Assembly: GCA_021108075.1 (NCBI GenBank)
Contig: JAIORP010000068.1
Span: 10,594-74,593 of the forward strand
Length of the DNA stretch: 64,000 nucleotides
Reading direction: 5' to 3'
Origin: Candidatus Omnitrophota bacterium
GTDB lineage: Bacteria > Omnitrophota > Gorgyraeia > Zapsychrales > Zapsychraceae
The translations under genes were made by a program, and so were the position numbers. Numbering within the stretch: position 1 is the first letter of the stretch; the number at the start of each line of letters is the position of its first letter. Positions 1 through 64,000 of the stretch are shown here, piece after piece. The notes under the pieces were generated by a model. That model made no database searches, had not been told where the DNA came from, and was given only the letters and a program-made list of their open reading frames with translations.

Positions 1-1
1 A

Positions 2-847
2 TGGGCCCAGGAAGGGTATCATTTTCTGGATACCTTTTTTGATCTGAATAAAAAGTACTATGGTGCTGGTTTGAATTTTGTTGATTTCGCGACAAAAACC
101 GAAGACGCACGGAAAACCATAAATATCTGGGTGGAGAATAAAACACAGCAGAAAATTAAAGAATTAATCAAACCACCCATGATTGATTCACTTACATCAT
201 TGGTCCTCTGTAACGCGATTTATTTCAAGGGCGACTGGTTAAGCCGATTCGATAAAAAAAGAACAATGGATGCTGATTTTTATGTTTCTCCTGATGAAGT
301 CATCAAGGTTCCCATGATGAGTCAGAAATCAAAATTTAAATTTAAAGATTTCGATGGCTTTAGCGCTATAGAGTTGCCGTATGAAGGCAATGATTTGTCT
401 ATGATTGTCTTTTTGCCTAAAGAAATTGGCGGCTTAGTAGAGTTTGAAAGCATCTTAATAAATGACAATGTGGAAAATTGGATAGACAAACTCTCTCATT
501 CACCCGGGTCAGAAATATTCGTAAGTTTACCTAAATTTAAAACCACATGTGAGTTTGAATTAGCAGATGTACTTGCTGAAATGGGCATGCCGCATGCGTT
601 TGCCGGCGCGGATTTTTCAGGAATGACCGGCCAAAAAGACCTTTTCATCAGTAAGGTTATTCACAAAGCTTTCGTGGATGTCAATGAAGAGGGCACAGAA
701 GCTGCCGCGGCGACAGCGGTTGTTATGACAAGATGCATTAGCCGCCCCCTGACGTTTCGGGCCGATCACCCTTTTGTGTTCTTGATACGTGATAATATGA
801 CGGGGAGTATTTTATTTATTGGAAGGATTGTTGATCCAGTAAAATAA
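2..847 (+). CDS. serpin (serine protease inhibitor) family protein, 5'-truncated by window edge
   Basis: Reading frame is open from nt 2. Serpin signatures are present: NAIYFKGDW, hinge EEGTEAAAATAVV and C-terminal FRADHPFVFLIRD. The protein would be about 400 aa if complete. Confidence 0.85.
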   Translation, partial: WAQEGYHFLDTFFDLNKKYYGAGLNFVDFATKTEDARKTINIWVENKTQQKIKELIKPPMIDSLTSLVLCNAIYFKGDWLSRFDKKRTMDADFYVSPDEVIKVPMMSQKSKFKFKDFDGFSAIELPYEGNDLSMIVFLPKEIGGLVEFESILINDNVENWIDKLSHSPGSEIFVSLPKFKTTCEFELADVLAEMGMPHAFAGADFSGMTGQKDLFISKVIHKAFVDVNEEGTEAAAATAVVMTRCISRPLTFRADHPFVFLIRDNMTGSILFIGRIVDPVK

Positions 848-1082
848 AGAGCGTGCAACACCTGTAATGTCCTCGTTGTCAGGAGAAAAGACTTATCCTT
901 CGAAGATTTTCAATAATTTTTTAGGGTCATAAAGAAATTATTTTATCGTTTTTGTTTTGGCTTTGTTTCAAAAAGTTGGTTAAAAGGTCGGTAAAGCCTT
1001 GAGAGCACCAATTTTCCTTCATGCTTCGGCAGCTTCGCCGTCTGCGCAAGTCCGCTTGTTAGTGTATGTTATGTGTGTAATA

Positions 1083-1171
1083 ATACCGATTCACTGCATT
1101 AAATAATGACCAAAACCGATTCTGTTTTTCAGAATTAAAATAGAACAATTTATTAATGGATTTGGTATAAA
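1083..1171. repeat. MITE/REP-like palindromic intergenic repeat, copy A
   Basis: TACCGATTCACTGCATTAAATAATGACCAAAACC...AATTCTGtttttCAGAATT...ATTAATGGATTTGGTATA. Confidence 0.8.
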
Positions 1172-1339
1172 TGCCAGCGGTTTATTCTTAAATATATGGT
1201 GTGTATATACTTATGCCATATTAAGTCATTGACGGTATTTAAAAAAAAGAGGAACGGGGGGATCGTTCCGTCAAAAATATTTGTGATATAATGATCAACG
1301 AGAAAACGGTTTTAACCGTCCTACTTAAAGGTGAATTTA

Positions 1340-1981
1340 ATGATAGATCAGAACGAAAAAAAAGTTGTCATTTTTTTATTAATAACCATTTTATTGTTGG
1401 GAATGCTATGCTTATTTTTTAACGATCTTTTTTTCTTGATTTTAAGTGAGGATCATATTGTTGAGTCTATGACTTCAATCCTTTATCTTCTTAGTTCATG
1501 TTTTTTCCTTTTGCTGTTCCTGAAGTCGCGCAGAAAAATACATATAATTTTTTCTTTAATATTATTTATTTTTTGTCTTGAAGAGATAAGTTATGGCCAG
1601 AGGTTTTTTGGATATGAGACGCCTTTATTTATGTCTAAGATCAATGTCCAGGATGAAGTGAATATACACAATACAATATTTTTTAATTCTGAGATAATTT
1701 TTCATTTTTCTCTATTGGTATATTTTGTGTTTATTCCTTTGATGAATAGAAGCAGGATGAAGACTTTTTTTAAGAAAATTGGTTTGATTGTCCCGTCTAT
1801 TTATTATTCCCCTTTTATGGGTGTATTTTTTTCTTTATTATGGATTGATTATATGCTTGGTAAAATTAACATAGAGGAAATTTCTGAGCTTATCGTCAGT
1901 TTGTTGTTTTTTTTTACTGCCTATTTTTCTTTTCGCGGATCTCGCTTAGAATATAGCAAAATAAGGAAAAGCGAGGATTAA
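1340..1981 (+). CDS. hypothetical polytopic membrane protein (F/L/I-rich)
   Basis: Long ORF with an RBS-like AAAGGTGA 5 nt upstream of ATG 1340 (alternative GTG at 1331). Several hydrophobic segments. No recognisable family. Confidence 0.45.
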   Translation: MIDQNEKKVVIFLLITILLLGMLCLFFNDLFFLILSEDHIVESMTSILYLLSSCFFLLLFLKSRRKIHIIFSLILFIFCLEEISYGQRFFGYETPLFMSKINVQDEVNIHNTIFFNSEIIFHFSLLVYFVFIPLMNRSRMKTFFKKIGLIVPSIYYSPFMGVFFSLLWIDYMLGKINIEEISELIVSLLFFFTAYFSFRGSRLEYSKIRKSED

Positions 1982-2246
1982 TTGCGGTGTGAAACAGAAA
2001 GCTCAGGAGAAGATTCGTTGTTTAAGTCTGTGGATGACCATAGCCGGAGAAAAGACGAAATAACCAGTGTCTGTCCGTGTATACCCAAAGCGAAGAAAGA
2101 AATATCATTTTAAAAAATATTTAAGTCCCACGTCGAGCATCTTTTCGTGAGTGGTTTTTTGATTGTGGCAATATGTGATGATTAACATCCATAGCAAAGC
2201 GATATGGTGCGCGGATCGGCGTTTTGTTGAAAAATGAGAAATCCTG

Positions 2247-3377
2247 ATGGATAAAACAGTTCATATTTATCAAAATAAAGGATATGATATTGTGGACATT
2301 AAGAAGTCCCTTTATCACTATTTTGACCGCAAATTTCATTTTAATAATAAGAAGGTTTTACTTAAGCCGAATTTGCTGAAAGCCGCTGCTCCTGAGGCGC
2401 ATGTCACAACACATCCCATTCTCATAGAAGCCCTGGTTCAGTATATTCTGGATATGGGGGGCAAATGTGTGATCGGTGACAGCCCCGCCGGGTGGGGGAT
2501 CGCGCATGTGAAACACGTTGCGGATGTCACGGGCATGACGAACATCTGCGATAAATATAACATCGCGTTCAGTTATTTTGATGCCACTGAAATGCGGAAA
2601 ATGATCATTAAGACGGGCGTTGTGTTTAAAGAGATATTTGTCGCTGAGAATTATTTTGACTGTGATTATGTGATCAATGTGCCCAAACTCAAAACGCATT
2701 CGTTAACGGTTTTTACTCTGGGTGTTAAGAATATGCTCGGTGTTGTGCCTGGTTTACACAAGAAACTTTTTCATGAAAAAGGTCAAGACCCGAAACGCTT
2801 CGCGCAGGCCATATGCGACCTTTTTTCTGTTGTTCAGCCTAACGTAACGGTTTTAGATGGTATCATTGGAATGCATCGAAATGGTCCGGCCAATGGCGAC
2901 CCCATTCCTTTAGGGCGGATATTTATAAGTGAACAGACAAACGCCCTGGACGCGGTTGTCTGTCGCATGTGTGGTGTTGATCCGTTGCAGGTTCCGATTA
3001 CCCGGGCTGTTCATGAACGTGGAATAGGAGACATCCATAATATCCCTGTCCAGAAAGAATACAGCGACCATGATGACGCGTTCAAATCGTTTCAGTTGCA
3101 CAAAATATACAAATTGCGGACGAACCTTCCGGTTCAAGTTTTTTGTTGCCTTTTCGCCCTATTTAAATACAAGCCGAAGATCAATACAAGTGCTTGCACG
3201 AAATGCCACAAATGTGTCGTCATCTGCCCCACTGGAGCGTTATCTCGAACTGAATCCTACCCGCAATTGGATCTGGATAAATGTGTGCGTTGTTTTTGTT
3301 GCTGCGAAATCTGTCCGACAGGGGCAATGTCAGTCGATAAGAATTTTTTTGCGAAACTCGTTAATGAATATCAATGA
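2247..3377 (+). CDS. DUF362-like protein with C-terminal 2x[4Fe-4S] ferredoxin domain
   Basis: N-terminal region matches the DUF362 family pattern (KPNLL..., CVIGDSP). Two CxxCxxCxxxCP motifs are present: CTKCHKCVVICP and CVRCFCCCEICP. Confidence 0.7.
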   Translation: MDKTVHIYQNKGYDIVDIKKSLYHYFDRKFHFNNKKVLLKPNLLKAAAPEAHVTTHPILIEALVQYILDMGGKCVIGDSPAGWGIAHVKHVADVTGMTNICDKYNIAFSYFDATEMRKMIIKTGVVFKEIFVAENYFDCDYVINVPKLKTHSLTVFTLGVKNMLGVVPGLHKKLFHEKGQDPKRFAQAICDLFSVVQPNVTVLDGIIGMHRNGPANGDPIPLGRIFISEQTNALDAVVCRMCGVDPLQVPITRAVHERGIGDIHNIPVQKEYSDHDDAFKSFQLHKIYKLRTNLPVQVFCCLFALFKYKPKINTSACTKCHKCVVICPTGALSRTESYPQLDLDKCVRCFCCCEICPTGAMSVDKNFFAKLVNEYQ

Positions 3378-3517
3378 CAGTAAAATCAGATGGGAAAATG
3401 CCATTACCCGAGGCAGTGTTATGTGAACCACTTAGTAAGCTTTTTTAGGTAGCGACGGGGTTGTGTTGTTCATGGGGCACGTAATAGAACTTTTTATAAC
3501 GCTTGACAATTAATTTT

Positions 3518-3907
3518 ATGAGTCCAGGAAAGACAAAACCAAATCTTCTGCTGGTCATTCCTAATGTGCCGGCCAGTTCATGTCTGAATTCTTTAGCCGC
3601 AGGCATTACCCAACCGCTGGGAATGGCCTATGTTGCTAATTTTATTCGACAGAAGGGTTATTCCGTTATGATTCTGGGCAATTGTGTCGATCAATTATCT
3701 ACAGATGAGTTTGCGGAATACCTTCATGTCGTTAATCCTGATATAATTGGCTTCACGGCAACAACGACGACACTCTCATCCGCTGACCGATACGCAAGAA
3801 TATGTAAAGAAGTGGTGGTTAATGATTATCTGTTTTCTGTTTCGGGTAACAAAAATAGATCTTCTTATTCAAAAGGGTGTCATCATCGCCGTCCTGAAGA
3901 AAAATGA
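3518..3907 (+). pseudogene. B12-binding-domain-only fragment of a class-B radical SAM paralog (no radical SAM core follows)
   Basis: Aligns with N-termini of the 13658 and 18527 proteins (PLGMAYVANFIRQKGYSV, IIGFTATTTT). Terminates after about 130 aa. A full-length paralog follows at 4044. Confidence 0.5.
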
Positions 3908-4043
3908 ACAGTAACGGAAAAAATTTTTATGCCAACAAAGACTTGATTTAAAGCGGGATGATTTTGACGCTATCAAAAGAAGATGTTATTAATATTTTAG
4001 AAAGGATCAACACAGCCATACAAGAGCTTAACGAATAAAAGAC

Positions 4044-5468
4044 ATGAAAATTCTTCTCTTACAACCATATGTTCAGCATGAAATTTCACACATGTGCATA
4101 AAATCCATTGATAAGGAGAAAGGCTTCTTCCCTCCTCTGGGTTTACTTTATATCGCAACATATTTGAAAAAACACACGGCGCATGAGGTGCGGGTCCTTG
4201 ATTGCAACACGGAACATATTGACGTGCCCCGTTTAGAAACGGTCTTACTCGAATTTCAACCGGATATCGTCGGTGTTTCGACGATCACGCATCATCTCAT
4301 TGACGCTTACGCGGCAGCGGCCGTCATTAAAAAGATATCAACGGACATCATCACTGTTTTCGGAGGAGCGCACGCCAGCATTTATCCTATAACCACGGTT
4401 GAAAATTCGAACATTGATTATGCGATCCGCGGAGAAGGAGAGATCGTTTTCACGGAATTGGTGCGGGCCATTGAGCAAAATAAAAGTTTAGCTGAGATTT
4501 CAGCCATTCCCGGGATCGCCACTAAATATTTGGCCAAACGCGGCCTGAAAAACGGAGATATCCAGCGGCTTTTTATTGATGATTTAGACAGCCTTCCCTC
4601 GCCTGACCGGACACTTGTTCCGTATAAGAAGTATCATAATATTCTTTCTCCCAACCGGTATATGACAACCATGTTTACCACCCGGGGGTGCCCGTATCAT
4701 TGCGTCTTTTGTAATCGTATGGGACGAAAAGTGCGTTCTTTGTCGCCGGGTAAGGTGTTATCTGAGATAGAAACCCTGCTTAAGCTGGGGATCAATGAAA
4801 TATTTTTTAAAGATGACACGTTTACTATCGATCAAGACCGCGTCAAATTGATTTGCAAAGGCATTATTGACCGTAATTACGCGTTTACCTGGCAGGTCCG
4901 CACAAGGGCTGACTGTTTTGATTTTGAATTGCTTTCCTTGATGAAAAAAGCCGGTTGCAGCAGGATCAGCTTTGGGATTGAAAGTGGAGATCCTCATATT
5001 TTAAAAATGCTGCGAAAAGAACTTGATTTTGAACTGGCGCGAAATGTTGTTCAATGGTGCCGTCAACTGGGCATCCAGACCTTAGCGAATTATATTATCG
5101 GGTGTCCGGGTGAAACCAAAAAAGAAATTCATAAGACATTGTTGTTTGCTGAAAGATTAGGAACGGACTATGCCTTGTTTTTTATCCTCAGCCTGTACCC
5201 GGACACAGATTTATACCGGCAAGCCATGGCGTCAGGCCTTGTGCCGGGAGATGTTTGGCTGGATTTCGCTAAAAATCCAACCAGGGCGTTCATCGCGCCG
5301 ATATGGAATGAAAATTTTTCCAGAGAGGAACTCGAAGAAATATCAAAGAATATCCACAAAAGATTTTTTATACGGCCGGGTCTCATCCTGCGCGAAATGA
5401 AAAAAATAGAGAGCCCCAATGAATTTATAAAAAAAGTCAGGGCCGCGTGGAATTTATGGCAGGCATAG
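4044..5468 (+). CDS. B12-binding (class B) radical SAM enzyme
   Basis: N-terminal cobalamin-binding-like domain (PPLGLLYIATYLKKH, VFGGAHAS). Radical SAM motif TTRGCPYHCVFCN (CxxxCxxC). Confidence 0.9.
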   Translation: MKILLLQPYVQHEISHMCIKSIDKEKGFFPPLGLLYIATYLKKHTAHEVRVLDCNTEHIDVPRLETVLLEFQPDIVGVSTITHHLIDAYAAAAVIKKISTDIITVFGGAHASIYPITTVENSNIDYAIRGEGEIVFTELVRAIEQNKSLAEISAIPGIATKYLAKRGLKNGDIQRLFIDDLDSLPSPDRTLVPYKKYHNILSPNRYMTTMFTTRGCPYHCVFCNRMGRKVRSLSPGKVLSEIETLLKLGINEIFFKDDTFTIDQDRVKLICKGIIDRNYAFTWQVRTRADCFDFELLSLMKKAGCSRISFGIESGDPHILKMLRKELDFELARNVVQWCRQLGIQTLANYIIGCPGETKKEIHKTLLFAERLGTDYALFFILSLYPDTDLYRQAMASGLVPGDVWLDFAKNPTRAFIAPIWNENFSREELEEISKNIHKRFFIRPGLILREMKKIESPNEFIKKVRAAWNLWQA

Positions 5469-5543
5469 ATGCCAGAACAGTCAGAATGACTTTGATGATT
5501 ATTTAACAAAATTGGTATAAATCAGTAAAAAATATAACTTTTT

Positions 5544-6551
5544 ATGAGAAAATTAATTTTAGTCACAGGTGGAACGGGTTTTATCGGACGGCATTTAGTC
5601 CAAGCCCTGGTTAACGCGGGTAAAAGGATCCGATGCCTTGTCCTGCCTAATAGCGATATAACCGTTTTAAAAAAAATGAGCGTTGAGATTGTTTACGGCG
5701 ATGTTTTAGACCTCCGTTCATTACAAAAAGCTGTTGAGGGGGTCGAGATCGTCTATCACCTTGCAGCGTATGTGCGTCCGTACAGGAATTTTTACCAGTT
5801 GCATAAGTTTTCTGATAGTTTCGATGACGTGAATGTGTTAGGAACACAAAATTTGGCGGATGTGTGCTGTGAAAGTCATGTCCAACGTTTTATTTTTTAT
5901 AGCAGCATTGCTGTCGCCGGGTTAGGTGAAGGGCATACGGAAGCCTCGGTTTGTGAACCGATCACGACATACGGCCAGAGCAAGTTAAAGGCTGAAAAAT
6001 ATTTGATGGCGCTTTATGAATCCAAGAATTTTCCCGTGGTTATTCTTCGTCCAGGGCAGGTTTTCGGCCCTGCGAACATGCCTATGTTAACACTGTTTCG
6101 TTTTGTTAGAAGAGGGGTCCTACCATCTTTTGGCCCTGGAACAAACCGCATACCATTTTGTTTTGTTGATAATTTAATCCATGCGACTTTATCAGCCGAA
6201 AGTAAGGGGTCGATTGGGACACAGTACTACATTTTTGATGAACACCTGACCCTGCGCGGCTTTTCTCTTCTGATTGCTGAAGCGCTGGGTGTTCAATTGT
6301 CGCGCTTTTATATCCCTAAATATTTGGCGGTGCTTGGTATAACCCTGAAGGAACTGATTGAGAAAGTCATTCGGGTTCGCATTTGCCCGTTGAGGATGGA
6401 TATCAGCAGTGAAACGATCAAGATTGCCACGAATAATTGGACATTTTCTAATGAAAAGTCGATCAAAGAACTGGAATATCAATCACAGATTTCATTGAAG
6501 GAAGGAGTTGAGAAAACGGTGCAATGGTATCGTGAACGTGGTTATTTATGA
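5544..6551 (+). CDS. NAD-dependent epimerase/dehydratase (SDR family)
   Basis: Rossmann motif VTGGTGFIGRHL. Catalytic YGQSK (YxxxK). Confidence 0.85.
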   Translation: MRKLILVTGGTGFIGRHLVQALVNAGKRIRCLVLPNSDITVLKKMSVEIVYGDVLDLRSLQKAVEGVEIVYHLAAYVRPYRNFYQLHKFSDSFDDVNVLGTQNLADVCCESHVQRFIFYSSIAVAGLGEGHTEASVCEPITTYGQSKLKAEKYLMALYESKNFPVVILRPGQVFGPANMPMLTLFRFVRRGVLPSFGPGTNRIPFCFVDNLIHATLSAESKGSIGTQYYIFDEHLTLRGFSLLIAEALGVQLSRFYIPKYLAVLGITLKELIEKVIRVRICPLRMDISSETIKIATNNWTFSNEKSIKELEYQSQISLKEGVEKTVQWYRERGYL

Positions 6552-6734
6552 TGTGGAGATAGATTTTTTTAAATAAATTCGGATCAATACCTTTCCCCAC
6601 CCAGTATGATGGTGCTTGAATTCCCCGCAGATGAATTGGAATCAATGTGAAATTTTTTTTTTTTGAATCAGACATTTTAGTGATATATTAATATTTATGT
6701 CTTATAATAATATTTCTATTTATAACAGGTCAAT

Positions 6735-7730
6735 ATGGATAAGTATTTTTTAAATATTCGTCGATTTATTTTGTTGTACAATATTTTTATTCGCAGGGTG
6801 CGCTTAAAGGGGCATACTCAAATGTTGAAGTATGCGTTTAAACGTCTTTTTTTAAGACAGGAAATCCCCATGACGATCATGATCGCGTTAACTTATCGCT
6901 GCCAGTGCCGATGCGTGCATTGCTCGGCTTCGGACCTTTCTGATCAAGCGGGAGAGGAATTGACAACCGCAGAATGTCGGGATGTGATTCGTGAAGCGAG
7001 TGAGCGCGGATTTATTAAAGTCGGCATCACGGGTGGAGAGCCTTTATTACGCGATGATATTGTTGAGATTGTACATTTCGCGTACCGAACAGGGATGAGT
7101 GTCTCTATTGATACGAACGGAATCCTTTTGACGGAACAGATGGTCCGTGAATTAAAAGATGCCGGGATTACGAATATCAATGTCAGTTTAGACCATCCGG
7201 ACGAGAAATATCACAATCGTCTGCGCAGATACAAGAACTGTTTTAAACATGCGCTGGAGGGCATCGATCATTGTGTTCAGCAGAGAATTCCCTGTGTTGT
7301 GTCAACGTATATTACGGATCGGTCTTTTGAAAACAATGAGTTGGATAAAATGATTGCTCTGGCAAAAGAGTTAAAATCGACGGCCGTGCGCTGCCTTTTT
7401 CCTATTCATTCAGGGAAATTCAGTCAGAAAAAAAGGTCATTGCTGTCGCCCGTGAATAAACAGAAGTTTTTTGACACTTACGCGGATGGTTCTTTTGTTT
7501 ATTCGGAGAGTCCGATGTTCGATTTTCAGACGGGACAGTTAGAATGTTCCGCTCTAAAGAAATTGTCTGTTTATTTGACAGCCTATGGAGACCTTAAATA
7601 TTGTCATGTTTCAAATAATGTTTTGGGAAATATTCGATCAGAGTCTTTATCCGAAATACTGAACAGGAATGAATATTCTTCCCCTGAGAACCGGATTAAA
7701 TTAAATTGTCAAACGTTTCACGATCAATAG
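6735..7730 (+). CDS. radical SAM enzyme, SPASM/twitch-type (AslB/PqqE-like fold)
   Basis: CQCRCVHC (CxxxCxxC) and GITGGEPLLRDDI. Cys-rich C-terminus. Paralog of 27510 and of the C-terminal half of 8686. Start ambiguous; in-frame alternative at about 6822. Confidence 0.8.
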   Translation: MDKYFLNIRRFILLYNIFIRRVRLKGHTQMLKYAFKRLFLRQEIPMTIMIALTYRCQCRCVHCSASDLSDQAGEELTTAECRDVIREASERGFIKVGITGGEPLLRDDIVEIVHFAYRTGMSVSIDTNGILLTEQMVRELKDAGITNINVSLDHPDEKYHNRLRRYKNCFKHALEGIDHCVQQRIPCVVSTYITDRSFENNELDKMIALAKELKSTAVRCLFPIHSGKFSQKKRSLLSPVNKQKFFDTYADGSFVYSESPMFDFQTGQLECSALKKLSVYLTAYGDLKYCHVSNNVLGNIRSESLSEILNRNEYSSPENRIKLNCQTFHDQ

Positions 7731-7748
7731 TTCTTTGCTGAGAAAGTT

Positions 7749-8588
7749 ATGGTTTACGATAAAAGCAGATCAGCCTCAAAAAAAATCAGTCTGTTGTATT
7801 CTGGCGGATGCGATTCAACTTTGTCTGCGTCCATCCTGGCTAAAGACTTCGAAGAAATTCATCTGGTAACTTTCAAGCATTATGCGACCTGGAATGTCGG
7901 AAGGTCCAGAATAAATGTTCAGAAGTTAAGGGTTGAAAACAAACAGGTCCGATTCATACATGTTTTTTTGAACACTTCCGGGTTGTTTTATAATATTCAG
8001 AAAGGATTTTTTAACGATCGCGCAATGTTGCCCTATTTTCCGTTATATATTTGTGGAGCCTGTAAGCTAGCCATGCATACGGATTTGATTTGTTATAATT
8101 TGGCCCATGATATCACTTTTGCCTCCAGTGGGGCTTCCCACGAAATGAGTATGTTTCCGGCGCAAACCGAGGGAGGGCTGAGCCATCTTGAGAAGTACTA
8201 TGCTGAATATGGCATGCAATTGATGAGTCCCGTCTACCGGAAGAAGAACGTTGATGTTGAGGCTATTGAAAAGGGTCTTCTCGAGCCCCGGCATCTAAAA
8301 AAAAAACATAAAGCAAGCTGGAATAAGTTATCAGATTTATATGTCCCTATAAAGAATGTTATTGATAATACTCAGGGATTTTGTTTTTGGATCGCGGCTG
8401 TTGATATTTATATCGCCCGGGAACAAAAGAAGAGCCGTCTTAGCCGGACACAACAAGTAAGTCGTGTATCAAAATTTTCACAGCAATATTATCAAAAAAA
8501 AATTGATGATATTTGTAGAAAATATATTGAATTAAGTCAAAAGAAGCAGAAGCGCAAACAAATTAATCATACCAAATTCATTGTTTAA
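7749..8588 (+). CDS. PP-loop ATP pyrophosphatase family protein (QueC/LarE-like)
   Basis: N-terminal SGGCDS PP-loop motif. Lys-rich C-terminal tail. Confidence 0.6.
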   Translation: MVYDKSRSASKKISLLYSGGCDSTLSASILAKDFEEIHLVTFKHYATWNVGRSRINVQKLRVENKQVRFIHVFLNTSGLFYNIQKGFFNDRAMLPYFPLYICGACKLAMHTDLICYNLAHDITFASSGASHEMSMFPAQTEGGLSHLEKYYAEYGMQLMSPVYRKKNVDVEAIEKGLLEPRHLKKKHKASWNKLSDLYVPIKNVIDNTQGFCFWIAAVDIYIAREQKKSRLSRTQQVSRVSKFSQQYYQKKIDDICRKYIELSQKKQKRKQINHTKFIV

Positions 8589-8597
8589 TGTTCTATT

Positions 8598-8673
8598 TCA
8601 ATTCTGATATTCTTGCTAAAGCGTCGAGAAAAGCAGAATTGATTTTGGTAATTATTTAATGGAATTGGTATCA
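8598..8673. repeat. MITE/REP-like repeat, copy D (variant with GCGTCGAGAAAAGCAGAATT core)
   Basis: ...GCGTCGAGAAAAGCAGAATTGATTTTGGTAATTATTTAATGGAATTGGTAT. Confidence 0.75.
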
Positions 8674-8685
8674 ACAGGAAAATAG

Positions 8686-11259
8686 ATGCATATTGTATTT
8701 GTTCATACCGGACAGGAAAGTCTCGGTCTGGAATATTTATCTGCCGTTTTGAAAATTCATGGACACAAAGTGTCATTGGTCTATGAGCCTCTCATTTTTC
8801 GCTCATTTCGGTTTTATTTCCCTTCTTTGGACCGTCATCCACCACAAACGATCGCACAGCGAGCGTTGGCCGCTGAACCGGACCTGATCTGTTTTTCCAT
8901 TGAATCTGATTATTTCGGTTGGGCATGTCAGGTTGTAAGGGAACTTAAACAATTAAAAGATATCCCCATTCTTCTGGGAGGAATTCATCCAACGTCTGTT
9001 CCGGAAAACGTTATTTCAGAAACATCGGTTGATTATATCTGTCTTGGTGAGGGTGAGGATGCCCTGGTCGAATTGGTTGCCAGTCTTGAAAGAAAAGATG
9101 GCCGAATGGATATTTTAAATATATGGTATTGTCGGCAAGACCGTATTATCCGCAATCCTTTGCGCCCATTAAATGAAAATCTTGACGATTTCCCTTTCCC
9201 GGATAAAGAATTGTTTTACCGGGAATACCCTGGTTTTATCAATGATGTCTATACAATCATCACCGGGAGGGGGTGTTGTAACGCGTGCAGTTATTGTTAC
9301 AATAGCATGCTACAAAAACGTTATGAGGGTCGGGGTCGTTATTTAAGGCGTCGGAGCGTGGAGAATGTTATTGCTGAATTGAAGCACGCTCACCGTGTAT
9401 ATCATTTTAAGCGGGTAACTTTTTGTGATGATGTTTTTACCACCGATCTTTCATGGTTGGAGAGTTTTGTCTCTTTATACAAAAAAGAAATCGGTCTTCC
9501 TTTTTATTGCCAGGTTCACCCATCTTTTGTTGATAAAACCAGGATACAGTTGTTAGCCGACGGAGGGTGTACGGTGGTCAATTATGGTATCCAGACTATT
9601 GATGAAAATTTACGCAAACGCTATTTGCATCGCCAGGGATCCAATCGGGAGATTGTTCAGCACCTTAATGATTTTTATGAAACTAAAATTTTTTTGTTCA
9701 CTAATTTTATTGTCGGATTGCCCCGTCAGGACGAGGAAGAATTAATACGCATTGTTGAATTTTGTTGTTCGCATCCGGCCGGATTTCATGATGTGAATTG
9801 GCTGCGGTATTATCCGGGCACTGATATTGTTTCTATTGCTCAAAGGGAAGGCCTTTTGACTGAACAGGACGTCGAAAGGATTAATGCGTCTCGGGATTAT
9901 CAGCCATATGCCCATGGCGGACATGCCCGCACAAAGCAAAGATCGCAGTTAAGAAATTTGATATTTTTGACCCATATTCTCCCGAAGGGTTTGATCCGCT
10001 GGCTGCTGGAGCGTCAACGGTATCGTTTCTTACCAACATTTAATATGCGAAACATGATTGTTATTCCACGATTATTGTTTATGAAATGGGTTAAGGGCAG
10101 GAAATATCCGTATCCAAATCTTTCTTTATTCGGAAATTTGAAGTATTACTGGCATTGCCTTGTCTCCAGGGTTCGTAAAAAAAATACTCGCAAGAAATTT
10201 CATAGATTAACCGGTTTTAAGGCCCTGGTGCGTCGATTTATGAATATGTTTTATTTGTATAAAATGTTAAACAGGAAGGTATGGGTTCAATCATGCCGGT
10301 ATTTTATTTTTCGTTTTATTTTGCGCAAGAAGATACCGGGAACAGCGATACTGGCTTCAACTTTTCATTGTCAGCTGGATTGTGAATGCTGTTCAGCCGG
10401 GATTTTCAGGCGATATTATCAAGGAGTTGAAGAAATGTCCTTGAAAGAAACGGAAGATAAAATTCGAGAGATAGCTAAGATCGGTATTCCACGGCTCCAT
10501 CTTGCGGGCGGGGAACCGTTGCTAAGAAAAGATATTGTAGATATCGTTAAGGTCAGCTCGGACTGTGGGCTGATTGTTTTTCTGGAAACAAACGGTTTGC
10601 TGCTCACAGAAGAAATGATCCTCCGCCTGAAGTCCTCCGGGATTTCCAGTGTTAATGTGAGCCTGGATAGTGCGGATGCGTTTAAACATAACCGTTTAAG
10701 GACACGCGCGGGAGTCTTTGAACATGTCTGTCAGGTGATTACGCTTTGTGTGAAACACAAGGTGAATTGTATCGTGTCGACCTATGCGACAAAAGAGAAT
10801 ATCTATAATGGTGATCTGAATGCTTTAATTCAGTTATCAAAACGTATGAAATGTTATGGGATTCGGGTGATTGCGCCTCAACCGGCAGGGAATTGGATCC
10901 TGTGTGATGATGTGATTTTAAGCCGGGAAGATAATGCTGCAGTTGAGGCGATGATGCCGATTTTTTTTATGGCCCTTAATCGAACAAAGTTGATCCGCTG
11001 TCCGTTACGGACTGCCTATAAATTGTTCATTTTACCTGACGGTCAGATCGCTCCGTGCGAACATTTGCCGTATATTTTTAAGGATTCAAACGGTATGTCT
11101 CTTGAACGGCTTCCTGAGCTCATTAACCGTTTTGATATGTTTTCAAAAAATTATTATTGTCTTCCTCGGGATAGAGATTTTCGTCAACGATATTATAAAA
11201 AAGGAGTGTCCAGGGATATGTCACCCATATTTTTAGATGCTGACGTTCAAAATGATTAA
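8686..11259 (+). CDS. fusion protein: N-terminal B12-binding radical SAM plus C-terminal SPASM-type radical SAM
   Basis: N-half resembles the 29283 protein (LGLEYLSA, ITGRGCCNACSYCYN). C-half resembles 6735 and 27510 (FHCQLDCECCSAG, LAGGEPLLRKDIVDIV). Confidence 0.85.
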   Translation: MHIVFVHTGQESLGLEYLSAVLKIHGHKVSLVYEPLIFRSFRFYFPSLDRHPPQTIAQRALAAEPDLICFSIESDYFGWACQVVRELKQLKDIPILLGGIHPTSVPENVISETSVDYICLGEGEDALVELVASLERKDGRMDILNIWYCRQDRIIRNPLRPLNENLDDFPFPDKELFYREYPGFINDVYTIITGRGCCNACSYCYNSMLQKRYEGRGRYLRRRSVENVIAELKHAHRVYHFKRVTFCDDVFTTDLSWLESFVSLYKKEIGLPFYCQVHPSFVDKTRIQLLADGGCTVVNYGIQTIDENLRKRYLHRQGSNREIVQHLNDFYETKIFLFTNFIVGLPRQDEEELIRIVEFCCSHPAGFHDVNWLRYYPGTDIVSIAQREGLLTEQDVERINASRDYQPYAHGGHARTKQRSQLRNLIFLTHILPKGLIRWLLERQRYRFLPTFNMRNMIVIPRLLFMKWVKGRKYPYPNLSLFGNLKYYWHCLVSRVRKKNTRKKFHRLTGFKALVRRFMNMFYLYKMLNRKVWVQSCRYFIFRFILRKKIPGTAILASTFHCQLDCECCSAGIFRRYYQGVEEMSLKETEDKIREIAKIGIPRLHLAGGEPLLRKDIVDIVKVSSDCGLIVFLETNGLLLTEEMILRLKSSGISSVNVSLDSADAFKHNRLRTRAGVFEHVCQVITLCVKHKVNCIVSTYATKENIYNGDLNALIQLSKRMKCYGIRVIAPQPAGNWILCDDVILSREDNAAVEAMMPIFFMALNRTKLIRCPLRTAYKLFILPDGQIAPCEHLPYIFKDSNGMSLERLPELINRFDMFSKNYYCLPRDRDFRQRYYKKGVSRDMSPIFLDADVQND

Positions 11260-12313
11260 CATCATTGAAATCAACCGATCAGATTTTGAGACCTCATGTC
11301 CGAAGGACGTTCCTTATTGTTATTCCCCGGTCTGGCTGGATGTATATGCAAATGTGTTTTGTTATCGCCCCAAATATTACCATATTATGAATGACCGTAG
11401 CGTGATAGGTGTTTTTTCTTTTGTGTGCATCAAATCGATGCTTTTTGGCAACCGGATTGTCTCAATGCCTTTATCCGATGAGGGGGGGGTCGTATTATTT
11501 GACCCGTCATCGATATCACTTGAGTTTAAACAGGAGATTGTGGGGCAAGTGAGTCGCCTCTTGAAACAAGAAGCCCGATTACAGAATGTAGCAATCATAG
11601 AAATACGCGGATACAATCCACTTGTGCACGAATATGATGCGGATAAACTTTTTTTGAAAAAGAAGGTATATGTCCGATTTGTTTTAGATACAGGGCGTGA
11701 TTATAATTCGCTTCAGGCAAATTATCAGACTAATATTCATAAGAATTTGAAAAAAGCTCAACAGCACATTGCCGTTGATGAGTGTGTCTCAGTTGCCGCT
11801 ATTCCTGAGATCTATAACATTTATTTGCTTCAGATGAGGCAATTTGGTTCACCACCATTATCGATTGATTATTTTAGTTGTCTGCTCGAATCTCTAGTTG
11901 CTAAAATTTTTTTAGCAAAGAAAACAGGATCAGGGATCGTTGGTTTTTTACTGGTATTTATCTATAATAACCGTATGTATGCTGATATCAACGCGAGTCT
12001 TTTATCCTATAATTCCTGTTTTCCGAAAGTCTTTTTGTTTGATGAAAGCATAAAATGGGCCTGTATGAATGGTATCCGGACATATGATTTCATGCGGACC
12101 AGGACAGGGAGTGGCGTTTATGAACATAAAAAGAAGTGGGGCGGAACGGAAAAGCCGATTTATTATTATTATCTGACGACGAAACAGCAACGCGAGCTCT
12201 TGTTGGATCCTGAACAGTCGCGGTTTGTTTTGCCCAAACGGATTTTACAGCATATGCCGTTAGGCGGCCTTAAGCGGATCGGACCATGGATCCGACGAGA
12301 AGCAGGGAAATAA
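11237..12313 (+). CDS. FemAB-like / GNAT-fold acyl(aminoacyl)transferase family protein
   Basis: Size and motif pattern resemble FemAB-related proteins found in exopolysaccharide loci. Alternative start ATG 11252 overlaps the upstream stop. Confidence 0.5.
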   Translation: MLTFKMINIIEINRSDFETSCPKDVPYCYSPVWLDVYANVFCYRPKYYHIMNDRSVIGVFSFVCIKSMLFGNRIVSMPLSDEGGVVLFDPSSISLEFKQEIVGQVSRLLKQEARLQNVAIIEIRGYNPLVHEYDADKLFLKKKVYVRFVLDTGRDYNSLQANYQTNIHKNLKKAQQHIAVDECVSVAAIPEIYNIYLLQMRQFGSPPLSIDYFSCLLESLVAKIFLAKKTGSGIVGFLLVFIYNNRMYADINASLLSYNSCFPKVFLFDESIKWACMNGIRTYDFMRTRTGSGVYEHKKKWGGTEKPIYYYYLTTKQQRELLLDPEQSRFVLPKRILQHMPLGGLKRIGPWIRREAGK

Positions 12314-12315
12314 AT

Positions 12316-13644
12316 ATGCGAGAAAAATTGTTTTATATGATGGCGAATTTGTGCTCGCGCGGTTTTGAAGATCGCATTCAACAGGGGGAGAGCCGTTATT
12401 CTAAACAAGAAATAGAATGTCTTCAGTTTAAGAAATTTATTAAATTATATCGATATGCCTTTGGGCATATACCGTTTTATAAAAAAAAGTATGAGCGTGC
12501 AGGGTTATCCCTTTCGTCTTTAAGCTGTTATGCGGATATCAAGAGAGTTCCCTGTTTATCAAGGCAAGAATTGATTGAACAACAAGAGCTGCTGCACCGT
12601 CGTCAGGGTGTCACGTTCCTGGAGAGTGGAGGAACAACCGGTGCGCGTGTGCATACGCAATTAAATAAAAGCATAGCAGTCAAACGGTACGAGATGCTTT
12701 TACAGATACTCTATCGGGTTGGGTGGCAAATATCTATGCCCAGCGCGGCCTTCTATTCGAATGAATATCGTTATAGCACAAATTTCTTCCCCTTGTTGCG
12801 ACGGGGCCAGTTGAACAAGTTGATTTTTGATTTTATCCAGCAATATGTGATTTACGGTTTTTTTCATAATCGGAAAAATATTTATTTTGGATCAGAACTG
12901 TTTGTGCAAAACAATGCGGACCGGTATTTGAGGCCTGTATGGAATAAGAAACCGGTCTTGTTGATTGCTCGTCCGGATGTCATAACTGTCTTGATAAAAC
13001 AAGGCAAAATAAAGGGGGTTGATTTTCGTCCGATAAAGAGCATTGTGACGGTCGGAAACATGTTAACAGAATCCACACGGTCATTGATCGAGGAGGTTTT
13101 TTCGGCAACAGTCTATAATATGTATGCTTCAACGGAATTAGGCTATATCGGTGTCAGTTGTCCTGGGTCGGGGGTTTCTGTTCATGTCGATGATGAGAAT
13201 TACATCGTTGAAGTGGCAGATAATGATCAAAATGAAATTGTGGTTACCGATTTTAATAATTATATGCTACCCTTAATAAGGTATAAATCATCAGATGTCG
13301 GCGAGTATGCACCCCGAAAATGTTTCTGTGGACGGTCCGGTCAGGTGTTATGTCTCCGGGGCCGGACGCGCAGATTTATTCTTTCTGATACGGAAAATAA
13401 AATTTATGAATATGATGTCATTGAATTTTTTGAGCAATTTAAGGACATCATTAATTATCAAATAGTAAGAAGGCCGGATCAACAATTATCAATGAACATC
13501 GGGGGGGGGCAATCAAAGGGGGATAAAGATCAGATTCTTGTCGATTTTTGTGACAGTTTCAAGATTGATCCCCGGAGAGTTCTCCTCGAGAGTGATGGGG
13601 AGCTGATACGGAGCCCATCCGGTAAAGTTTGTTGTCTCGTATGA
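12316..13644 (+). CDS. PaaK-like adenylate-forming enzyme (phenylacetate-CoA ligase / F390 synthetase family)
   Basis: ESGGTTGA nucleotide-binding motif, with family-like N- and C-terminal regions. ATG preceded by AGGGAAA. Confidence 0.65.
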   Translation: MREKLFYMMANLCSRGFEDRIQQGESRYSKQEIECLQFKKFIKLYRYAFGHIPFYKKKYERAGLSLSSLSCYADIKRVPCLSRQELIEQQELLHRRQGVTFLESGGTTGARVHTQLNKSIAVKRYEMLLQILYRVGWQISMPSAAFYSNEYRYSTNFFPLLRRGQLNKLIFDFIQQYVIYGFFHNRKNIYFGSELFVQNNADRYLRPVWNKKPVLLIARPDVITVLIKQGKIKGVDFRPIKSIVTVGNMLTESTRSLIEEVFSATVYNMYASTELGYIGVSCPGSGVSVHVDDENYIVEVADNDQNEIVVTDFNNYMLPLIRYKSSDVGEYAPRKCFCGRSGQVLCLRGRTRRFILSDTENKIYEYDVIEFFEQFKDIINYQIVRRPDQQLSMNIGGGQSKGDKDQILVDFCDSFKIDPRRVLLESDGELIRSPSGKVCCLV

Positions 13645-13657
13645 TCATCAAACCAGG

Positions 13658-15118
13658 TTGAATGCGCGTATGTCTTATCTAGATATCATTTTGGTGAATG
13701 CCCATCAGGCCAGAACGTCTAAACTGATTGCTTTAACAACGGGGATGACGGCCCCACTTGGGATCACATATATCGCAAGTTATCTGCGAAAGCATGGTTT
13801 TAATGTCAAGATTTTGGACAATGATATTGAACAATTTGATGGAAATCAGTTCAAGCATTATATCAACTCAAATAAACCTCGATGTGTAGCCATCAGCTCT
13901 TTGACCAATTCCATTAACAATGCGTTTTTACTGGCGGCGGTTGTCAAAACCGTAGATCCCGACATCCCTGTTGTTTTTGGTGGCGCGCATGCAACATCGT
14001 TGCCGGAACAAAGCCTCTTAGATCAGGCCGTAGATGTTGTCGTTAGAGGAGAAGGAGAAGAGACGATGCTGGAGTTGCTGGATGCCCTTATCCATCATCG
14101 ACCGTTAACTCAGATTGTAGGCATTACATACAAAGATCACGGTCAAGCTTGTAAGAATCCTGACCGTGAATATATTAAAGATATCGACCGCATCCCTTTT
14201 CCCGCTTATGATTTGTTGCCGATGAATAGATATTATTTAAACTCAACCCGCCGCCTGACGAACCGCAAGATTGGTGTTATTTTAACCGGACGGGGATGCC
14301 CGTATCGTTGTACGTTTTGTAGTCGGTTGTTTAAGACAAATGTGCGCTTGCGATCCCCTGAAAATGTGATCAAAGAAATAAAGTTTTTGATCAAAGAATA
14401 TGGCGTTGGTGAAATCCATTTTTTAGATGACACATTTACGTTCGATAAGGATCGAGCGATCGCTATTTGCCGACTCATTAGAAGGAACAACCTTGATATT
14501 ATTTGGAATTGTAACAGCCGTGTTGAACATGCCTCAGATGAATTGTATTCCGAACTTTATTCCGCAGGGTGTCGTGAACTGTTCTATGGTGCCGAGTCTG
14601 GTTCACAACATATTCTTGATTCCCTTAAGAAGGGGATAAGTCTTGCGCAAACAGAAAAGGCTGTGCAGTTGTGCAAAAAACACAAGATGCTCGTTTATTG
14701 CAGTTTTGTTTATGGCTCGCCAGAAGAAACAAAAGAAACATTGGCTGAAACTCTAGCCTTTGCCAGGAAATTAAACCCTGACTTTGTCGTTTTTTGTATG
14801 CTTATCCCGTTTCCAGGAACAGCCCTTTTTCAAGAAGCTGTTAAACGGGGTTTTATTGATTTAAGGAATGTTGAATGGGATCAGTATATGAATTTAATGT
14901 CAACGGATCCGCCACCCGTTAATATGTCCGTCTTGTCGAATGAGGAATTGATCGCGTGGTCTAAAAAAGCGTTTCGCGAATTGTATTTTAATCCGAGATA
15001 CGTTATTAAGAGTATCAAACGCATCAGCTCCTTTACTCAGGTTTATGAACTTGCACGAGGATTCATGGCTGTTCTCAGCCATCAAATATGGCAATTTAAA
15101 TCTAAGGTTAAAGGATGA
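13658..15118 (+). CDS. B12-binding (class B) radical SAM enzyme
   Basis: B12-like N-domain and TGRGCPYRCTFCS. The track uses a TTG start; alternative ATG at 13670. Confidence 0.9.
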   Translation: MNARMSYLDIILVNAHQARTSKLIALTTGMTAPLGITYIASYLRKHGFNVKILDNDIEQFDGNQFKHYINSNKPRCVAISSLTNSINNAFLLAAVVKTVDPDIPVVFGGAHATSLPEQSLLDQAVDVVVRGEGEETMLELLDALIHHRPLTQIVGITYKDHGQACKNPDREYIKDIDRIPFPAYDLLPMNRYYLNSTRRLTNRKIGVILTGRGCPYRCTFCSRLFKTNVRLRSPENVIKEIKFLIKEYGVGEIHFLDDTFTFDKDRAIAICRLIRRNNLDIIWNCNSRVEHASDELYSELYSAGCRELFYGAESGSQHILDSLKKGISLAQTEKAVQLCKKHKMLVYCSFVYGSPEETKETLAETLAFARKLNPDFVVFCMLIPFPGTALFQEAVKRGFIDLRNVEWDQYMNLMSTDPPPVNMSVLSNEELIAWSKKAFRELYFNPRYVIKSIKRISSFTQVYELARGFMAVLSHQIWQFKSKVKG

Positions 15119-16035
15119 CAAACATCGTCTGTCCGTTTTGTGCGCACAATGAATTCAATGTTTTTTTATCGGTCGGGTTCTATCGTGTTCTGAAGTGTTT
15201 GCGCTGCCATGGGATGTACCGTGATCCCTATCAAACGAAAGTTTTTGATAAGTGTGAAGAGTGCGAGGATAAGTGTTTGCACCAGGACAGCTGTTTTGAT
15301 GATAGTTATCAAGAGCAGTTTTTGTCATCGAAAACCCAATTAGAACAGACCAGATGGAATAGGATAAAGGCGAATACAAATATTTTTGTTAAGAAGTCAA
15401 AAATTATGGAATTGGGAACAGGGGTTGGGGCATTAGCATCTTTAATGCTTGATGATGGGGCTGATTATCGGGGACTGGAAGGTTCGCCATTTTTTTATCA
15501 GCAATGCTTGCGGTTTTTCCCGACATTAAAAGGTCATGTTGTTAATGCGTTCTATCCTGAAGGACATTTTCATCAGGAGACATTCGATCTCATTGTCGCT
15601 AATGATGTTTTGCAATTTGTACCGTATCCCTTGAAATTTTTGAATCAAATAATAACACGCTTGAAACCTGATGGGCAGTTGTATATTGAGGTTTCTAATG
15701 AGTCTGCGTTTAAGCTCAGGGCTTATGTCAGAAAATTTATGGGCTTATATTCGTCAGCCCCGATCCATCCTGGTCATATTAATTTTTTTACAAGGACATC
15801 ATTAAAAGAACTTTTTGATCAGGCAGGATGCTCGATCAGTCGCTTGTTCCAGATATCATTAGCGTCTGATAGGATGCGAATGAAGATGACGATAAGAAAA
15901 AATCCCTCTGCGTTTATCCAGTGCATGAGCAATGTCTTGTCGTTAACCAGGTTGGATCTGATGTTGCAGTTAGGGAATTATGTCTCTGTTGTAGGTATAA
16001 AAAAAATTGAACTTAAAGGGATTAAAAAGAAATAG
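15115..16035 (+). CDS. class I SAM-dependent methyltransferase with N-terminal Cys4 zinc-ribbon-like motif
   Basis: ELGTGVGALA motif I and LKPDGQLYIE. N-terminal CxxC...CxxC. ATGA overlap with upstream gene. Confidence 0.8.
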   Translation: MTNIVCPFCAHNEFNVFLSVGFYRVLKCLRCHGMYRDPYQTKVFDKCEECEDKCLHQDSCFDDSYQEQFLSSKTQLEQTRWNRIKANTNIFVKKSKIMELGTGVGALASLMLDDGADYRGLEGSPFFYQQCLRFFPTLKGHVVNAFYPEGHFHQETFDLIVANDVLQFVPYPLKFLNQIITRLKPDGQLYIEVSNESAFKLRAYVRKFMGLYSSAPIHPGHINFFTRTSLKELFDQAGCSISRLFQISLASDRMRMKMTIRKNPSAFIQCMSNVLSLTRLDLMLQLGNYVSVVGIKKIELKGIKKK

Positions 16036-16128
16036 GTTAAAAGATGAATACATCGATATTTAAAATTTTATATTTTAGTTTTCTGCTTTATTCGGCATTG
16101 AGCGAGGAAATGAAATTGAGGAACTATT

Positions 16129-17130
16129 ATGTATTTTAAGATGAAATTGCGGGAAAAAATCTTTAAGTTTTTTCGGTTAGTTTTATGTCGATTTGCTTAT
16201 CCGCCCAAGGATATCACGATAGAGATATCCACAAAGTGTGCACTAAAGTGTCGTATTTGCTTTCGGTTTCCATTGTCTATTAATGAAAAAACGATGAAGT
16301 GGGAGTTGTTTAAGACTATATTGAACAAAATTAAGTCAGAGCCTCGCCAGAATATTTCCTATTTAAATTTTGTTGGACTCGGAGAAGTGTTCTGTCATGA
16401 CAGGCTGCTGGATGTTCTAAAATATACTAGAGAGTTGTTCCCTGATATCAGCATCAATTTATCAACGAGTCTTGTTCCGTTCAAAGAAGAGGTATTAAAG
16501 CAGATTATCGAGCATGGCCTTGTTGATCAAATGAATATTTCTTTGGACGATGCGCAACCTTGTTCTGAAGATTTTCATCCATGCACAAATGAGACATTAA
16601 ATAATATTGATCGTCTCCTTGAGATGATTCACGTCAGTCATTCTAAAATGATTGTCCGATTTCAAGGCGTCCTCCTCTCGACGGAGCAGGTTCAGAGGAT
16701 ATTAGATTTTGCAAAAGCCAAAGGGGTTTCTTTTGTCCATTTTATCCGTATGGATTTGCATGCTTTCAAAGGTGAAACGGACTTGTCTCGTATCGGACGA
16801 GCACAGGAAATTCAGTTAATGCGGTGGGTTCGCCGATATGGAAAGCAAAGGGACATCACGGTTACACATAATAATTCCTTTAATATTTTTATGCGAATTG
16901 CTTCTCATTTTGATAAATATTGTTTGATGACCGATGATCATATGTTTATTGATGTTGAGGGCAATGTGCTGCCTTGCTTCTTTTTGAGAAAACATGTTTT
17001 TGGGGATCTCAAGCATGAATCCTTGCAGCAAATATATGCAAGGACCCCAAAATTATCTTTTTACTCTGATCAGGAGGTTGTGTGCAAGGGCTGTGATGAA
17101 TACAAGGAAAATTATCATCATAAGTGTTGA
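16129..17130 (+). CDS. radical SAM enzyme with Cys-rich (SPASM/twitch-like) C-terminus
   Basis: CALKCRIC CxxxCxxC motif. C-terminal PCFF...CKGCDEY. Confidence 0.8.
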   Translation: MYFKMKLREKIFKFFRLVLCRFAYPPKDITIEISTKCALKCRICFRFPLSINEKTMKWELFKTILNKIKSEPRQNISYLNFVGLGEVFCHDRLLDVLKYTRELFPDISINLSTSLVPFKEEVLKQIIEHGLVDQMNISLDDAQPCSEDFHPCTNETLNNIDRLLEMIHVSHSKMIVRFQGVLLSTEQVQRILDFAKAKGVSFVHFIRMDLHAFKGETDLSRIGRAQEIQLMRWVRRYGKQRDITVTHNNSFNIFMRIASHFDKYCLMTDDHMFIDVEGNVLPCFFLRKHVFGDLKHESLQQIYARTPKLSFYSDQEVVCKGCDEYKENYHHKC

Positions 17131-17167
17131 TAAACAGAGAAGTGAAAACATAAAGGGTTAAGTGGTG

Positions 17168-18475
17168 ATGGAATATAATGATAAGAATGTCGTTCCGAAC
17201 CAAAATAATTTAAAAAAAGTATTCTTAGTGTCCTCATCAGCTAAATGCAAGCCGAATTCGGTTATCAGTGCCCGGATACTCAAATTTTTTGAAAGCAATG
17301 AATATCAGCTTGCCAGAGATGTGAGGGACGCGAATTTGGTTTTTGTCAATACCTGCGCCTGCACCCAAATGCTCGAAGATAAGACGATCAATCTTTTTAG
17401 AGATATTTATAAAGAGAAAAATGAACAGGCAAAGGTCATATCTGTCGGATGCTTGAACGCGATTAATCGCAAGGCGCTGGAAGATCGTTTTTCTGACCTT
17501 CATATTCTCCAGAATTTGTCCGAACTCAATTCGATAACGGATACATTGGTATTATTCAATAACAGTAAGACTTGTTATTACGATAAACATTTGATGGATT
17601 ATGCTTCATGTGATAAGCATTTCTCTGTGATGGATCGGGGCGTGATCATAGCCGCAGAGATTTTATGTCGAGCCTTTAAAACAACACGTTATCCAAGCGC
17701 TGAGTCAACTCATCTGCCTCAGATTCTCGATGAAATTTATCAAACCAATAAAGCCTGTGTGCAAATTAGTTCAGGATGCAAAGGTCATTGCAGCTATTGT
17801 ATTATCAAAAAGGCAAAGGGTGATTTGCATTCGCGTAAAATAGATGACATTTTAGATGATATCGATGAGATGCATCAAGAAGGGATGATCAAAGATAACA
17901 CGGCGCTAAATCTCGTCGCTGACGATTGTGCGTGTTATGGGATGGATACAGGCGAATCTCTTTTTAGCCTTGTTGCAGCCATTCATGCGCGCTTCACGCA
18001 TGTACCCCTTGAGTTTTGTTATGTGAACCCGTCTTTCATTGTTGAGAATACTAACGCTTATTTAGAAATGTTTCAAAATGTCCGTATCAACAGTATCAAC
18101 ATTCCTTTACAGTCAGGCTCTGACCGGATTATTCAATTAATGGATCGTGATTATGCGGTAGCTGATGTCTTGGGATTTGTTGATCAGGTTAAGAAGATTT
18201 CGCCACACACAATGATTTGGTCCCATTTTATTGTTGGATTTCCATCTGAAACCTGGAAAGATTTTAGTTTGAGTTTGCGTTCGGCCCGTCGCTTCCATTT
18301 TTATGTGCCATCGACGTTCTCTGTTCGCGCCGGAACTAAGGCATCCGGCATGACGAATGATGTTTCTGCTTTTAACGCGAAAATAAGATATCATTTGTTT
18401 GTTCAGCAATTGATTTTTCAGAAGGCTTGTGGCCTGTTGATTCCAAAGATTAAAAATGACGTATCAAAAAGTTGA
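17168..18475 (+). CDS. radical SAM methylthiotransferase-like (MiaB/RimO family) protein
   Basis: N-terminal MTTase-like Cys triad region (CKP...NTCACT). Radical SAM SSGCKGHCSYC. GTG 17162 is the alternative start. Confidence 0.55.
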   Translation: MEYNDKNVVPNQNNLKKVFLVSSSAKCKPNSVISARILKFFESNEYQLARDVRDANLVFVNTCACTQMLEDKTINLFRDIYKEKNEQAKVISVGCLNAINRKALEDRFSDLHILQNLSELNSITDTLVLFNNSKTCYYDKHLMDYASCDKHFSVMDRGVIIAAEILCRAFKTTRYPSAESTHLPQILDEIYQTNKACVQISSGCKGHCSYCIIKKAKGDLHSRKIDDILDDIDEMHQEGMIKDNTALNLVADDCACYGMDTGESLFSLVAAIHARFTHVPLEFCYVNPSFIVENTNAYLEMFQNVRINSINIPLQSGSDRIIQLMDRDYAVADVLGFVDQVKKISPHTMIWSHFIVGFPSETWKDFSLSLRSARRFHFYVPSTFSVRAGTKASGMTNDVSAFNAKIRYHLFVQQLIFQKACGLLIPKIKNDVSKS

Positions 18476-18526
18476 ATTGTTTCGATACGTGTCAATTTTT
18501 TTTAAACCAGTGGGATTATTTTAACA

Positions 18527-19978
18527 ATGCGAATATTATTGATTTCCCCACCTATCACCCATGGTGATGAACTGCAGGCGAAGGCCAGAGGGTGTATGCC
18601 TCCATTGGACCTGATGTATCTTGCCGCTTATGTGCGTCAGTACAACCATGATGTCAACATGCTCGATCTCTATTCCCGGGGTTTATCTAATAAAAAGCTA
18701 TTCCAATATATTCAAAAAGAACATCCTGTCGTGATTGGATTTTCGACTTATTCTGCAAATATTGATTTGGTCTATAAGTTGTCAGCAATCATCAAATTAA
18801 ATTTTCCGGATATCAAAATTGTTTTAGGTGGGATCCATGCGAGTTATCTGGCTGGCGTCTGTCTGGATAACCCATCCGTTGATTTTATTGTGCGTGGTGA
18901 AGGAGAGCGAACACTGTTAGAACTCCTGTCCGCAATAGAGGATCGGTCTGATTTATCGCAGATAGAAGGGATGTCCTATAAAAGCAAGAGTGGAATTGTT
19001 CACAATCCTGACAGGAAATTAATTGAAGACATTGATGCCTTGCCATGGCCAGCATACGATCTTGTCAATTTTGATAATTATTTTTTAGCTGTCACCCGGG
19101 CCGTTACAAGTGGTCGAGTTGCTTCTGTGCTAACCGCAAGGGGTTGTCCATATGGGTGTTCCTTTTGCAGCCAATCTTATGGATATAATCGAAGAGTGCG
19201 AAACCGTGATGTCCATAACGTCGTTGATGAAATGCTTTATTTGTATGACAAATATGATATCCGTGAATTTCAGATCGAAGATAGCTCTTTGACGGCCGAC
19301 CCTAAACGCGTTATCAAACTTTGTCAGCTGATCGAAGAAAGTCATATGAAAATTATATGGAATTGCAATGTGCGCGCTAATACCGCTTCAGAAGAATTGT
19401 TTGCTGCGATGCGAGATGCAGGTTGCCGTCGGATATTGCTAGGGGTTGAATCTGGTTCACAAAAAATGTTGGATTCGATGAATAAAGGGATAACCCTGGA
19501 ACAGGTTCGTAAAACTGTACGGCTTGCTAAAAAATATAAGATGAGAATCAATTGTGCTTTTGTTGTTGGCCTTCCCGGTGAGACATATGAGAGTGCTATG
19601 CGGAGTTGTGTTTTCTCGAAAGAACTTGATCCTGATTACATCATGTTTTCAGTGCTGGTTCCCAGTGTCGGGTCTGCTTTGTTCGAGCAGGCGGTGAAAG
19701 AAAAGATTATTGATGTAAGGAATGTCAAAGGCGCAGATTATATCAGCGTGTATTCCCAGCGCTTGCCATTGGTTGAAATGAGCTCAGTTAAAAGAGAAGA
19801 TTTGTTTAAATTAATGGAAAAGTGTACAATAAGTTTCTATTTGCGGCCCAAATATATTTTAAAACGGATGATCGGGATAACTTCCTGGGCGGAGTTAAAA
19901 CGTATGATTTATGGCCTGGTTTTAATTTTTAGGCATCAAATGGCTTTATTTTTAGCATTATTTAAACTGAAGAAATAA
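18527..19978 (+). CDS. B12-binding (class B) radical SAM enzyme
   Basis: PPLDLMYLAAYVRQ B12-like domain. TARGCPYGCSFCS. Confidence 0.9.
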   Translation: MRILLISPPITHGDELQAKARGCMPPLDLMYLAAYVRQYNHDVNMLDLYSRGLSNKKLFQYIQKEHPVVIGFSTYSANIDLVYKLSAIIKLNFPDIKIVLGGIHASYLAGVCLDNPSVDFIVRGEGERTLLELLSAIEDRSDLSQIEGMSYKSKSGIVHNPDRKLIEDIDALPWPAYDLVNFDNYFLAVTRAVTSGRVASVLTARGCPYGCSFCSQSYGYNRRVRNRDVHNVVDEMLYLYDKYDIREFQIEDSSLTADPKRVIKLCQLIEESHMKIIWNCNVRANTASEELFAAMRDAGCRRILLGVESGSQKMLDSMNKGITLEQVRKTVRLAKKYKMRINCAFVVGLPGETYESAMRSCVFSKELDPDYIMFSVLVPSVGSALFEQAVKEKIIDVRNVKGADYISVYSQRLPLVEMSSVKREDLFKLMEKCTISFYLRPKYILKRMIGITSWAELKRMIYGLVLIFRHQMALFLALFKLKK

Positions 19979-19985
19979 AAACAAT

Positions 19986-20852
19986 ATGAATCAAATCGAT
20001 AAAACCAATGAAGGGGACCTTAAAGATAAGCAGCCCATCACGAATGTTTTAACGGTTGATGTTGAGGAATGGTATCAAACATTTCTTTTTTATAATACAG
20101 TTTATAATGATCAACATTTTTCCTCCTTACCTCGGTATATGAATGAAATCCTTGACCTTTTTGAAGAATATCAGGCTCAGGCAACATTTTTTGTCTTAGG
20201 TTCTGTCGCAGAAAAATACCCGGAGCTCATTCGGGATATGGTTAGACGGGGGCATGAGGTAGCCAGCCATGGTTACAGTCATCAGTTGGTCAATAGAATG
20301 ACTCAACAGGAATTTATTCATGACGTGTCCGTATCGTTAGACATTTTAAAAAGTATCACGGGTTGTGATATTTTAGGTTATCGAGCATCCACCTGGTCGA
20401 TTACAAAGAATATCACCCGGGCAATGCAGACATTGCGGTCTTTAGGGTTGAAGTATGATTCAAGTTTGTACCCTGTCAGCAGGAATATTTTTCGTTGTTC
20501 TCAACAACAATGTTGCCCGTACGAAATCATAAAAGGCTTTATTGAGTTTTCTCCGTCGACATTTCGGTTTTTAGGTTGCAATTGCCCTTTCGCGGGGGGG
20601 ACCTTTTTACGATTCCTTCCGATTTCATTTATTCGCAATAGAATAAGAAGTATTAATAAAATCGGACAGACTGCGATGATATACTTTCATCCCTGGGAAT
20701 TTTATGCGGTTATTCCTGAGGCAAGGGTGCCCCTCTGGAAGAATGTTATTCAGTGGGGGAACTTGCCAAGCGTAAGACGTAAACTACGGTGTCTTTTGCA
20801 GGAATTTAAGTTTTCTTGCGTTCGGGATGTCATAAATTTAAATGATTCTTGA
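19986..20852 (+). CDS. polysaccharide deacetylase (NodB homology, DVEEWY-type)
   Basis: VDVEEWYQ, ATFFVLG and HGYSHQ motifs. Confidence 0.75.
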   Translation: MNQIDKTNEGDLKDKQPITNVLTVDVEEWYQTFLFYNTVYNDQHFSSLPRYMNEILDLFEEYQAQATFFVLGSVAEKYPELIRDMVRRGHEVASHGYSHQLVNRMTQQEFIHDVSVSLDILKSITGCDILGYRASTWSITKNITRAMQTLRSLGLKYDSSLYPVSRNIFRCSQQQCCPYEIIKGFIEFSPSTFRFLGCNCPFAGGTFLRFLPISFIRNRIRSINKIGQTAMIYFHPWEFYAVIPEARVPLWKNVIQWGNLPSVRRKLRCLLQEFKFSCVRDVINLNDS

Positions 20853-21286
20853 GATAATAGAGCGGTATACTAAGAGGAATTTTAAAAACATGTTTGGAAT
20901 CCTTATGATTAGAATATTATTGAGCCTGATGCTAAAATTTTAAATTCGTCTCATCCAGGAAGTATTGATTCAAATAACAGCATATGTAAATAATGAAATA
21001 AATATTAAATGTTACGCTATTCTCGCCAGAGCAAGTAAGACTGGAAGAGTGTTAGGGGACGATATGCCTCCGTTGAACTTAATGTGTCTGGTCGGAACGC
21101 CTTAAAAGAAAATGTTGATATCGTTGCCCGGGGAGAGGGAAAGGCTAAATTATTGCAATTAGACAAGCATTGCGTTTTTGGTCCAGGATGTGTTTTGTTG
21201 CGCATTTCGATTAAGCAAAATAGATCATGGATCGGGCGTTATTGTCGTTGTAGCGGACATTAAACGCTGTCGGAGGGGTCGTTCCC

Positions 21287-22978
21287 GTGATAAAAAATAA
21301 TTTAACAAAGCATGCCTGGTTTACCAATGGCATTTTGGTAACTGTTCTAATTGCCCTCTGTGCGAACGTTATTATTCACTTCAGAGAGATATTCAATCAA
21401 TACATCATATATCCTGATGCTTTTTTCAAGTATATTGTTTTTTCTTCGGATTTATCGCTATTCAAAAACGATCCGTTTGTTCAAATCGTGAGATGTCCTT
21501 TCTCGTTCAATATTGTAAGTATCGAGACGATACCGCTCGTGCTGTTGCGAAATATTTATACGGTCTGGTTTTTTTTATACACAAGATTATTTTATTTTTT
21601 CACCAAACTGTTTCCACTCGCGCATGTGTTAACAATGGCATCAATATGTTTTAACATTATTGCATCGGTGTTTGTCTATAAAATAGCCCGTTTTTTTACT
21701 GCTTCTAAAGAAAACAAAGAATATGCCTATTTTTTGGTCATGATCTTTTTGATATATACGGCAACCATGGACTCATTTTATGCGGGCATGGAAAGAGGCA
21801 TAGGTTTTGTGCTTACGTGCGCTCTTTATTTTTATGCGTGTAAACGCGATGTCTTTAAAATTATGTGTTGTACCTTTCTTTCTGTCTTTTTGTATACAGC
21901 GATTTTTCCCGCGGCATTTTTACTCGCGCTAATGGTTTTTTTGTTGAATAGGTGTGATAGGCCCACCTTCAGAAAAATATTCGCGATAAGTTGTTACAGC
22001 ATCGCAATCGCATGGTCTGTTTTTTTTATGATCAAGGTTTTCAGCCCATCCGGGCATGGGTTTTTTCAATTATCGTATATGGATTGGAAATATGGCCTGA
22101 AGTTGAGCTCCCCAGACGTGATCGACTTGGAGTATTACAAGTACATTTACGCTTTTGTTCTAAACGGCAATGAGCATGCGCCATTATATATTGCCGTAAC
22201 AATAGGGTTGATTATCATTAATTTATTGTTATTGATAATATTTTTCAAAAATAAACATGGTTGTCCTGGCGAGCAGTGTTTTGTGGCTGCATCTATCAGC
22301 ACGTTTTTTATACTTGTTCCGATCCATTTAGCTCTTGGGTCGCGACAACTTATTTTTTCTATACCCCTGTGTTTAATGCTGTTTTTGTGGAAACATGTGT
22401 TATGGTATCTTCCCTGTAAAAAGTTTGTTTTTCGCTCCATTCTCATCACAATGGCGGCAGTGTCTGTGTTTTTTTATGCGTATGCGTCTGATGTGCAGGA
22501 TTTGACTGGATACAAAAATGTCTACGATTATTTTTTGCAGTCTCCGAAAGATAGCTTGATATGCGGACACCCTGAGGATGTCAAATTCATCCCATTTTAT
22601 GCGCAGCGGAGTGTGTATTTTAATCCTGCGTGGAGCACCTCGACATGTATAGCGAACCAGAAGACGAAGGAGGAATACCGCCGGCGTAGAGAACGCATGG
22701 TTCGCATTATGTACAGCCGTTCGCTCGAAGAATTAAAGACGTACATAAGGCAGGAAGGTATTACGCACTTCTTTGTTAATGAGTATTATTATTCTAATAA
22801 CTATTTGTTATCGGAAAAAGAATGGCATGAAACATTCAAGCTGGATATTGTCAATTATACGGAGGTGACTAAAGTCAACCGGGATGATTTTGTTGTTCTT
22901 TCACTCGCGTATAAATTGGGTAAACAAAAAGGCGATGGTATTTTTGTTTTTGCTTGCGCTGAGATTCTAGCGTTATAG
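21287..22978 (+). CDS. hypothetical polytopic membrane protein with C-terminal soluble domain
   Basis: Long ORF with more than 10 hydrophobic helices and a hydrophilic ~180-aa tail. GTG start. Confidence 0.5.
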   Translation: MIKNNLTKHAWFTNGILVTVLIALCANVIIHFREIFNQYIIYPDAFFKYIVFSSDLSLFKNDPFVQIVRCPFSFNIVSIETIPLVLLRNIYTVWFFLYTRLFYFFTKLFPLAHVLTMASICFNIIASVFVYKIARFFTASKENKEYAYFLVMIFLIYTATMDSFYAGMERGIGFVLTCALYFYACKRDVFKIMCCTFLSVFLYTAIFPAAFLLALMVFLLNRCDRPTFRKIFAISCYSIAIAWSVFFMIKVFSPSGHGFFQLSYMDWKYGLKLSSPDVIDLEYYKYIYAFVLNGNEHAPLYIAVTIGLIIINLLLLIIFFKNKHGCPGEQCFVAASISTFFILVPIHLALGSRQLIFSIPLCLMLFLWKHVLWYLPCKKFVFRSILITMAAVSVFFYAYASDVQDLTGYKNVYDYFLQSPKDSLICGHPEDVKFIPFYAQRSVYFNPAWSTSTCIANQKTKEEYRRRRERMVRIMYSRSLEELKTYIRQEGITHFFVNEYYYSNNYLLSEKEWHETFKLDIVNYTEVTKVNRDDFVVLSLAYKLGKQKGDGIFVFACAEILAL

Positions 22979-23350
22979 GAAAAGTTTCAGCCTTACGGCC
23001 AACAGCCTGTGGATATTTGCTCCGTTAGATCATGATATTGTTATCTTTTACGCTGATGGACCCTCCTCGCGCTGTTTGTTCGTCTTAAGGCATCGCTGCA
23101 AGAACGGTGTTTATTTTCAACAAATCAAACCAGAAGATCGTTTATTGCGGAGATAAACGGGTGTGTTTTTTGAGATGCAATGGCTGACGCCCGTTTATAT
23201 TGGTGTTATAATTAAAAAAGATTATGCGTCACCCCTTTGGGCTGACAGGAATCATAACTTATCAGGTTTTATTTGAATGCAACTTATTGTCAGGTGAAAG
23301 TCAATATAGATTTTAGTGTTAAATGCCTGAAGTTGCCTGGCATTTTTTTG

Positions 23351-23389
23351 GACTTCAGGGCGTGTCGATGATTGATCGGCCCTGAAGTC
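23351..23389. repeat. stem-loop (11-bp stem, 17-nt loop) upstream of lipoprotein gene
   Basis: GACTTCAGGGC...GCCCTGAAGTC. Confidence 0.5.
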
Positions 23390-23446
23390 CAAGATGGATG
23401 ATAAAAATTTTTTATAATGTTTTTTGTGTTTGGGGAGCAGAAAAGA

Positions 23447-25033
23447 ATGAACAATAAATATTTATCAGGACTTGTTCTTGCCGCGTTTATGTTATCAGGT
23501 TGTTTTGAATCTAATCAACATTATACAATTAATCCTGATGGGTCAGGGAAACTTCAGTTTGAAGTTTCATATAATAAAAAGGACTATGTCCATACCAGCT
23601 CTATTGATTTAGAAGGAATTATTCTGAAGCTTAAAGATAAATCCTTGGGGATTACACACTGGCATGACATTTTTTTTGAGGATAAAGGGGAGGGGCCGTC
23701 TCTTTTATCAGGAACAGCTTATTTTGACAATATTAACAATGTGTCATTACCGATTGATGGGCTTTCTTTGGATCCTTATAAGATTCAATTTAGAATAGAG
23801 AAGGGGCAAGGTATTTTGGAGATTTTAGATCCACGCGTGAAAACACTAAAAAAGTTAACCCTGCCCGAAGAACGGACGCAGGAACTTTTAATGGAGGATA
23901 AACAACAATTTGAAGGCATAAAATCTCTTATTGAATCAACCATAGGAAAAGTAAAGATGACAATATTATTTTCTTTGCCAGGCGATGTTGTTGGTGTTTC
24001 GAACATGATAAAGAAAGAAGATAATCAAGTCTTTGTCCAGTTCGACGGGCATGATTTTTTTCAATCTGCTCAAACGGTTCTTCAAGATGATGATTGGTGG
24101 CTACGCCATATAAAAGTAGGGATTGATGTTTATGAGGAAGGCCCGCTTGGTGATGAGGATTTAACCAATGTCATTCTCGGCAGTAAATCAGACATCAGCG
24201 CAAGTATCGAAAATATCTCCGGTCCGCTTCTTGATTGTCAAAAGGAACTCATGGGGAAAAATGTTTACTGGTCATCTTTTGAGTCAGGTGGTCAGGTTAT
24301 GGAGATCACAGAGGAAGACATCCCTTTACGGGATATTAATATTATCAGGCAATCGGTAACATACGACTTCAACTTGCCGGTGGATATTTATCCGATCACA
24401 GACAAGCACGGGTATACTCTGACAGTGGTGGCCACTGTTCCGGATTCAATTTTCTTTATTTCGGGAGGAAAACTGCTTGAAGCGATAACAGACAGAGAAC
24501 AATCTTTGATGTTGATTGAAGATGCTCAAAGGATGGTTGACGATGTGCTTTTATCTGGATCGGGGTTTTATCTCCGCTTTCAGATCAACTTGTTAGAACC
24601 AAATGTCTGGAGTTCCAGAATTGATAAGATTTCAGGTTATTTAACTGGTTTTTCCGGGCGGGAGATTAAAGAGATTGATCTGGGGATTCCCGGCTTTGAG
24701 CCCGGATTAAAAAGTGAAAAGATAGAAGTCCGCATTGAATCATTAAAAAGGGACCCGGAAGATATATCGTGTGAGATATTAACAATGCGGATTCATTTGC
24801 CCCGTGAGGCTGTTTTAGATTTGCGTTTATTCGACGAACAGGATCGGGAGATGAATGTTCAGACAGAGGTCCTTTTTTTCCAGGACGAAGAAGTGTTGAT
24901 CGCTTGCCGGCTCAAGGGTCGGTATCCGTTAAGAGGGCGAATATTAATAAAGACGTATGCTGATATCCAAAAAATTAAAATGCCTTTTAGTCTATCTCAT
25001 ATTGATCTGCTGGGACGTCCGTCAAAAGAATAA
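23447..25033 (+). CDS. hypothetical lipoprotein
   Basis: MNNKYLSGLVLAAFMLSGC gives a signal peptide with lipobox LSGC. RBS GGGGAG 9 nt upstream. Confidence 0.55.
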   Translation: MNNKYLSGLVLAAFMLSGCFESNQHYTINPDGSGKLQFEVSYNKKDYVHTSSIDLEGIILKLKDKSLGITHWHDIFFEDKGEGPSLLSGTAYFDNINNVSLPIDGLSLDPYKIQFRIEKGQGILEILDPRVKTLKKLTLPEERTQELLMEDKQQFEGIKSLIESTIGKVKMTILFSLPGDVVGVSNMIKKEDNQVFVQFDGHDFFQSAQTVLQDDDWWLRHIKVGIDVYEEGPLGDEDLTNVILGSKSDISASIENISGPLLDCQKELMGKNVYWSSFESGGQVMEITEEDIPLRDINIIRQSVTYDFNLPVDIYPITDKHGYTLTVVATVPDSIFFISGGKLLEAITDREQSLMLIEDAQRMVDDVLLSGSGFYLRFQINLLEPNVWSSRIDKISGYLTGFSGREIKEIDLGIPGFEPGLKSEKIEVRIESLKRDPEDISCEILTMRIHLPREAVLDLRLFDEQDREMNVQTEVLFFQDEEVLIACRLKGRYPLRGRILIKTYADIQKIKMPFSLSHIDLLGRPSKE

Positions 25034-25396
25034 GTTTAAGCTATCTGAAAGACCATTTATTTTCGGGAGGTGTAAAATCGTTGTTTTGTGAAATGATATC
25101 GTTAGATTTCGAGCTATAGAAACGTGTATACCTTTGTGTTTCATTTATTTGATCGTATTGTTTCAATGCTGACTGCTGAAGGATAAGAAAGAAGCCCGCC
25201 TCTTTTATCAATGAAAAATAATAAGATAAATTTTAGTCTTCAGGGCCAAATTTTATATTAGACGTAAGTCAGTTTTTATTGACGATTCACGTTGTGACTT
25301 GCCATTGCCAATGTCCACAATGTTTTGAAGGCGATGGCACAACCACCTTCAATAACGCCGGAAAAGAGTGTTTTCGATGTGTTCGATGTTTATATT

Positions 25397-25482
25397 AATA
25401 CCAATTCCATTAAATAATGACCAAAACCAATTCTGCTTTTCAGAATTAAAATAGAACAATTTATTAATGGATTTGGTATAAA
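25397..25482. repeat. MITE/REP-like repeat, copy B
   Basis: ATACCAATTCCATTAAATAATGACCAAAACCAATTCTGCTTTTCAGAATT...TTAATGGATTTGGTATA. Confidence 0.85.
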
Positions 25483-25874
25483 GATGTGCTTGGGATGATT
25501 AAACATGAAGGGGCCGGGTATCAGGTCCCTGAGAAAATAATCTATATTTAACCTTCCGGATATCTTACGGCCCTGTCTGGCGATTCCGGTGTTCTTTTGG
25601 CATGCGCCGGGTGAACCCGAAATTATAAAAGCGGAATTGTGCGTAGAGCAATTTGACGCATATTGCAGGTGGATTTTTTTTGTGACAGTTTAGAAATATT
25701 TTTTAGCCGCGTCTGCCATGTTAAAGTGAAAAATATGTTGATTTTTTGAATCAATTAGTGAATACTATGGATGTATTTTTTTCCATGGCGCATTCCCACC
25801 TGTAAACGGTAATTTTTCAGAAGGATCATTTGAATCCTGGCACGTGATAACACTTTATTAAAGCGAACCACGAG

Positions 25875-27230
25875 ATGTCTAAGAAAATAAAAACAAAATT
25901 TCTAATATTAGGTGGCGGATTAAGCGGATTATTTATCGCTTTATTTCTTAAACGTCAGGGATATGAACCGGTTATCCTCGAAAAATCTGATGATGTTGGA
26001 GGTTTAGCCCGAACGTATTCTTTTCAGGGGCATTCTTTTGATGTCGGTGGCCATCGGATTTCTTTCCATGAGCATGAGAATATTCAACTCGTTCAATCGC
26101 TCATTCCTGATTTATCAACATTAACACGCAGGAGTAAGATCTATTATAGTGACCGGTTTATTGATTATCCCATCACCTTATCGTCGTTTATGTCGTTTAG
26201 CAAAAAAAAATTATTGAAAATTGTTTTTGAGATGGCCTTTAGCAATCGTTTTGTAAAACCCGGTAATTTTGAAGAATGGATCAGGCGTTACTACGGGCAA
26301 ACGATTTATGAAATTGTTTTTGAACACTATTCCCGCAAAGTTTGGGGGCAGGATTGTAAAAATTTGAGCGCCGAATGGGCGAAGAGACGGATTGGGTATT
26401 ATTCCTTTTCGAACCTGTTCCATAACATTAAAGCCAAAGAGAACATGAAACAATTTTATTACCCGGGGCGTGGTATCGGGGTTTTGGCGCAAAATCTATA
26501 TCAGGAATTGGTACCGCAAACAACCGTGCTAAAGAACGTCCATGTTCAAAACATACAAATAGAAGACTCATCGGTTAAGGGGGTGACGTGTTCGGCCCCG
26601 GAGGGCTCTTATGATATTCAATGCGAGCATTTAATGTCGACGATTCCGTTGAAAGAATTATTAAAGATCGCCCCGTTTGCGGCGGACCATCAATTGCAAT
26701 CGTACGGAAAAGATATTCGGTACCGCAGTCTGCTTCAAGTGAATATTGTTTTAAACCGGGAGCATGTCTCTGATTGGCATTGGTGTTATTTCCCGGATGA
26801 AGATCTGATTTTTTCGCGCTGTTATGAGCCTAAATATTGGCATGGCCATATGGGCTCGGGCAAGCAGAGTACTCTGTTGTGTGTTGAGATTTTTTGTCAA
26901 TACAATGATGATATCTGGAATATGCGTGAAGAAGATTTGACGCGGCGGACCGGCGCGCAGTTGATAAAGATTGGAATCATTCGTGATCAGGCCGAATGTC
27001 AGGACGCGTATATCCTGCGGGAACGTTACGCCTATCCATTGTTGTATCTTCATTATGAGACGGAATTAAAACGCCTGACAGATGCCGTATCATCGGTTCG
27101 TAATCTCCACATGAGCGGGCGCAACGGCACACATGCCTATTATGATATTGAGGAATGCATCATAAACGCACGGTCGCTAAGTGAGAAAATGGTAAGCCGG
27201 GATGGGATATCCGCGTGCGCGTCGTCCTGA
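25875..27230 (+). CDS. FAD/NAD(P)-binding oxidoreductase (amine-oxidase/UGM-like fold)
   Basis: ILGGGLSGL...EKSDDVGG dinucleotide-binding motif. Confidence 0.7.
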   Translation: MSKKIKTKFLILGGGLSGLFIALFLKRQGYEPVILEKSDDVGGLARTYSFQGHSFDVGGHRISFHEHENIQLVQSLIPDLSTLTRRSKIYYSDRFIDYPITLSSFMSFSKKKLLKIVFEMAFSNRFVKPGNFEEWIRRYYGQTIYEIVFEHYSRKVWGQDCKNLSAEWAKRRIGYYSFSNLFHNIKAKENMKQFYYPGRGIGVLAQNLYQELVPQTTVLKNVHVQNIQIEDSSVKGVTCSAPEGSYDIQCEHLMSTIPLKELLKIAPFAADHQLQSYGKDIRYRSLLQVNIVLNREHVSDWHWCYFPDEDLIFSRCYEPKYWHGHMGSGKQSTLLCVEIFCQYNDDIWNMREEDLTRRTGAQLIKIGIIRDQAECQDAYILRERYAYPLLYLHYETELKRLTDAVSSVRNLHMSGRNGTHAYYDIEECIINARSLSEKMVSRDGISACASS

Positions 27231-27378
27231 CCGGCTAAAGCTCATTCCTCCCGCCGCAATATCAGACATTTCAGAATAAGAGTAAGACGGTCCGGTCCCC
27301 CAACCGCCCTTTCGGGATTCATACAATATATTTGACATCAATGAGATAAGAAATGTATAATGTTTCGTTGCTCTTTGT

Positions 27379-27452
27379 TTAACCCGGAAAATGTAATTGC
27401 GACGAGTTTTGCCTTCTCGTTACGATTCCAATTGCGTTTTCCGGGTTAATGA
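27379..27452. repeat. 13-bp perfect inverted repeat (TTAACCCGGAAAA / TTTTCCGGGTTAA) about 60 nt upstream of radical SAM gene 27510
   Basis: Seen directly. Arms are separated by about 47 nt containing a second small dyad (CGACGAG/CTCGT). Confidence 0.6.
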
Positions 27453-27509
27453 ATGGCAGACTTTTAAAAAAAGTCATATTTTCGATAGATAAGAAGGAGA
27501 GTTAACCGA

Positions 27510-28550
27510 TTGAAGTTGAAGAGTTTGCAGGGTTTTTGTGGAAGAACGTATTTGACGGCTAAAATATTTTCTAAACTCGTTTTACCTCATTTGTATGGGA
27601 AAGTCATCAGTAACACAGTATCCCGCTGTTTAATAATTTATAAACCATCGTCTGCTGTCTTAGGCCTGACTTATCGCTGCCAGTGCCATTGCGTGCATTG
27701 TTCGGCTGGTTCCTATCGGTATGAAGTGAGTCAAGATCTGTCAACAACAGAATGGATGGGTTTACTGGATGCTATCCATCAGTTAGGTGTTCCCCGGATT
27801 AATCTGACCGGGGGTGAAGCCCTATTAAGAGAAGACATTTTTGATATTATTGCCTATGCGGCAAAAAAAATTGTCGTGATTCTGGAAAGCAACGGCCTGT
27901 TGATTTCTGACGAGGTGGCCTTAAAACTCAAAAAAGCGAAGGTATCTTGCGTGGCCGTCAGTATCGATAGCGTTGACGGGCCGGGGCATGATTCCTTCAG
28001 AGGCGTCCAAGGCTGCGTTGATAACGCCATCAAGGGGATAGAGCATCTGAATAAGGCGAGGATCCCCTTCATGGCGACATATATCCGTGCTGAGAACGCG
28101 CGTGTTGATTATATTCAAGGGTTCATGGATTTAGCGAAAAAGATGAACGTTATGGCCGTAAGGATTTTGCCCCCGCGCCCTGCCGGAAATTTTTCCTGTC
28201 ATGTGGATGCGTTGCTGAGCAAGGAAAATGAAACGCTCATCCGGGAAAACACGGATCTCTTTATGTTTTATTTTAATGGCATGCCGGCGCCACGTATGTG
28301 CGGAACTTTTTCTAAAGCAACGTTTTACATCTCTCCTTATGGGGACATTCAGCTCTGCCCCTACCTGTCCATTTCTTTCGGTCATATCAAGGACGGATCC
28401 TTGCGTTCTTTATTGGAGAAAATGTGGTCGCACGCCATTTTTCAAGACGATGGAACAGACTGCTTTGTCCTGAACGCGTCTTTTCGCAAGCGATATTTGG
28501 ATGGTTGTGTCAGTTATCCCTGTGATGACACAATATTGATGAATGAGTAA
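27510..28550 (+). CDS. radical SAM enzyme, SPASM/twitch-type
   Basis: CQCHCVHC and LTGGEALLREDIFDI. Cys-rich C-terminus. Paralog of 6735. TTG start 11 nt after AAGGAG. Confidence 0.8.
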   Translation: MKLKSLQGFCGRTYLTAKIFSKLVLPHLYGKVISNTVSRCLIIYKPSSAVLGLTYRCQCHCVHCSAGSYRYEVSQDLSTTEWMGLLDAIHQLGVPRINLTGGEALLREDIFDIIAYAAKKIVVILESNGLLISDEVALKLKKAKVSCVAVSIDSVDGPGHDSFRGVQGCVDNAIKGIEHLNKARIPFMATYIRAENARVDYIQGFMDLAKKMNVMAVRILPPRPAGNFSCHVDALLSKENETLIRENTDLFMFYFNGMPAPRMCGTFSKATFYISPYGDIQLCPYLSISFGHIKDGSLRSLLEKMWSHAIFQDDGTDCFVLNASFRKRYLDGCVSYPCDDTILMNE

Positions 28551-28589
28551 AAGGGCCCTTTTTTACGTTTAAGACGGAAGAGAATGGAT

Positions 28590-29261
28590 GCGTATGGATC
28601 AATTTAATATAAATACAAATTCATCTGAAAAATATCCTGGTCTCGTCCAATCAGTGATGAAACGGGGGCATGAAATTGCCAGCTACGGCATGGACATCAG
28701 TTGGTGTCTAAAATGACTCAAAAAGAATTTATTTCGGATGTCACACCGTCCTTAGGTATTTTACGGAACATGACAGGAAAAAAGATATGGGGGTATCGGG
28801 CACCAACCTGGTCGATCGCAAAGGATGTCGATTGGACCATGCGGACCCTGAAATCCATCGGGCTGAAATATGACTCCAGTATTTACCCGATCAGTAAAAA
28901 TATTTTTACCGGGCATAAAAAACAACGGTTTGCGCATGATATTATTAAAGATTTCAAGGAGTTTCCTCCTGCAACGTTTCAATTCGGGGGGGGCAGTTTT
29001 CCTTTGTCTGGAGGCACGTTCTTGCGCTATTGGCCCGTTTCTTTTGTTCGCCGTAACATTGAGAAGATGAATCATGCCCGGCAGGCGGCCATGATATATT
29101 TTTATCCCTGGGAATTTTATAAAGATATACCGCAGAAGAAGATTCCCGCGTGGAAATACGCCGTCCAGTGGGGGAATGTGCGATGTGTGAGGCCTAAAGT
29201 CGAGTGCCTGCTACAGAATTTTAAGTTTTTATCGATAAGGGATGTGTTAAATTTGGTTTAA
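28590..29261 (+). pseudogene. polysaccharide deacetylase pseudogene (N-terminally deleted, frameshifted at about 28690)
   Basis: KYPGLVQSVMKRGHEIASYG in one frame stops after a few codons. Homology to the 19986 protein resumes in another frame (MTQKEFISDV...GLKYDSS). Confidence 0.65.
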
Positions 29262-29282
29262 CTTCTTTGATATCGGATTATC

Positions 29283-30782
29283 ATGCGTGTAGGATTTCTA
29301 AACCCGGGGTATGAACATTTAGGCCTGGAATATTTGTCGGCGTCATTGCGCCGGGCAGGCCATACCACACAGTTGTTTTTAGACCCGATCTTATTCAATG
29401 AAAGCGGATTTATCCAGCGCCCCTTACTGGCCAAATGGTTTTCCTTTGAAAAACACATCATCCGTTCCATTCAAGAATATCAGCCCGACCTGTTGTGCCT
29501 GTCTGTGCTCTCGGATAATTATCAATGGGCCTGCTCGTGGGCGGAAACGATTAATTCGGTTTATTCCGTTCCTATTGTCATCGGAGGTATTCATCCCAGT
29601 TCTGTTCCTGATCATGTCATTCAAAATCAATGGATTGATTATCTTTGCGTGGGCGAGGGGGAGGAGGCCCTGGTTGATCTGGTCCGGTGTTTAGAGGCAA
29701 AACAGAACCCTTCCCGGATAAAAAATATTTGGACCGTCCAGGCGGGTCAGGTTCACCGCAATGAGGTGCGTCCGTTGATATCGGATATCAACACCCTTCC
29801 CTATCCGGACAAAGCCCTGTTTTATTCCCAACTGCCGGCCTTGAAACGTATTTATTCCATCAGCACGTCTCGTGGTTGTCCCTTCACATGCAGTTATTGT
29901 TGCAATAATGTCTGGAAATCCATCTATCGCGCCCGGAAAAGTCTGTTGCGCCGCCGTTCGGTTGCCAACGTGATCGATGAGTTGTCAGACGCCAAAAGAA
30001 GGTACGTTCCAAAGTCGATCGCTTTTTTGGACGAAGTCTTTAACATGGAAAAGGAATGGCTGTTAGATTTTTTTAAAGAGTACCGGGCTAAAATTGATTT
30101 GCCTTTTTCCTGTTTTGTTTTTCCTGATTATTTGGATGAGGAAATTATTCTGGAATTAAAGAAAAGCGGTTGCATCAAGGTTCAGATGGGTGTGCAGTTG
30201 ATCGATGAAGAAAAACGCAACCGTTTGTTAAACCGCAGGTCCTCGAACGCGAAGATTCAGACGGCCATCGCGTTGTGCAAGCAGACCGGTATTTTTGTGG
30301 CCTGTGATGTCATCTGGGGGCTGCCGGACACAACCGAAGCGGATCTGTTCCAGGCCGTTGACTTTTTTTGTCAGACGACGCCTGACCATATTGAAATTTT
30401 TTGGCTGCGTTATTATCCGAAGACCAGCCTGACGGAATGGGCCAGAAAGAATGGCTATCTTACAGCGGCGGATTATCAGGCCATCAATGAAGGTGTGGTG
30501 TCGACCGGGATTGTGCGCGGGAAAAACAAGGCCACAAAGCTGGAAAAGAAAATTTTTGTTCTGTTGTATTTATGGCCGTTATTGCCAGAGAAACTCCGGA
30601 TGTATTTGGCTAAAAAATCTTTCTACCGGTTTCTCCCGGCAGGGGTGTCTATTTTAGCGCTTTATATATTGAAAAGGCTTGTGAAAAGGTCTCGGTATGA
30701 TATAAATACGGAGCAGACAATGTCCAGATATGTGTACTTTATGTTTTTGAAATTTAAATTAAAGGTAAAATTGCAAAGATAA
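29283..30782 (+). CDS. B12-binding (class B) radical SAM enzyme
   Basis: LGLEYLSASL and STSRGCPFTCSYCCN. Homologous to the N-half of 8686. Confidence 0.9.
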   Translation: MRVGFLNPGYEHLGLEYLSASLRRAGHTTQLFLDPILFNESGFIQRPLLAKWFSFEKHIIRSIQEYQPDLLCLSVLSDNYQWACSWAETINSVYSVPIVIGGIHPSSVPDHVIQNQWIDYLCVGEGEEALVDLVRCLEAKQNPSRIKNIWTVQAGQVHRNEVRPLISDINTLPYPDKALFYSQLPALKRIYSISTSRGCPFTCSYCCNNVWKSIYRARKSLLRRRSVANVIDELSDAKRRYVPKSIAFLDEVFNMEKEWLLDFFKEYRAKIDLPFSCFVFPDYLDEEIILELKKSGCIKVQMGVQLIDEEKRNRLLNRRSSNAKIQTAIALCKQTGIFVACDVIWGLPDTTEADLFQAVDFFCQTTPDHIEIFWLRYYPKTSLTEWARKNGYLTAADYQAINEGVVSTGIVRGKNKATKLEKKIFVLLYLWPLLPEKLRMYLAKKSFYRFLPAGVSILALYILKRLVKRSRYDINTEQTMSRYVYFMFLKFKLKVKLQR

Positions 30783-30924
30783 TTTTCATTTTGTGTGACA
30801 GGGGCAACCAGATTCATTTTTTGCTGAATATCAATAGCGTTAAAATGGAAACACGTTAACGGAAGATAAGAGCTGTTTGAGACCGGGTATTTTGAACCGG
30901 AAAATAGGCGTCATTTGAATTGTC

Positions 30925-32088
30925 ATGAATAAATATCGAAAAGAAATCGTTTTGTTTTTTCTGGTGCTTTCTTTTTGTTTGAGGTTTGCCGTTGCCTCTG
31001 AAGCTGAGTTGACCTTTGATGAAAATTACTGGATCGGTTATGTTAAGCATTGTTCCGTCGAAGATGGGAAGATCAATTTTGTCTGGCATGGCTCAGGCCA
31101 TCCGGCCTTAGCCGTTTATCTGATCAAACTCAGCACGGTCATTTTTGGAGAAAGCGTGCTCGGCCATCGCTTGATGAACCTGTACGCGGGTGTTTTAACG
31201 GTTTGGATGTTGTATCTCATATCCATGCGGTGGTTTGGTTTCGGCGCGGCGGTGTGGACGCTTATTTTAGCGACCTTTAATGAATACCTGATCGGTATTT
31301 CAGCGATTGCCACGGCAAAAAGTTATTATTTTTTATTCGCTTCGGCGGGAATCTATTTGTTTTATCGGGGATTAGAAGAGAAGAGTAAACAAAAAATCTA
31401 TGGGAGCGGTTTTTTTGTCGGGCTGGCCTTTTTGAGCAGTGAAATATCCGCTTTATTGATCGTGGCCTTTGCTCTGTTCTTGTTGTGTTCGAAATACCGG
31501 TTCTGGTTTAAGCGCAAAGAGATTTATTTTGCCGCGTTGATTTTTTTCGTCGTGATATCGCCGGACATTTGCTTTAACATTACCAATCAAACGCCGGACC
31601 ATGATGGTTTGGTGAATTATTTGGATCACTTCAAACGCATCGGGCGGATTGGTTTCAGCATTCATCCCTTTGCCTTTTATTTTAGCGATTTCTATAATGG
31701 CCTTTTAACCCCCAGGGGGCTATGGGAAAACATGTCTCCGGAATATCCGGCGCCCAATGGCTTTTGGGGTTTTCTTTGCTTCGCGGGGACAATTTTCGCG
31801 TTATTTGTTAAGAAACAACCGCTGGAAAAGATTTTGCTGATCATTTTTTTTCTTGTGTTCGGTATTCTGCTGTTTTTAACATGGGTTCCGGATGATCCTG
31901 TTTGGGAAGCAGGTTTGGTTAAAGTTGAATGGGTTTGGTGCGCGATTACCCTGATCCCGGCGCTTTTGCTGACAGCCCATAAGATCGCTCAGATAAAGGA
32001 GCGCCATTCATGGTTGTATTTCTTTATCATTTTATTTGTGATGACTGCTGTCTATAAAACTTTCATGAGTGTGAGCGCCTGGCAATAA
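30925..32088 (+). CDS. polytopic membrane protein, GT-C (ArnT/PMT-like) glycosyltransferase-like
   Basis: Multi-TM protein with N-terminal pattern reminiscent of GT39/GT83 enzymes. Weak call. Confidence 0.4.
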   Translation: MNKYRKEIVLFFLVLSFCLRFAVASEAELTFDENYWIGYVKHCSVEDGKINFVWHGSGHPALAVYLIKLSTVIFGESVLGHRLMNLYAGVLTVWMLYLISMRWFGFGAAVWTLILATFNEYLIGISAIATAKSYYFLFASAGIYLFYRGLEEKSKQKIYGSGFFVGLAFLSSEISALLIVAFALFLLCSKYRFWFKRKEIYFAALIFFVVISPDICFNITNQTPDHDGLVNYLDHFKRIGRIGFSIHPFAFYFSDFYNGLLTPRGLWENMSPEYPAPNGFWGFLCFAGTIFALFVKKQPLEKILLIIFFLVFGILLFLTWVPDDPVWEAGLVKVEWVWCAITLIPALLLTAHKIAQIKERHSWLYFFIILFVMTAVYKTFMSVSAWQ

Positions 32089-32089
32089 T

Positions 32090-32192
32090 GCCAATCACAT
32101 TAAATAATTCTTCTGATTTCTCATCGCTATTTGCGTAAAAGCGTTCGCAAAAAACGACGGAATAAAACAATTCATTAATGGATTTGGTATCA
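32090..32192. repeat. MITE/REP-like repeat, degenerate copy G
   Basis: CACATTAAATAATTC...GCGTAAAAGCGTTCGC...CATTAATGGATTTGGTAT. Confidence 0.55.
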
Positions 32193-32520
32193 TATCGCGT
32201 TTATCGACCGGATCGTTTGTTGAGCGGGAAGACATGCGAAATTTTTTAATTTGTCATTTTTATTGGAGTTGATCACAGCAGAACATGATTGCCGAAATTA
32301 GCCATATCCTCTATAATTACGTGTTAATGCGATGATTGTCCCGGGATGTCAGGAAAAGGGAATGGGCGTTTGTTGCTGATTTATTCTTGGATGCTCCAGA
32401 CGGGGAGCGGCGCGGAAAGAGTCAATAGGATATTTTTTTGATCGGGTCTCAGACGCACGAACATTCATTCTTCACTCGCATGGTTATCAGTTTAAACTAT
32501 TTGTACGGTTCAAAAATCAG

Positions 32521-33963
32521 ATGAAAAAAGTCAGTGTAACATTGTTAAAAAAATTTTGTGTTTTTTTGATCGGCCTTTTTGTGGGACTCTGTCTGCTCGA
32601 GGCCGGCCTGCGTGTCGTAGGATATATTGTTCTGCATCAGAGATCACAGGTGCGGAAAATAGCTCAGGTGCGGAAAAACAGGAACGCGCAGACGATCCTG
32701 TTTTTAGGTGATTCGTATACCTTCGGAGGCAATGTCTCTGTTCATCAAAATTTTCCCAGTCAGTTTGAAGAGATATTGAAAACAAAGCGGCTGGCCCAGG
32801 ATATTCGGGTTGTCAACGGTGGGTGGTGTGAACAAACGACCCGTGACCTTCTTCCGCGTTTAAAAAAAATATTGTCCACGCATCAACCGGATGTGATTGT
32901 CCTTTTGATCGGCGCGGCCAACCGTTACAACCTGGATGATTATGATTTCTCCCGGAATCAATTATTTTATTTTTTAACGAATTTACGCGTTTACAAGATG
33001 GCGCGTATTATCGCGGTGAATTTAAAGGCGAACCGTCTGGCCCATGACGCGCGGCATTTCGGTCTGAACGCGGATTTATACAAAAAAAGAGTGCGACAAT
33101 TACGTCATTTTCAGTCCATCGATCAATACTCCGAGGATTTGACCCTGGACCAAAAAGCTTTTTATTATTTTAATAAGGGAGATCATGATAAAGCGTGGGA
33201 GCTTATTCATGTTTTTCTCAAGAGTCATCCGGAATCCCTTGAGGCGCTTATGGCCGCAGGCTTTTTTCATTATAAAAAATATGAGTATGCGCAGTGTGAT
33301 GTGGTCCTTCAGAGAATAATTAAAATTTGTGAGACCCGGATAGCCAACAATCAGACCTCTGAGCGGGTTCGCTCTCATCTCGCGTTTGCCGCCGTCTCAC
33401 GCGCGAATTTTCTTTTGGTTTTCCGCCGGCATGCCGACGCGATTGATTATATTTTTAAAACATTATTGATTGAACCGAATGGAACGCTGCTTCAATATTT
33501 GATCCGTTCGTATTCCCTGCAAAGCAAGTACTCGGCAGCCGATATGGTCGGTTTTTATGACGAGTTGTTTCGAAAAAAACCGGAGCTGCGGGATTTCAAA
33601 TTGTTCTTAAATAATTACCGGTATTTTTCTGATGAAAAAGTTTGGGAGAAAAGGCTGGAGTCCTGGCTGCGCGACGATCTGGACGAAATTGTGAGGATAT
33701 GTCGTCAGAGCGGGGTAACGCTCATTCTGCAAAATTATCCTTTTCCCTATGCTGTCGCTAATACCGCGATTGAGGATGTTGCCAGAAAATATTCATTGCC
33801 TGTGATCGATCAGTTGTCTTATTTTGAAGAGTTGATAGGTCAGGGTTTTGAGAACGATTATTTAGAAGATGACGCCCATTGCACAGTCAAAGGCTATCAA
33901 CATATGGCCCGTCATATTTATGACTATTTATCATCCATTAATATGTTAGAAGTTAGAAAGTGA
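32521..33963 (+). CDS. membrane-anchored SGNH/GDSL hydrolase family protein
   Basis: N-terminal TM helix. FLGDSYTFGG block I. C-terminal DDAHCT (DxxH block V). Confidence 0.6.
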   Translation: MKKVSVTLLKKFCVFLIGLFVGLCLLEAGLRVVGYIVLHQRSQVRKIAQVRKNRNAQTILFLGDSYTFGGNVSVHQNFPSQFEEILKTKRLAQDIRVVNGGWCEQTTRDLLPRLKKILSTHQPDVIVLLIGAANRYNLDDYDFSRNQLFYFLTNLRVYKMARIIAVNLKANRLAHDARHFGLNADLYKKRVRQLRHFQSIDQYSEDLTLDQKAFYYFNKGDHDKAWELIHVFLKSHPESLEALMAAGFFHYKKYEYAQCDVVLQRIIKICETRIANNQTSERVRSHLAFAAVSRANFLLVFRRHADAIDYIFKTLLIEPNGTLLQYLIRSYSLQSKYSAADMVGFYDELFRKKPELRDFKLFLNNYRYFSDEKVWEKRLESWLRDDLDEIVRICRQSGVTLILQNYPFPYAVANTAIEDVARKYSLPVIDQLSYFEELIGQGFENDYLEDDAHCTVKGYQHMARHIYDYLSSINMLEVRK

Positions 33964-34285
33964 CAGGCCTGGTCTTCCGGGGCGGGAGGAATGTTTGTGC
34001 CTCTCCAATCAAGCCGGATGATGTTGTTGAAGAAGATTCCATCGGGTAAAAATTTTGAGATGTCCCTTCTGGGAATATGTTTCAACTGGGTGTTGTATTG
34101 AAAAAGATTCCACGCCATGACTTTTTGGCCGGATAGTGGGCGTAACCTGTTAAAAAAGTATAATATTATTTTAGGCTCTTTCTCAGAATCTGTGGGTAAA
34201 ATAATAAAAAAATAAGCATTGTTGCTTCAGTTTGATAGAATGCGGTTTGCGAAAACCTAGCATTCAGAACTGGAGATGACCAACA

Positions 34286-34790
34286 ATGCTCGCAAAAATA
34301 ATACTAAACAAAACATATCCTGTCAAAGGATTCGTTTATGGCAAAGTCAGCCTTGAAAATGAAACAATTTGTATTGAAATTCATGAACGAAAAAACTCAA
34401 AAGCAAAGTGTTCATGTTGTCATCAACACATGCCCACGTATGATCATATGAAAGAACGTCGATTTAAATTTGTTCCCCTTTGGGGAATTAATGTTACATT
34501 CATTTATCGGCCGAGATGAGTTGATTGTCTCAAAGACGGAATAAAAATTGAATTCATTCCTTGAACCGATGGTAAAAGTCCAGTATGCCAGCCATTTAAA
34601 TTATTTCTGGCACACTGGGCAAAACTGTTATCCTGGAAAGAAGTCGCTGTTCAGTTCAAAGTTTCTTGGCACAATGTATTTGAATCTGTTCAACACGTTG
34701 TTCAATACGGCTTAAAACATTGAGATCTGGATAACGTCAAAGCAATAGGCATAGATGAAATTCAATTAACGAGGCTAATTGTTATATAAA
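34286..34790 (+). mobile_element. degraded ISL3-family transposase N-terminal remnant (frameshifted and nonsense-interrupted)
   Basis: Frame a gives CSCCHQHMPTYDH..RFKFVPLWGINVTFIYRPR. Frame b gives WAKLLSWKEVAVQFKVSWHNVFESVQHVVQYGLKH*DLDNVKAIGIDEIQL, as in the N-terminus of ISL3 transposases. No DDE domain follows. Confidence 0.65.
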
Positions 34791-34925
34791 TTTTGTTGAA
34801 ATAAACGAACAATTTAATGAAGTATGGAAACGATGTCAGGTCGCTTTAGCGGGTCCAAATGACGTCGGGTAGATTTTCTATGCTGTCATGCTGACTGTGT
34901 TGTGTCCGGTTAAGAGGAAAACAGG

Positions 34926-35936
34926 ATGAGTCAAGTTTTTAAACCCAAAATTGCGATTGTAGGGTCCGGGGCAGTGGGGAGTGTTATCGGTGGTTTGCTG
35001 GCACGGGAGGGAGAAAACGCGACTCTCATTGCCCGTAAAGCACACGTCGAGACTATTAATAAAAATGGATTATTTATTGATGGAATATTGGGTTCGTTCT
35101 CTGTTCATGTCCAGGCAAAAGAAGAGCTCACATTCAGACCGGACCTGGTGCTTCTCACAGTAAAGGCGCAGGATGTGGAATCTGTGTGTAGGCAAATAAA
35201 GCCATATATCACTGATGTGCCGGTTGTAACCCTGCAGAACGGGATCAGAAGTGAAGAAATGGCGGCTTCTTTGCTGGGGGAAAAGAATATCATCCGTGGT
35301 GTTGTTCTCTTCAACGCGCAGTTCCTAAAATCCGGGTGCGTGACATATGGCGAGAAGGGTTCTTTGCTATTGGGGGAGGCGTTTCGACAGAATGGAAGAC
35401 GTGTTGCTGATATTGCGGGTATTCTCAGGCGAGCCATCAAGACAGAAGTCAGTGACAATATTTACGGGGTACGTTGGACAAAATTGCTTGTAAGGGTTAT
35501 GGTAAATAGCCTGGAAGCAATGACGGGATTGAGCTTCAAAGAGTGTATGAGATATCCCGGAATGAGGCGGATTGGTATGTTTATCCTGAGGGAGGCATTT
35601 GAGGTCGTCGAAAAGGCAGGTGTCAAACTAGAGCCGCTACCCGGCTTGCCTCTAACCGTTTTCAAACTTATCATCAAATCACCGTTGGTCATAGCCTCAC
35701 TGGCGTTGAGACTGAGGATGAGCTCCACAGACACAATTACATCCACTCTGCAGAGTATGCGCAGAGGCCGGCCTACCGAAATCAATTATCTCAACGGTGA
35801 AATAGTGATACAGGGGAGGGCGGTGAACATTTCAACCCCGTATAACTTGAAGGCAGTAGAATTGGTTCATGCCGTAGAGCGAACAGGCCGATTTTGTTCG
35901 CCATTACATTTAGAAAGTCAGTTTTTGAGCGGGTGA
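34926..35936 (+). CDS. panE: 2-dehydropantoate 2-reductase (ketopantoate reductase, PanE/ApbA family)
   Basis: IAIVGSGAVGS N-terminus. KLLVRVMVNSLEA and EINYLNGEIV family blocks. Confidence 0.7.
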   Translation: MSQVFKPKIAIVGSGAVGSVIGGLLAREGENATLIARKAHVETINKNGLFIDGILGSFSVHVQAKEELTFRPDLVLLTVKAQDVESVCRQIKPYITDVPVVTLQNGIRSEEMAASLLGEKNIIRGVVLFNAQFLKSGCVTYGEKGSLLLGEAFRQNGRRVADIAGILRRAIKTEVSDNIYGVRWTKLLVRVMVNSLEAMTGLSFKECMRYPGMRRIGMFILREAFEVVEKAGVKLEPLPGLPLTVFKLIIKSPLVIASLALRLRMSSTDTITSTLQSMRRGRPTEINYLNGEIVIQGRAVNISTPYNLKAVELVHAVERTGRFCSPLHLESQFLSG

Positions 35937-36011
35937 ACAAGTTGCGGGAACGGAGTAGACGTCGATGAGGACGCGTTCCATATCAAATCCACTTATGAAT
36001 TGTTTTATCTT

Positions 36012-36062
36012 AATTCTGAAAAGCAGAATGGGGTTTGGTCATTATTTAATGGAATTGGTATA
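36012..36062. repeat. MITE/REP-like repeat, half copy F
   Basis: AATTCTGAAAAGCAGAATGGGGTTTGGTCATTATTTAATGGAATTGGTATA. Confidence 0.7.
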
Positions 36063-36147
36063 AGCGGAGGGTTTAGCTTTCCGGTCGGCGATCATTGTCA
36101 GGATATGCTATAATTAAAAAAAGCCCTATAAATCATTCAACTGAGAT

Positions 36148-36468
36148 ATGACGCGAATGCTGATACTGACATTGTTTCTTATTTATTTTTTATCATTGAT
36201 TGTAACGACCAGCTTGATGACCCTGGTGTATAAACCATCGTTTGTGCCTGCGGTAGAATTTATTGAAGTGTCCGGCATACAGTTTTGGAGCGCCATTTTG
36301 GCCTTCCTGTTGACGCTCATTGTTTGCAAAATTTTTGTAATATTGAAATTTAAGCTGTTTCGTTCTCCTGTCGATAAGCCCCCTGATTTTTACGAATCAA
36401 TTTATGTGCGCAGAGTGCGCAAAGAAATGGAGAGTCTGACCAAAGGGTTGGACAATAATAAAAAATAG
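36148..36468 (+). CDS. small hypothetical membrane protein
   Basis: Two hydrophobic helices. Weak. Confidence 0.35.
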   Translation: MTRMLILTLFLIYFLSLIVTTSLMTLVYKPSFVPAVEFIEVSGIQFWSAILAFLLTLIVCKIFVILKFKLFRSPVDKPPDFYESIYVRRVRKEMESLTKGLDNNKK

Positions 36469-36671
36469 TCCGTCCCCGGACTTTTAATCTGCTCCGGTCA
36501 ATTTTTCGGATGTGTTGGCTATTTTCAAGGCCACCTTTAATATTAATAGACATACTAATCTATTTTTTAATAGCTCAGCAGGGTTCCGGGTTAATAATTA
36601 AATTTGTTAATATTAAATAAATGTTTTATACTAAAAAAGCGTTTTCTTATTAATATATAAATACTTTTAAT

Positions 36672-39600
36672 ATGTGGAATTTTATTCAAAATAAGAAATA
36701 TTATGTTTATAAGCAAATCACTGCGTTATGCATTGCTGTATCCTTTTTTGGATCAACAATATTCCCGGTTCCTTTAGCTCAAGCTCAGAGTGTGCCTGCA
36801 ACGGTTGGTCTGGATCTTCCAACCCCTGGGACAATGGTAACATTAAGCCCTGGATTTATACCCGCCGTTATTAAAGGCGTAAAAATTTTTCCTAATCAAC
36901 CTCTAAGATTTGATTTTATCGTTGACCCGGGAGACTCCGGGTTAAAAGGGACTGGTTTAAAAAGTGAAGCCAACAAACTCATTAAATATTTTCTCGCGGC
37001 AATAACTGTTCCCGAAGATGATATGTGGGTTAATCTTTCCCCATACGAGAAAGACAGAATAATTGCGGAAGGTTTTGGGAAGACTGAGATGGGGCGAGAT
37101 CTACTCGCGCAGGACTATATCTTAAAACAAATCACAGCATCCCTTATGTTTCCTGAAGAAGAAATTGGAAATGAATTCTGGGATAAGGTCTATCAAAAGG
37201 CGGTTGATTTATATGGCACGTCAGAGATCCCGGTTAATACATTTAATAAGGTGTGGATTATTCCAGAAAAAGCTATTGTTTATGAAAATGGCGATACTGT
37301 CTTTGTCTCAGAAAGTCATTTAAAGGTAATGCTCGAGGAGGATTATCTCGCGCTTGAGTATAATTCATTGAATAGTGAAAATGGTACTGACCAGATTAAT
37401 AAAAATGACGTGGAGCAACCGGATGATGTTTCCTCCTCTATCATAAGAGAAATTATTATTCCCGAATTAGAAAAAGAAGTGAATACAGGAAAGAATTTCG
37501 CGAATTTAAGACAGATTTTTAATTCTGTGATTTTGGCTACCTGGTTCAAACGGAATCTTAAAGAAAGTTTGTTAGGCAAAGTTTACATGGATCAAAACAA
37601 GGTCGAGGGTGTTAACACAGAAGATCGTCAGGTTAACGAAAAAATTTATCAGCAATATTTAGAGGCTTTCAAAGTTGGTGTATATGATTTTATTAAGGAA
37701 GATTATGACACAACAACACAAGAAGTTATTCCTCGAAAATATTTTTCAGGAGGAGCTCTTTTAGCTTTAAAAAATGCCTATAGGAAAAGGGACACGTCGG
37801 AAGGGGTTGCTGTAAGTGAAGACAGTATTGTTGCAGGTGTCCAGTTGGTTGCCGCCCCTCATAGTTATGCTAATAGAGCGGTTAGAGAGACAGGTGAGCT
37901 TCCGGATGTTTCTAATTTAGACGATTATAGGAACAATTTACCACAGGAAGTAATGGATGGCGTAAGACGATTTTTGCGTAGTGAGAAAGGATTAGAAGTA
38001 GACGAGAAGTTTATGCGTAATATTCCCATAATTTCAAGACCTGGATATTTATCAAAGTACGGTGAATTTGGACATGTTGGTCTGGGGGAGATGTATGGTG
38101 AAATAGTGATTTATCTGGATTCGGAATCTTTTGAAAATATAACGAGATTAGCCCATGAAATTGCTGAGGCCTTTAATTTCGAATCAGGTAGAAGGGACCT
38201 TTATGTGTCCAGTGAATTTATTACACAGCTCAGAGAATTTGTGGGAGAGTATGCTACAGAGTTAGAGAGCATTGGCCGCAATGGTCAGGACGCTATACAG
38301 AAATTTGAAGCTCATCTTAAAAATACTCCCGGAAAATCATTCGAGCCATGGATGATGCGTTGGTGGATCTGGGCTACTTCAGAAGGAAAAGAATTTGCTG
38401 ATCGTTCACATGATCTATCTCCCTCACTTGCTGAGGAATACGAAATAGCCGCTCAGGCGGGAAAGCTTCCAACGGGATTAAGGTTCACACCAACCCAATT
38501 AGATCAAGTCGATCGTAATGTAGCGGCAGGTAATAAAAGCCGCCAATTTTTAACACTGGATGATGTAAAAATCAGGGACAAACGGGTTCTAATTAGACTT
38601 GATATAAACGCGCCTGTTAGTGATGGAAAAATCAAACCAACGGAAAGGATTACAGCTTCATCAGAAACGATTAGAGAGGCGGCTGAAAGTGGAGCTAAAG
38701 TCGCTATTATCGCTCATCAAGGACGGCCGGGAGATGATGATTACATGGAATCGTTGGATCAGCACGCACAATTACTTTCAGAAAAGATAGGTCGCCCCGT
38801 TAGAGCAATAAATGATTTATACGGAGAAGAAGCACAGGAAGCGATCCGATCATTACAAAGTGGTGAAGTAATCATTCTGGGCAATGTTAGGCCAAAAGAA
38901 AAAGATCCAGAATTTGTGGCAAATCTTGAACCTTTATTTGACTTTTTTATATTTGATGGTTTTTCTGTCGCTCACAGGGATACAAATAGTGTTACAGGAT
39001 TTAAAAATATTCCAAACGTTGCCGGACGATTAATGGAAAGAGAGTTAGACGGAAATCAACGGTTTTTGACTGCCCTTGAGCATCCTTACGTGGAGTTATT
39101 GGGGGGGGCTAAGATTAGTGATCACGTAGACGCGTTAGATTATGGTTTAGAGCAGGGACTTATTGATCGTGTGCTTACCGGAGGCATGTTAGGTCAGTTG
39201 TTATTGCTTATTGATGGTTACCAATTAGGTGAGCCTACTATGAAGGTTTTGCGTGAGCAGGATGTGGATGAATCCCGACCGGAAGGTCTTTTAAGTTTAA
39301 TTCCACGAATTAGAGATATTTATGAAAGACACCGGGACAAATTTGAGTCACCCTCTGATCTCGCTTATGAAGATGCTGACGGTGAGAGACAGGAAATCGC
39401 GATTACTGATTTAGGTGAGGATGGCGCACCATTTGTCATTGGTGACAATGGGACAGAAACTGCTAACCGATACGCGGATATTTTAAGAGAAGCGAAGACA
39501 GGATTTGTGAAAGGTCCTCAGGGCAATTACAAGAATGATAATTTCAAAAAAAGTTCAGAGATTACTTTTGGAGCACTCGCGGATTCGGGGGCTTTCTGGA

Positions 39601-40043
39601 TGACAGGTGGTGGTGACACTGATCAATTAATTTCTGATTTAAAGCTTCAACCAAGCCATCGCACACTCGCGGGTGGCGCTTTTTTAAAATTTAAATCGGG
39701 AAAAGAACTTCCGGCGATAAGTCGTTTAGCTGAATCGAGAAAGCAACAAGGCGTTGGAGAAACAGATGGAGGTGACCGCGCGGTTTTAACTTCCGTGGCC
39801 AGTCCCGGTGGTATTGATTTTAATCCTAAAAATTTTGATATTCAATCTGAAGGGAAAGGGATGGATATCGACTTTGCCTTTGATCCGGCAAATTTTGAGA
39901 CAATGCCCGTAAATGGATTTATACCCGTTATTTTTCAAATCTCTCCGATTTCAAATTTCCCTTCATTATTGTTGGGTGTATCAGATCAAGAAGAAAAGCA
40001 GCAACTCACTCAACTCAAAAATTATACCAATTCCATCAAATAA
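36672..40043 (+). CDS. giant signal-peptide protein with paralog-shared N-cap and C-tail and an embedded full-length phosphoglycerate kinase-like domain
   Basis: Signal peptide ...PVPLAQAQS. The N-cap (about aa 40-330) is shared with 40150. About aa 630-1030 align end to end with PGK: KRVLIRLDINAPV..GKI, AHQGRPG, FDGFSVAHR, LLGGAKISD, TGGM, GGGDT, AGGAFL. Confidence 0.85.
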   Translation: MWNFIQNKKYYVYKQITALCIAVSFFGSTIFPVPLAQAQSVPATVGLDLPTPGTMVTLSPGFIPAVIKGVKIFPNQPLRFDFIVDPGDSGLKGTGLKSEANKLIKYFLAAITVPEDDMWVNLSPYEKDRIIAEGFGKTEMGRDLLAQDYILKQITASLMFPEEEIGNEFWDKVYQKAVDLYGTSEIPVNTFNKVWIIPEKAIVYENGDTVFVSESHLKVMLEEDYLALEYNSLNSENGTDQINKNDVEQPDDVSSSIIREIIIPELEKEVNTGKNFANLRQIFNSVILATWFKRNLKESLLGKVYMDQNKVEGVNTEDRQVNEKIYQQYLEAFKVGVYDFIKEDYDTTTQEVIPRKYFSGGALLALKNAYRKRDTSEGVAVSEDSIVAGVQLVAAPHSYANRAVRETGELPDVSNLDDYRNNLPQEVMDGVRRFLRSEKGLEVDEKFMRNIPIISRPGYLSKYGEFGHVGLGEMYGEIVIYLDSESFENITRLAHEIAEAFNFESGRRDLYVSSEFITQLREFVGEYATELESIGRNGQDAIQKFEAHLKNTPGKSFEPWMMRWWIWATSEGKEFADRSHDLSPSLAEEYEIAAQAGKLPTGLRFTPTQLDQVDRNVAAGNKSRQFLTLDDVKIRDKRVLIRLDINAPVSDGKIKPTERITASSETIREAAESGAKVAIIAHQGRPGDDDYMESLDQHAQLLSEKIGRPVRAINDLYGEEAQEAIRSLQSGEVIILGNVRPKEKDPEFVANLEPLFDFFIFDGFSVAHRDTNSVTGFKNIPNVAGRLMERELDGNQRFLTALEHPYVELLGGAKISDHVDALDYGLEQGLIDRVLTGGMLGQLLLLIDGYQLGEPTMKVLREQDVDESRPEGLLSLIPRIRDIYERHRDKFESPSDLAYEDADGERQEIAITDLGEDGAPFVIGDNGTETANRYADILREAKTGFVKGPQGNYKNDNFKKSSEITFGALADSGAFWMTGGGDTDQLISDLKLQPSHRTLAGGAFLKFKSGKELPAISRLAESRKQQGVGETDGGDRAVLTSVASPGGIDFNPKNFDIQSEGKGMDIDFAFDPANFETMPVNGFIPVIFQISPISNFPSLLLGVSDQEEKQQLTQLKNYTNSIK

Positions 40044-40132
40044 TGACCAAAGTCATAATGATATTCTCGCTAAATCGTCGAGAAAAGCAGAATTGGGTTT
40101 GGTCATTATTTGATGGAATTGGTATTAGTATA
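40021..40132. repeat. MITE/REP-like repeat, full palindromic copy E, overlapping the stop of the 36672 gene
   Basis: ATACCAATTCCATCAAATAATGACCAAA...GTCGAGAAAAGCAGAATT...TTTGGTCATTATTTGATGGAATTGGTAT is a perfect 28-bp terminal inverted repeat. Confidence 0.85.
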
Positions 40133-40149
40133 AATTGTGAGGATTTTTT

Positions 40150-43100
40150 GTGCGCGCAAAGAAACCGAACCGTTGTTTTGCTTTTTTAATGATCCTGGCT
40201 TTCGGGGTCAATGGCCTCATGCCGTATGCCTACGCGCGAACACCGCTCAGCTTACCTGAACCCGGGGTGATGGTTTCGACCAGTCCGGCGTTTGTGCCGG
40301 TCTTAATCCGGGGCATGACCCTCCATCCCAAAGACCCGTTCCGCCTGGATTTTATTATGGATAGCGGGAATACCGGCCTAGAAAATGACGCGATGAAAGA
40401 AGAGTCACAAAAACTGATCAAATATTTTCTCGCCTCAATGACAATCCCGCAAAACCATTTATGGGTCAACCTTTCGCCTTATGAAGGCGATAAAATCATT
40501 CCACCCTCTTTGGGCCGGACCATGCTGGGCCGTGACCTGCTGGCTCAGGATTATCTCCTGAAACAATTAACCGCGACGCTGATGTACCCGGAAGAAGGAT
40601 TGGGCCAGGAATTTTGGGAAAGGATTTACCGCCAGGCAAAGGAGAAATTCGGAACAACCGACCTGCCGGTGAACACGTTTAACAAGGTTTGGATTTTGCC
40701 GCAGAGCGCGGATGTCTATGAGCATGGCCGGACGGTTTATATTGTGGACAGCCGACTGAAGGTCATGCTGGACAGCGATTACCAGGCCATGATGACAGGC
40801 CATGAGACAATTAAAAATGACGCGATGATGGAATTAGGGGAAACGATGATCCGTGAGGTTATTCTTCCCGAGATTGAAAGAGAAGTGAATGAAGGCAAGA
40901 ATTTCGCGCCCTTACGGCAGATTTACCATTCCTTGATTTTAGCGAAGTGGTATAAAGAAACGATCAAGGAAAGCATCCTGTCTCTGTCTTACGTGGACCA
41001 GCATAAAGTGAACGGCATTGAATGGAACGACCCGGCGTTTAAGGACCGGATCTATGCCCGATATATGCGGGCGTATCAAAAAGGTGTTTTTAATTATATC
41101 AAAGAAGATTATGACCGCTTAAGCCAGGAATTGATCCCCCGCAAATATTTTTCCGGCGGTTTTCAGGACCGGGCCATCGCCTTCAACCGGCCGCGGATTG
41201 CCAGAGAAGATATCAAACCCGTCGGTGATTATGCCATGTTGTCTGTGTCTTTGGACCAGGTGCCCTTGATTACCGTCAGGCAGGCGGGCTTGACAGGGGG
41301 GTATAAAGTCTCAGGGGCCATAGAACTGGATGAGCAAAAACAAATGCTTTCGTTTGAGGGACTGCGCGATGAGAAGTCTGTTTCTGAAAGGGTCGAACTG
41401 CTCATTCAAAAACGCTTGACAAAAAGAGACGTGCTGGACAAAATCAGCCGTTACGCCGGGCATGAAATGATTGACGCGATGATCGCCTGGTTTATGGATG
41501 AGTCGACCATGAACGATATTGTTATTCTTCAACCGAACGCCCTGGGTGTTCACACGGTTTTTGACGTGCGCGTGCTGGCTGTTTCAGAAAATTTTGAAGA
41601 CGAAGGTCTTGTTTTTCTGCATGAAATCGGCCTGGCCATGGGACAAACCGCGGATTTAAACACGGTCCTGGAGGTCGTTGATGATAAAACCACAACACAT
41701 CCGCTCAAATTATCACCCGATAAAATTGTTCAGGACTATCTCGAGGATAAAGCGTGGTACGACCGGCATGTGCAGGTGACAGACAAGCAGGGCGTGAAAC
41801 TGCACTATGCTTTGCGGGCATTGTTCCGTGAACAGTTTTTTCTGGACGATATGGACCTGACGCACCGGATCAAAGTGGCTTTTGAATTTGCTGATGAGAA
41901 GTTGCGCGCGGATGGCGAAGATGTGGACCAGGAAAAACTTTTACAGGAATTAACGGATAAATACAATCGAATCAGCGCGGCCAAATGGGGAGAGAATCAA
42001 AGACAATCCTCGTGGTTTTTAAGGCTGCGGGATGCTAAAGAACGGGTTCTCGCGGCAAGAGACATTTCCTCCTCGCGGGTCGTTGATGAGATCCTCAGTT
42101 TTTATCTCAAGGCCACAGATCCTCAAGAGCCGGTTGAGCGCTATGAACCTTTTAATGCCTTTATCTCGACGACGTTTCAAGGGCGGAAACGGGAAGTGCT
42201 GGTGCCTGTTGTTAAGGAATTATATGGGATGATCATGTATGACAGCGTCTATGTCGACCAGAGAGTCCTATTAATATCGTTGATGTCAAATATTATGGCG
42301 GGTATATTTGAACTGGACCAGTCCATCGTGTCTGGGTTTGAAGTGCTTCTCTTGCGGGATATCCGGCGGTTTGTTTCCGATGAGGTTTTTGTCGCGCCCC
42401 ATCAAGTTAAGGGTATTGATCATTTAGAACGGTATTTTAAAATTGTGCCCGGAAAAGAGTCGTTTCGGACAGTCGTTCAAAAGGCGGCCTTTAGATTGCT
42501 GGGACGACAGCCGTCTGTATTGAGCGTGCCGCAACCGAGGTTGTATTTCCGTGAAGATTTTTTTAAAAAAGTCAGGGAGCAAAGAGATGTGGCTATAAAA
42601 AAACACTTGATCCGGGCGCATAAACAGGCGCATTTGTTTAGAAACGCTATTCGGTCTTTGAGCAACAGTCTGGTCGCGCGTGAGCGGGTCGGCACCCGGC
42701 GGCGCAAATTTACGCTCAGGGAAAACGCGGGTCTGCACATGGATGGATTGTTGCGTCAATTTCAGGAGACGAAAGACGCGGGGAAAAAGGTGTTTTTGGC
42801 AGAGCTTTTATTCTCGTGGTCGGGTTCAGGGCATGAATTTTGGAACAAAGGTAATGCCGGGACCTATCTGGAAGACCTGATGAAATTATTGCCTCAAACA
42901 AAAACAGTCATGCAGAAAAGATCTCTCTTGCAGCAGGCCTTAGGGTTGCCGGTGATGACGATGGAACGGTCCTTGCGGCAGCGCTTTGTCGACTTTGTGT
43001 CCGGGGAACTGGCCGGATTGTTTTCTAAGGTGACGGAATTGGGCGTCGACATTGACCAGGATTTTCAGGACCTGGACGAACGTTATCCGGATGGTTATGA

Positions 43101-44934
43101 TCCTTTAAAAGATAAAGGGCTGGATGATAAGGTTTATGAGCAGCACAATTTGATGGTTGACATTCATCTGCGGATGTGGATATTGACAAAACTGGCGTTA
43201 GAGGGCATGAAGAGCCCGGACACGTCCTCAATCGGTCATGGCATCATACAAAATTTATGGGAGAGCGTTAATAACAGGCCATGGGACAAGAATATCAAAT
43301 CGATGATGATGACACATTTGGAGCCGTTTATTGTTCAAGGCGGATTTGTTTCCGATCGAAGCTTCGCGTCCGTGGTTCGTCCGTCGGATGAATTTTTTTC
43401 TGAGTTAAAGCGTGCCGGGTATCTGAATTGGAATGGGATGATCACGAATCAATTTGTGCGCTTAAAAAGTTCAGCGGAAATGGACCTGCCCGAAAAATAC
43501 CGGGATTTGAAAGAGAGCATTTATCAGGTATTTCAAGAGGCCTTAGACCGGTCAAATCCCGCTGTTGATTCTGCGTTCGCGGAATTGAAATCCCGGATCG
43601 ACCCGGGGCTGGTGAACACGGTGGAACGCGTTGTTTACGGCCGGGCGGAAGAATTTTCGGACGCCATTGTTTCTATTCTGGAGCAAAATGTCCTCAATGA
43701 TAATGTGACTTTTTTTATTTTAATGCGTCATAGTATGGACGAGCAATTGCTCGAAAGAATCGTTTTTAATGAGAATATCCGGATCGAAACCCGGCTGTAT
43801 GCCGCTTCCTGGCTTTTTCCGTCGATGACAACCGGGCGGGCCGCGCGATTGGTTGAGAGCCTCGCGGATGAAACAGAAGCGTTCATCCGCCGGACGATCA
43901 GAGATAATAACCGGGTCCGGTCTTTATTTGATAATGAGCTTTTACAGGATGAAGAAATCAAGGTTTACATGTTAGGCATGCTGATTGACACGCGGCGGCA
44001 TTTAACCCCGATGTCGATGAAGGCTTTTATCTCCATCTCCCGACGGATCCGTTCGGCCGAGGCCTTCGCGTATTTAAACAACGCGAACGCTTATTTCACG
44101 TTCGGGGGGAAGATTTTAGCCGGAACAACAGAACCGGCGGCATTGTTTTATGAAATTCTGAGCCACGAAATATTGCACGCCATTTTGCAAGAGGAACACG
44201 GTTACCGCGGCCAGACGCTCAAAGATTTCACGTTGGAGGAAATGTTGTCTGACATCCACAGTTATATGTTCGCCGACCGGATGGGCATCGAAGATAGTTA
44301 CCGCATTGACGCGGCCAAAATCGATAATTTTTTCAAGGCCGTTAAAGGGAATGATTATTTTACGGTAGAGAGCCATGAGGGCGCGCGGGCCCAGCTGAAA
44401 ATTTTGATAGAACGCCTGGAGGAACTCGGGATCAGTCTACATTGGCAGACGCTGTTAAGGATCGGTATCGCGATGATCCGGGATCCTCTGGTGCGGGAGC
44501 GGTCTCTGGAAGAGACGGTCTCCATCTGGGTTAAGACCGCGTTTTTCGAGCGGCATGGTTTCGCCCGGGTCAAACACAATGAGTTTTATCAGCGTTTTTT
44601 TGATGCCCCGGCGAGCAGTGACGCCGATAAGGATAGAATAAAGATTCTGGACGGCGAGGGCGTTGATAGGGCATTGGACCAGGACAGGGCGATGCTTCCG
44701 GGCGAGGAAGAGGTCGGAGGGATAGACCTGCAGGGCATTGACGTGAACCGTCAGGGCGAGGGGTTTGAGATTCAATTTGATCCGGCATCATTCCGGCAAA
44801 ACGGGGGTCAGGGCATCAACGGGCTTACGCCTGTCATTATCAATGTCACGCCCATTCAGAATATCCTGCCGCTGCTCGGCCTGGGGTCGGACAATGTGTC
44901 TGGATCGCTGGAGCTTTCGCAAAGCAGGGATTAG
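40150..44934 (+). CDS. giant signal-peptide protein, paralog of 36672 (shared N-cap and C-tail), core contains an HExxH motif
   Basis: GTG start after AGGA. Signal peptide ...AYARTP. N-cap similar to 36672 (LIKYFLA, WVNLSPYE, GRDLLAQDY, PVNTFNKVWI). HEILH near aa 1340. C-tail is similar. Confidence 0.85.
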   Translation: MRAKKPNRCFAFLMILAFGVNGLMPYAYARTPLSLPEPGVMVSTSPAFVPVLIRGMTLHPKDPFRLDFIMDSGNTGLENDAMKEESQKLIKYFLASMTIPQNHLWVNLSPYEGDKIIPPSLGRTMLGRDLLAQDYLLKQLTATLMYPEEGLGQEFWERIYRQAKEKFGTTDLPVNTFNKVWILPQSADVYEHGRTVYIVDSRLKVMLDSDYQAMMTGHETIKNDAMMELGETMIREVILPEIEREVNEGKNFAPLRQIYHSLILAKWYKETIKESILSLSYVDQHKVNGIEWNDPAFKDRIYARYMRAYQKGVFNYIKEDYDRLSQELIPRKYFSGGFQDRAIAFNRPRIAREDIKPVGDYAMLSVSLDQVPLITVRQAGLTGGYKVSGAIELDEQKQMLSFEGLRDEKSVSERVELLIQKRLTKRDVLDKISRYAGHEMIDAMIAWFMDESTMNDIVILQPNALGVHTVFDVRVLAVSENFEDEGLVFLHEIGLAMGQTADLNTVLEVVDDKTTTHPLKLSPDKIVQDYLEDKAWYDRHVQVTDKQGVKLHYALRALFREQFFLDDMDLTHRIKVAFEFADEKLRADGEDVDQEKLLQELTDKYNRISAAKWGENQRQSSWFLRLRDAKERVLAARDISSSRVVDEILSFYLKATDPQEPVERYEPFNAFISTTFQGRKREVLVPVVKELYGMIMYDSVYVDQRVLLISLMSNIMAGIFELDQSIVSGFEVLLLRDIRRFVSDEVFVAPHQVKGIDHLERYFKIVPGKESFRTVVQKAAFRLLGRQPSVLSVPQPRLYFREDFFKKVREQRDVAIKKHLIRAHKQAHLFRNAIRSLSNSLVARERVGTRRRKFTLRENAGLHMDGLLRQFQETKDAGKKVFLAELLFSWSGSGHEFWNKGNAGTYLEDLMKLLPQTKTVMQKRSLLQQALGLPVMTMERSLRQRFVDFVSGELAGLFSKVTELGVDIDQDFQDLDERYPDGYDPLKDKGLDDKVYEQHNLMVDIHLRMWILTKLALEGMKSPDTSSIGHGIIQNLWESVNNRPWDKNIKSMMMTHLEPFIVQGGFVSDRSFASVVRPSDEFFSELKRAGYLNWNGMITNQFVRLKSSAEMDLPEKYRDLKESIYQVFQEALDRSNPAVDSAFAELKSRIDPGLVNTVERVVYGRAEEFSDAIVSILEQNVLNDNVTFFILMRHSMDEQLLERIVFNENIRIETRLYAASWLFPSMTTGRAARLVESLADETEAFIRRTIRDNNRVRSLFDNELLQDEEIKVYMLGMLIDTRRHLTPMSMKAFISISRRIRSAEAFAYLNNANAYFTFGGKILAGTTEPAALFYEILSHEILHAILQEEHGYRGQTLKDFTLEEMLSDIHSYMFADRMGIEDSYRIDAAKIDNFFKAVKGNDYFTVESHEGARAQLKILIERLEELGISLHWQTLLRIGIAMIRDPLVRERSLEETVSIWVKTAFFERHGFARVKHNEFYQRFFDAPASSDADKDRIKILDGEGVDRALDQDRAMLPGEEEVGGIDLQGIDVNRQGEGFEIQFDPASFRQNGGQGINGLTPVIINVTPIQNILPLLGLGSDNVSGSLELSQSRD

Positions 44935-45080
44935 CCTTCCGTTATAGCGTTCATTTTTGTGTTTATACATGTATTGTTGCTAAGTTCTATCCTCTGGTCG
45001 GGAACGGATACACGGACAGGGAAAATTTTTTTGACGGCAGGGAAAAAAGGGTTTACTTGGAGTGTTTTTTATGTATAATA

Positions 45081-45163
45081 ATACCAATTCCATTAAATAA
45101 TGACCAAAATCAATTCTGCTTTTCAGAATTAAGATAGAACAATTTATTAATGGATTTGGTATT
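45081..45163. repeat. MITE/REP-like repeat, copy C
   Basis: ATACCAATTCCATTAAATAATGACCAAAATCAATTCTGCTTTTCAGAATT...TTAATGGATTTGGTAT. Confidence 0.85.
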
Positions 45164-45242
45164 ATACAACCTTGAGCGATAGTAGCGTGCCTGTGATCGC
45201 TTCAGGACATTGTCAGAAAAAATATTGGTAAGAAATAAATTT

Positions 45243-45317
45243 GGGGTTGTAGTTCAGCCTGGTTAGAACGCCTGCCTGTCACGCAGGAGGTCGCGAGTTC
45301 GAATCTCGTCAACCCCG
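45243..45317 (+). tRNA. tRNA-Asp (anticodon GTC)
   Basis: Cloverleaf with acceptor GGGGTTG/CAACCCC. Anticodon loop CTGTCAC. T-loop TTCGAAT. CCA not encoded. Confidence 0.95.
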
Positions 45318-45323
45318 TTTTTT

Positions 45324-45357
45324 TAAAAGCCCAAATTAATAATTTGGGCTTTTTTGT
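45324..45357. terminator. bidirectional intrinsic terminator after tRNA-Asp
   Basis: aaaGCCCAAATTaataAATTTGGGCtttttt flanked by A- and T-runs. Confidence 0.7.
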
Positions 45358-45653
45358 CGACGATAACCCGCTCCTTAATTTTTGCACTTAGGATTACTTT
45401 CAAGCTTTCTGCTGTGCCCTCAATTACCACATTTTGCTACATTTTACCCTTCCAAATGGCACCAAAATGGCACCACTTTTTTCAATCCCTTCTTAGCGCC
45501 TAAAATAAGCATCAAATGTCAAAATATAGATCCCCATTATAATGCTAGCTAGGTTTTGGTTGGTGCTAAATCTTGTCATCTATGCAGATAAACTAATATG
45601 GCTAGATATTCAATAAACTGACTTTTTGGGATACCTTGCGACGAGTCAAGTCA

Positions 45654-45682
45654 TTGACAATAATATGACTGAAGGATAGAAT
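45654..45682 (+). promoter_or_regulatory. consensus sigma70-like promoter (TTGACA-17 nt-TAGAAT) at right end of leader copy 1
   Basis: TTGACA 45654-45659. TAGAAT 45677-45682. 17-nt spacer. Confidence 0.6.
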
Positions 45683-45927
45683 GGTTGTATATTTTTTAGG
45701 GGGGAACCTATTTTATAAATGTCTATTTATGTCGGGAATGATATCCAGCCCCGCAGGATGAACTGCTTCAACGACTGTCCTGCGAATAGCTATTACCGAT
45801 AAAAAGCGACATTTTTTATCGGTTTATGCCATAAAAAATGTAAATTTTAAACGATGGAAATGAAATTAAACCAGCTATGTCCGGTTGATCCAGTAAACCG
45901 GACAGTCGTATATTAAATGTTATCTTC

Positions 45928-45996
45928 AAGTAAATGAAGAATGAGGCGTGAAGAAATTCCCATGTTTTGTTCGAAGCATCGTTGGTTACGGGAGAA
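45928..45996 (+). repeat. about 70-bp direct repeat flanking IS630 (left copy), contains mini-ORF MKNEA
   Basis: AAATGAAGAATGAGGCGTGAAGAAATTCCCATGTTTTGTTCGAAGCATCGTTGGTTACGGGAGAA matches the sequence at 47368-47436. Confidence 0.6.
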
Positions 45997-46108
45997 AATA
46001 TTGGTAGCGGAGGCAGCCTGATTCGGAATGGGGGATTTGTTGCGAGGGTGTTACTAGATCCAACAACAGTAAAATTAAAGAAATTTAGTTATATAGATAG
46101 TTTCATGA

Positions 46109-47260
46109 AATTTGCAATATAGCTTGACGAGAACATAACGAATCTATAAGCTGAATACAATGAACGCTATTAAAAGCTCGACGTATTCAACATATGAGGT
46201 TCGAGAGAGAGCCGTTAAAGCTGTGCTATTGGGGCAACAAAAGGTAGCTGTCGCTAAAGCATATCAGGTTGACTACTCTACACTGTTTCGTTGGTGCCAA
46301 CGTTATGAAGGCACTAAAAAATTTTCAGCATTAGCACGTCAGCCTGGTAGCGGACGTCCTAATCTTTTAGATATTCAAACACGAGAAAATTTTCTTAAAA
46401 TTATTACTCAGCCAGCCTCTGAATTTGGATATGAAACTGACTTCTGGACATGTCGCAGGTTAATGCAAATTACTGAACAACGATTAAAGATTAAGGTTTC
46501 TAAGCCAACAATGTGGCGGATATTACGCGATATAGGTTTAACTTACCAAAAACCTGAACGCCGATATTTTGAAACTAATGATAAACTACGAAAAAAATGG
46601 CTTCGTTATGAAGTCCCAAAGATTAAGCGTTCTGTAAAAAAATATCGAGCCATTCTCTATTTTCAGGATGAGTCACATATTTCTTTGACGACGGTATTAG
46701 GAAAGACATGGGCTCCAAAAGGTCAAACGCCAATGCAACGAGTTACTGGTAATCGCGGTGGTTTTGCGGCTATGTCAGCAATTAGCCAAGTTGGAAAATT
46801 AATTTTTCGACTTCATCAAAAACGCATTACTTCTGTAGAAGTTATTGATTTTCTTAAACAGATGCTTAAGCATCATAAATATCGAAATGTAGTAGTGGTC
46901 ATGGATCAAGCTAGACCACATGTATCAAAGAAAACACAAGCATTTATCAAAGAACAGAAAAGATTGCATGTTTTTTATTTGCCATCTCGTTCTCCGGATT
47001 TGAATCCAGATGAACAGGTTTGGAATCATTTGAAACATCAAGAACTCAAAGGCAATGCATCCAGAACAAAAAAAGAACTTAAAAATTTAACCAATAGGAA
47101 GTCCCGAAATCCAGAATTACTAAATGGTATTTTCTTTAGATCCTGCATGGCAAGCTTCTTAAACTAAGCAACCTGTAAATATTTCTCGTCGGATTCTTAA
47201 TAGCGTTCTCTATTTTCAACGTCTTTTTAATTTCTCCTCCGTCGAGGCATATTGCAGATT
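46109..47260 (+). mobile_element. IS630-family insertion sequence (about 1.15 kb) with imperfect terminal inverted repeats
   Basis: Left TTTGCAATATAGCTTGACGAG. Right, as reverse complement, ATCTGCAATATGCCTCGACGGAG. Encloses the transposase ORF. Confidence 0.75.
46160..47167 (+). CDS. IS630-family (Tc1/mariner-like DDE) transposase
   Basis: N-terminal HTH region and DDE core (QDESHISL, MDQARPH, PSRSPDLNPDEQVW). Confidence 0.9.
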   Translation: MNAIKSSTYSTYEVRERAVKAVLLGQQKVAVAKAYQVDYSTLFRWCQRYEGTKKFSALARQPGSGRPNLLDIQTRENFLKIITQPASEFGYETDFWTCRRLMQITEQRLKIKVSKPTMWRILRDIGLTYQKPERRYFETNDKLRKKWLRYEVPKIKRSVKKYRAILYFQDESHISLTTVLGKTWAPKGQTPMQRVTGNRGGFAAMSAISQVGKLIFRLHQKRITSVEVIDFLKQMLKHHKYRNVVVVMDQARPHVSKKTQAFIKEQKRLHVFYLPSRSPDLNPDEQVWNHLKHQELKGNASRTKKELKNLTNRKSRNPELLNGIFFRSCMASFLN

Positions 47261-47367
47261 TTTTGAAATTATCTATAACACAATAAAAAGATAACAACTC
47301 GCTCCATCGGGCAGTCCTGCGCCACCTTCGTCGGCTTGTTCTGCCGATGAGCTCAAGGCGTTATATT

Positions 47368-47436
47368 CAAATAAATGAAAAATGGTGCGTGAAGAAATTC
47401 CCATATTTCGTTCGAAGCAATGTTGGTGGTGGGAGA
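47368..47436 (+). repeat. about 70-bp direct repeat flanking IS630 (right copy), contains mini-ORF MKNGA
   Basis: AAATGAAAAATGGTGCGTGAAGAAATTCCCATATTTCGTTCGAAGCAATGTTGGTGGTGGGAGAA. Confidence 0.6.
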
Positions 47437-47609
47437 ATGACGTTGTCTCAGAATCCTAACCCACCAAATGGACTAGTTTTGGGGGAAAGGTCATATTATG
47501 GATAGAAAAAGTTCTAAAAATAGAACAGGTTTTTGGGGATTTATTTTTTGCACAGGCATTGAACCAACGAGCGCAATATATAAACTTTTCCTTATAAAAA
47601 GGCATTTAC

Positions 47610-49661
47610 ATGTCGATTAATCCTCTTGGCAATATAAAGGCAGAAAATGATCATATAATGCTAGATGCAGCTTTTTATGATACTCAAGAATATAATTCCC
47701 TTATCGAAGACTCTGCTCATCGCATAGTCATCGGTAGACGTGGGACAGGAAAAAGTGCTTTATTTTATAGGCTTCAGAAGCATTGGGGTCATGAAAAAAA
47801 GTCGAATATAATAATTTTATCTCCAGGTGAAACTTATATTATCGGAATTCGTTTTTTTATTAATTGTTTTGGCGACAATCCTTCATATTTAAGAGCTGCT
47901 TGTAAAATTCTTTGGGAGTATGCAATTTTAAATGAAATTATTATAAATTTAGTGCAGGAATATAAGATAAAAAGTGAAACATTATTAAATGATTTGAACT
48001 CTTTCAGAAGTAACTGGGTTAAAGGAGGAAGCAATATTGCATCAAGATTATATTTTCTTTTACAAAATAAATTGAATATTAAAGAGCCAGCTGAAGTAAA
48101 AATAGCCAACTTAACGCGAACTTTAGAAATTAGTAGGGTAAGAAATTTAGTTGCGGACTCTTTTAAATTTTCAAGATATAAATATCGTATAATATCAGAT
48201 CGCTTAGATGAGGGATATGAACCGGATGATAGGGGTGTTGCAATAATCAGCGGATTACTAAGTGCTTTAGATATAGTAACATCATCAATAGAGAGTGTCT
48301 CGTCTGTTACATTTTTAAGAGATAATATTTTTCGTGCCGTGCAACGTTGTGATCCGGATTATTCGAGAAATATCGAAGGTGACATTTTGCGAATACATTG
48401 GGATGAATATCATTTGTTTAATATGATATGTAACCGTATAAGGAAGTCTTTTAAGATATCTCGTGAGCAGAATCTTGTAACCTGGAATAAGGTTACAGCA
48501 AAAGGTGTTACTGGTAAAGAAGGATTTAGAAAATGTCTTCGACAAACATTATATCGTCCTCGTGATTTGTTAGTGCTATTAAATAATGCATTTAACTCCG
48601 CATTGTCTCATAAAAGGAATGAAATAGTTGACGAGGATATTGAATTATCAGCAAAAGACATATCATGTTCACGACTAGATGATCTCAAAAAAGAATACAA
48701 ATCTGTATTACCAGGTTTGGAAGAAATTATTAAGATATTTTCCGGAGGAAGTCCAAAATTTATAGTTTTAGAAGCTAATAAGTTAATGCAGTCTTTGTTT
48801 GATTTGGATGATGTTAATTCTCTAGCTAGACAAACATTAGCAATTATGCAATCACCTTCAGAAGTCTTGAGGATGCTTTTTAGTATCGGGTTTATTGGAA
48901 TTTTAAATAAGGATTCATCTTGTTACGTCTACTGTCATGACGGAAAAGAACCGGATGTCTCAATAGATGAAAAAGCAAATATATTAATACATCCCTGTTA
49001 TTGGATAGCATTGAATTTGCATAATGTCGATTTAGAAGAAGAAATTCGTGATGAGATCCATGATGAATATGATATTGAAGTATGTTCTGAAACTCCTGAG
49101 ATACGTAGTAAAAAAATAGGTCAATTGATTTCAGAATTGAGTTTAATAGACGAAGGAAAAGAACACGCTTCAATGTTTGAGGATTGGTGTTTAAAGGCCA
49201 TACGGATTATTTTTGCTAAAGGTATTGTTAATGTTGAACTTCATCCTAATAAAAATTTAACGCAAAGAAGGGATGTTGTAGGTCGAAATACTGGTGAAAC
49301 GAATGCGTGGAGAAGGATTCTAAATGATTTTAAAGTAAGGCAGGTTATATTTGAAATTAAGAATTATTCGAAAGACCTAAGCGGAGATGAGTATAGGCAA
49401 ATGCTATCATATCTTACTAATGGTTATGGAAAGCTAGGTTTTATAGTCAAGAGAGGAAGTGATGAAACTTTGAGGAAAGGCAAAGAACTGAGGTGGGCCA
49501 AAGAGATCTATGATAAGCATGACAAACGTATTGTTGTTAAATTAACAGACAGTTTTATAGTGCGTTGTCTTTCAAAATTAAGAAATCCTCAGAAACATGA
49601 TGCTCCAGATAAACAACTAAGTTCTCTTTTAGATAATTATCAACGGAGATATCTTAGCTGA
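47610..49661 (+). CDS. P-loop NTPase fused to C-terminal PD-(D/E)xK (restriction-endonuclease-like) domain; candidate single-gene defense protein
   Basis: Walker A VIGRRGTGKSA near the N-terminus. The C-terminal 150 aa have a D...(E-x-K) pattern (RRDVVG ... IFEIKNYSK). Cargo of cassette 1. Confidence 0.7.
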   Translation: MSINPLGNIKAENDHIMLDAAFYDTQEYNSLIEDSAHRIVIGRRGTGKSALFYRLQKHWGHEKKSNIIILSPGETYIIGIRFFINCFGDNPSYLRAACKILWEYAILNEIIINLVQEYKIKSETLLNDLNSFRSNWVKGGSNIASRLYFLLQNKLNIKEPAEVKIANLTRTLEISRVRNLVADSFKFSRYKYRIISDRLDEGYEPDDRGVAIISGLLSALDIVTSSIESVSSVTFLRDNIFRAVQRCDPDYSRNIEGDILRIHWDEYHLFNMICNRIRKSFKISREQNLVTWNKVTAKGVTGKEGFRKCLRQTLYRPRDLLVLLNNAFNSALSHKRNEIVDEDIELSAKDISCSRLDDLKKEYKSVLPGLEEIIKIFSGGSPKFIVLEANKLMQSLFDLDDVNSLARQTLAIMQSPSEVLRMLFSIGFIGILNKDSSCYVYCHDGKEPDVSIDEKANILIHPCYWIALNLHNVDLEEEIRDEIHDEYDIEVCSETPEIRSKKIGQLISELSLIDEGKEHASMFEDWCLKAIRIIFAKGIVNVELHPNKNLTQRRDVVGRNTGETNAWRRILNDFKVRQVIFEIKNYSKDLSGDEYRQMLSYLTNGYGKLGFIVKRGSDETLRKGKELRWAKEIYDKHDKRIVVKLTDSFIVRCLSKLRNPQKHDAPDKQLSSLLDNYQRRYLS

Positions 49662-49727
49662 AAGTATTTTTAATGAAAAATTAAACCATGCCTCAAATTA
49701 AAGGCATTTTAAATCACTGTCTGTGTA

Positions 49728-49880
49728 GTGACCTGCCCCAACTAGTTGCTCCATTAATTGTGGGAGACCGATGGTTGATGGAACTATCCTAGGTTTCATA
49801 TAGATTTTATTTTAGGACAGGATCATTAAAATCCCCCTAATATGTTAATAAACAGGTTCTAAACTTGTCTAACCATCCCC
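49728..49880 (+). repeat. cassette trailer repeat, copy 1 (about 150 bp) ending in CCATCCCC
   Basis: GTGACCTGCCCCAACTAGTTGCTCC...TTCTAAACTTGTCTAACCATCCCC. Repeated at 51770-51922. Confidence 0.85.
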
Positions 49881-49889
49881 GCCATTTAA

Positions 49890-49924
49890 CCCGAGTTCGT
49901 TTAACGACGAGCTCGGGTTTTTTG
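49890..49924 (+). terminator. intrinsic terminator at start of leader copy 2
   Basis: CCCGAGTTCG-loop-CGAGCTCGGG followed by T7. Confidence 0.7.
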
Positions 49925-50220
49925 TCGACGATAACCCTCTCCTTAAATTTCGCATTTAGGATTACTTTCAAACTTTCTGCTGTGCCCTGAATTACTACAT
50001 CTTGCTACATTTTACCCTTCCAAATGGAACCAAAATGGCACCGCTTTTTTAATCCCTTCTTATCGTCCAAAATCAGCATCAAATATCAAAATATGGATCA
50101 CCATTACAATGCTAGCTAGGTTTTGGTTGGTGGTAAATTTTGTCATCAGTGCGTATAAACTAATATGGCTTGATATTCAATTAACTGACTTTTTGGGGCA
50201 CCTTGCGATGAGTCAAGTCA

Positions 50221-50249
50221 TTGACATAATTTAGGGGGGAGATTAGAAT
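50221..50249 (+). promoter_or_regulatory. consensus sigma70-like promoter (TTGACA-17-TAGAAT), leader copy 2
   Basis: TTGACA 50221-50226. TAGAAT 50244-50249. Confidence 0.6.
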
Positions 50250-50303
50250 GATTGTATGTTTTTTGGCGATAATATCGGATATTGATATCTTCCATTATTC
50301 AAC

Positions 50304-51635
50304 ATGCCGGATGTTGACGGTGTATATCTATACTGTCAGATACCATTTACAGGGGGAAGTATGAGTGAATCGATGACAATGAAGATGCATGACGTTTGTG
50401 AATCCCTTTTTTTACATGATTTGATGCGCCTCTCGACGCATTTCACCAATACCATTGACTGGGCGCGCTTTGGCATCCTCTTGGCGCAGTTCCAAGACCA
50501 GTTTGCCGGTATATCTCAAGCCCTTTACGAGTTCCTGGAGCAGGAAGAGAAAGAAGAGTTCTTGAAATGGTTTCTGCTTAAATGGGGGGAGATCAATATC
50601 TTGCCCCAGAGCGAGATTGATGAATATGACCGTAAATACGCCAGTTATGATCATTATCGCTGGGGCAAACGTAAAATCAATGGCATTGAAACGATCGTGG
50701 TCGATCTTCAGGAACAGTACGGTTTTGACTTCGCCCTTGACCGGGACTATAAAACCGTTGCTGATGGGGCCTGGCTTTTGTGTGATTTCCTGCATGATCA
50801 ATATTCTTTTAAAAAGACACATGTCCGTGAAAAAGATGTCATTATCGATGCCGGGGCTTATTTAGGGGAGTCGGCTTTATTTTTTGCACATCAATTGCGC
50901 GGGCAGTGCACGGTGCATTCCTTTGAAATTTCTCCCCCGAACTATCAAACCTTATTGGATAACCTGGCGATCAACGGACTAAAAAATATTCATCCCAACC
51001 GCCTGGCATTATCCGATAAGAGCGGGGAACAATTCGTGTTCACGCATGACCGGGGTAAATCTTCGGTCGACAGGAAAGTCGGCGGGACCAGCGATATGTG
51101 TACCGTTGAGACGGTTACCCTGGACGATTATGTTGCCCGGCACACATTAGAGCGTGTGGATTTCATTAAAATGGATATCGAGGGGGCTGAGATGGCGACC
51201 TTACGCGGGGCAGTTCAGACCATAAAGCAATTCAAACCACGGCTCGCAATCAGCATCTACCATTTGCCGGAGGACACGGTGTCCATCCCCCGGATTATTA
51301 AAGAACTGGTGCCTGAGTATCATTTCCATTTTAACTGGTATGCCAAAAGAAAGGGATCGGACGCGATCCTCTATGCCTCTATCGACGAGCAGCCGAAAGA
51401 AATGAAGATGAAAAGAGTGCCGGTTTTTGACCATAAGCTTTTTAATGAAGTTATTTACCGCTCCCTGTTTGAGATGGATGATCTGAAAGCCCAGCTGAAA
51501 GAAAAGCATGAAAAAAAGTGCCAGGAACTCGAGCAACGCATCGAGACGATCCATAATTCAAAAGTGTATGGACTGGTCCGGTGGTATTGGCGGACCATCT
51601 CGGCGGCAAAAAAATTGTTCAAGAAAAATTCGTGA
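50304..51635 (+). CDS. FkbM-family SAM-dependent methyltransferase with C-terminal coiled-coil extension
   Basis: VIIDAGAYLGESALFFAH and FIKMDIEGAE blocks. Alternative start ATG 50361 after AGGGGGAAG. Confidence 0.75.
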   Translation: MPDVDGVYLYCQIPFTGGSMSESMTMKMHDVCESLFLHDLMRLSTHFTNTIDWARFGILLAQFQDQFAGISQALYEFLEQEEKEEFLKWFLLKWGEINILPQSEIDEYDRKYASYDHYRWGKRKINGIETIVVDLQEQYGFDFALDRDYKTVADGAWLLCDFLHDQYSFKKTHVREKDVIIDAGAYLGESALFFAHQLRGQCTVHSFEISPPNYQTLLDNLAINGLKNIHPNRLALSDKSGEQFVFTHDRGKSSVDRKVGGTSDMCTVETVTLDDYVARHTLERVDFIKMDIEGAEMATLRGAVQTIKQFKPRLAISIYHLPEDTVSIPRIIKELVPEYHFHFNWYAKRKGSDAILYASIDEQPKEMKMKRVPVFDHKLFNEVIYRSLFEMDDLKAQLKEKHEKKCQELEQRIETIHNSKVYGLVRWYWRTISAAKKLFKKNS

Positions 51636-51769
51636 CAGTCACCTCTGCCCTCGTTTAGCCGCTAAGAGGCCCCTTTATATAAACTACGGAAAAAGTTGTA
51701 GACGCTGTTCCTATATTTGTGTTGCAGATATAGGTGCACATAAGATACGGGGTAGGCAAGGATGATATT

Positions 51770-51922
51770 GTGACCTGCCCCAACTAGTTGCTCCAGAATT
51801 TGTGAGAGACCGATGGTTGATGGAACTATCCTAGGTTTCATATAGATTTTATTTTGGGACAGGATTATTAAAATCCCCCTAATATGTTAATAAACAGGTT
51901 CTAAACTTGTCTAGCCATCCCC
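51770..51922 (+). repeat. cassette trailer repeat, copy 2, ending in CCATCCCC|G
   Basis: Near-identical to 49728-49880. Followed by a tRNA-3'-like remnant and a copy of the post-tRNA terminator (51923-51965). Confidence 0.85.
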
Positions 51923-52034
51923 GTTTTTTTAAAAGCCCAAATTATTCATTTGGGCTTTTTTTTAGGGGGAACCCAAGCAAAATGGCAAAGCCATTCTTGC
52001 CCGGGTGTGTCAAAATATCCTATTTTGACTGCCC

Positions 52035-52464
52035 CGCCATTTAACCCGAGTTCGTTTAACGACGAGCTCGGGCTTTTTGTCGACGACAACCCTCTCCTTT
52101 AAATTCTCATTTAGGATTACTTTCAAACTTTCTGCTGTGCCATCAATGACTACATTTTGCTACATTTTACCCTTCCAAATGGCACCAAAATGGCACCTCT
52201 TTTTTCAATTTCTTCTTATCGCCTAAAATCAGCATCAAATGTCAAAATATAGATCGCCATTACAATGTTAGCCAGGTTTTGGTTAGTGGTAAATCTTGTC
52301 ATCAGTGCGTATAAACTAATATGGCTTGATATTCAATCAACTGACTTTTTGGGACACCCTGCGACGAGTCAAGTCATTGACATAATTTAGATGAGAGACT
52401 AGAATGTTTTTATGTCTTTTTTTGGGGGGGGGGATAACATTGGATATCAATATCCCGTGATATA
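52035..52464 (+). repeat. cassette leader repeat, copy 3
   Basis: Terminator 52045-52078, conserved core, then the promoter. G10 tract at about 52427-52436. Confidence 0.85.
52377..52405 (+). promoter_or_regulatory. consensus sigma70-like promoter (TTGACA-17-TAGAAT), leader copy 3
   Basis: TTGACA 52377-52382. TAGAAT 52400-52405. Confidence 0.6.
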
Positions 52465-52655
52465 CGGAAAACCCTGATATGTGATGTTAGCCAGCAAAAG
52501 CGACCTATCAACGATGTCTCTACGACAAAAACAGCATTATTTTGATATAAAATAAAAAGAGGGACTGGCTTTTTAGTGAGTCCTAAAATATTTAACGGAA
52601 AACCGTACATTATATGTTATGTTTCAAGAATCACTAATCAAATTAAGGAGTAAAA

Positions 52656-53669
52656 ATGGCTGAAGATAAAAATCAAAAGAAAGATGAAGTTGTAAAAACC
52701 GGAAATCCGCTAGTGTTTATAAGTCATGACACTAGAGATGCTAAACTCGCCGAAGCCTTTAGCGGACTTCTAAAAAGTGTTAGTGCTGGTGTTTTGAAAT
52801 CGTTCAGAACATCAGATAGAAAAGGGAATCAAGGAATTGAATACGGAGTCGAATGGTATCCCGAAATCATAAAGAATATTCAAAACGCTTCTGACGTTGT
52901 TTGCCTTCTTACAGAGAGAAGTATAAATAGGCCTTGGATTCTATTTGAAGCAGGAATGGCAAAAGGGAAGCTTGAAACTCCTATTTTAGGTGTAGCGTTA
53001 GGCATATCTTTGAAAGACGCATCATCTGGTCCGTTTGCTCAATTTCAGAATTGTGGAGATGATGAAGAATCTTTAACTAAATTAGTCTTTCAATTGGTAG
53101 ATCGTATCCCCAATTCAGAACCAGACGAAGAAACGATAAAGTTTCAGGTTGGCAAATTCAAAGAATCTATTGCAAAAATATTAAAAGCCAAGAACAAAGA
53201 CGCAAAACCTGAATCTTCAGAATTATCAAGTAGAGATAATTCATCGGCAAAACTCTTTGAAGAAATTAAGGTTATGTTTCAAGATCTACCGTCAAGAATT
53301 GAAAGTAATATGAATCCTGAATTACGTAGCAGAAAAAGACGTCGCTTTCATCCAATGATGATGGAAGAAATGATGCATATGAGTAAAAACAGACATATTG
53401 GAATAATGATGGCGCTTAGTCTTTTCAAAGAACCGATGCCTTGGCTGTATGAAATTGGCATGGAAACCATTAGGACGATTAAAACAGGAAAAACGAAAGC
53501 AGAAAAGAAAAGGGCATTTTCAGAGTTCCAAGAAATAGTTGAAATGTCCACTCGTCATCCAATGATGCGTGAATTTTTTATGGATTCAAAAGATGACTAT
53601 ATGCTTTTTAGAGAATTGCCTGAGGTGCTATCAGAAAGTTTTTATAGATTAATGATTGAAGAAAAATAA
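52656..53669 (+). CDS. TIR-domain protein with Met/His-rich C-terminal domain of unknown function
   Basis: N-terminal VFISHDTRDAKLAEAF...VVCLLTERSINRPWILFEAG fits the bacterial TIR (TIR_2-like) pattern. The C-terminal 200 aa have no recognisable family. Low GC. Confidence 0.65.
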   Translation: MAEDKNQKKDEVVKTGNPLVFISHDTRDAKLAEAFSGLLKSVSAGVLKSFRTSDRKGNQGIEYGVEWYPEIIKNIQNASDVVCLLTERSINRPWILFEAGMAKGKLETPILGVALGISLKDASSGPFAQFQNCGDDEESLTKLVFQLVDRIPNSEPDEETIKFQVGKFKESIAKILKAKNKDAKPESSELSSRDNSSAKLFEEIKVMFQDLPSRIESNMNPELRSRKRRRFHPMMMEEMMHMSKNRHIGIMMALSLFKEPMPWLYEIGMETIRTIKTGKTKAEKKRAFSEFQEIVEMSTRHPMMREFFMDSKDDYMLFRELPEVLSESFYRLMIEEK

Positions 53670-53813
53670 AAAAACATAACAAATCACTACACTGGATTTT
53701 TACTCCGCTGCGCTCCGTAAAAACCAGTGAGTTCAAGCGTTGGGCCTCATTAACGATGGCCTGCATAGAACATCCGAACCACAATCTTGGCACATGATGC
53801 GAGAATGAATTAA

Positions 53814-54641
53814 ATGACAAAAACTAAGACCGATGGCAAGAAGCCCATATTCCCTCTTGGTCCGCACCCACTTCCACCACACCCTTGTGGCATTCACTTA
53901 ACTGCCATGGACCAAAACACTGCGTACGATGTTCCGCATCGAGTGCTCCAGGATGAACATTTGCAACCTGAGGAGTTCACTGTCGCAATGACCCAATGGA
54001 TCGTGACTCACCACCTTAGCCCCGAAGCCATTGAGCGAGATCGAATACGTTGTGAAGCTTTGACGAGACAGGGTCTTGTCGACCCTGTGCAGCGGTTCCC
54101 TATTAACTTGAGCACGCAGAAAGGCAATTGGGCAGAGGTATTGCTCGCTGAGTATATCGCTGCATCGTGTGCTGTCAAAGTGCCAGTGTATCGTCTTCGT
54201 TACAACCCGAACGTGGATCAGTCAATGAAGGGGGACGATGTGCTTGCATTTGATCTCGATTCAAATCCTGTTCGTGTGTTGGTCGGTGAAGCTAAGTTTA
54301 GATCGACTCCTTCAAAAGCAGTAGTGGAGGAGCTTGTTGATGCACTGGTTAGATCACACTCTGGGAATATTCCTGCATCTTTGCAATTCGTTGCGGATCG
54401 CTTGTTTGATTCTGGGAACGACGAGTTGGGAGCGAAGGTCATGGCTTGCAATGGGCTATTTGCTCAGGGACGTCTGCAATTGGATTATGTTGGATTACTC
54501 GTAAGCACAAGGGTTGCTCATCGTCACATGGAGAGGAACGCTAAATCAAATGTTCGCCGTCTTGCCGTAATATCGCTCGGGCTATCGGACCCTGAGGGAA
54601 TTGTGACTGCATCCTATGTCAGGGCTGGTGAATACGTATGA
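53814..54641 (+). CDS. hamA: HamA-like (DUF1837-type, PD-(D/E)xK-like) Hachiman component
   Basis: About 275 aa with GDDVLAFDLD....LVGEAKFRS (D..D..E-x-K). ATGA overlap with a downstream DExH helicase. Abrupt rise in GC. Confidence 0.6.
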   Translation: MTKTKTDGKKPIFPLGPHPLPPHPCGIHLTAMDQNTAYDVPHRVLQDEHLQPEEFTVAMTQWIVTHHLSPEAIERDRIRCEALTRQGLVDPVQRFPINLSTQKGNWAEVLLAEYIAASCAVKVPVYRLRYNPNVDQSMKGDDVLAFDLDSNPVRVLVGEAKFRSTPSKAVVEELVDALVRSHSGNIPASLQFVADRLFDSGNDELGAKVMACNGLFAQGRLQLDYVGLLVSTRVAHRHMERNAKSNVRRLAVISLGLSDPEGIVTASYVRAGEYV

Positions 54642-57600
54642 GTCTCTCAGCCCAGAATGCTCGGATTTTGATGCAGTCAATGCGCACACAGAGAATCCAA
54701 AATCTCGTAGCACAATCTAAGGCCAAGCAGGTGTTGAGAGAGGTGCGTGAAGTCCCCGCAAATTTTCCAAGGTTTGAATCAGACCTTGATGATCGGGTTA
54801 CGTTTATTGCATATGGGCTGTTGGCCGCCGGTTGCAGTCTGATTGAACGGAACGAAACAGCCGAGGGCTATATGGAGTTGTATGCCGCCGCAGATATACT
54901 TGAGTCGGCACACAGAACAGAGATTGCGAACCATCAGGCGAGTGCGCTGCACTGCCTGATCGGTGCTATGGCATTCTATGCTTGCGGCCAATATTCAAGG
55001 GCATTTGTACTGATCAAAAACTTAGAAGCGGTCACACCTTCGGCTGGTATCATTGCTTCATTCTTGCGGAAGGATCGGACACGCCTAATCGACAAACTAA
55101 ATGAGGTGTTACTTGCTCCAGTTCCGGTCTTTAACGAAAAAAGTCAGTTCGACGATTGGGCTCTTACAATTTGTGTGGCTCGCTCATTATCAATAGCGAC
55201 GGAACACGCCATCTCGGGCCAGCCGGAACTTCTCGCGATTGCGGACACGATCCTTCGTGACGCAATGACGATCAGCGTAGGAGCTTCACATCCGGCCTTT
55301 TGGTGGCTTGCTCGCCTGTTGCGGTTGATGCTCAAGGACTATGGAAACGGGGCTTTGTGGTCTGTGCTGCCACCTTTCTTTGGGCCGGAAGGCAAGGCAC
55401 AGGTGGACAGCTATGTGAAGCTCCTTGCCTTCCAAAAGCCACCAGTGATTGAGCTGTGGCAGTCTCAGACGGTCGCTCTACAGCTTGCCCTAAATTCGCA
55501 GAATCGAGGTGGTGTAATCAACCTTCGAACCAGCGCAGGAAAAACCAGAGTCGCGGAACTGGCGATCCTCCACACGCTCTGGGCTGATCCAAACGCAAAG
55601 GTTTTATATCTCGCACCCTTCCGGTCGCTCGCCTTCGAACTGGAGAGAACCTTCAGCAAAACCTTGGCACCATTGGGATACTCCGTTTCGCACCTTTATG
55701 GAGGTTCACGTTTCAGTGGTGTGGATCGTGAGCTGTTTAATGAAGGCCACATCACCATCGCCACACCCGAAAAAACCAAAGCCATGCTGCGGGCTTCGCC
55801 GGAACTTTTCAAGCCAGTGAAACTTGTTGTGATCGATGAAGGCCATCTTCTCGGGGGCAATGAACGGAACGTTCGAAACGAAATGTTCCTCGAATACTTG
55901 CGCCTTCTGGCTCGCGTGCGTGGCGCACGAATACTGTTACTTTCGGCTGTCCTTCCGAACGCTGAGGACTTGGCAGCTTGGGTTGGCGGCGCTCCTGATG
56001 CTTTGGTGAAGTCGAGTTGGAAGCCATCAGCCGAGAGACGAGGAATTATTCAATGGAGAAAGACAGGTGTTACTATCGAATGGTTGGGAGACGAACGCTG
56101 CTTCAATCCTCATTTTATCGAGTTCAAGAAGGTGCCTCATGTAACACCCAAAGGAAAAATTAAATCCCGCGCCTTTCCCAAGAACAAGACGGAGGCCGTA
56201 GCGGCAACAGCCACCCGACTTGCAGCACTTGGTCCTGTCTTGATATTCGCGGGACAAGCTCAGTGGGTGCCGTCCATGGTGCGGGCGGTGCTGCTTTCTC
56301 TCGGTCCTGAAGCACCGGTCCATCGGTGGCCTGATACAGAATGGCGGCTTCTTGATGCAGTTTGCAGAGAGGAACTTGGCGATGATTCGTTGGAAATCAC
56401 AGCAGCACGTTTGGGAGTCGTGTGCCACAGTAACAAACTACCTCCTCATGTTCGGATTGCCTTGGAAAAGCTCATGGCAAAGCATCCTCCAAGGATAATT
56501 GTCGCAACTACGACGCTGGGACAAGGGGTGAACATAAGGATTTCCTCCGTCATCGTAGCTACAACTTTCATCGGTGCTAATTTGCAGATCAGCAAACGTG
56601 ATTTTTGGAATATTTGTGGACGCGCTGGAAGAGCGTTTGTAGATGGCGAAGGCAAGATACTGTTCGCAATTGACGGAACCCGTAGCGCTTGGAACGTCAA
56701 AACCGATGAGGCAACTGCTGCAAACTATTTTGATATCGTTAATATAGACCAGGTGGAGAGCGGCTTACTTCATGTGGTTAAGTATATGCATACTATTGCC
56801 GCTAATGTTGGAATTCCCTTCGCAACCCTGTTGGAGATGGCAGCGAACGACAATTTTGATCGATGCGGTGAAAATAGAGTAAACGTAGAAGGAGTCATGG
56901 ATTGGATTGACGATCAGTTGTTGGCGTTGCATGTCGAATACAAGGGTGATGCCCCCGAGCTAACCGTCGACTGGGTGGATGATGCATTTAGAGATTCACT
57001 TGCGGCCATTCAAGAGAGGGCCAGACGGGAACCTGACCATGATGACCAATTGATAAACTTCTTGAAGGCTCGGGTTGCAGGTGTGCAACGGAAGGTTCCT
57101 TCGCCCGAGGCGCGACGAGCGGTTATTTCATCAGGTCTTCCATTGTCAGTCGGAATTTTAGCATTTAATCAGTTGGATGTGTTTCGCGAGATGGTGGACC
57201 GCTATTTAGCCTCCGAAACTGACGCCGACGCGCTCGGCGAGATGGTCACGGAGTTTGAGACTTGGGCTCGTCAACATGCGAAGATCATTGTCAAAGGGAT
57301 GCCCGAACAGGAGCAGTTGGACAAAATTCGCCCTCAATGGCTTGATGGGGGATCATTGAGAAAGATCGTCGAAACGTGTGGGGATGATGCCACTGGTATT
57401 TGCACCGGTCTCTATGGCTACCAGCTTCCTTGGCTTTTCCACTCGGTTGCCCAGAAACTCGACAAGCTGGCCGAAGAGAACCGTATAGAGGCGTTTGCCA
57501 AGGTGGGCCTTCTCGTGGAACTCGGCTTACCAACGGAAGCCGCTGCCAAAGTCTTCTTGGCGGGAGTGCGATCCCGCGTAGCGGCTGTTGAGTTAAGCAG

Positions 57601-58003
57601 GTTTATAACCAATCCCGCTGCAAGCGTCTCGAGGATTCGAACGGCTTTGCTGGATTCTGCCACTGTGACAGCACTTTCAGCTTCGGTTTCAGCGTCGACT
57701 CTCGAATGGCTTCATCTTCTTTCGGCAGAGCACGGGACTAAAGCCGTTTCACCTCCGCAGTGCGCAAGATTTCGGTTGGAAGCACCCAATGAGGTGAAAA
57801 CTCTTCATGCGCGGCAACTATCGCCGGGTAGTTCCATTGTTCTATGTTCGACCGACACTCGGTTTAAGGTTGAAGTGAAAGCGACCGAACAATTGCCCTT
57901 CGACAATTTTGTAAACGACCCCCGTTTTATCTTCGCCCGAGATGGCGACGTTTGGGTTCAACAGTGCCGAGACCCCCGTATCGATTATTTAAGTATGGGA
58001 TGA
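54638..58003 (+). CDS. hamB: HamB-like SF2 DExH-box helicase (Hachiman component)
   Basis: Motif I TSAGKTR. Motif II VIDEGH. Helicase C-like block TTTLGQGVNI. 1121 aa. Confidence 0.7.
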   Translation: MSLSAQNARILMQSMRTQRIQNLVAQSKAKQVLREVREVPANFPRFESDLDDRVTFIAYGLLAAGCSLIERNETAEGYMELYAAADILESAHRTEIANHQASALHCLIGAMAFYACGQYSRAFVLIKNLEAVTPSAGIIASFLRKDRTRLIDKLNEVLLAPVPVFNEKSQFDDWALTICVARSLSIATEHAISGQPELLAIADTILRDAMTISVGASHPAFWWLARLLRLMLKDYGNGALWSVLPPFFGPEGKAQVDSYVKLLAFQKPPVIELWQSQTVALQLALNSQNRGGVINLRTSAGKTRVAELAILHTLWADPNAKVLYLAPFRSLAFELERTFSKTLAPLGYSVSHLYGGSRFSGVDRELFNEGHITIATPEKTKAMLRASPELFKPVKLVVIDEGHLLGGNERNVRNEMFLEYLRLLARVRGARILLLSAVLPNAEDLAAWVGGAPDALVKSSWKPSAERRGIIQWRKTGVTIEWLGDERCFNPHFIEFKKVPHVTPKGKIKSRAFPKNKTEAVAATATRLAALGPVLIFAGQAQWVPSMVRAVLLSLGPEAPVHRWPDTEWRLLDAVCREELGDDSLEITAARLGVVCHSNKLPPHVRIALEKLMAKHPPRIIVATTTLGQGVNIRISSVIVATTFIGANLQISKRDFWNICGRAGRAFVDGEGKILFAIDGTRSAWNVKTDEATAANYFDIVNIDQVESGLLHVVKYMHTIAANVGIPFATLLEMAANDNFDRCGENRVNVEGVMDWIDDQLLALHVEYKGDAPELTVDWVDDAFRDSLAAIQERARREPDHDDQLINFLKARVAGVQRKVPSPEARRAVISSGLPLSVGILAFNQLDVFREMVDRYLASETDADALGEMVTEFETWARQHAKIIVKGMPEQEQLDKIRPQWLDGGSLRKIVETCGDDATGICTGLYGYQLPWLFHSVAQKLDKLAEENRIEAFAKVGLLVELGLPTEAAAKVFLAGVRSRVAAVELSRFITNPAASVSRIRTALLDSATVTALSASVSASTLEWLHLLSAEHGTKAVSPPQCARFRLEAPNEVKTLHARQLSPGSSIVLCSTDTRFKVEVKATEQLPFDNFVNDPRFIFARDGDVWVQQCRDPRIDYLSMG

Positions 58004-58138
58004 CTATAGGGGAGATTTTAGGGACATGCCTGAATGTTGAAATGTGATGTAGCAAAAATATTACAAACATTGCCCAACAAGACAATCCAGCGGGCGTCTT
58101 ATAGCCGCCGCTGATTTTGGCGTTATGAGATACAAATA

Positions 58139-58546
58139 ATGTTGAAAATTTATAATAGATTTGTCCCCATGGGCATCATCATTTGGTGTGTCCTTTTTGT
58201 AATTATAAATTTGTTCGTAATAATAAATTCAATTTATCAAGCATTTCGAGCAAGTGTGCCCCACTTTCTGTTTGCGCTCATTCCTGTAGTTTATGTAATT
58301 GTTTTGCTGGGATTTATGATTTTACAAGTATTGTTGGGTGGTAATGATTGCAGAAAATACTCTATTTATTGGTGCTTTTTTTGTTTGCTGGGAATTTCTG
58401 GAAGGTTTTGGGCGGGGCCACCATCGGATTTACTGGAATTAAGTATAACGAATGTATTAAAATTCTTGCCTATCATTGTATTTAATGTTAGTTTTATTAT
58501 TTATTTTTTGTTGCCAAGTATAAAAAAGTATTTTAGAAATCATTAA
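58139..58546 (+). CDS. small hypothetical membrane protein (4 predicted TM helices)
   Basis: Hydrophobic ORF in an AT-rich region. Confidence 0.4.
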   Translation: MLKIYNRFVPMGIIIWCVLFVIINLFVIINSIYQAFRASVPHFLFALIPVVYVIVLLGFMILQVLLGGNDCRKYSIYWCFFCLLGISGRFWAGPPSDLLELSITNVLKFLPIIVFNVSFIIYFLLPSIKKYFRNH

Positions 58547-58617
58547 TCTCATAACCAGCAGATTGAGCGGGCGTCAGGACGCCGCTCATCTGCCAGCGTT
58601 ATGAGAAATTAAAAATT

Positions 58618-58956
58618 ATGAATCACCGTATTCAAATACTTCGTGACGTATACAAATTTTACAATGAGAAAGGCCCTGGCAACTATGGGCTTGCACACAC
58701 ATTTCCAAGCTTTACAACGGGAGATGAAAGATATTTGGCAGCTCTCAACCAACTTCTACGAGAAAAACTGATCCTCGGTGTTTCTATGCCGGACAATAGT
58801 CATGAAAAAGATCAAATGGCGATTGGGCTTAACCCAGATCGTCTTAACAATATCAGAAAGGAATTGTCTCCATGGCACATGGATCCTAAGATAGTTATAC
58901 CTATTATTGTTGGAATGCTAGGCCTCATATGGGCAGTTGTCAGCAAGTTGTTTTAA
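58618..58956 (+). CDS. small hypothetical protein with C-terminal TM anchor
   Basis: ORF with a C-terminal hydrophobic helix (IVIPIIVGMLGLIWAVV). Confidence 0.4.
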   Translation: MNHRIQILRDVYKFYNEKGPGNYGLAHTFPSFTTGDERYLAALNQLLREKLILGVSMPDNSHEKDQMAIGLNPDRLNNIRKELSPWHMDPKIVIPIIVGMLGLIWAVVSKLF

Positions 58957-59155
58957 AAGGTCTACCCAGCCGTTCAACATCAAGAGGATAAACGGAGGAT
59001 AGCGGGGTGAGCCTGTTGAATGTTGGAACTAATTGACAAAAAAGATATAGAAATTAAGAGGCGGATTAGCTTTCGGTGGAAAATATGGAAAAATTATATG
59101 TTCCTCGACAAACGAAATAAAAAAGAATAAAATAAAAAGTCATAACGAAGCAATC

Positions 59156-59203
59156 CACCTGACCTTTTCCCGCGCCAAAATCGGTATGGGAAAAGGTCAG
59201 GTG
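59156..59203. repeat. 16-bp perfect inverted repeat overlapping the annotated start of the 59186 ORF
   Basis: CACCTGACCTTTTCCC-16 nt-GGGAAAAGGTCAGGTG followed by ATTTTTA. Confidence 0.6.
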
Positions 59204-59698
59204 ATTTTTATGTTAGAAGGCACCATGGTAAAAATAGAAAACAGGGTTGAGAAATATGCTTTTTTGAGGTTGTATGATCATGACCTTGAAATGGCAATAC
59301 AAACGATAATGGTTCTACGCAGATATCGTAGAAAAGATGTTAGATTTCCATTGTTAAGGGATATCGTTGTTACATATTGCAGGCCATTTACAGAGAGTCG
59401 AGGGGACGGAATACACAAAGATTTTTTTGGAGTAAAAAAATTCGAAAACCCTGAGATGAAATCGTTTCACAAAAAGCTTTTGAATTTAAGAAGTGAACTT
59501 TTTGCGCATACAGATTTTACATTTAAAAAGCCACAAATAGCAAATTGGTCCAACGGCGACAAAAAATGGTTTCCCATGGCATTCAAGGGTTTTAGCTACG
59601 AAAAGCTTGATAGCGAATTACCTAATATAATCAATTTTATAAAATACGTACAAAAAGATTTAACCAAACAAATTAATGAATATGAGAAAAGCTTCTAA
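59186..59698 (+). CDS. hypothetical protein
   Basis: ORF. ATG 59186 lies inside a 16-bp perfect hairpin, so ATG 59210 is the more likely start. Confidence 0.4.
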   Translation: MGKGQVIFMLEGTMVKIENRVEKYAFLRLYDHDLEMAIQTIMVLRRYRRKDVRFPLLRDIVVTYCRPFTESRGDGIHKDFFGVKKFENPEMKSFHKKLLNLRSELFAHTDFTFKKPQIANWSNGDKKWFPMAFKGFSYEKLDSELPNIINFIKYVQKDLTKQINEYEKSF

Positions 59699-59783
59699 CA
59701 AGGCTTTTGCAGCGGAGCGCAAAAAGCCGCGCCCGCTGAAAAGCGACGTTGCAGGAAAATAAACAATTAAAAAGGTTGGATAG

Positions 59784-61673
59784 ATGCCGGGACTGCTTGG
59801 AATTATTGATCATCAGAAAAAGTTGGGCGTCAGCAGGATTGAGGAATTATTAACGCTAATGTCTCGTTCCCTGCAGCATGAAGATTTTTATCACACCGCA
59901 CAGTACGTCCGTGAAGAATTCGGCATAGCCAGAATTAGTAAACAGAAGGCGCGAGACGTTCGCGATAAATTTCCTGCCCCCCAGGATAATAATCTTTTAT
60001 TTTTTTACGGTGATCTCTATGTTTTTAATGGAAAGGATGTATTGGGCGATGCTTATCTGAACGATTTCCATAGGGACCTAACCCGGAATTTCAGCAAAAC
60101 AGTCTCGAATATCGATGGAGACTTCCTTTTTGTCTATTACAATTCTCAAGAGAAGAAATTATGCATCGTGAACGACATTACGTCGTCTATACCTGTTTAT
60201 TATGCTGTTGTAGACGAGGTCCTGTATTTTGCCCCAGAAGTAAAGGCCCTGCTTAAAATTCCTAGTCTTGATAAACAGATCAATTTTACAGGCCTGGCCC
60301 AGTTTCTTTCTTCAGGCATGGTCTATTCAGGCAATACTTATTTCAACAGTATCAAAGCTTTGATGATGTCGACCGTCATGTCTGTGCACTTTCCTTCCCA
60401 TAAAATAGTCCAAGCCCCATACTGGTCTTTTAATTTTGATGAAACGGTTAAAGATAAAGGGATGTCCTGTTACGCAGAGCCCCTCGCTGACCTGATTAAT
60501 AAAGCGATCAAGAGACGCGTTCGGGATAATACGGCTAAGAGAATAGGCGTCTTTCTTAGTGGTGGATATGATTCGAGGACGATCTTAGCTGCCTGCCTTC
60601 AAAATAATGTCCAGGTTGAAACGATCACCCACGGAGTCGAGCAACAGAAGCCTTTTTCAGACGCGCTTATCGCTAAGGAATTGTCAGATAAGCTCGGTAT
60701 AAAAAATCATTTTCATAAATTGATCCCAAACGACATGCAACACCATCTTCAGGATGTGGTCTATCGTACTGACGGATTAACGGATCAAGTGGGCAATTAC
60801 CCCAGCGGCCTGGACAATCAACGCCAGATGAGAGAAAGTTTTGATGTGGTTCTACGCGGTGAGGAATTATTCGGCTGGCAGGGGGGCGTATTCAATGAAG
60901 ACGATGCCTTGGCAAGTTTTAACCTTGTCCCTTTGCCGAACAAGTACCGTTCTATTTTAGGTGAGAAACATTTCCCTGGAATGAGGCAGGCGTCAGAGGC
61001 TGGTCTAAAGAATATTTCAAAAAGATGTGGTTTAAAGGATTTAATGAATCGAAAAGATCTTTATGTCTTTGCGCAAGGCGTTCCACATTTCTGGGGCATT
61101 TTAAATTATTTTAAGAATATGGTCATTGATATCCGAAATCCATTGTGGGATAAAGACCTCTTAACCTTTATAGCTAAATTACCTCCTCAATACAGGATTT
61201 ACAGAAATCTCTTCCGCAGAACTGTCCGGACGGCATATCCCGACATATTCAGCATAGAAGGAGCCAAGAGTTCTAATCTTCCCAATTGGACAGAGAGTTA
61301 TAGGGATCATCCGGATTTGCGTGCGTATATCCGCAGCAATTTAATTGATTCTTCTAATCCCTTTATTGAAGAATTGATAAATAGAGAAGGCCTTAATATT
61401 TTTGTTTCAAAATTTGAAGAGGCAGCTTTAAATTGCGCGCAAAAGTCAACAGGGTTGTCTGTGAAGGCATTTCAATCCTCTTTCAGATGGAAAGACCTTT
61501 TACCCACAGATTTTAAAACCTTTTTGGCCCACCTCATCAAGAGTAACTATATTCCTTATAAGATGGCATTGCCTTTATTTAAAAATAAAAAGATAACCGT
61601 GAGTTGGTTAAGGGACGATGTTGTTATGATGAGGTTATTGGTTTTGAAGCATTGGAGTGATTTGTTTATTTAG
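59784..61673 (+). CDS. asparagine synthetase B-like amidotransferase homolog lacking the N-terminal Cys nucleophile
   Basis: N-terminus is MPGLLGI where AsnB has MCGI. AsnB-like N-domain (DGDFLFVYYN) and PP-loop VFLSGGYDSR. Confidence 0.75.
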   Translation: MPGLLGIIDHQKKLGVSRIEELLTLMSRSLQHEDFYHTAQYVREEFGIARISKQKARDVRDKFPAPQDNNLLFFYGDLYVFNGKDVLGDAYLNDFHRDLTRNFSKTVSNIDGDFLFVYYNSQEKKLCIVNDITSSIPVYYAVVDEVLYFAPEVKALLKIPSLDKQINFTGLAQFLSSGMVYSGNTYFNSIKALMMSTVMSVHFPSHKIVQAPYWSFNFDETVKDKGMSCYAEPLADLINKAIKRRVRDNTAKRIGVFLSGGYDSRTILAACLQNNVQVETITHGVEQQKPFSDALIAKELSDKLGIKNHFHKLIPNDMQHHLQDVVYRTDGLTDQVGNYPSGLDNQRQMRESFDVVLRGEELFGWQGGVFNEDDALASFNLVPLPNKYRSILGEKHFPGMRQASEAGLKNISKRCGLKDLMNRKDLYVFAQGVPHFWGILNYFKNMVIDIRNPLWDKDLLTFIAKLPPQYRIYRNLFRRTVRTAYPDIFSIEGAKSSNLPNWTESYRDHPDLRAYIRSNLIDSSNPFIEELINREGLNIFVSKFEEAALNCAQKSTGLSVKAFQSSFRWKDLLPTDFKTFLAHLIKSNYIPYKMALPLFKNKKITVSWLRDDVVMMRLLVLKHWSDLFI

Positions 61674-61836
61674 GATGCTGGATGCCTGAGGGCTGAATTA
61701 GAAAAATCGTAGACGCTGTATCCATCCCCATGTAGCAGGCAGATGCAAATATAGTACGGGTAAAGCGAGATTGATGTTCAATCTTTATTTACGGGGGCAG
61801 GATTGTATCATTGTTGGAACTGGATAAGGAGGCATT

Positions 61837-62757
61837 ATGAAAGCATGGAAAATATTTGGAATGTTGACAATCTGTCTGTTGCTGAGTGGAACGTGTGACG
61901 CTGAACTGGTCGGATATTGGGATTTTAATGAGAATGCCGGAACGATAGCGCATGATAAATCAGATTATCATAATGATGGAACGATAGATATGCTGGGGAC
62001 TGTATGGACTGAGGGTAAATACGGATCAGCTTTAAAATTTTTAAATAATAGCCATGCCGCCGTCGTGGTTCCAGACGTTAATGATTCGTTGGATTTAGCA
62101 TCAGAGTTTTCAATTATGGCTTGGATTCAGATAAACGGTGTTACTTCCAGTGGTTTTATCATTTTATCTAAACATTATCCATGGTCTTGGTGGAGTTACT
62201 ATTTAAGTGTTAGTGCTTCCAACTTTCTGACTGCTTTTAAATTTGGGGCGGGTTATGGACATGGATTAGAAACCCAAAGCTTGACTGCACCTGAACAAAA
62301 TGTATGGATTCATGTGGCCTGTACGTATGACGGGTATAAAATAAAGCTTTATTATAACGGAGTTATCGACCAGGAACGTTATTTGTATAAAGCCGTTAAT
62401 GAACAAACGGATGGTCCGTTTTCTATCGGAGGAGGTGTTAGTGGATCTGAAATAGAAGGGCACCATTTTAAAGGGGACATAGATGAAGTCAGGGTGTATA
62501 GCCACGCGTTAACTGATGAGGAGGTTGTTATTGCTATGCATAGTCAAGGGATTAACAACGGGCAGTCTCCAGTTATAGTCATCGAAGAAGAATTTGTAGA
62601 AGCAGATGTCAATGAAGAAGTTATCCTAAGCGTAGAAGACTCTTACGACCCGGATGGTGATCTGATCTTCTATCGATGGACAAGATTACCGGAAAATGAA
62701 GTCATTTGTTTTTCCCCCCGCTCCAACATGCTCTGTAAAAGGCACAGGCAAAGTTAA
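61837..62757 (+). CDS. secreted LamG/concanavalin-A-like domain protein with PKD-like repeat; 3' end probably frameshifted
   Basis: Signal peptide. LamG-like pattern (hydrophobic core, WIHVACTYDG, DEVRVY). DPDGDLIFYRW is PKD-like. The ORF continues in the +1 frame after the C6 tract at 62714-62719. Confidence 0.55.
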   Translation: MKAWKIFGMLTICLLLSGTCDAELVGYWDFNENAGTIAHDKSDYHNDGTIDMLGTVWTEGKYGSALKFLNNSHAAVVVPDVNDSLDLASEFSIMAWIQINGVTSSGFIILSKHYPWSWWSYYLSVSASNFLTAFKFGAGYGHGLETQSLTAPEQNVWIHVACTYDGYKIKLYYNGVIDQERYLYKAVNEQTDGPFSIGGGVSGSEIEGHHFKGDIDEVRVYSHALTDEEVVIAMHSQGINNGQSPVIVIEEEFVEADVNEEVILSVEDSYDPDGDLIFYRWTRLPENEVICFSPRSNMLCKRHRQS

Positions 62758-63037
62758 GGATTTAATCAAAGTTGAAGCTTTTGATGCTAATGGTAACTCA
62801 TCCGAGGATCAAGTGACGATTGTCGATCGCTTGGCGGCTTTTTTATACTTTCAAAGTCAGCAGTAGATGAAACGACTTATTAAATCTATGTTTAAGAATA
62901 ATTTATGTATAAAGTAGACGCAGTATTAATCGTATTGTCAAAGAACAAACTCAGTCGACTCTTAAGTCTCAATCGGTACTAATGATGGGGTGAGTTCCAT
63001 GCCGCAAAGGATCAGCCCCGGATGATCACAAAAGCGT

Positions 63038-64000
63038 ATGGGAAAATATAAACCTTACCTAATCCCTTTCTTTATTTTCTTTATCAGCTTCATTATTCGG
63101 TTTTCGTTAATCAGCAAAGGGCCTTTTCATTCAGACAGTCTGCGCCTGCTGATCAGCGCCGAACAATCCCTTCAGGAACACAAAATTATCTATCTCCATG
63201 GCCACGGGTATCCTTTGACTGCGATTATGGGAGCATTTTTTGCCGGATTGGCTCGTATGCTGGGATTTCAGAATCCGCAATTCTTGCTCAATTTCATGAG
63301 TGTCTTATTCGGGGCACTAGTGGTTTTTCCCGGCTATGTCTTCCTTAAGAATTTTTTTGATGAGAAAACGGCCATTTTTACCATATGTTTATTAACATTC
63401 AGTCCCATTTTGTTATCGACATCCATTTACGGCAACAGCCATAACCTCTCCCTGTTCCTTTTCCTCTTATCACTCTGTCTATTCGGCAGATACCTGCAAA
63501 TCCCCTCTCTGAAAATTCTGCTAGGGGGAGCGTTGATTTTTGGATTGTTTGGAGCTTCCCGCGTTCAGGACTTTATGACCATGGTCATTCCGGTCTCCTA
63601 CCTTTATTTTGTTTTCGGGCCATTACCACAAAATGTTCGAGTCAACGGCCGGTGTGGAAAACTTCTGCGCTACGTGACAGCCGCGTTTATCAGTGTCTTA
63701 ACTGTCATTGTCTTTTATATCCCGCTGCTTTTAGAACGGGGTCAGGAATACTTTGGCGCAACATTTAAATACAACATCACAGATTCCTTTCGCTACCTGA
63801 TCTCACCTTACCATATGGGTAGAAGTTTCGGTTATCTCTTCAACAACTTCAATACCATTGGCTTATTGGCCTGTTTTTTCGGATTCCTTTATCTCCTGAT
63901 CAAAGATTACCGGCGCTGCGGTTTCATTGTGCTTTGGTTTTTGATTCCATTTATGTTTTTTGGCAATCATGCCATGACAGCTCCCCGCTGGCATCTGCTT
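63038..64000 (+). CDS. GT-C family (GT39/ArnT-like) membrane glycosyltransferase-like protein, 3'-truncated by window edge
   Basis: ATG 63038. Multi-TM protein. Frame open to the end of the window. Confidence 0.55.
   Translation, partial: MGKYKPYLIPFFIFFISFIIRFSLISKGPFHSDSLRLLISAEQSLQEHKIIYLHGHGYPLTAIMGAFFAGLARMLGFQNPQFLLNFMSVLFGALVVFPGYVFLKNFFDEKTAIFTICLLTFSPILLSTSIYGNSHNLSLFLFLLSLCLFGRYLQIPSLKILLGGALIFGLFGASRVQDFMTMVIPVSYLYFVFGPLPQNVRVNGRCGKLLRYVTAAFISVLTVIVFYIPLLLERGQEYFGATFKYNITDSFRYLISPYHMGRSFGYLFNNFNTIGLLACFFGFLYLLIKDYRRCGFIVLWFLIPFMFFGNHAMTAPRWHLL

Follow-up and report, generated by a model that had tools for sequence, protein, structure and literature searches.

IS630-type insertion sequences are ordinary bacterial genome parasites, whose canonical target duplication is TA. 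The RUP repeat of Streptococcus pneumoniae is an IS630-derived MITE, linked to IS630-Spn1. Duplication of a 3-bp T-N-A trinucleotide (TAA/TTA) typifies PIF/Harbinger elements and certain IS5 subgroups, and REP elements possess neither a target duplication nor IS-like 21-bp terminal repeats. Within the IS630-Tc1-mariner group, the fungal Fot/pogo elements produce TAA rather than TA duplications (PMC7386202).

The window (the whole stretch analysed here, 64 kb of Omnitrophota DNA) contains a family of small repeats that are very probably MITEs mobilised by an IS630-type transposase, that is, non-coding units of 80–103 bp whose only functional parts would be two ends of ~21 bp. As RUP, they are ~100 bp, non-coding, palindromic, intergenic and multicopy, with ends copied from an IS630 and movement supplied in trans; unlike RUP and canonical IS630, with their TA duplication, they are associated with a 3-bp T-N-A duplication, with unrelated ends (TACCAATTCC...) and with an uncultured Omnitrophica host. 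Cultured IS630 relatives with TACCAAT...ATTGGTA termini (ends TACCAATC...GATTGGTA) occur on Aeromonas, Citrobacter and Enterobacter plasmids and in Spartinivicinus ruber pA; in complete records of these four genera, the T-N-A duplication is perfect, as here, in 7/7 independent insertions (TGA in four, TAA in two, TCA in one). Their DDE_3 transposases, in some cases encoded in two frames, are 40–46% identical to the type cognate to our repeats; these elements are autonomous and not MITEs, and their ends diverge from that of the MITE past the first 7–8 bp. Fot/pogo elements differ in being eukaryotic, in belonging to another clade with DDxD spacing, and in having much longer repeats and ends without sequence similarity. 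Tourist MITEs, PIF-Harbinger and the T-N-A IS5 subgroups offer likewise small, non-coding, TAA- or TTA-flanked elements, with a partner transposase of a different family. The Correia (Neisseria) and ERIC/REP repeats are also intergenic palindromes (~100–150 bp) which can be co-transcribed, alter gene ends and carry possible promoter-like sequences; however, their ends are different, their target duplication is different or lacking, and they are tied to no known transposase or to another one.

Anatomy, placement and distribution of the repeats

Repeat ends were located by an exhaustive mismatch scan. The 28-nt left end, at ≤3 mismatches, matched the window six times (none expected from 100 shuffles), the right-end 25-mer four times (none expected) and the hairpin core five times (0.35 expected). 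With counts so far above chance the family is real, and comprises seven copies and one solo end in the window (Table 1). The sequence-only reading had recognised the seven copies; two of the starts it gave, 8598 and 36012, belong to elements at 8570-8670 and 35981-36060 (copies 2 and 5), and the solo end had escaped it.

Table 1. Repeats in the window and full-length IS630-type elements compared with them
Feature	Position	Strand	Length and form	Flanks	Ends and other details
MITE copy 1	1084..1167	+	84 bp, short form	TAA (1081-1083), TAA (1168-1170)	4-nt insertion in left inverted repeat
Solo terminal repeat	5498..5517	-	truncated copy	TAA follows	TACCAATTTTGTTAAATAAT, 3 mismatches
MITE copy 2	8570..8670	-	101 bp, long form	TCA/TCA	central hairpin
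MITE copy 3	25399..25478	+	80 bp, short form	TAA/TAA	
MITE copy 4	32089..32189	-	101 bp, divergent	TAA and TCA	central hairpin altered to TTGCG...CGCAA
MITE copy 5	35981..36060	-	80 bp, short form		right end degenerate
MITE copy 6	40025..40124	-	100 bp, long form	TTA/TTA	left end on both sides
MITE copy 7	45082..45161	+	80 bp, short form	TAA and TTA	tRNA-Asp 80 nt downstream
Window IS630 element	46092-47277			TA/TA	ends TAGATAGTTTCATGAAATTTGC; gene 46160-47167
Partner IS in metagenome stretch L061	199-1342		1144 bp	TAA/TAA	ends TACCAATCCCATTAAATAATTCCC / ...GGAATTGGTA
Partner IS in L077, second copy					end TACCAATTCCATTAAATAATGACCTAAAT; protein 84% identical to that of L061
Partner IS in L137-L142			1141 bp	TTA/TTA at different sites	left end TACCAATTCCATTAAATAATTACGG
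Aeromonas/Citrobacter/Enterobacter plasmid IS630-family element	e.g. NZ_AP014939.1 121852-122878		1103 bp		WP_176453593.1

The elements are delimited by TACCAATTCC...GGAATTGGTA and bounded by imperfect terminal inverted repeats of ~20–21 bp, TACCAATTCCATTAAATAAT(T/G). A perfect 28-bp terminal palindrome had been ascribed to a copy E; the 28-nt sequence does occur at both ends of one copy, which is the sixth and the only such case, with an inverted repeat perfect over 27–28 bp. All other copies combine the left end with a divergent right end, TACCAAATCCATTAATAAATTG; the inverted repeat in common is therefore ~20–21 bp and imperfect. The two internal cores formerly distinguished reduce to one, the 80-bp form corresponding to the 101-bp form without 21 nt in its centre. 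Most positions of the terminal 20–21 bp are conserved in at least 90% of 43 aligned long-form copies, and the ends agree between the window copies and those of 124 other stretches of genomic or metagenomic DNA. Coding capacity is nil: the copies span 80–103 bp, no ORF is listed in them, and the terminal repeat holds TAA in two frames. Short-form copies show 83–98% mutual identity, which argues against a very recent burst.

Every copy lies between genes or at the 3' end of a gene. The gene at 7749-8588 stops at a TAA within copy 2, and the next gene begins 15 nt past the element; the gene at 36672-40043 stops at a TAA internal to copy 6, gaining six codons; and the left TAA of copy 4 is the stop codon of the gene at 30925-32088. 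The solo end likewise lies in a spacer between genes and precedes an ATG at 5544 by 26 nt.

The family extends beyond the window: three further copies lie in the 8.7 kb that follow it on this contig, and related copies occur in 41 stretches of genomes and 83 of metagenomes. The 21-bp end is nearly invariant across distant phyla, and the same ends enclose unrelated interiors in Bdellovibrionales, Paraglaciecola and Omnitrophota. The exact end had no match in viral contigs, the element no meaningful match in plasmids, and the end sequence no occurrence in the literature searched. Logan contigs were observed to terminate exactly at copies.

Exact-protein look-ups found all copy sites filled in the 4–6 samples carrying the organism, with no clean presence/absence polymorphism among them and one deletion polymorphism, at copy 5. 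In other samples this locus still holds a right-end remnant, a 93-nt spacer and a full copy; copy 5 is the product of a deletion between the older remnant and the full copy. The only empty site seen is an orthologous 38-nt spacer in a distant relative (59% protein identity), whose lack of the element points to insertion rather than ancestral sequence.

RNA structure of the copies and the question of a host role

The hairpins might primarily be host elements (terminators, mRNA-stability or RNase-processing signals) whose mobility is irrelevant or long past, a view that we consider improbable. In its favor are the location of each copy between genes or at a gene 3' end, RNA folds of the intact copies far more stable than those of shuffles (z from -4 to -11.8, the extreme being copy 6 at -52.6 kcal/mol), and a central hairpin, TCTCG-N9-CGAGA, that 43 distinct copies of several origins share, with slight covariation at column pair 41-67 (UA, AU, UG, GC); the left end and the duplication also form an outward promoter-like site (TGGTCA-17-TATAAT or TATTAT). 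However, this conserved hairpin is absent from the commonest form in this genome, complementarity between the ends is needed for transposase binding anyway, most pairs of the structure are invariant or vary on one side only, and the target duplications and coding partners described below show that the copies spread by transposition. The option of transcription terminators, raised in the sequence-only reading, has to be abandoned: none of the 15 terminator-like sites at 35900-45350 overlaps the three copies there, no T run after a GC-rich stem was visible to the eye in the other copies, and the copies lie in both orientations (three plus, four minus, the near-symmetric copy 6 being counted as minus) against uniformly plus-strand genes. 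In the copies, AT-rich stems lead into A-rich sequence.

For the 43 copies, RNAalifold predicted the terminal stem only, and the central hairpin, drawn by hand, is mostly conserved and not covarying; thus, no selected RNA structure is claimed. The hairpin is nevertheless well conserved in the 103-bp form, does not derive from the ends of the parent elements, and is unaccounted for by a purely selfish model. Against Rfam 15, no copy reached the gathering threshold, which only tRNA-Asp passed; in E-value mode, copy 6 gave sub-threshold matches to plant-miRNA hairpins (~32 bits, with thresholds of 90–100), which are generic long-hairpin similarity.

Target duplication and full-length elements with the same ends

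Examination of the flanks for a target-site duplication, as had been suggested, revealed 3-bp direct T-N-A repeats, mostly TAA or TTA. Among 98 non-redundant paired elements, the identical flanks measure 3 bp in 63, 2 bp in three and 4 bp in one; T occupies position -3 and A position -1 in 92–93 of the 98, with no constraint at positions -4 and +4. Across sides, the middle base is concordant (A/A 25, T/T 34, A/T 8, T/A 2; Fisher p = 1.6e-9). Matching flanks are lacking in about a third of the 98, as would be expected from decay and recombination. The duplication is perfect in seven of the ten full copies of the contig (four TAA, two TTA, one TCA). This 3-bp duplication, in which a TA core is retained, departs from the TA of the IS630 group, and the IS630 assignment therefore rests on the protein and not on the duplication; the partner is accordingly filed as a variant IS630 subgroup rather than as canonical IS630. 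Our literature search for bacterial IS630 elements with a 3-bp duplication returned only the fungal Fot/pogo case.

An autonomous partner was found in metagenome contigs, and none within the 72.7 kb read from this genome. The full-length partner is a 1.14-kb IS with the same 21-bp ends, the same T-N-A duplication and a 349-aa IS630-family transposase. In L061, this ORF reaches 216.5 bits with the NF033545 model "IS630 family transposase", whose cut-off is 100, and 93.5 bits with Pfam DDE_3; it also matches HTH_33 and HTH_32. The L077 end agrees with the left end of the window MITE at 26 of 28 positions, and the transposase of L137-L142 carries the NCBI label Omnitrophica. Neither the 64-kb window nor the 8.7 kb that follow it yielded a cognate transposase; among the first 41 genome loci, no pair of ends was more than 300 bp apart and no repeated segment exceeded 300 bp, and the solo ends of Paraglaciecola and of a gammaproteobacterial MAG have housekeeping genes, and no transposases, as neighbors. 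The cognate transposase is presumably, or was formerly, present in this particular genome, and from the transposase family we infer cut-and-paste transposition.

The statement that no transposase is associated with the repeats was misleading, as the window holds an IS630-family gene ~1 kb from copy 7, albeit of another lineage. That the element carrying it moves the MITEs is very unlikely, despite this proximity, its membership of the same broad family (221 bits against NF033545) and a TT(T/C)CAT(G/T)AAAT stretch that its inverted repeat has in common with the MITE end. The protein shares only 23% identity with the cognate type, the ends of the element differ from the MITE ends conserved over the 43 long-form copies, and the element is flanked by TA on both sides, with no matching trinucleotide; it is probably not the MITE partner, and was discarded as a candidate on these three grounds. 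An IS5-family or PIF/Harbinger-type mobiliser, initially proposed from the T-N-A duplication that it would fit, was dropped once the full-length elements proved to be of IS630 type, and is now scarcely credible: every full-length element found with these ends encodes a DDE_3/NF033545 protein, not DDE_Tnp_1 or DDE_Tnp_4, and the annotated IS630 relatives with TACCAAT ends also duplicate T-N-A in 7/7 insertions. Virtually no weight is left for REP/REPIN elements with a RAYT (tyrosine) transposase, which are likewise palindromic, intergenic and multicopy, or for simple local duplications, since the repeats have both the target duplication and the 21-bp terminal repeats that REP elements lack (the earlier label "REP-like" being wrong in the strict sense, as REP makes no such duplication), no IS200/RAYT-type domain appears among 16 window proteins scanned against Pfam, and unrelated flanks in unrelated genomes exclude local duplication.

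Proposed mechanism and implications

Consistent ends, a target-site duplication, the non-coding nature of many dispersed copies and full-length IS with the same ends bear out the earlier suggestion of non-autonomous transposable elements. In an IS630-driven MITE family, the ends would be bound and cut by a DDE transposase belonging to one IS630 (Tc1/mariner-related) subgroup, supplied in trans by the full-length 1.1-kb IS. The transposase would excise the element and insert it into a T-N-A target, most often TAA or TTA, and repair of the staggered cut would leave this trinucleotide duplicated on both sides. T-N-A covers two stop codons, TAA and TGA, and is frequent in spacers rich in AT; copies would therefore accumulate at gene 3' ends and between genes. 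Insertion into a TAA stop codon would restore the stop (copy 4), and insertion a few bases before the stop would replace the last codons and let the gene end at the TAA of the repeat (copies 2 and 6). The 80-bp form is probably a deletion derivative of the 101–103-bp form and has become the commonest here, and copies also serve as recombination substrates (copy 5).

A broader proposal, which we regard as doubtful, is that the TACCAAT-ended IS630 subgroup is a distinct T-N-A-duplicating lineage and, linked to this, that the central hairpin TCTCG-N9-CGAGA has a function of its own. If true, the choice of T-N-A would let this subgroup land in stop codons and regenerate them, which would explain both its high density in the compact genomes of at least four phyla and the repeated origin from it of MITE families whose interiors are unrelated; the hairpin of the ~103-bp Omnitrophota family would serve either the spread of the element or the host, for instance in RNA processing or protein binding.

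Nothing here overturns current understanding. In practice, copies break short-read assemblies, change the C-terminus of at least two proteins, of 1123 aa and 279 aa, provide or restore stop codons, and drive small deletions between strains; their recognition averts mis-annotation in Omnitrophota and related metagenome-assembled genomes. The data also describe a subgroup of IS630 that has TACCAAT termini, duplicates 3 bp (T-N-A) and has given rise to several mutually unrelated families of MITEs, in Omnitrophota, Bdellovibrionales and Paraglaciecola, and thus provide a natural data set on the origin of MITEs and on the minimal end needed by a Tc1/mariner-type transposase.

Copies in the window and their anatomy

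Reading the sequence directly, together with an exhaustive mismatch scan of the window, gave seven full copies of the small non-coding repeat (MITE) and one solo end. The 28-nt end of the sequence-only reading, ATACCAATTCCATYAAATAATGACCAAA, has six window matches at up to three mismatches, against none in 100 dinucleotide-preserving shuffles; the opposite end, AACAATTTATTAATGGATTTGGTAT, has four against 0 expected, and the hairpin core, AATTCTGCTTTTC, five against 0.35 expected. The proposed family of at least seven copies therefore stands far above the shuffle expectation; copies 2 and 5 start elsewhere than had been proposed. Exact protein matches assign the window to contig NODE_2_length_168659 of ENA assembly ERZ26872899, the proteins of which carry the NCBI label "MAG: Candidatus Omnitrophica bacterium". 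Nor are the copies confined to the window, the outcome that reading had named as speaking against a family: three more lie within the next 8.7 kb of the contig (10 full copies per 72.7 kb of source genome, window plus 8.7 kb beyond), and related ends occur in other lineages. Copies are also the exact end points of short-read contigs from the same organism, as expected of dispersed repeats.

MITE copies and other features of the window
Feature	Position	Remark
MITE copy 1	1084-1167	
Solo MITE end	5498-5517	overlooked by the sequence-only reading
MITE copy 2	8570-8670	8598 in the sequence-only reading
MITE copy 3	25399-25478	
MITE copy 4	32089-32189	divergent
MITE copy 5	35981-36060	36012 in the sequence-only reading
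MITE copy 6	40025-40124	28-nt sequence at both ends
MITE copy 7	45082-45161	
Second repeat, three copies	45346-45704, 49877-50289, 52032-52454	first begins directly after tRNA-Asp
Similar stretches of about 90 nt	45900-46000, 47340-47440	by eye
IS630 insertion sequence	46092-47277	gene 46160-47167, 335 aa
ORC/CDC6-like ATPase	47610-49661	
FkbM methyltransferase	50304-51635	
TIR_2-domain protein	52656-53669	
HamA-domain protein	53814-54641	
DEAD/ResIII helicase	54638-58003	1121 aa, overlaps preceding gene

The perfect 28-bp palindrome announced as "copy E" exists, but only in copy 6, sixth in that reading's own order; the remaining copies pair the left end with a diverged right end, so that all copies share an inverted repeat of only about 20-21 bp. 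The two alternative cores proposed earlier are in fact a single one, the 80-bp form being the 101-bp form less a 21-nt central segment. Flank alignment delimits the element proper as TACC...GGTA, bracketed by a direct trinucleotide repeat.

The T-N-A target duplication

Target-site duplications, which had been proposed as a check on the family, are present and measure 3 bp (T-N-A, N being any base). When the window and all fetched loci were pooled and duplicates removed, 98 paired elements were obtained, with identical flanks of 3 bp in 63, 2 bp in three and 4 bp in one. T occupies position -3 and A position -1 in 92-93 of the 98, positions -4 and +4 being without constraint. The middle bases match across the two flanks as A/A (25), T/T (34), G/G (3) and C/C (1), discordant pairs including A/T (8) and T/A (2), a concordance with a Fisher p of 1.6e-9. 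Such a correlation is what duplication predicts, and neither a mere target preference nor a TA duplication predicts it. Perfect duplications flank seven of the 10 full copies of the source genome (TAA four times, TTA twice, TCA once).

Elements can be as short as 46 bp, as in the "minimal" ones of two fetched loci (L054 10478-10523; L075 1796-1841), in which two perfect facing 20-nt ends are separated by 6 bp. In three others (L004, L005, L014; e.g., L014 1157-1363), tandem MITEs have shared or overlapping duplications (GGTA-TTAA-TACC), which suggests frequent insertion into the T-N-A regenerated beside a copy. Separately, a 212-bp MITE (L024 3459-3670) encloses a different perfect palindrome, GTGTCATTGCGAGTATGCAAT...ATTGCATACTCGCAATGACAC, a second repeat family nested in the first.

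The closest annotated relatives of the partner transposase on complete records of cultured bacteria (40-46% protein identity) have the termini TACCAATC...GATTGGTA. Seven insertions were inspected, six of them independent events of a single 1103-bp element (Aeromonas, Citrobacter, Enterobacter) and one of a Spartinivicinus element, and all seven duplications are perfect (TGA, TCA, TAA, TAA, TGA, TGA, TGA). A TACCAAT-ended IS630 subgroup thus duplicates T-N-A, and not the TA canonical for IS630. Outside ISfinder, the literature search returned no description of a bacterial IS630 with this duplication; TAA duplications have been reported for the fungal Fot/pogo elements of the same superfamily (PMC7386202).

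Full-length partners and distribution

An IS5 or Harbinger-type partner, the initial guess from the 3-bp duplication, proved wrong, as the full-length elements found with these ends encode an IS630-family transposase. The route to these elements was a scan of metagenome contigs with the 20-nt end (83 stretches); the end sequence of the MITE and partner type is TACCAATTCCATTAAATAAT. In one stretch, L061, an end pair 1144 bp apart with TAA/TAA flanks encloses a 349-aa ORF (Pfam DDE_3, HTH_33 and HTH_32) scoring 216 bits against the NCBIfam "IS630 family transposase" (cut-off 100). A second full-length copy (L077) encodes a protein 84% identical to it, and its end, TACCAATTCCATTAAATAATGACCTAAAT, matches the window MITE left end at 26 of 28 positions. 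Furthermore, a 1141-bp element with a transposase labelled Omnitrophica (L137-L142; left end TACCAATTCCATTAAATAATTACGG) has TTA/TTA flanks at different sites. An autonomous IS with the same inverted repeats, likewise proposed as a check, has accordingly been found in these metagenome contigs. The transposase clade is large (over 120 clusters with at least 64% identity), Omnitrophica and Bacteroidia MAGs are among its named sources, and most members are on 1.1-2 kb contigs, as expected of repeats. No cognate transposase gene was seen in the 72.7 kb of source genome; repeat contigs that would hold such genes are commonly lost from genome bins. Several related IS630 copies, with ends TACCATTTCCAAAAATTAATTCG and TTA/TTA flanks, are also found in an IS-rich stretch of a 2.4-Mb contig (L143, ERZ25072076), together with IS5-type and IS110-type genes.

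The window does carry a transposase gene, contrary to the earlier statement that none is associated, within a complete IS630 insertion sequence. It has 38-nt imperfect inverted repeats, ends that differ from those of the MITEs (TAGATAGTTTCATGAAATTTGC) and TA/TA flanks, and its protein shares only 23% identity with the partner type; it is a separate lineage and probably not the MITE partner. The similar stretches on its two sides may belong to a larger repeat unit that received it. A second, unrelated repeat (about 360-420 bp, 87-89% identical) occurs three times nearby, each time upstream of a gene (the ATPase, the methyltransferase and the TIR-domain protein), and the arrangement resembles an island at the tRNA gene with repeated upstream modules. 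The stretch 52656-58003 is a probable anti-phage defence cluster, whose HamA-domain protein and helicase resemble a Hachiman-type pair.

The same 21-bp end surrounds unrelated interiors in several lineages: Bdellovibrionales MAGs (MITEs of 81, ~140 and ~178 bp), cultured Paraglaciecola (elements of 177 and 263 bp), and two further MAGs, one of Omnitrophota and one labelled Planctomycetales (the ~103-bp family, including the window copies). The Bdellovibrionales subterminal sequences match elements of the L061 type and of the type of another transposase, P0128. Genes neighbouring the copies are housekeeping in every case examined; viral contigs gave no match and plasmids no meaningful one.

RNA-level readings and effects on the host genome

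Intact copies fold much better than shuffles (z from -4 to -11.8), which is accounted for by the inverted repeats themselves. The central hairpin TCTCG-N9-CGAGA shows good conservation and little covariation (43 distinct 103-bp-family copies), was not found near parent-element ends and is deleted in the commonest window form; Rfam returned no family at threshold. The transcription-terminator option fares poorly, since no terminator-like site overlaps the three copies in the scanned stretch and copies occur in both orientations, while the window genes are all on the plus strand (G+C ~41%). The left end and the duplication form an outward promoter-like site, by consensus match only.

The copies do lie between genes, as the sequence-only reading held, but three of the seven touch a gene 3' end: the stop codon of gene 30925-32088 is the TAA duplication of copy 4, and genes 7749-8588 and 36672-40043 now stop at a TAA within the repeat. 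The latter gene encodes a 1123-aa protein in which a long N-terminal region precedes a complete phosphoglycerate kinase domain (residues 629-1011); the N-terminal region and the start of its 1594-aa neighbour (40150-44934) have 67-68% DNA identity to MITE-adjacent genes in two other loci (L017, from an Omnitrophota MAG, and L028). Copy 5 is a recombinant. At its site, other samples (L050 2560-2743, L051 1283-1478) have an older right-end remnant, a 93-nt spacer and a complete MITE; this interval is missing from the window strain, where its deletion joined the remnant to the full copy. In a relative with 59% protein identity, a 38-nt spacer without the element occupies the orthologous junction, which points to insertion in this lineage.

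Of the options raised earlier, non-autonomous transposable elements is the one borne out by the consistent ends, the target duplication and the full-length partners elsewhere, and on this sequence evidence we regard the repeats as a true MITE family belonging to an IS630 subgroup, modestly unusual in duplicating 3 bp of the form T-N-A and in having a 21-bp end that is widely spread yet nearly invariant.

Follow-up and report, generated by a model that had tools for sequence, protein, structure and literature searches.

A radical SAM-rich gene cluster from an Omnitrophota bacterium, possibly for the tailoring of an amino-sugar unit on a membrane-anchored glycoconjugate

In hopanoid biosynthesis, a deacetylase (HpnK) is reportedly paired with a B12-binding radical SAM (rSAM) enzyme (HpnJ). 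The H-GDGT bridge synthase Hbs, which has a C-terminal extension, clusters with a B12-rSAM methylase, and Hbs homologues exist in Omnitrophota (10.1101/2023.10.20.563219). For groundwater Elusimicrobia, Meheust et al. 2020 proposed the synthesis of a novel tetrapyrrole or another cofactor for rSAM-rich loci flanking group VI nitrogenase-like (NFL) genes (10.1101/765248); the function of these NflHDK-adjacent loci was still without assignment in 2026 (PMC13474568). We analyzed a 64-kb stretch of DNA from a Candidatus Omnitrophota bacterium (the window), in which 10 intact rSAM domains in 9 genes, together with tailoring enzymes, lie on a single strand (+) between 2.2 and 34 kb. All features described below are on this strand, and genes are named by their first coordinate. 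No description of such a cluster was found in the literature searched.

The encoded proteins were assigned to families with Pfam and NCBIfam profile searches. Every gene listed in the initial annotation was recovered in place, and the family assignments were upheld in these searches. No cluster protein reached the curated cutoff of an NCBIfam family model; hence all functions are given at the family level, and the earlier impression that the cluster resembles no known system was strengthened. The CxxxCxxC motif is kept in 10 out of 10 rSAM domains. Gene junctions are short or overlapping from 4044 to 20852, and the right-hand third of the cluster has wider gaps and probably a promoter of its own; a perfect sigma-70 consensus, annotated with the rSAM gene at 27510, is located at 27332-27361. 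The SGNH gene (32521..33963) marks the right-hand boundary, and 3′ of it lie a terminator-like hairpin (33973) and an ISL3 transposase fragment (34286). Independent assemblies of several samples yielded contigs with this locus, which excludes an assembly artefact. As had been claimed, Pfam detected neither NRPS/PKS nor GT2/GT4 genes in the 2.2-34 kb region, and the 10 kb on each side contain no exopolysaccharide export locus that might explain the set.

The comparison with related loci showed that the genes are linked, and not a collection from separate pathways. Core synteny is kept in a sister Omnitrophota locus (40-68% identity) and in many Elusimicrobiota genomes, which supports the proposal of one functional cluster. 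The core genes are those for the fused B12-rSAM/twitch-rSAM protein, a free twitch rSAM, the FemAB-like, PaaK-like, SDR and UGM-like flavoprotein enzymes, the NodB deacetylase and a membrane protein of ∼550 amino acids. The sister locus, which begins with a DegT aminotransferase gene, has orthologs of 12 genes, in rearranged order but still clustered; identities are 59% for the fused protein, 56% for the free twitch rSAM (6735), 52% for PaaK, 49% for FemAB and 25% for the membrane protein 21287. The rSAMs common to both loci are the fused protein, the unfused group-B B12 paralogue, 6735 and 16129, and across the wider set, the free twitch rSAM recurs together with the fused protein or a split pair. 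Seventeen loci, mostly from Elusimicrobiota, encode the fused protein or a split pair; among these, PaaK was present in 13/17, FemAB in 12/17, SDR in 10/17 and the FAD protein in 7/17. Judged from this distribution, the ten rSAM domains are unequal in weight: a core stands beside lineage-variable accessories, namely three HpnJ/BchE-like B12-rSAMs, the MiaB-like enzyme, DUF362, PMT_2 and SGNH.

The signature gene (8686..11259) codes for an 857-amino acid fusion of a group-B B12-binding rSAM and a twitch-like rSAM. Its AlphaFold model (pLDDT 86.9) matched TsrM, MgmA, AprD4, CysS and TokK in the N-terminal half, which carries C197/C201/C204, and SkfB, BlsE, viperin and MoaA in the C-terminal half, which carries C562/C566/C569 and the auxiliary C772/C791/C825. 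The unfused group-B paralogue of the N-terminal half is a core gene (29283..30782), with 38% identity to that half, a 62% ortholog in the sister locus and family members at 46 of 53 loci. The free twitch-like rSAM, also a core gene (6735..7730; auxiliary C271, C290 and C325), has BlsE as its best solved relative, and its family is found at 17/17 of the loci with a fused protein or split pair. A further twitch-like rSAM (27510..28550; C264, C283 and C318) is a paralogue of both 6735 and the C-terminal half of 8686, to which it is almost equally related (31-32% identity). These three twitch-like domains and 16129 had been classed as SPASM/twitch enzymes. A C-terminal Cys-rich domain is indeed present in all four; however, 6735, 27510 and the 8686 C-half have just three conserved auxiliary cysteines, spaced by 19 and 34-35 residues, and are therefore twitch-like rather than full SPASM. 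The rSAM/SPASM protein 16129 (16129..17130; Pfam SPASM 34.9 bits) belongs to a separate lineage; its top model is the tungsten-cofactor maturase TIGR04317 (79 bits, cutoff 380), and it has a 54% ortholog in the sister locus. The initial annotation also recognized two paralogous modules. The paralogy of 27510 and 29283 to the fused 8686 stands, but the second block (27510-30782) is not a whole module: it consists of an unfused paralogue and a dead deacetylase.

The predicted B12-binding plus Radical_SAM architecture was found by Pfam in 4044, the 8686 N-half, 13658, 18527 and 29283. Three of these are of group A. The first (4044..5468), a variable accessory of HpnJ/BchE/AprD4-like type, reached 195 bits with HpnJ (cutoff 578) and shares only 26-29% identity with rSAMs of the sister locus. 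The second (13658..15118), likewise a variable accessory, reached 235 bits with the same model and cutoff. The third (18527..19978) scored 239 bits with BchE (cutoff 481), has AprD4 as its closest solved relative (1.6e-25) and has counterparts with ∼50% identity in Elusimicrobiota loci. The accessory MiaB/RimO-like methylthiotransferase homologue (17162..18475) has UPF0004 and rSAM domains by Pfam, 194 bits with TIGR00089 (cutoff 251), N-terminal cysteines at 29, 65 and 97, and no detectable TRAM domain; its family was seen in four loci only. The accessory DUF362 protein (2247..3377; Pfam DUF362 183 bits, plus Fer4) ends in a 2x[4Fe-4S] ferredoxin and is the likely electron donor to the rSAM clusters; no tblastn match to this gene was obtained among 54 related loci.

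The non-rSAM enzymes were then considered. The core SDR is of the extended epimerase/dehydratase type (5544..6551; Pfam Epimerase 125 bits; HpnA 165 bits against a cutoff of 368; 53% ortholog in the sister locus). Its solved relatives are chiefly NDP-sugar epimerases/dehydratases, MoeE5 included, and its nearest relatives also comprise the sterol/lipid enzymes NSDHL, HpnA and OleD. The core flavoprotein (25875..27230; Pfam Amino_oxidase, NAD_binding_8 and GLF) is UDP-galactopyranose-mutase-like and falls in the PRK07208 group; T. cruzi UGM is its best solved relative (4.7e-22), the GGH loop and the diphosphate-binding arginine of YFP..F.R are conserved, and the sister-locus ortholog is 59% identical. 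The intact CE4/NodB deacetylase with a C-terminal DUF3473 domain (19986..20852; 53% ortholog) matched the XrtA exopolysaccharide deacetylase model TIGR03006 over its full length with 234.6 bits, near the cutoff of 276, and its solved relatives are CE4 peptidoglycan/chitin deacetylases. In at least five loci, a NodB deacetylase gene adjoins an rSAM gene, mostly of B12 type. For the core FemAB-like (Acetyltransf_6) transferase (11237..12313), the sole NCBIfam match is the exopolysaccharide-locus FemAB model TIGR03019 (full length, 130 bits, cutoff 260). In NCBIfam, the core PaaK/F390-synthetase-like adenylating enzyme (12286..13644) reached 90 bits with the DVU_1553 family and 82 bits with FlxY, and the solved proteins related to it are phenylacetate-CoA ligases (E 7e-18). 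The PP-loop ATPase (7749..8588; SGGCDS motif), core in Omnitrophota loci and with a 68% sister-locus ortholog, is DUF7411/QueC-like, both matches being weak. A class I SAM methyltransferase (15115..16035; Pfam Methyltransf_23 76 bits) bears a Cys4 zinc ribbon at its N-terminus and has a 40% ortholog in the sister locus.

Of the proteins initially taken as GT-C-like, only 30925 (30925..32088) is demonstrably one: a polytopic PMT_2 glycosyltransferase homologue of GT-C type (Pfam PMT_2 81 bits) with about 8 hydrophobic segments. The others are a polytopic protein of an unclassified family (21287) and a lipoprotein (23417). The 563-amino acid protein 21287 (21287..22978) has ∼10 hydrophobic segments and no Pfam or NCBIfam match. 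Alignments of its family revealed near-invariant D44, D62, R170, N293/E296 (LNxNEH motif) and S352/R353. A comparison with PMT_2 by hhalign gave a probability of 0.6%, the best match of the family profile to PDB sequences had an E of about 0.4, and the AlphaFold model (pLDDT 35) was unusable for reading the fold; a GT-C nature could not be shown. A set of 1.84 billion proteins yielded just 135 cluster representatives of the family. In the five contexts looked up, cluster-type genes were present in 5/5 and rSAM genes in 4/5, and the loci hold PMT/PMT_2, GT2, DegT and NodB genes. We conclude that the 21287-type protein is a conserved companion of these clusters. No homologue of the 538-amino acid predicted lipoprotein (23417..25033; signal peptide and LSGC lipobox) was found in related loci, which makes its place in the cluster doubtful. 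Other PMT_2 genes are present elsewhere on the same contig and in one related metagenome locus (L060, L062).

We think that the cluster is a conserved oxygen-independent biosynthetic unit, and neither a peptide nor a cofactor pathway. Our tentative reading, to which we give a probability of roughly 45%, is the anaerobic radical tailoring of an amino-sugar unit on a membrane-anchored glycoconjugate, either a glycan carried on a lipid or the head group of a glycolipid; the product would be a heavily modified molecule of the cell surface. Lipid, glycan and peptide had all been left open; the evidence now favours a carbohydrate, and none was found for a peptide. The FAD protein, SDR, deacetylase, FemAB-like protein and PMT_2 protein 30925 have carbohydrate-type nearest relatives, and the solved rSAMs nearest to the twitch and B12-type domains, BlsE and AprD4 respectively, are sugar-acting. 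Stand-alone group-B rSAM homologues were surveyed in up to 37 diverse loci; the 140 ORFs lying no more than 5 kb from them fall most often into the families rSAM (21), GT2 (14), methyltransferase (9) and DegT aminotransferase (7), followed by UGM-like FAD (6), epimerase (4) and GT1/GT4 (3). The non-rSAM enzymes and these GT2, DegT and epimerase neighbours all indicate chemistry on carbohydrates.

From the family-level assignments we infer the following route. An N-acetyl-hexosamine-type precursor, nucleotide- or lipid-linked, would be oxidised or epimerised by SDR 5544 and rearranged by the UGM-like flavoenzyme 25875. The deacetylase 19986 would free the sugar amine, which could be re-acylated by FemAB-like 11237 with an aminoacyl donor, PaaK-like 12286 adenylating a carboxylate; PP-loop ATPase 7749 may provide a third ATP-dependent activation. 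The conserved rSAM set (8686, 29283, 27510, 6735 and 16129) would act at unactivated carbons by C-methylation, deoxygenation/dehydration, decarboxylation/epimerisation or ring contraction, the type being unreadable from sequence, with electrons presumably from DUF362-ferredoxin 2247. Extra decoration might come from the lineage-variable set, i.e., the three HpnJ/BchE/AprD4-like B12-rSAMs, the MiaB-like enzyme and the SAM methyltransferase. At the membrane, 21287 and the GT-C protein 30925 would handle or transfer the lipid-linked product, and the membrane-anchored SGNH hydrolase 32521 (TPR region; Pfam Lipase_GDSL_2 52 bits; accessory) would work outside the cytoplasm. Several observations count against the sugar reading. 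PMT_2 (no tblastn match) and SGNH have no detectable ortholog in related loci, and genes for a nucleotidyltransferase, for a priming or GT-A/GT-B glycosyltransferase and for a Wzx/Wzy/ABC exporter are all missing from the window. The best NCBIfam models of the rSAMs (HpnJ, BchE, AhbD and the 'ladder' lipid B12-rSAM) are compatible with lipid or tetrapyrrole chemistry as well, and so are the sterol/lipid enzymes among the nearest relatives of the SDR with a lipid pathway.

It is conceivable, if unlikely, that the rSAMs modify membrane-spanning, ether or hopanoid-like lipids, either in their hydrocarbon chains or in the polar head, the sugar enzymes building only the head group. Such a pathway would parallel the archaeal/bacterial Tes/Mss, Grs, Hbs, Hgm and Cds systems or hopanoid HpnJ/HpnK/HpnA/HpnE. 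For the group-B B12-rSAMs, the top-scoring model is TIGR04072, named 'lipid biosynthesis B12-binding/radical SAM' (103-115 bits); for group A it is HpnJ, for the SDR the best models are HpnA, SdmB and OleD, and the FAD protein weakly matches HpnE. However, all scores with lipid models fall short of the cutoffs by a factor of 2-5. Like Hbs, the twitch rSAMs resemble AhbD, but with 331-346 amino acids they are too short for the C-terminal extension of Hbs. Although GDGT-MAS is among the solved rSAM relatives, the deacetylase and B12-rSAM pairing mirrors HpnK/HpnJ and membrane proteins belong to the cluster, the window and the 10 kb to each side of it yielded neither tes, mss, ger or shc nor genes for squalene, prenyl or fatty-acid synthesis, and GT2, DegT and epimerase genes dominate the neighbours of related rSAMs. 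In its glycolipid head-group form, the lipid proposal merges with the amino-sugar reading.

That B12-rSAM C-methyltransferases and SPASM/twitch cross-linkers act on a ribosomal precursor, as in proteusins or ranthipeptides, is improbable. The enzyme classes fit known maturases, with ApyD, TIGR03975, SkfB, PqqE and WgkB among the sub-threshold model matches and SkfB, SuiB and PqqE among the fold neighbours. However, no small ORF is conserved over 16 fused/split-pair loci and none is evident in the gaps of the window, in agreement with the initial failure to see a RiPP precursor. There is also no PqqD/RRE domain, with only ∼45 residues ahead of CxxxCxxC in 6735 and 27510, no leader peptidase and no ABC exporter, and the conserved partners are sugar-type enzymes and the FemAB/PaaK pair rather than RiPP machinery.

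That the cluster makes a new tetrapyrrole or some other cofactor is very improbable. BchE and AhbD are among the top-scoring NCBIfam models, rSAM-rich loci adjoin NflHDK in groundwater Elusimicrobia (10.1101/765248), and in one Sandaracinaceae locus (L055) a NifH-like gene is situated ∼3 kb away from a stand-alone group-B homologue. Yet tblastn with NifH (E ≤ 10) found nothing in the window or in any fused-protein locus, Pfam searches of the window and its 10-kb flanks detected neither Fer4_NifH or Oxidored_nitro nor a gene for a chelatase or for tetrapyrrole synthesis, and known tetrapyrrole pathways have no role for a deacetylase, a UGM-like enzyme, FemAB or polytopic membrane proteins. Finally, three pseudogene remnants (one of them only possible), the wider gaps and likely separate promoter on the right, and DUF362, PMT_2, SGNH and 23417, all unconserved elsewhere, could indicate unrelated rSAM genes side by side or a decaying, non-functional cluster, which is barely credible given 12 rearranged yet clustered sister-locus orthologs, a core kept across two phyla, 10/10 intact rSAM motifs and the tight junctions of 4044-20852.

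Of these remnants, the decayed deacetylase (28582..29261; 55% identity to 19986) has a frameshift near 28689, has lost its first ∼60 residues and has its metal-binding histidines replaced, as expected from the initial view that one of two NodB copies was dead. A strongly decayed B12-rSAM trace is possibly present at about 21020-21160. The remaining one (3503..3907; Pfam B12-binding 47.6 bits) is a B12-binding domain of a group-A B12-rSAM without the rSAM core, which matches only residues 9-99 of gene 13658; its called length varies between assemblies.

The window belongs to a metagenomic contig of 168.7 kb (ENA ERZ26872899, NODE_2), whose proteins NCBI places in a Candidatus Omnitrophica MAG, and the locus was independently recovered in contigs from several samples, hence it is not an assembly artefact. 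The large ORFs lie on the + strand throughout, and genes are named here by their start coordinate. Pfam and NCBIfam scans confirmed every gene listed in the initial annotation. A B12-binding domain with a radical SAM (rSAM) core (PF02310 plus PF04055) was found in 4044, 13658, 18527 and 29283, and in the N-terminal half of the 857-aa fused protein 8686. A Cys-rich C-terminal domain follows the rSAM core in 6735, 16129, 27510 and the C-terminal half of 8686, and 17162 (UPF0004 plus rSAM) is MiaB-like. The same strand encodes a DUF362-ferredoxin, an SDR, a PP-loop ATPase (SGGCDS motif), FemAB-like and PaaK-like enzymes, a methyltransferase, a NodB plus DUF3473 deacetylase, a flavoprotein, a PMT_2 protein (30925) and an SGNH protein. 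The CxxxCxxC motif is intact in all ten rSAM domains.

The B12-binding rSAMs fall into two groups: 4044, 13658 and 18527 (group A, HpnJ/BchE/AprD4-like) share 29-38% identity, and 29283 is 38% identical to the N-half of 8686 (group B). In all five, PF02310 precedes an rSAM core with CxxxCxxC, the arrangement that defines class B rSAM enzymes; AprD4, however, carries a B12-binding domain yet uses no B12. A twitch-like family is formed by 6735, 27510 and the C-half of 8686 (31-32% identity). Its members have just three conserved auxiliary cysteines, with the same spacing of 19 and 34-35 in each, and look twitch/MoaA-like. The SPASM protein 16129 stands outside this family, and 17162 forms a family of its own. 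The SPASM model PF13186 scored above its cutoff with 16129 (34.9) and 6735 (24.8), below it with 27510 (17.2), and gave no match with the C-half of 8686. In 17162, which has both UPF0004 and an rSAM core, with cysteines at positions 29, 65 and 97, no TRAM domain was detected and TIGR00089 scored 194 bits against a cutoff of 251, which places it outside the MiaB/RimO methylthiotransferases as defined by these features. The predicted model of the fused protein (pLDDT 86.9) was used in a fold search, in which the N-half matched TsrM, MgmA, CysS and TokK; the search confirms the two rSAM classes and does not discriminate between substrates.

Two statements of the initial annotation had to be narrowed. 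GT-C-like membrane proteins had been reported; 30925 alone is polytopic (∼8 hydrophobic segments) with PF13231 above its cutoff (PMT_2, 81 bits versus 26.1), whereas 21287 is polytopic but of no known family, and 23417 is a lipoprotein. Two paralogous modules had also been proposed. An unfused paralogue of 8686 is indeed present, its parts lying on either side of a dead deacetylase copy in the right-hand block (27510-30782), but this block is not a whole-module duplicate. The dead copy has a frameshift near 28689, lacks its N-terminal ∼60 residues, and reads SYGMDI in place of SHGYSH. A B12-domain remnant was located at 3503-3907, and ∼21020-21160 is possibly the trace of another. Directly downstream of the cluster lies part of an ISL3-type transposase gene (the N-terminal zinc-finger region, 34286-34519); together with the three pseudogene remnants inside the cluster, it suggests a recent rearrangement. 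An Rfam scan returned a tRNA only, with no cobalamin or SAM riboswitch. Promoter-like sites were about as frequent as in shuffled sequence and terminator-like hairpins somewhat more frequent, and neither served as operon evidence; a perfect promoter consensus at 27332-27361 is the exception.

The gene cluster is one system. If rSAM genes are assumed to make up 2% of genes, the chance of finding nine of them among 23 neighbours is, by a rough calculation, of the order of 1e-10, but the case for a real unit rests more on synteny. Homologues that match the fused protein over its full length (34-59% identity) are encoded in Omnitrophota and in many Elusimicrobiota MAGs, and scanning one genome per species yielded 52 loci. 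ORFs were called and clustered in the 17 loci, window included, that encode the fused protein or a split pair; since many of these contigs end early, the counts are lower bounds. A twitch rSAM was present in all 17, group-A-type B12-rSAMs in at least 14, a PaaK-like enzyme in at least 13, a group-B rSAM and a FemAB-like enzyme each in at least 12, an SDR in at least 10 and the flavoprotein in at least seven.

A second Omnitrophota locus (the sister locus) contains orthologs of twelve genes of the window, which remain clustered although their order has changed. Identities were 68% for the PP-loop protein, 62% for the group-B rSAM, 59% for both the fused protein and the FAD protein, 56% for the twitch rSAM, 54% for the SPASM protein, 53% for both the SDR and the deacetylase, 52% for PaaK, 49% for FemAB, 40% for the methyltransferase and 25% for the membrane protein 21287. 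The three group-A B12-rSAMs share just 25-29% identity with any rSAM of the sister locus, which has no counterpart of the MiaB-like enzyme and no orthologs of the DUF362, PMT_2, SGNH and lipoprotein genes. From these comparisons, the cluster appears to consist of a conserved core and a lineage-variable set of additional tailoring enzymes. The Asn-synthase gene at 59784 was considered as a displaced cluster member and rejected, its product being only 22% identical to the Asn-synthase of the sister locus.

JGI 3300038673 (Ga0416707_000279, 1-21629; L063) contains a related metagenome locus of this kind in denser form, with ten rSAM genes, nine of them with a B12-binding match, inside ∼21 kb. One encodes a 1596-aa B12-rSAM fused to a PQQ_2 beta-propeller, and a 21287-family membrane protein, a UGM-like flavoprotein, a NodB deacetylase and a GT2 are also encoded. 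In three other loci, from Elusimicrobiota and Omnitrophota (L011, L013 and L048), Peptidase_U32 genes adjoin the fused rSAM gene. This family includes O2-independent hydroxylases such as UbiU/UbiV, an analogy that hints at anaerobic hydroxylation as an extra tailoring step in these relatives.

No cluster protein reached the cutoff of a curated NCBIfam family, and substrates are therefore assigned at the level of families. Judged by their relatives, the non-rSAM enzymes all seem to point to carbohydrate chemistry. The best solved relatives of flavoprotein 25875 are UDP-galactopyranose mutases (UGM; 4.7e-22): the GGH loop aligns, as does the arginine of the YFP..F.R motif, one arginine is out of register, the C-terminal tyrosines lie beyond the aligned region, and TIGR00031 (UGM) scored 48 bits versus a cutoff of 303. 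Most solved relatives of SDR 5544 are epimerases and dehydratases of NDP-sugars, moenomycin MoeE5 among them, though NSDHL also occurs. Deacetylase 19986 is a CE4 enzyme that aligns over its full length to the XrtA exopolysaccharide deacetylase model TIGR03006 (234.6 versus a cutoff of 276), and the sole NCBIfam match of the FemAB-like 11237 was the exopolysaccharide-locus FemAB model TIGR03019 (130 versus 260). The PMT_2 assignment of 30925 fits the same reading. The rSAM domains, too, have sugar-modifying enzymes as their nearest solved relatives: the twitch domains have BlsE, the B12-type domains AprD4.

The neighbours of related rSAMs elsewhere agree with the carbohydrate reading and support it independently. 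Group-B homologues that stand alone are found in DPANN archaea, CPR bacteria, Planctomycetia, Deltaproteobacteria and further groups. Of 140 ORFs lying no more than 5 kb from such a homologue, most of those in the frequent families encode rSAMs (21) or GT2 enzymes (14), followed by methyltransferases (9), DegT aminotransferases (7), UGM-like flavoproteins (6), epimerases (4) and GT1/GT4 (3). A DegT gene also stands first in the sister locus.

We infer that the cluster directs the radical tailoring of a hexosamine-type precursor, with membrane handling of a lipid-linked product, and give this reading a probability of roughly 45%. The SDR would oxidise or epimerise this precursor and the UGM-like flavoenzyme would rearrange it, after which the NodB enzyme would de-N-acetylate it. 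The FemAB-like, PaaK-like and PP-loop trio could re-acylate or aminoacylate the deacetylated sugar. Mycothiol synthesis follows the same logic, deacetylation and then ligation of an amino acid, and XrtA exopolysaccharide loci hold enzyme families that match this deacetylation/acylation step. The conserved rSAM set would next work on unactivated carbons, with electrons from the DUF362-ferredoxin, and the variable rSAMs and methyltransferases would contribute further decoration. Finally, the 21287-family protein and the PMT_2 protein would handle the lipid-linked product at the membrane.

The cluster resembles the known logic of rSAM sugar tailoring in the aminoglycoside, blasticidin, moenomycin and hopanoid side-chain pathways. 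The tailoring of sugars in aminoglycoside and nucleoside antibiotics (AprD4/AprD3, BtrN, GenK, BlsE) and in moenomycin (MoeK5/MoeE5) likewise combines B12-domain and twitch rSAMs with an SDR, a deacetylase and a flavoenzyme; AprD4, BlsE and MoeE5 are among the solved relatives of the cluster proteins, and the corresponding enzymes here plausibly all act on amino sugars. However, the cluster rSAMs score below the cutoffs for both an AprD4-type diol dehydratase (NF033070, 102-133 bits versus 500) and a BlsE-type decarboxylase (TIGR04466, 70 versus 400). The cluster has no 2-deoxy-scyllo-inosose synthase and no glycosyltransferase set, adds FemAB-like, PaaK-like and PP-loop enzymes as well as dedicated membrane proteins, and belongs to an uncultivated anaerobe, not to an actinomycete.

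The strongest remaining rival is that the cluster tailors a lipid, which we consider unlikely. The best NCBIfam matches, though far below threshold, are indeed lipid models (HpnJ, HpnA and 'ladder'). The hopanoid side-chain pathway (the GT2 HpnI, the deacetylase HpnK, the B12-rSAM HpnJ, the SDR HpnA and the flavoprotein HpnE) uses the same enzyme classes, HpnJ and HpnA are top or near-top models, and the cluster deacetylase adjoins an HpnJ-like B12-rSAM. Yet HpnJ scored 195-235 versus a cutoff of 578 and HpnA 165 versus 368, and the window holds no squalene-hopene cyclase, HpnCDE, HpnH or HpnG. The cluster deacetylase is of the NodB type, whereas HpnK is of the YdjC type. The enzymes of tetraether lipids (Tes/GDGT-MAS, Grs, Hbs, Hgm, Cds) similarly pair AhbD-like twitch rSAMs with B12-rSAMs, and homologues have been reported in Omnitrophota (10.1101/2023.10.20.563219). 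Here, the sole Tes match was a weak one (gene 16129, 26.6 bits versus 450), the twitch rSAMs are too short for an Hbs-type extension, and no tes/mss gene is near. No lipid-core genes lie nearby, and the conserved partners are sugar-type enzymes. In its glycolipid head-group form, the lipid explanation merges with hexosamine tailoring.

That the cluster modifies a ribosomally made precursor peptide (a RiPP, of the proteusin or ranthipeptide type) is very unlikely. The initial annotation had seen no obvious precursor, and this held across the 16 loci compared, in which no small ORF was conserved, although a short hypervariable precursor could still escape such a search. The cluster also has neither an RRE/PqqD domain, for which the N-termini are too short, nor a leader peptidase or an exporter.

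We find still less reason to favour a cofactor pathway tied to nitrogenase-like (NFL) genes, as in the group VI loci of groundwater Elusimicrobia, in which rSAM-rich loci adjoin such genes (Meheust et al. 2020; 10.1101/765248) and whose function was not yet known in 2026 (PMC13474568). Most fused-protein loci belong to the same phylum, and the two kinds of loci are alike in being rich in rSAM genes, part of which encode B12-binding domains, and in having no known product. NifH/NifD/NifK-like genes are, however, absent from the window and from within 10 kb of any fused-protein homologue. A NifH tblastn (E ≤ 10) gave no match in the window or in any fused-protein locus, and identity with the Elusimicrobia group VI locus was rejected, there being no NifH-like gene. 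The sole NifH-like match among the compared loci was in a Sandaracinaceae MAG (CAYVFC010000018.1, 13853-14305; 43% identity over 152 aa). A B12-rSAM homologue of the stand-alone group-B kind lies ∼3 kb away, and this pairing may link the group-B family to group VI nitrogenase-like loci of Myxococcales and Elusimicrobia.

A conventional exopolysaccharide locus, whose continuation beyond the window the initial annotation had named as a refuting alternative, is not supported: the window and 10 kb on each side hold no exosortase, export or polymerase genes. In XrtA/PEP-CTERM loci, an acyl-CoA ligase stands alongside the deacetylase and FemAB protein, as an adenylating enzyme does here, and the full-length alignments to their models suggest, by analogy, a shared logic of de-N-acetylation and then N-acylation. 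Both cluster proteins nevertheless score below the cutoffs, and the same interval lacks PEP-CTERM proteins, a chain-length determinant, Wza and a priming transferase. We know of no exopolysaccharide locus with ten rSAM domains.

The cluster differs from the sugar-tailoring pathways that it resembles, falling outside each of them in the membership tests applied. It differs further in its natural B12-rSAM/twitch-rSAM fusion and its unclassified signature membrane protein, and no description of the gene combination was found in the searched literature.

This membrane protein, 21287, and its relatives have ∼540-565 residues and ∼10 hydrophobic segments, and gave no match in Pfam or NCBIfam. Their near-invariant residues are D44, D62, R170, N293/E296 (LNxNEH motif) and S352/R353. 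An exhaustive HMMER search found only 135 relatives among 1.84 billion representatives. All five contexts inspected contain cluster-type genes: three are rSAM-rich loci with PMT/PMT_2, GT2, DegT, NodB deacetylase or UGM-like genes (one packs ten rSAM genes into 21 kb), the sister locus makes a fourth, and the fifth, a 5.4-kb contig, carries PaaK-like, methyltransferase and FemAB-like genes. An AlphaFold model from a two-sequence alignment was not usable (pLDDT 35.5). Comparison with a small PMT_2 alignment indicated no relation (hhalign probability 0.6%), and a 53-sequence profile of the family against PDB sequences gave nothing significant (E ∼0.4, the GT-C enzyme EmbA being among the matches).

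Taken jointly, the results could denote a class of envelope glycoconjugate pathway not recognised before, operating in ultra-small anaerobes (Omnitrophota and Elusimicrobiota, with a reduced form in DPANN and CPR lineages). Up to ten or more radical-SAM reactions in succession would remodel a sugar, with the fused protein as a two-step catalyst and the 21287 family as the membrane enzymes that install the product; as a whole this is a speculative and rather doubtful proposal. If true, it would yield carbohydrates that are multiply C-methylated, deoxygenated, carbocyclic or thio-substituted, without known counterpart. Radical-SAM sugar chemistry is known almost solely from a few antibiotic pathways of cultured actinomycetes. 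A conserved cluster with ten rSAM domains here, and up to ∼twelve rSAM genes in relatives, tied to sugar-type enzymes and a signature membrane protein in uncultivated anaerobic phyla, would indicate that anaerobes have a glycan or glycolipid chemistry so far hidden from view. The cluster offers new enzyme activities for study, the natural fusion among them, a membrane protein family new to characterisation, candidate biomarkers or surface determinants of Omnitrophota and Elusimicrobiota, and testable candidates for the unexplained rSAM-rich loci of groundwater Elusimicrobia.

Directly upstream of the cluster lies a bacterial serpin gene (71-847), which is truncated at the left end of the window (its complete product, read from the whole contig, has 401 aa) and is not conserved beside related clusters. 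Downstream, 36672-40043 encodes a 1123-aa protein in which a ∼620-aa N-terminal region without assigned function is fused to a complete phosphoglycerate kinase domain. The 1594-aa protein encoded at 40150-44934 has no significant Pfam domain and one weak sub-threshold match; unusually long proteins have been reported in Omnitrophota (bioRxiv 10.64898/2026.06.07.730766). A 42-nt repeat, AAAGCAGAATTG..TTTGGT.ATTATTTAATGGAATTGGTAT, is dispersed between genes in five copies with at most one mismatch (0 expected), at 8630-8671 (+), 25398-25439 (-), 36020-36061 (+), 40084-40125 (+) and 45081-45122 (-), and longer, degenerate versions lie at 1051-1194 and 32162-32216. On the + strand, the copies stop 15-87 nt short of the start codons of 8686, 36148 and 40150, and the repeat may be a shared promoter or 5′-UTR element, or a MITE-like repeat. 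A tRNA-Asp gene (45242-45318) precedes a mobile/defence island with sharp GC shifts (0.34-0.51), the two together spanning 45242-58003. The island encodes an IS630-type DDE_3 transposase (46160), an Sll1717-family P-loop ATPase (47610), an FkbM methyltransferase (50304), a TIR-domain protein (52656), and a HamA and DEAD-helicase pair (53814 and 54638) that looks like a Hachiman system.

Follow-up and report, generated by a model that had tools for sequence, protein, structure and literature searches.

A head-to-tail fusion of two radical SAM modules in an uncultured Omnitrophica bacterium, and its split orthologues in related genomes

The textbook example of a radical SAM pair that occurs both fused and split is FbiC, a fusion of CofG and CofH that serves as the F0 synthase of coenzyme F420 biosynthesis, both parts acting in one reaction sequence. 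The "two radical SAM domains" of FbiC are mentioned in PMC11917521. A different sort of partnership is that of Hbs, the H-GDGT bridge synthase, and the methylase Hgm, whose genes cluster and which act on one tetraether lipid (10.1101/2023.10.20.563219). Radical SAM enzymes of unassigned role are abundant in the genomes of uncultured bacteria, and information about partners is among the few clues to their role that computation can supply. The fusion described here offers such information; a literature search on its family, on dual-core radical SAM fusions and on clusters combining radical SAM, deacetylase and FemAB genes turned up nothing specific.

The fusion was found in a metagenome-assembled genome (MAG) of an uncultured Omnitrophica bacterium, in a stretch of 64,000 nucleotides that is referred to below as the window. 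The gene at 8686..11259 (+ strand, as for all features given with coordinates below) encodes a protein of 857 amino acids, characterized here through its open reading frame and translation, Pfam, a 48-sequence alignment and an AF2 model, in which a class-B module, with a B12 domain, is followed head-to-tail by a module resembling MoaA, AhbD and BlsE. [quoted passage not shown] The preliminary description of this DNA, which had reported an ORF of this length with two complete cores and the motifs GCCNACSYC and CQLDCECC, is confirmed in these respects by Pfam and motif search. The first motif, CCNACSYC (C197-x3-C201-x2-C204, aa 197-204, at 9274..9297 and directly preceded by G196), is invariant in 48/48 aligned members; the second, CQLDCECC (C562-x3-C566-x2-C569, aa 562-569, at 10369..10392), is invariant in the family, and G608-G609-E610 of the C module is invariant across the 48 homologues. 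Position 564, within the second motif, is Leu here versus Cys in 98% of the relatives.

A Rossmann-type B12-binding domain (8719..9078, aa 12-131; PF02310 at 62.6 bits against a cut-off of 32.1, and Foldseek) lies ahead of the first core, the arrangement that marks the N half as a class-B enzyme. Its use of cobalamin is not certain on the basis of this domain; AprD4 has the same B12 domain and is not known to use cobalamin. The C half had been labelled SPASM-type, a label that has to be given up: there is no PF13186 match and no 7-Cys motif, the only conserved cysteines downstream of the core being the invariant C772, C791 and C825, in a region at 10999..11160. Because just these three invariant auxiliary cysteines are present, the region is, as far as sequence can tell, a reduced twitch-like auxiliary domain with a putative single three-cysteine cluster site rather than a full SPASM domain; structurally the C half is similar to BlsE, MoaA and SkfB. 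The model of the whole fusion has a mean pLDDT of 89.9, and with a pTM of 0.65 it is no proof of a fixed contact surface between the halves.

The joint coincides exactly with an A8 homopolymer (10177-10184; codons R-K-K-N, about aa 497-500), and the fused frame in this MAG therefore depends on one homopolymer call, with one A more or less ending the N product at 506-507 aa. Given such a run in a metagenome-assembled source, one has to consider that the genome really has two genes and that the single ORF stems from a sequencing error, a faulty assembly or an overlooked frameshift, but this is barely credible. A protein identical to the fusion is present on three contigs (NCBI, ENA, Logan); the nearest relative, P0002 in L005 (59% identity), is also fused and has no homopolymer at its joint; and the joint here carries no relic of a stop/start overlap. 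Moreover, about 48 full-length fused homologues (837-881 aa, 34-60% identity), from many independent assemblies of Elusimicrobia and Omnitrophica MAGs, keep both CX3CX2C triads. The recurrence of the identical protein and the retention of both triads in this family establish that the fusion is genuine and not an assembly artefact, as the term natural fusion, used for it at the outset, had implied.

The fused state is that of most Elusimicrobia and Omnitrophica relatives, and the split state that of a few. At 90% identity there are 44 fused clusters versus about 5 split ones, a ratio combining several homologue searches, of which the C-half search was listed without the fused proteins already returned by the full-length search. 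The true split orthologues lie outside the window, at the same syntenic site, as two ORFs with a stop/start overlap of 1-4 nt, and comprise P0045+P0121, P0046+P0122 and the L017/L018 pair. The overlap reads ATGA in L001, L002 and L022 and TAATG in L003 and is of 4 nt in L017/L018, with flanking genes common to all of these split loci; the joint of the fusion aligns with it. The joint is surrounded by basic, amphipathic helices, as judged from the translation and the AF2 model.

Neighbour-joining trees of the N-type and C-type domains, with bootstraps, place the two halves in clades designated N_A (99%) and C_A (94%), each of which holds both fused and split members. The window protein groups with that of L005 and the split pair of L003 at 98% in the N tree, with a matching grouping, also at 98%, in the C tree; the deep order among orthogroups is poorly supported (0-49%) and was not used. 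The trees of the two halves agree, fused and split forms interleave in them, and by this evidence the halves are shown to have been co-inherited. The N_A/C_A pair thus provides a Rosetta-stone case in the proper sense, with the same orthologous genes fused here and separate elsewhere. Phylogeny had also been proposed as a way of deciding whether fusion or fission is derived; on the supported nodes, parsimony does not decide between at least two fusions and at least three fissions. The fused and split states interconvert easily, and a neutral fusion would look alike.

Since the two enzymes are fused here and encoded by separate neighbouring genes in some relatives, the comparison suggests that they work in one pathway. 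We consider it quite probable that the protein is a bifunctional enzyme derived from two joined, translationally coupled operon genes, the halves serving a single, likely sugar or glycan, pathway. It is unlikely, by comparison, that it reflects only a neutral read-through, produced by one indel at the stop/start, of halves that work independently in the same cluster and not on the same intermediate. Such a history would accord with the interleaving of states and with the joint itself, which in the family is a short, variable, basic linker and which a single homopolymer slip would re-split; fusion also seems easy in these relatives, many different multi-radical SAM fusions being found among them, including polypeptides with three cores. 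It does not readily account for the retention of N-to-C order and direct adjacency at every orthologous locus seen, for the dominance of the fused form, or for the recurrence of independent N-/C-type adjacencies and of a second fused type. In this second type (P0050-53, in L006, L016 and L026) an N-type domain is joined to a 6735-like C domain, and the L006-type loci have adjacent pairs in C-then-N order. In the wider N-type family, most members lack a C-type radical SAM gene within 10 kb, which argues that the N/C partnership is specific to this type of cluster.

The preliminary description had drawn its fused-versus-split argument from the window itself, taking the genes at 27510 and 29283 as the same two enzymes in split form, interrupted by a deacetylase pseudogene. 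Their individual assignments by Pfam were as stated: 27510 (27510..28550) is a C-type radical SAM protein with a weak SPASM match that fails the cut-off (17.2 bits vs 21.5), and 29283 (29283..30782) is a B12-binding, N-type radical SAM protein. A duplicated module with these two as its split pair, 733 bp apart and with a real pseudogene between them, is very unlikely all the same. The pairwise comparison of the halves, fixed beforehand as the test on which the parallel could fail, gave a divided answer. Within the window the N half is indeed nearest to 29283 (38% identity, 329 bits, against at most 112 bits to 13658, 18527 and 4044). The C half is marginally nearer to 6735 (6735..7730; Pfam radical SAM, and SPASM as a weak pass at 24.8 bits), with 32.1% identity and 165 bits, than to 27510, with 31.6% and 148 bits, and the grouping of C_A with 27510 has a bootstrap of 0%. 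The 6735 protein belongs to an orthogroup, C_6735, supported at 100% and found in 8 related loci.

At the level of groups even the N-half link dissolves, N_A being closest to the clade of partners of 27510 (380 bits) and not to N_29283 (281-286 bits), and C_A to the L006-type C group (213-224 bits) and not to C_27510 (137-145 bits). The N_29283 orthogroup (bootstrap 100%) is distinct from the N_A clade; its members co-reside with the fusion or the split pair in the same loci, with amine oxidase, SDR and deacetylase genes as their usual neighbours, and in L001, L004, L005, L012 and L083 they have no 27510-like gene beside them. Orthologues of 27510, in four loci, are followed by a conserved B12 radical SAM partner of another orthogroup, which is absent from the window. 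A simple pair-duplication history was rejected, as group similarities and trees show partner swapping. The genes 27510 and 29283 are thus members of different orthogroups with other conserved neighbours and do not form a Rosetta-stone pair; the inference of partnership itself survives, resting mainly on orthologues in other genomes, and the split pairs found there are, so far as such comparisons go, the better Rosetta-stone evidence.

The pseudogene between 27510 and 29283 (28582..29261) is real, as seen by tblastn against the intact paralogue 19986, and is both frameshifted and 5'-truncated: the ORF 28701..29261 corresponds to aa 97-281 of this polysaccharide deacetylase at 55% identity, aa 61-96 are encoded ahead of it in a different frame, and nothing is left of the first ~60 residues. 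It covers positions 86-271 only of TIGR03006. The pairing of a deacetylase gene with a 29283-type neighbour is a conserved one, found also in L001 and L083, and the pseudogene is, by this synteny, the decayed remnant of a usual neighbour of 29283 rather than an insertion that split a pair.

The gene order around the fusion forms a conserved cassette: the 6735-like radical SAM gene, which lies upstream of the fusion; a PP-loop ATPase-like gene (7749..8588, DUF7411/QueC-like), directly upstream of the N/C pair and syntenic in L003, L005, L009 and L019; the N/C pair itself, fused or split; and then, also in conserved synteny, a FemAB-like (Acetyltransf_6) gene directly downstream (11237..12313) and an AMP-forming ligase-like gene (12286..13644, F390-synthetase/PaaK-like). 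The wider cluster packs ten radical SAM domains into 27 kb, and related loci are about as dense in them. Further genes of the cluster specify a deacetylase, an SDR, an FAD amine oxidase, a methyltransferase and a GT-C glycosyltransferase; 21287 and 30925, the latter a PMT_2 gene, encode polytopic membrane proteins. The context further includes a DegT aminotransferase and GT2/GT4 genes. In an NCBIfam scan of 20 cluster genes none reached a curated cut-off. Elusimicrobia have NifH-like "group VI" loci with many radical SAM genes (10.1101/765248). A link to these finds no support: neither the window nor any of 82 loci, taken with 10 kb on either side, has a P-loop ORF of NifH type.

Under the reading of a bifunctional enzyme, two adjacent operon genes would have been joined at their overlapping stop and start to give the single ORF 8686-11259, the upstream gene (aa 1 to about 500) contributing the class-B enzyme with its cobalamin-type Rossmann domain and the downstream gene (about aa 505-857) the MoaA/AhbD/BlsE-like one, each half presumably keeping its own [4Fe-4S]/SAM site. 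The halves might then act in succession on one intermediate, each by radical chemistry. In a likely scheme the N half would bring about a cobalamin-dependent methylation or rearrangement and the C half, next, an oxidation, decarboxylation or C-C bond formation driven by H-abstraction; fusion would fix a 1:1 stoichiometry and allow the intermediate to be handed over. Rather than a peptide, the substrate would most likely be an amino-sugar, glycan or glycolipid unit associated with the membrane. Both substrate and chemistry are guesses, sugar tailoring being the probable one. It is the content of the cluster, the membrane proteins 21287 and 30925, the fusions of C-module relatives to GT2 glycosyltransferases (P0351, P0361, P0392) and the kinship to BlsE and AprD4 that point to glycan or glycolipid tailoring. 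These two nearest solved relatives act on sugars.

It is unlikely that the pair instead tailors a membrane lipid, as Hbs and Hgm do with their clustered genes and single lipid substrate (10.1101/2023.10.20.563219), or a ribosomal peptide. The basic amphipathic helices around the joint would suit such a role, the C half counts GDGT-MAS among its solved relatives, and the best NCBIfam matches include the ladderane-lipid B12 radical SAM enzyme, HpnJ, AhbD and RiPP maturases, all far below cut-offs. Genes of Tes/Mss type, for lipid synthesis or for precursor peptides were not recognised in the cluster, however, and the context is one of deacetylase, SDR, FemAB-like, AMP-ligase, GT-C, DegT aminotransferase and GT2/GT4 genes, with the GT2 fusions among relatives also favouring a sugar.

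A broader and distinctly more tentative possibility is that the fusion forms the core of an undescribed, radical SAM-rich envelope-glycan or glycolipid pathway common to Elusimicrobia and Omnitrophica, in which B12-type and twitch-type enzymes would form obligate pairs, encoded in several independent combinations by fused, overlapping or neighbouring genes, and would pass a reactive sugar-derived intermediate between active sites. The three-core polypeptides and GT2 fusions in relatives extend this proposed pairing logic.

What emerges is a clean, testable pairing of a B12-type and a twitch-type enzyme, fused in most relatives, translationally coupled in the rest and set in a conserved cassette. 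The pairs P0045+P0121 and P0046+P0122 are natural controls for channelling of an intermediate by fusion, and the GT2 fusions, taken with the deacetylase, FemAB-like and ligase genes of the context, restrict the search for a substrate to modified amino-sugars or glycolipids. Paralogues within a single window can mislead: it took other genomes to reveal the true counterpart.

In comparison with known systems, the N half shares the Rossmann B12 domain and radical SAM barrel of the class-B enzymes TsrM, TokK, CysS, OxsB and MgmA and of the B12-domain dehydratase AprD4, the solved protein nearest to the N half in sequence; in Foldseek the E values for the solved structures run from 5e-20 to 6e-14, at an identity of only 14-18%, and unlike the fusion each of these enzymes lacks a second radical SAM core. 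The C half resembles BlsE, MoaA, AhbD/NirJ, PqqE and SkfB in having a short N-terminal barrel with the CX3CX2C motif and, after it, an auxiliary domain that carries cysteines, the AF2 model matching BlsE (the best solved match, E 1.4e-12), SkfB, viperin, SuiB, PqqE and MoaA; from the SPASM/twitch enzymes it differs in the reduced cysteine set and missing PF13186 match already described, and it falls far below equivalog cut-offs. The fusion lies under the NCBIfam cut-off of every named equivalog compared, that is HpnJ (93 vs 578), BchE, the ladderane B12 radical SAM enzyme (103 vs 360), AhbD (the best NCBIfam match of the C half, 102 bits against 500), NirJ, MoaA and PqqE. The accessory genes of XrtA/PEP-CTERM exopolysaccharide systems supply the best models for the cluster's deacetylase (TIGR03006, 234.6 against a cut-off of 276.2) and FemAB-like protein (TIGR03019, 130.2 against 260.35); both scores are under the cut-offs, and no exosortase domain was recognised in the window ORFs scanned. 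Hbs and Hgm may offer an analogy, with an AhbD-like SPASM/twitch enzyme beside a B12 enzyme and the same molecule modified by both, although in their case the genes are separate and the substrate is a lipid, and here the Tes/Mss context is missing. FbiC differs in having neither a B12 domain nor an auxiliary-cluster domain and in belonging to another pathway, and no specific homology to it was detected, CofG and CofH not being among the 25 NCBIfam matches listed for the fusion; the likeness lies in the arrangement, with two complete radical SAM cores in one polypeptide and separate genes for them in other lineages.

The gene at 8686-11259 on the forward strand is an unbroken open reading frame of 857 amino acids, in which Pfam recognizes a B12-binding domain (aa 12-131) and two separate Radical_SAM stretches, with the cluster motifs CCNACSYC at aa 197-204 and CQLDCECC at aa 562-569. 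The preliminary description of one protein with two complete radical SAM (rSAM) cores is thus borne out, with both motifs as quoted, and so is its proposal of a natural fusion. A database search gave 44 protein clusters of fused homologues (837-881 aa, 39-59% identity), the majority in MAGs of Elusimicrobia and Omnitrophica, and four more distant fused proteins (P0050-P0053, 34-35% identity); all of them keep both CX3CX2C triads. An identical protein is also recorded on three contigs of a Candidatus Omnitrophica MAG. The fusion is real. The invariant columns of a 48-sequence alignment include both triads, G608-G609-E610 of the second module, and C772, C791 and C825. The AlphaFold2 model built from this alignment is confident (mean pLDDT 89.9, pTM 0.65); its N half resembles the cobalamin-type rSAM structures of TsrM, MgmA, AprD4, CysS, OxsB and TokK, and its C half those of BlsE, SkfB, viperin, SuiB, PqqE and MoaA. 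By sequence, the N half is best matched among solved structures by AprD4, and the C half by BlsE. At aa 564 (nt 10375-10377) the window protein has Leu, vs. CQCxC in 98% of the family, so that a nearly invariant extra cysteine within the second-core motif is absent here.

The SPASM-type label earlier given to the C half has to be dropped: Pfam finds no SPASM match there, and downstream of the second core only the three cysteines C772, C791 and C825 are conserved. The C half and the window's rSAM genes 6735 and 27510 (named, like the others, by start coordinate) share one reduced cysteine pattern when all three are aligned. On these motifs the C half would fit a single, twitch-like auxiliary cluster rather than a seven-cysteine SPASM domain.

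The true split counterpart of 8686 is found in other genomes, where the stand-alone proteins that best match its halves share contigs: P0045 (499 aa, 57% identity to the N half) is paired with P0121 (346 aa, 51% to the C half), and P0046 (497 aa) with P0122 (339 aa), under consecutive locus tags. The fetched loci show each split pair as neighbouring ORFs in different frames, with the stop overlapping the start (TAATG in locus L003; ATGA in L001, L002 and L022; a 4-nt overlap in L017 and L018). Upstream, as in the window, stands a 6735-like rSAM gene, usually with a PP-loop gene as well, and downstream a FemAB-like and then an AMP-ligase-like gene. The fused proteins carry a short, variable, basic linker at the aligned position of the stop and start of the split forms. 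Since the overlapping split genes are in different frames, a single indel is enough for fusion or fission. In the window gene a run of eight A (10177-10184, forward strand) coincides exactly with the joint, and one A more or fewer would end the N product at 506-507 aa; this run could be a slippage hotspot, or an assembly point needing a read check. The closest relative (P0002 in L005, 59% identity) has no homopolymer at the joint and is fused all the same, so the fusion is genuine for this lineage.

In neighbour-joining trees with bootstraps, the N-half orthologues, fused and split, form one clade (99%), as do the C-half orthologues (94%). In both trees the split pair of L003 falls into one group with the window protein and L005 (98% each), and the split pairs of L001 and L017 branch between that group and a large fused Elusimicrobia clade. 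The two halves thus share a line of descent, with at least two switches between fused and split; as to which state is derived, these trees fit either direction.

The comparison of fused and split forms, on which the preliminary description based its case for cooperation, thus finds partial support: it holds for orthologous pairs in other genomes, but not for the window genes 27510 and 29283 that it had named as the mirror of the fusion. The N half is indeed closest to 29283 (38% over 472 aa, 329 bits, vs. 112 bits or less for 13658, 18527 and 4044), but the C half is no closer to 27510 (31.6%, 148 bits) than to 6735 (32.1% and, marginally ahead, 165 bits), and those two are as distant from each other (30.7%) as from the C half. 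Grouping of the C-half clade with 27510 has 0% bootstrap, and the 29283 orthogroup is separate at 100%. That orthogroup shares loci with the fusion or the split pair (L001, L004, L005, L012, L019 and L023), where its neighbours are an amine oxidase, SDR or deacetylase gene, with no adjoining 27510-like gene. The 27510 orthologues (34 clusters, 46-64% identity, all about 345 aa) are never fused; in L083, L084, L085 and L007 a B12-binding rSAM gene follows within 10-385 bp. These downstream partners form a separate orthogroup (48-55% mutual identity), have the N half as best window match (375-428 bits, vs. 327-352 for 29283), and have no orthologue in the window. At group level, the N-half clade is nearest the 27510-partner clade, and for the C-half clade the closest group is the stand-alone C genes of L006-type loci rather than the 27510 orthogroup. 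So 27510 and 29283 do not represent a split duplicate of the fused pair.

The deacetylase ORF between them (28701-29261, forward strand), which had been said to interrupt the pair, is a real pseudogene: it aligns with aa 97-281 of the intact deacetylase 19986 at 55% identity, with residues 61-96 recognizable upstream in another frame and the N-terminus lost. It is best taken as a conserved neighbour of 29283 that has decayed, rather than as the interruption of a pair, because a deacetylase gene directly adjoins 29283-type genes upstream in L001 and downstream in L083. Here 27510 precedes this pseudogene and 29283 rather than its usual partner, which suggests rearrangement and decay around 27510-30782.

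Other combinations of the two rSAM types also speak for a partnership. P0050-P0053 (L006, L016, L026) are a second fused type, which combines an N-type domain with a 6735-like C domain, and the same loci carry a gene like the C half directly before another N-type gene, then FemAB-like and ligase genes; the 27510 family, with its own adjacent B12 partner, is a further combination. The partnership is not universal: the wider N-type family (75 GTDB loci from Omnitrophota, Planctomycetes, Thermodesulfobacteriota, CPR bacteria, DPANN archaea and Methanosarcinales) often stands in tandem arrays of up to seven genes, and in most of these loci no C-type gene lies within 10 kb. In MAGs of Omnitrophota and Planctomycetes (L029, L036, L039, L042, L046, L049, L056), four to seven 29283-like genes stand in tandem; most of these arrays lack a C-type gene within 10 kb, only L039 having a weak 6735-like match (82 bits). 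An exhaustive C-half search gave 77 representatives at E up to 1e-30, with GT2+rSAM, GT2+2 rSAM, two to three rSAM cores and B12-rSAM+methyltransferase+rSAM among the best-matching architectures. C-module relatives in multi-domain fusions outside the window (P0080, P0299, P0301, P0341, P0351, P0361, P0392, P0398, P0400) include GT2+2 rSAM+2 SPASM fusions and a 1365-aa rSAM+B12-rSAM+methyltransferase+rSAM protein. Such relatives make up a broader family of fusion proteins, and polypeptides with several rSAM cores recur in these lineages.

The window is exceptionally dense in rSAM enzymes, with nine genes and ten rSAM cores between 4 and 31 kb (4044, 6735, 8686 with two, 13658, 16129, 17162, 18527, 27510 and 29283). 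Among them lie genes for an HpnA-like SDR, PP-loop ATPase, FemAB-like acyl or aminoacyl transferase, AMP-forming ligase-like protein, methyltransferase, polysaccharide deacetylase, FAD amine oxidase, GT-C (PMT_2) glycosyltransferase and GDSL hydrolase, and the cluster also encodes a conserved polytopic membrane protein; related loci add DegT aminotransferases and GT2, GT4 and GT28 genes. None of the scanned cluster genes attains any curated family cut-off, so we infer the chemistry; the gene context speaks for a tailoring pathway that acts on a membrane-associated amino-sugar, glycan or glycolipid. The glycosyltransferase-rSAM fusions among the C-half relatives lend a sugar substrate independent support. 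The halves of 8686, whose architecture and co-inheritance are established, may best be read as taking consecutive radical steps on one intermediate: the first would be a cobalamin-type methylation or rearrangement, the second an oxidation, decarboxylation or C-C bond formation driven by H-abstraction, and fusion would fix the stoichiometry and allow hand-over of the intermediate.

Several other features of the window deserve mention. Directly upstream of the B12-rSAM gene 4044, an orphan 134-aa ORF (3503-3907) covers just the beginning of a B12-binding domain, is 30% identical to aa 9-99 of 13658 and is probably a truncated remnant. The serpin ORF at 71-847 covers only positions 116-370 of the Pfam model and may be 5'-truncated, because the window upstream is too short for the missing N-terminal part. 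At 36672-44934 two large adjacent proteins, each with one N-terminal hydrophobic segment, have an N-terminal region of about 320 aa in common (52% identity); the first (1123 aa) contains a complete phosphoglycerate kinase domain (aa 629-1011), and the second (1594 aa) has no Pfam match. A DDE_3 (IS630-like) transposase (46160-47167) separates the biosynthetic side from a probable defence island (52656-58003) in a GC-rich patch (0.51 vs. about 0.40 elsewhere). The island encodes a TIR-domain protein (52656-53669) followed by what looks like a Hachiman-type pair: HamA (53814-54641) and, overlapping it, a 1121-aa DEAD/ResIII helicase (54638-58003).

In Elusimicrobia, rSAM-rich loci have been noted next to NifH-like paralogues (10.1101/765248); a NifH-like ORF is absent from the window and from the 82 related loci checked. 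We found no description in the literature of a B12-rSAM and twitch-rSAM fusion or of its cassette. The 8686 family, a clean series of fused and split orthologues, points to an uncharacterized, probably glycan-tailoring, pathway. The protein is a dual-core rSAM fusion of two domain classes that were both already known. It shares the logic of FbiC, the two-core enzyme in which CofG and CofH are fused, with two rSAM cores in one polypeptide, though CofG and CofH are not among the 25 NCBIfam matches listed for 8686. Its halves likewise resemble, without apparent specific homology, the pairing of the adjacently encoded Hbs (SPASM/twitch) and Hgm (B12) enzymes, which modify one lipid (10.1101/2023.10.20.563219).
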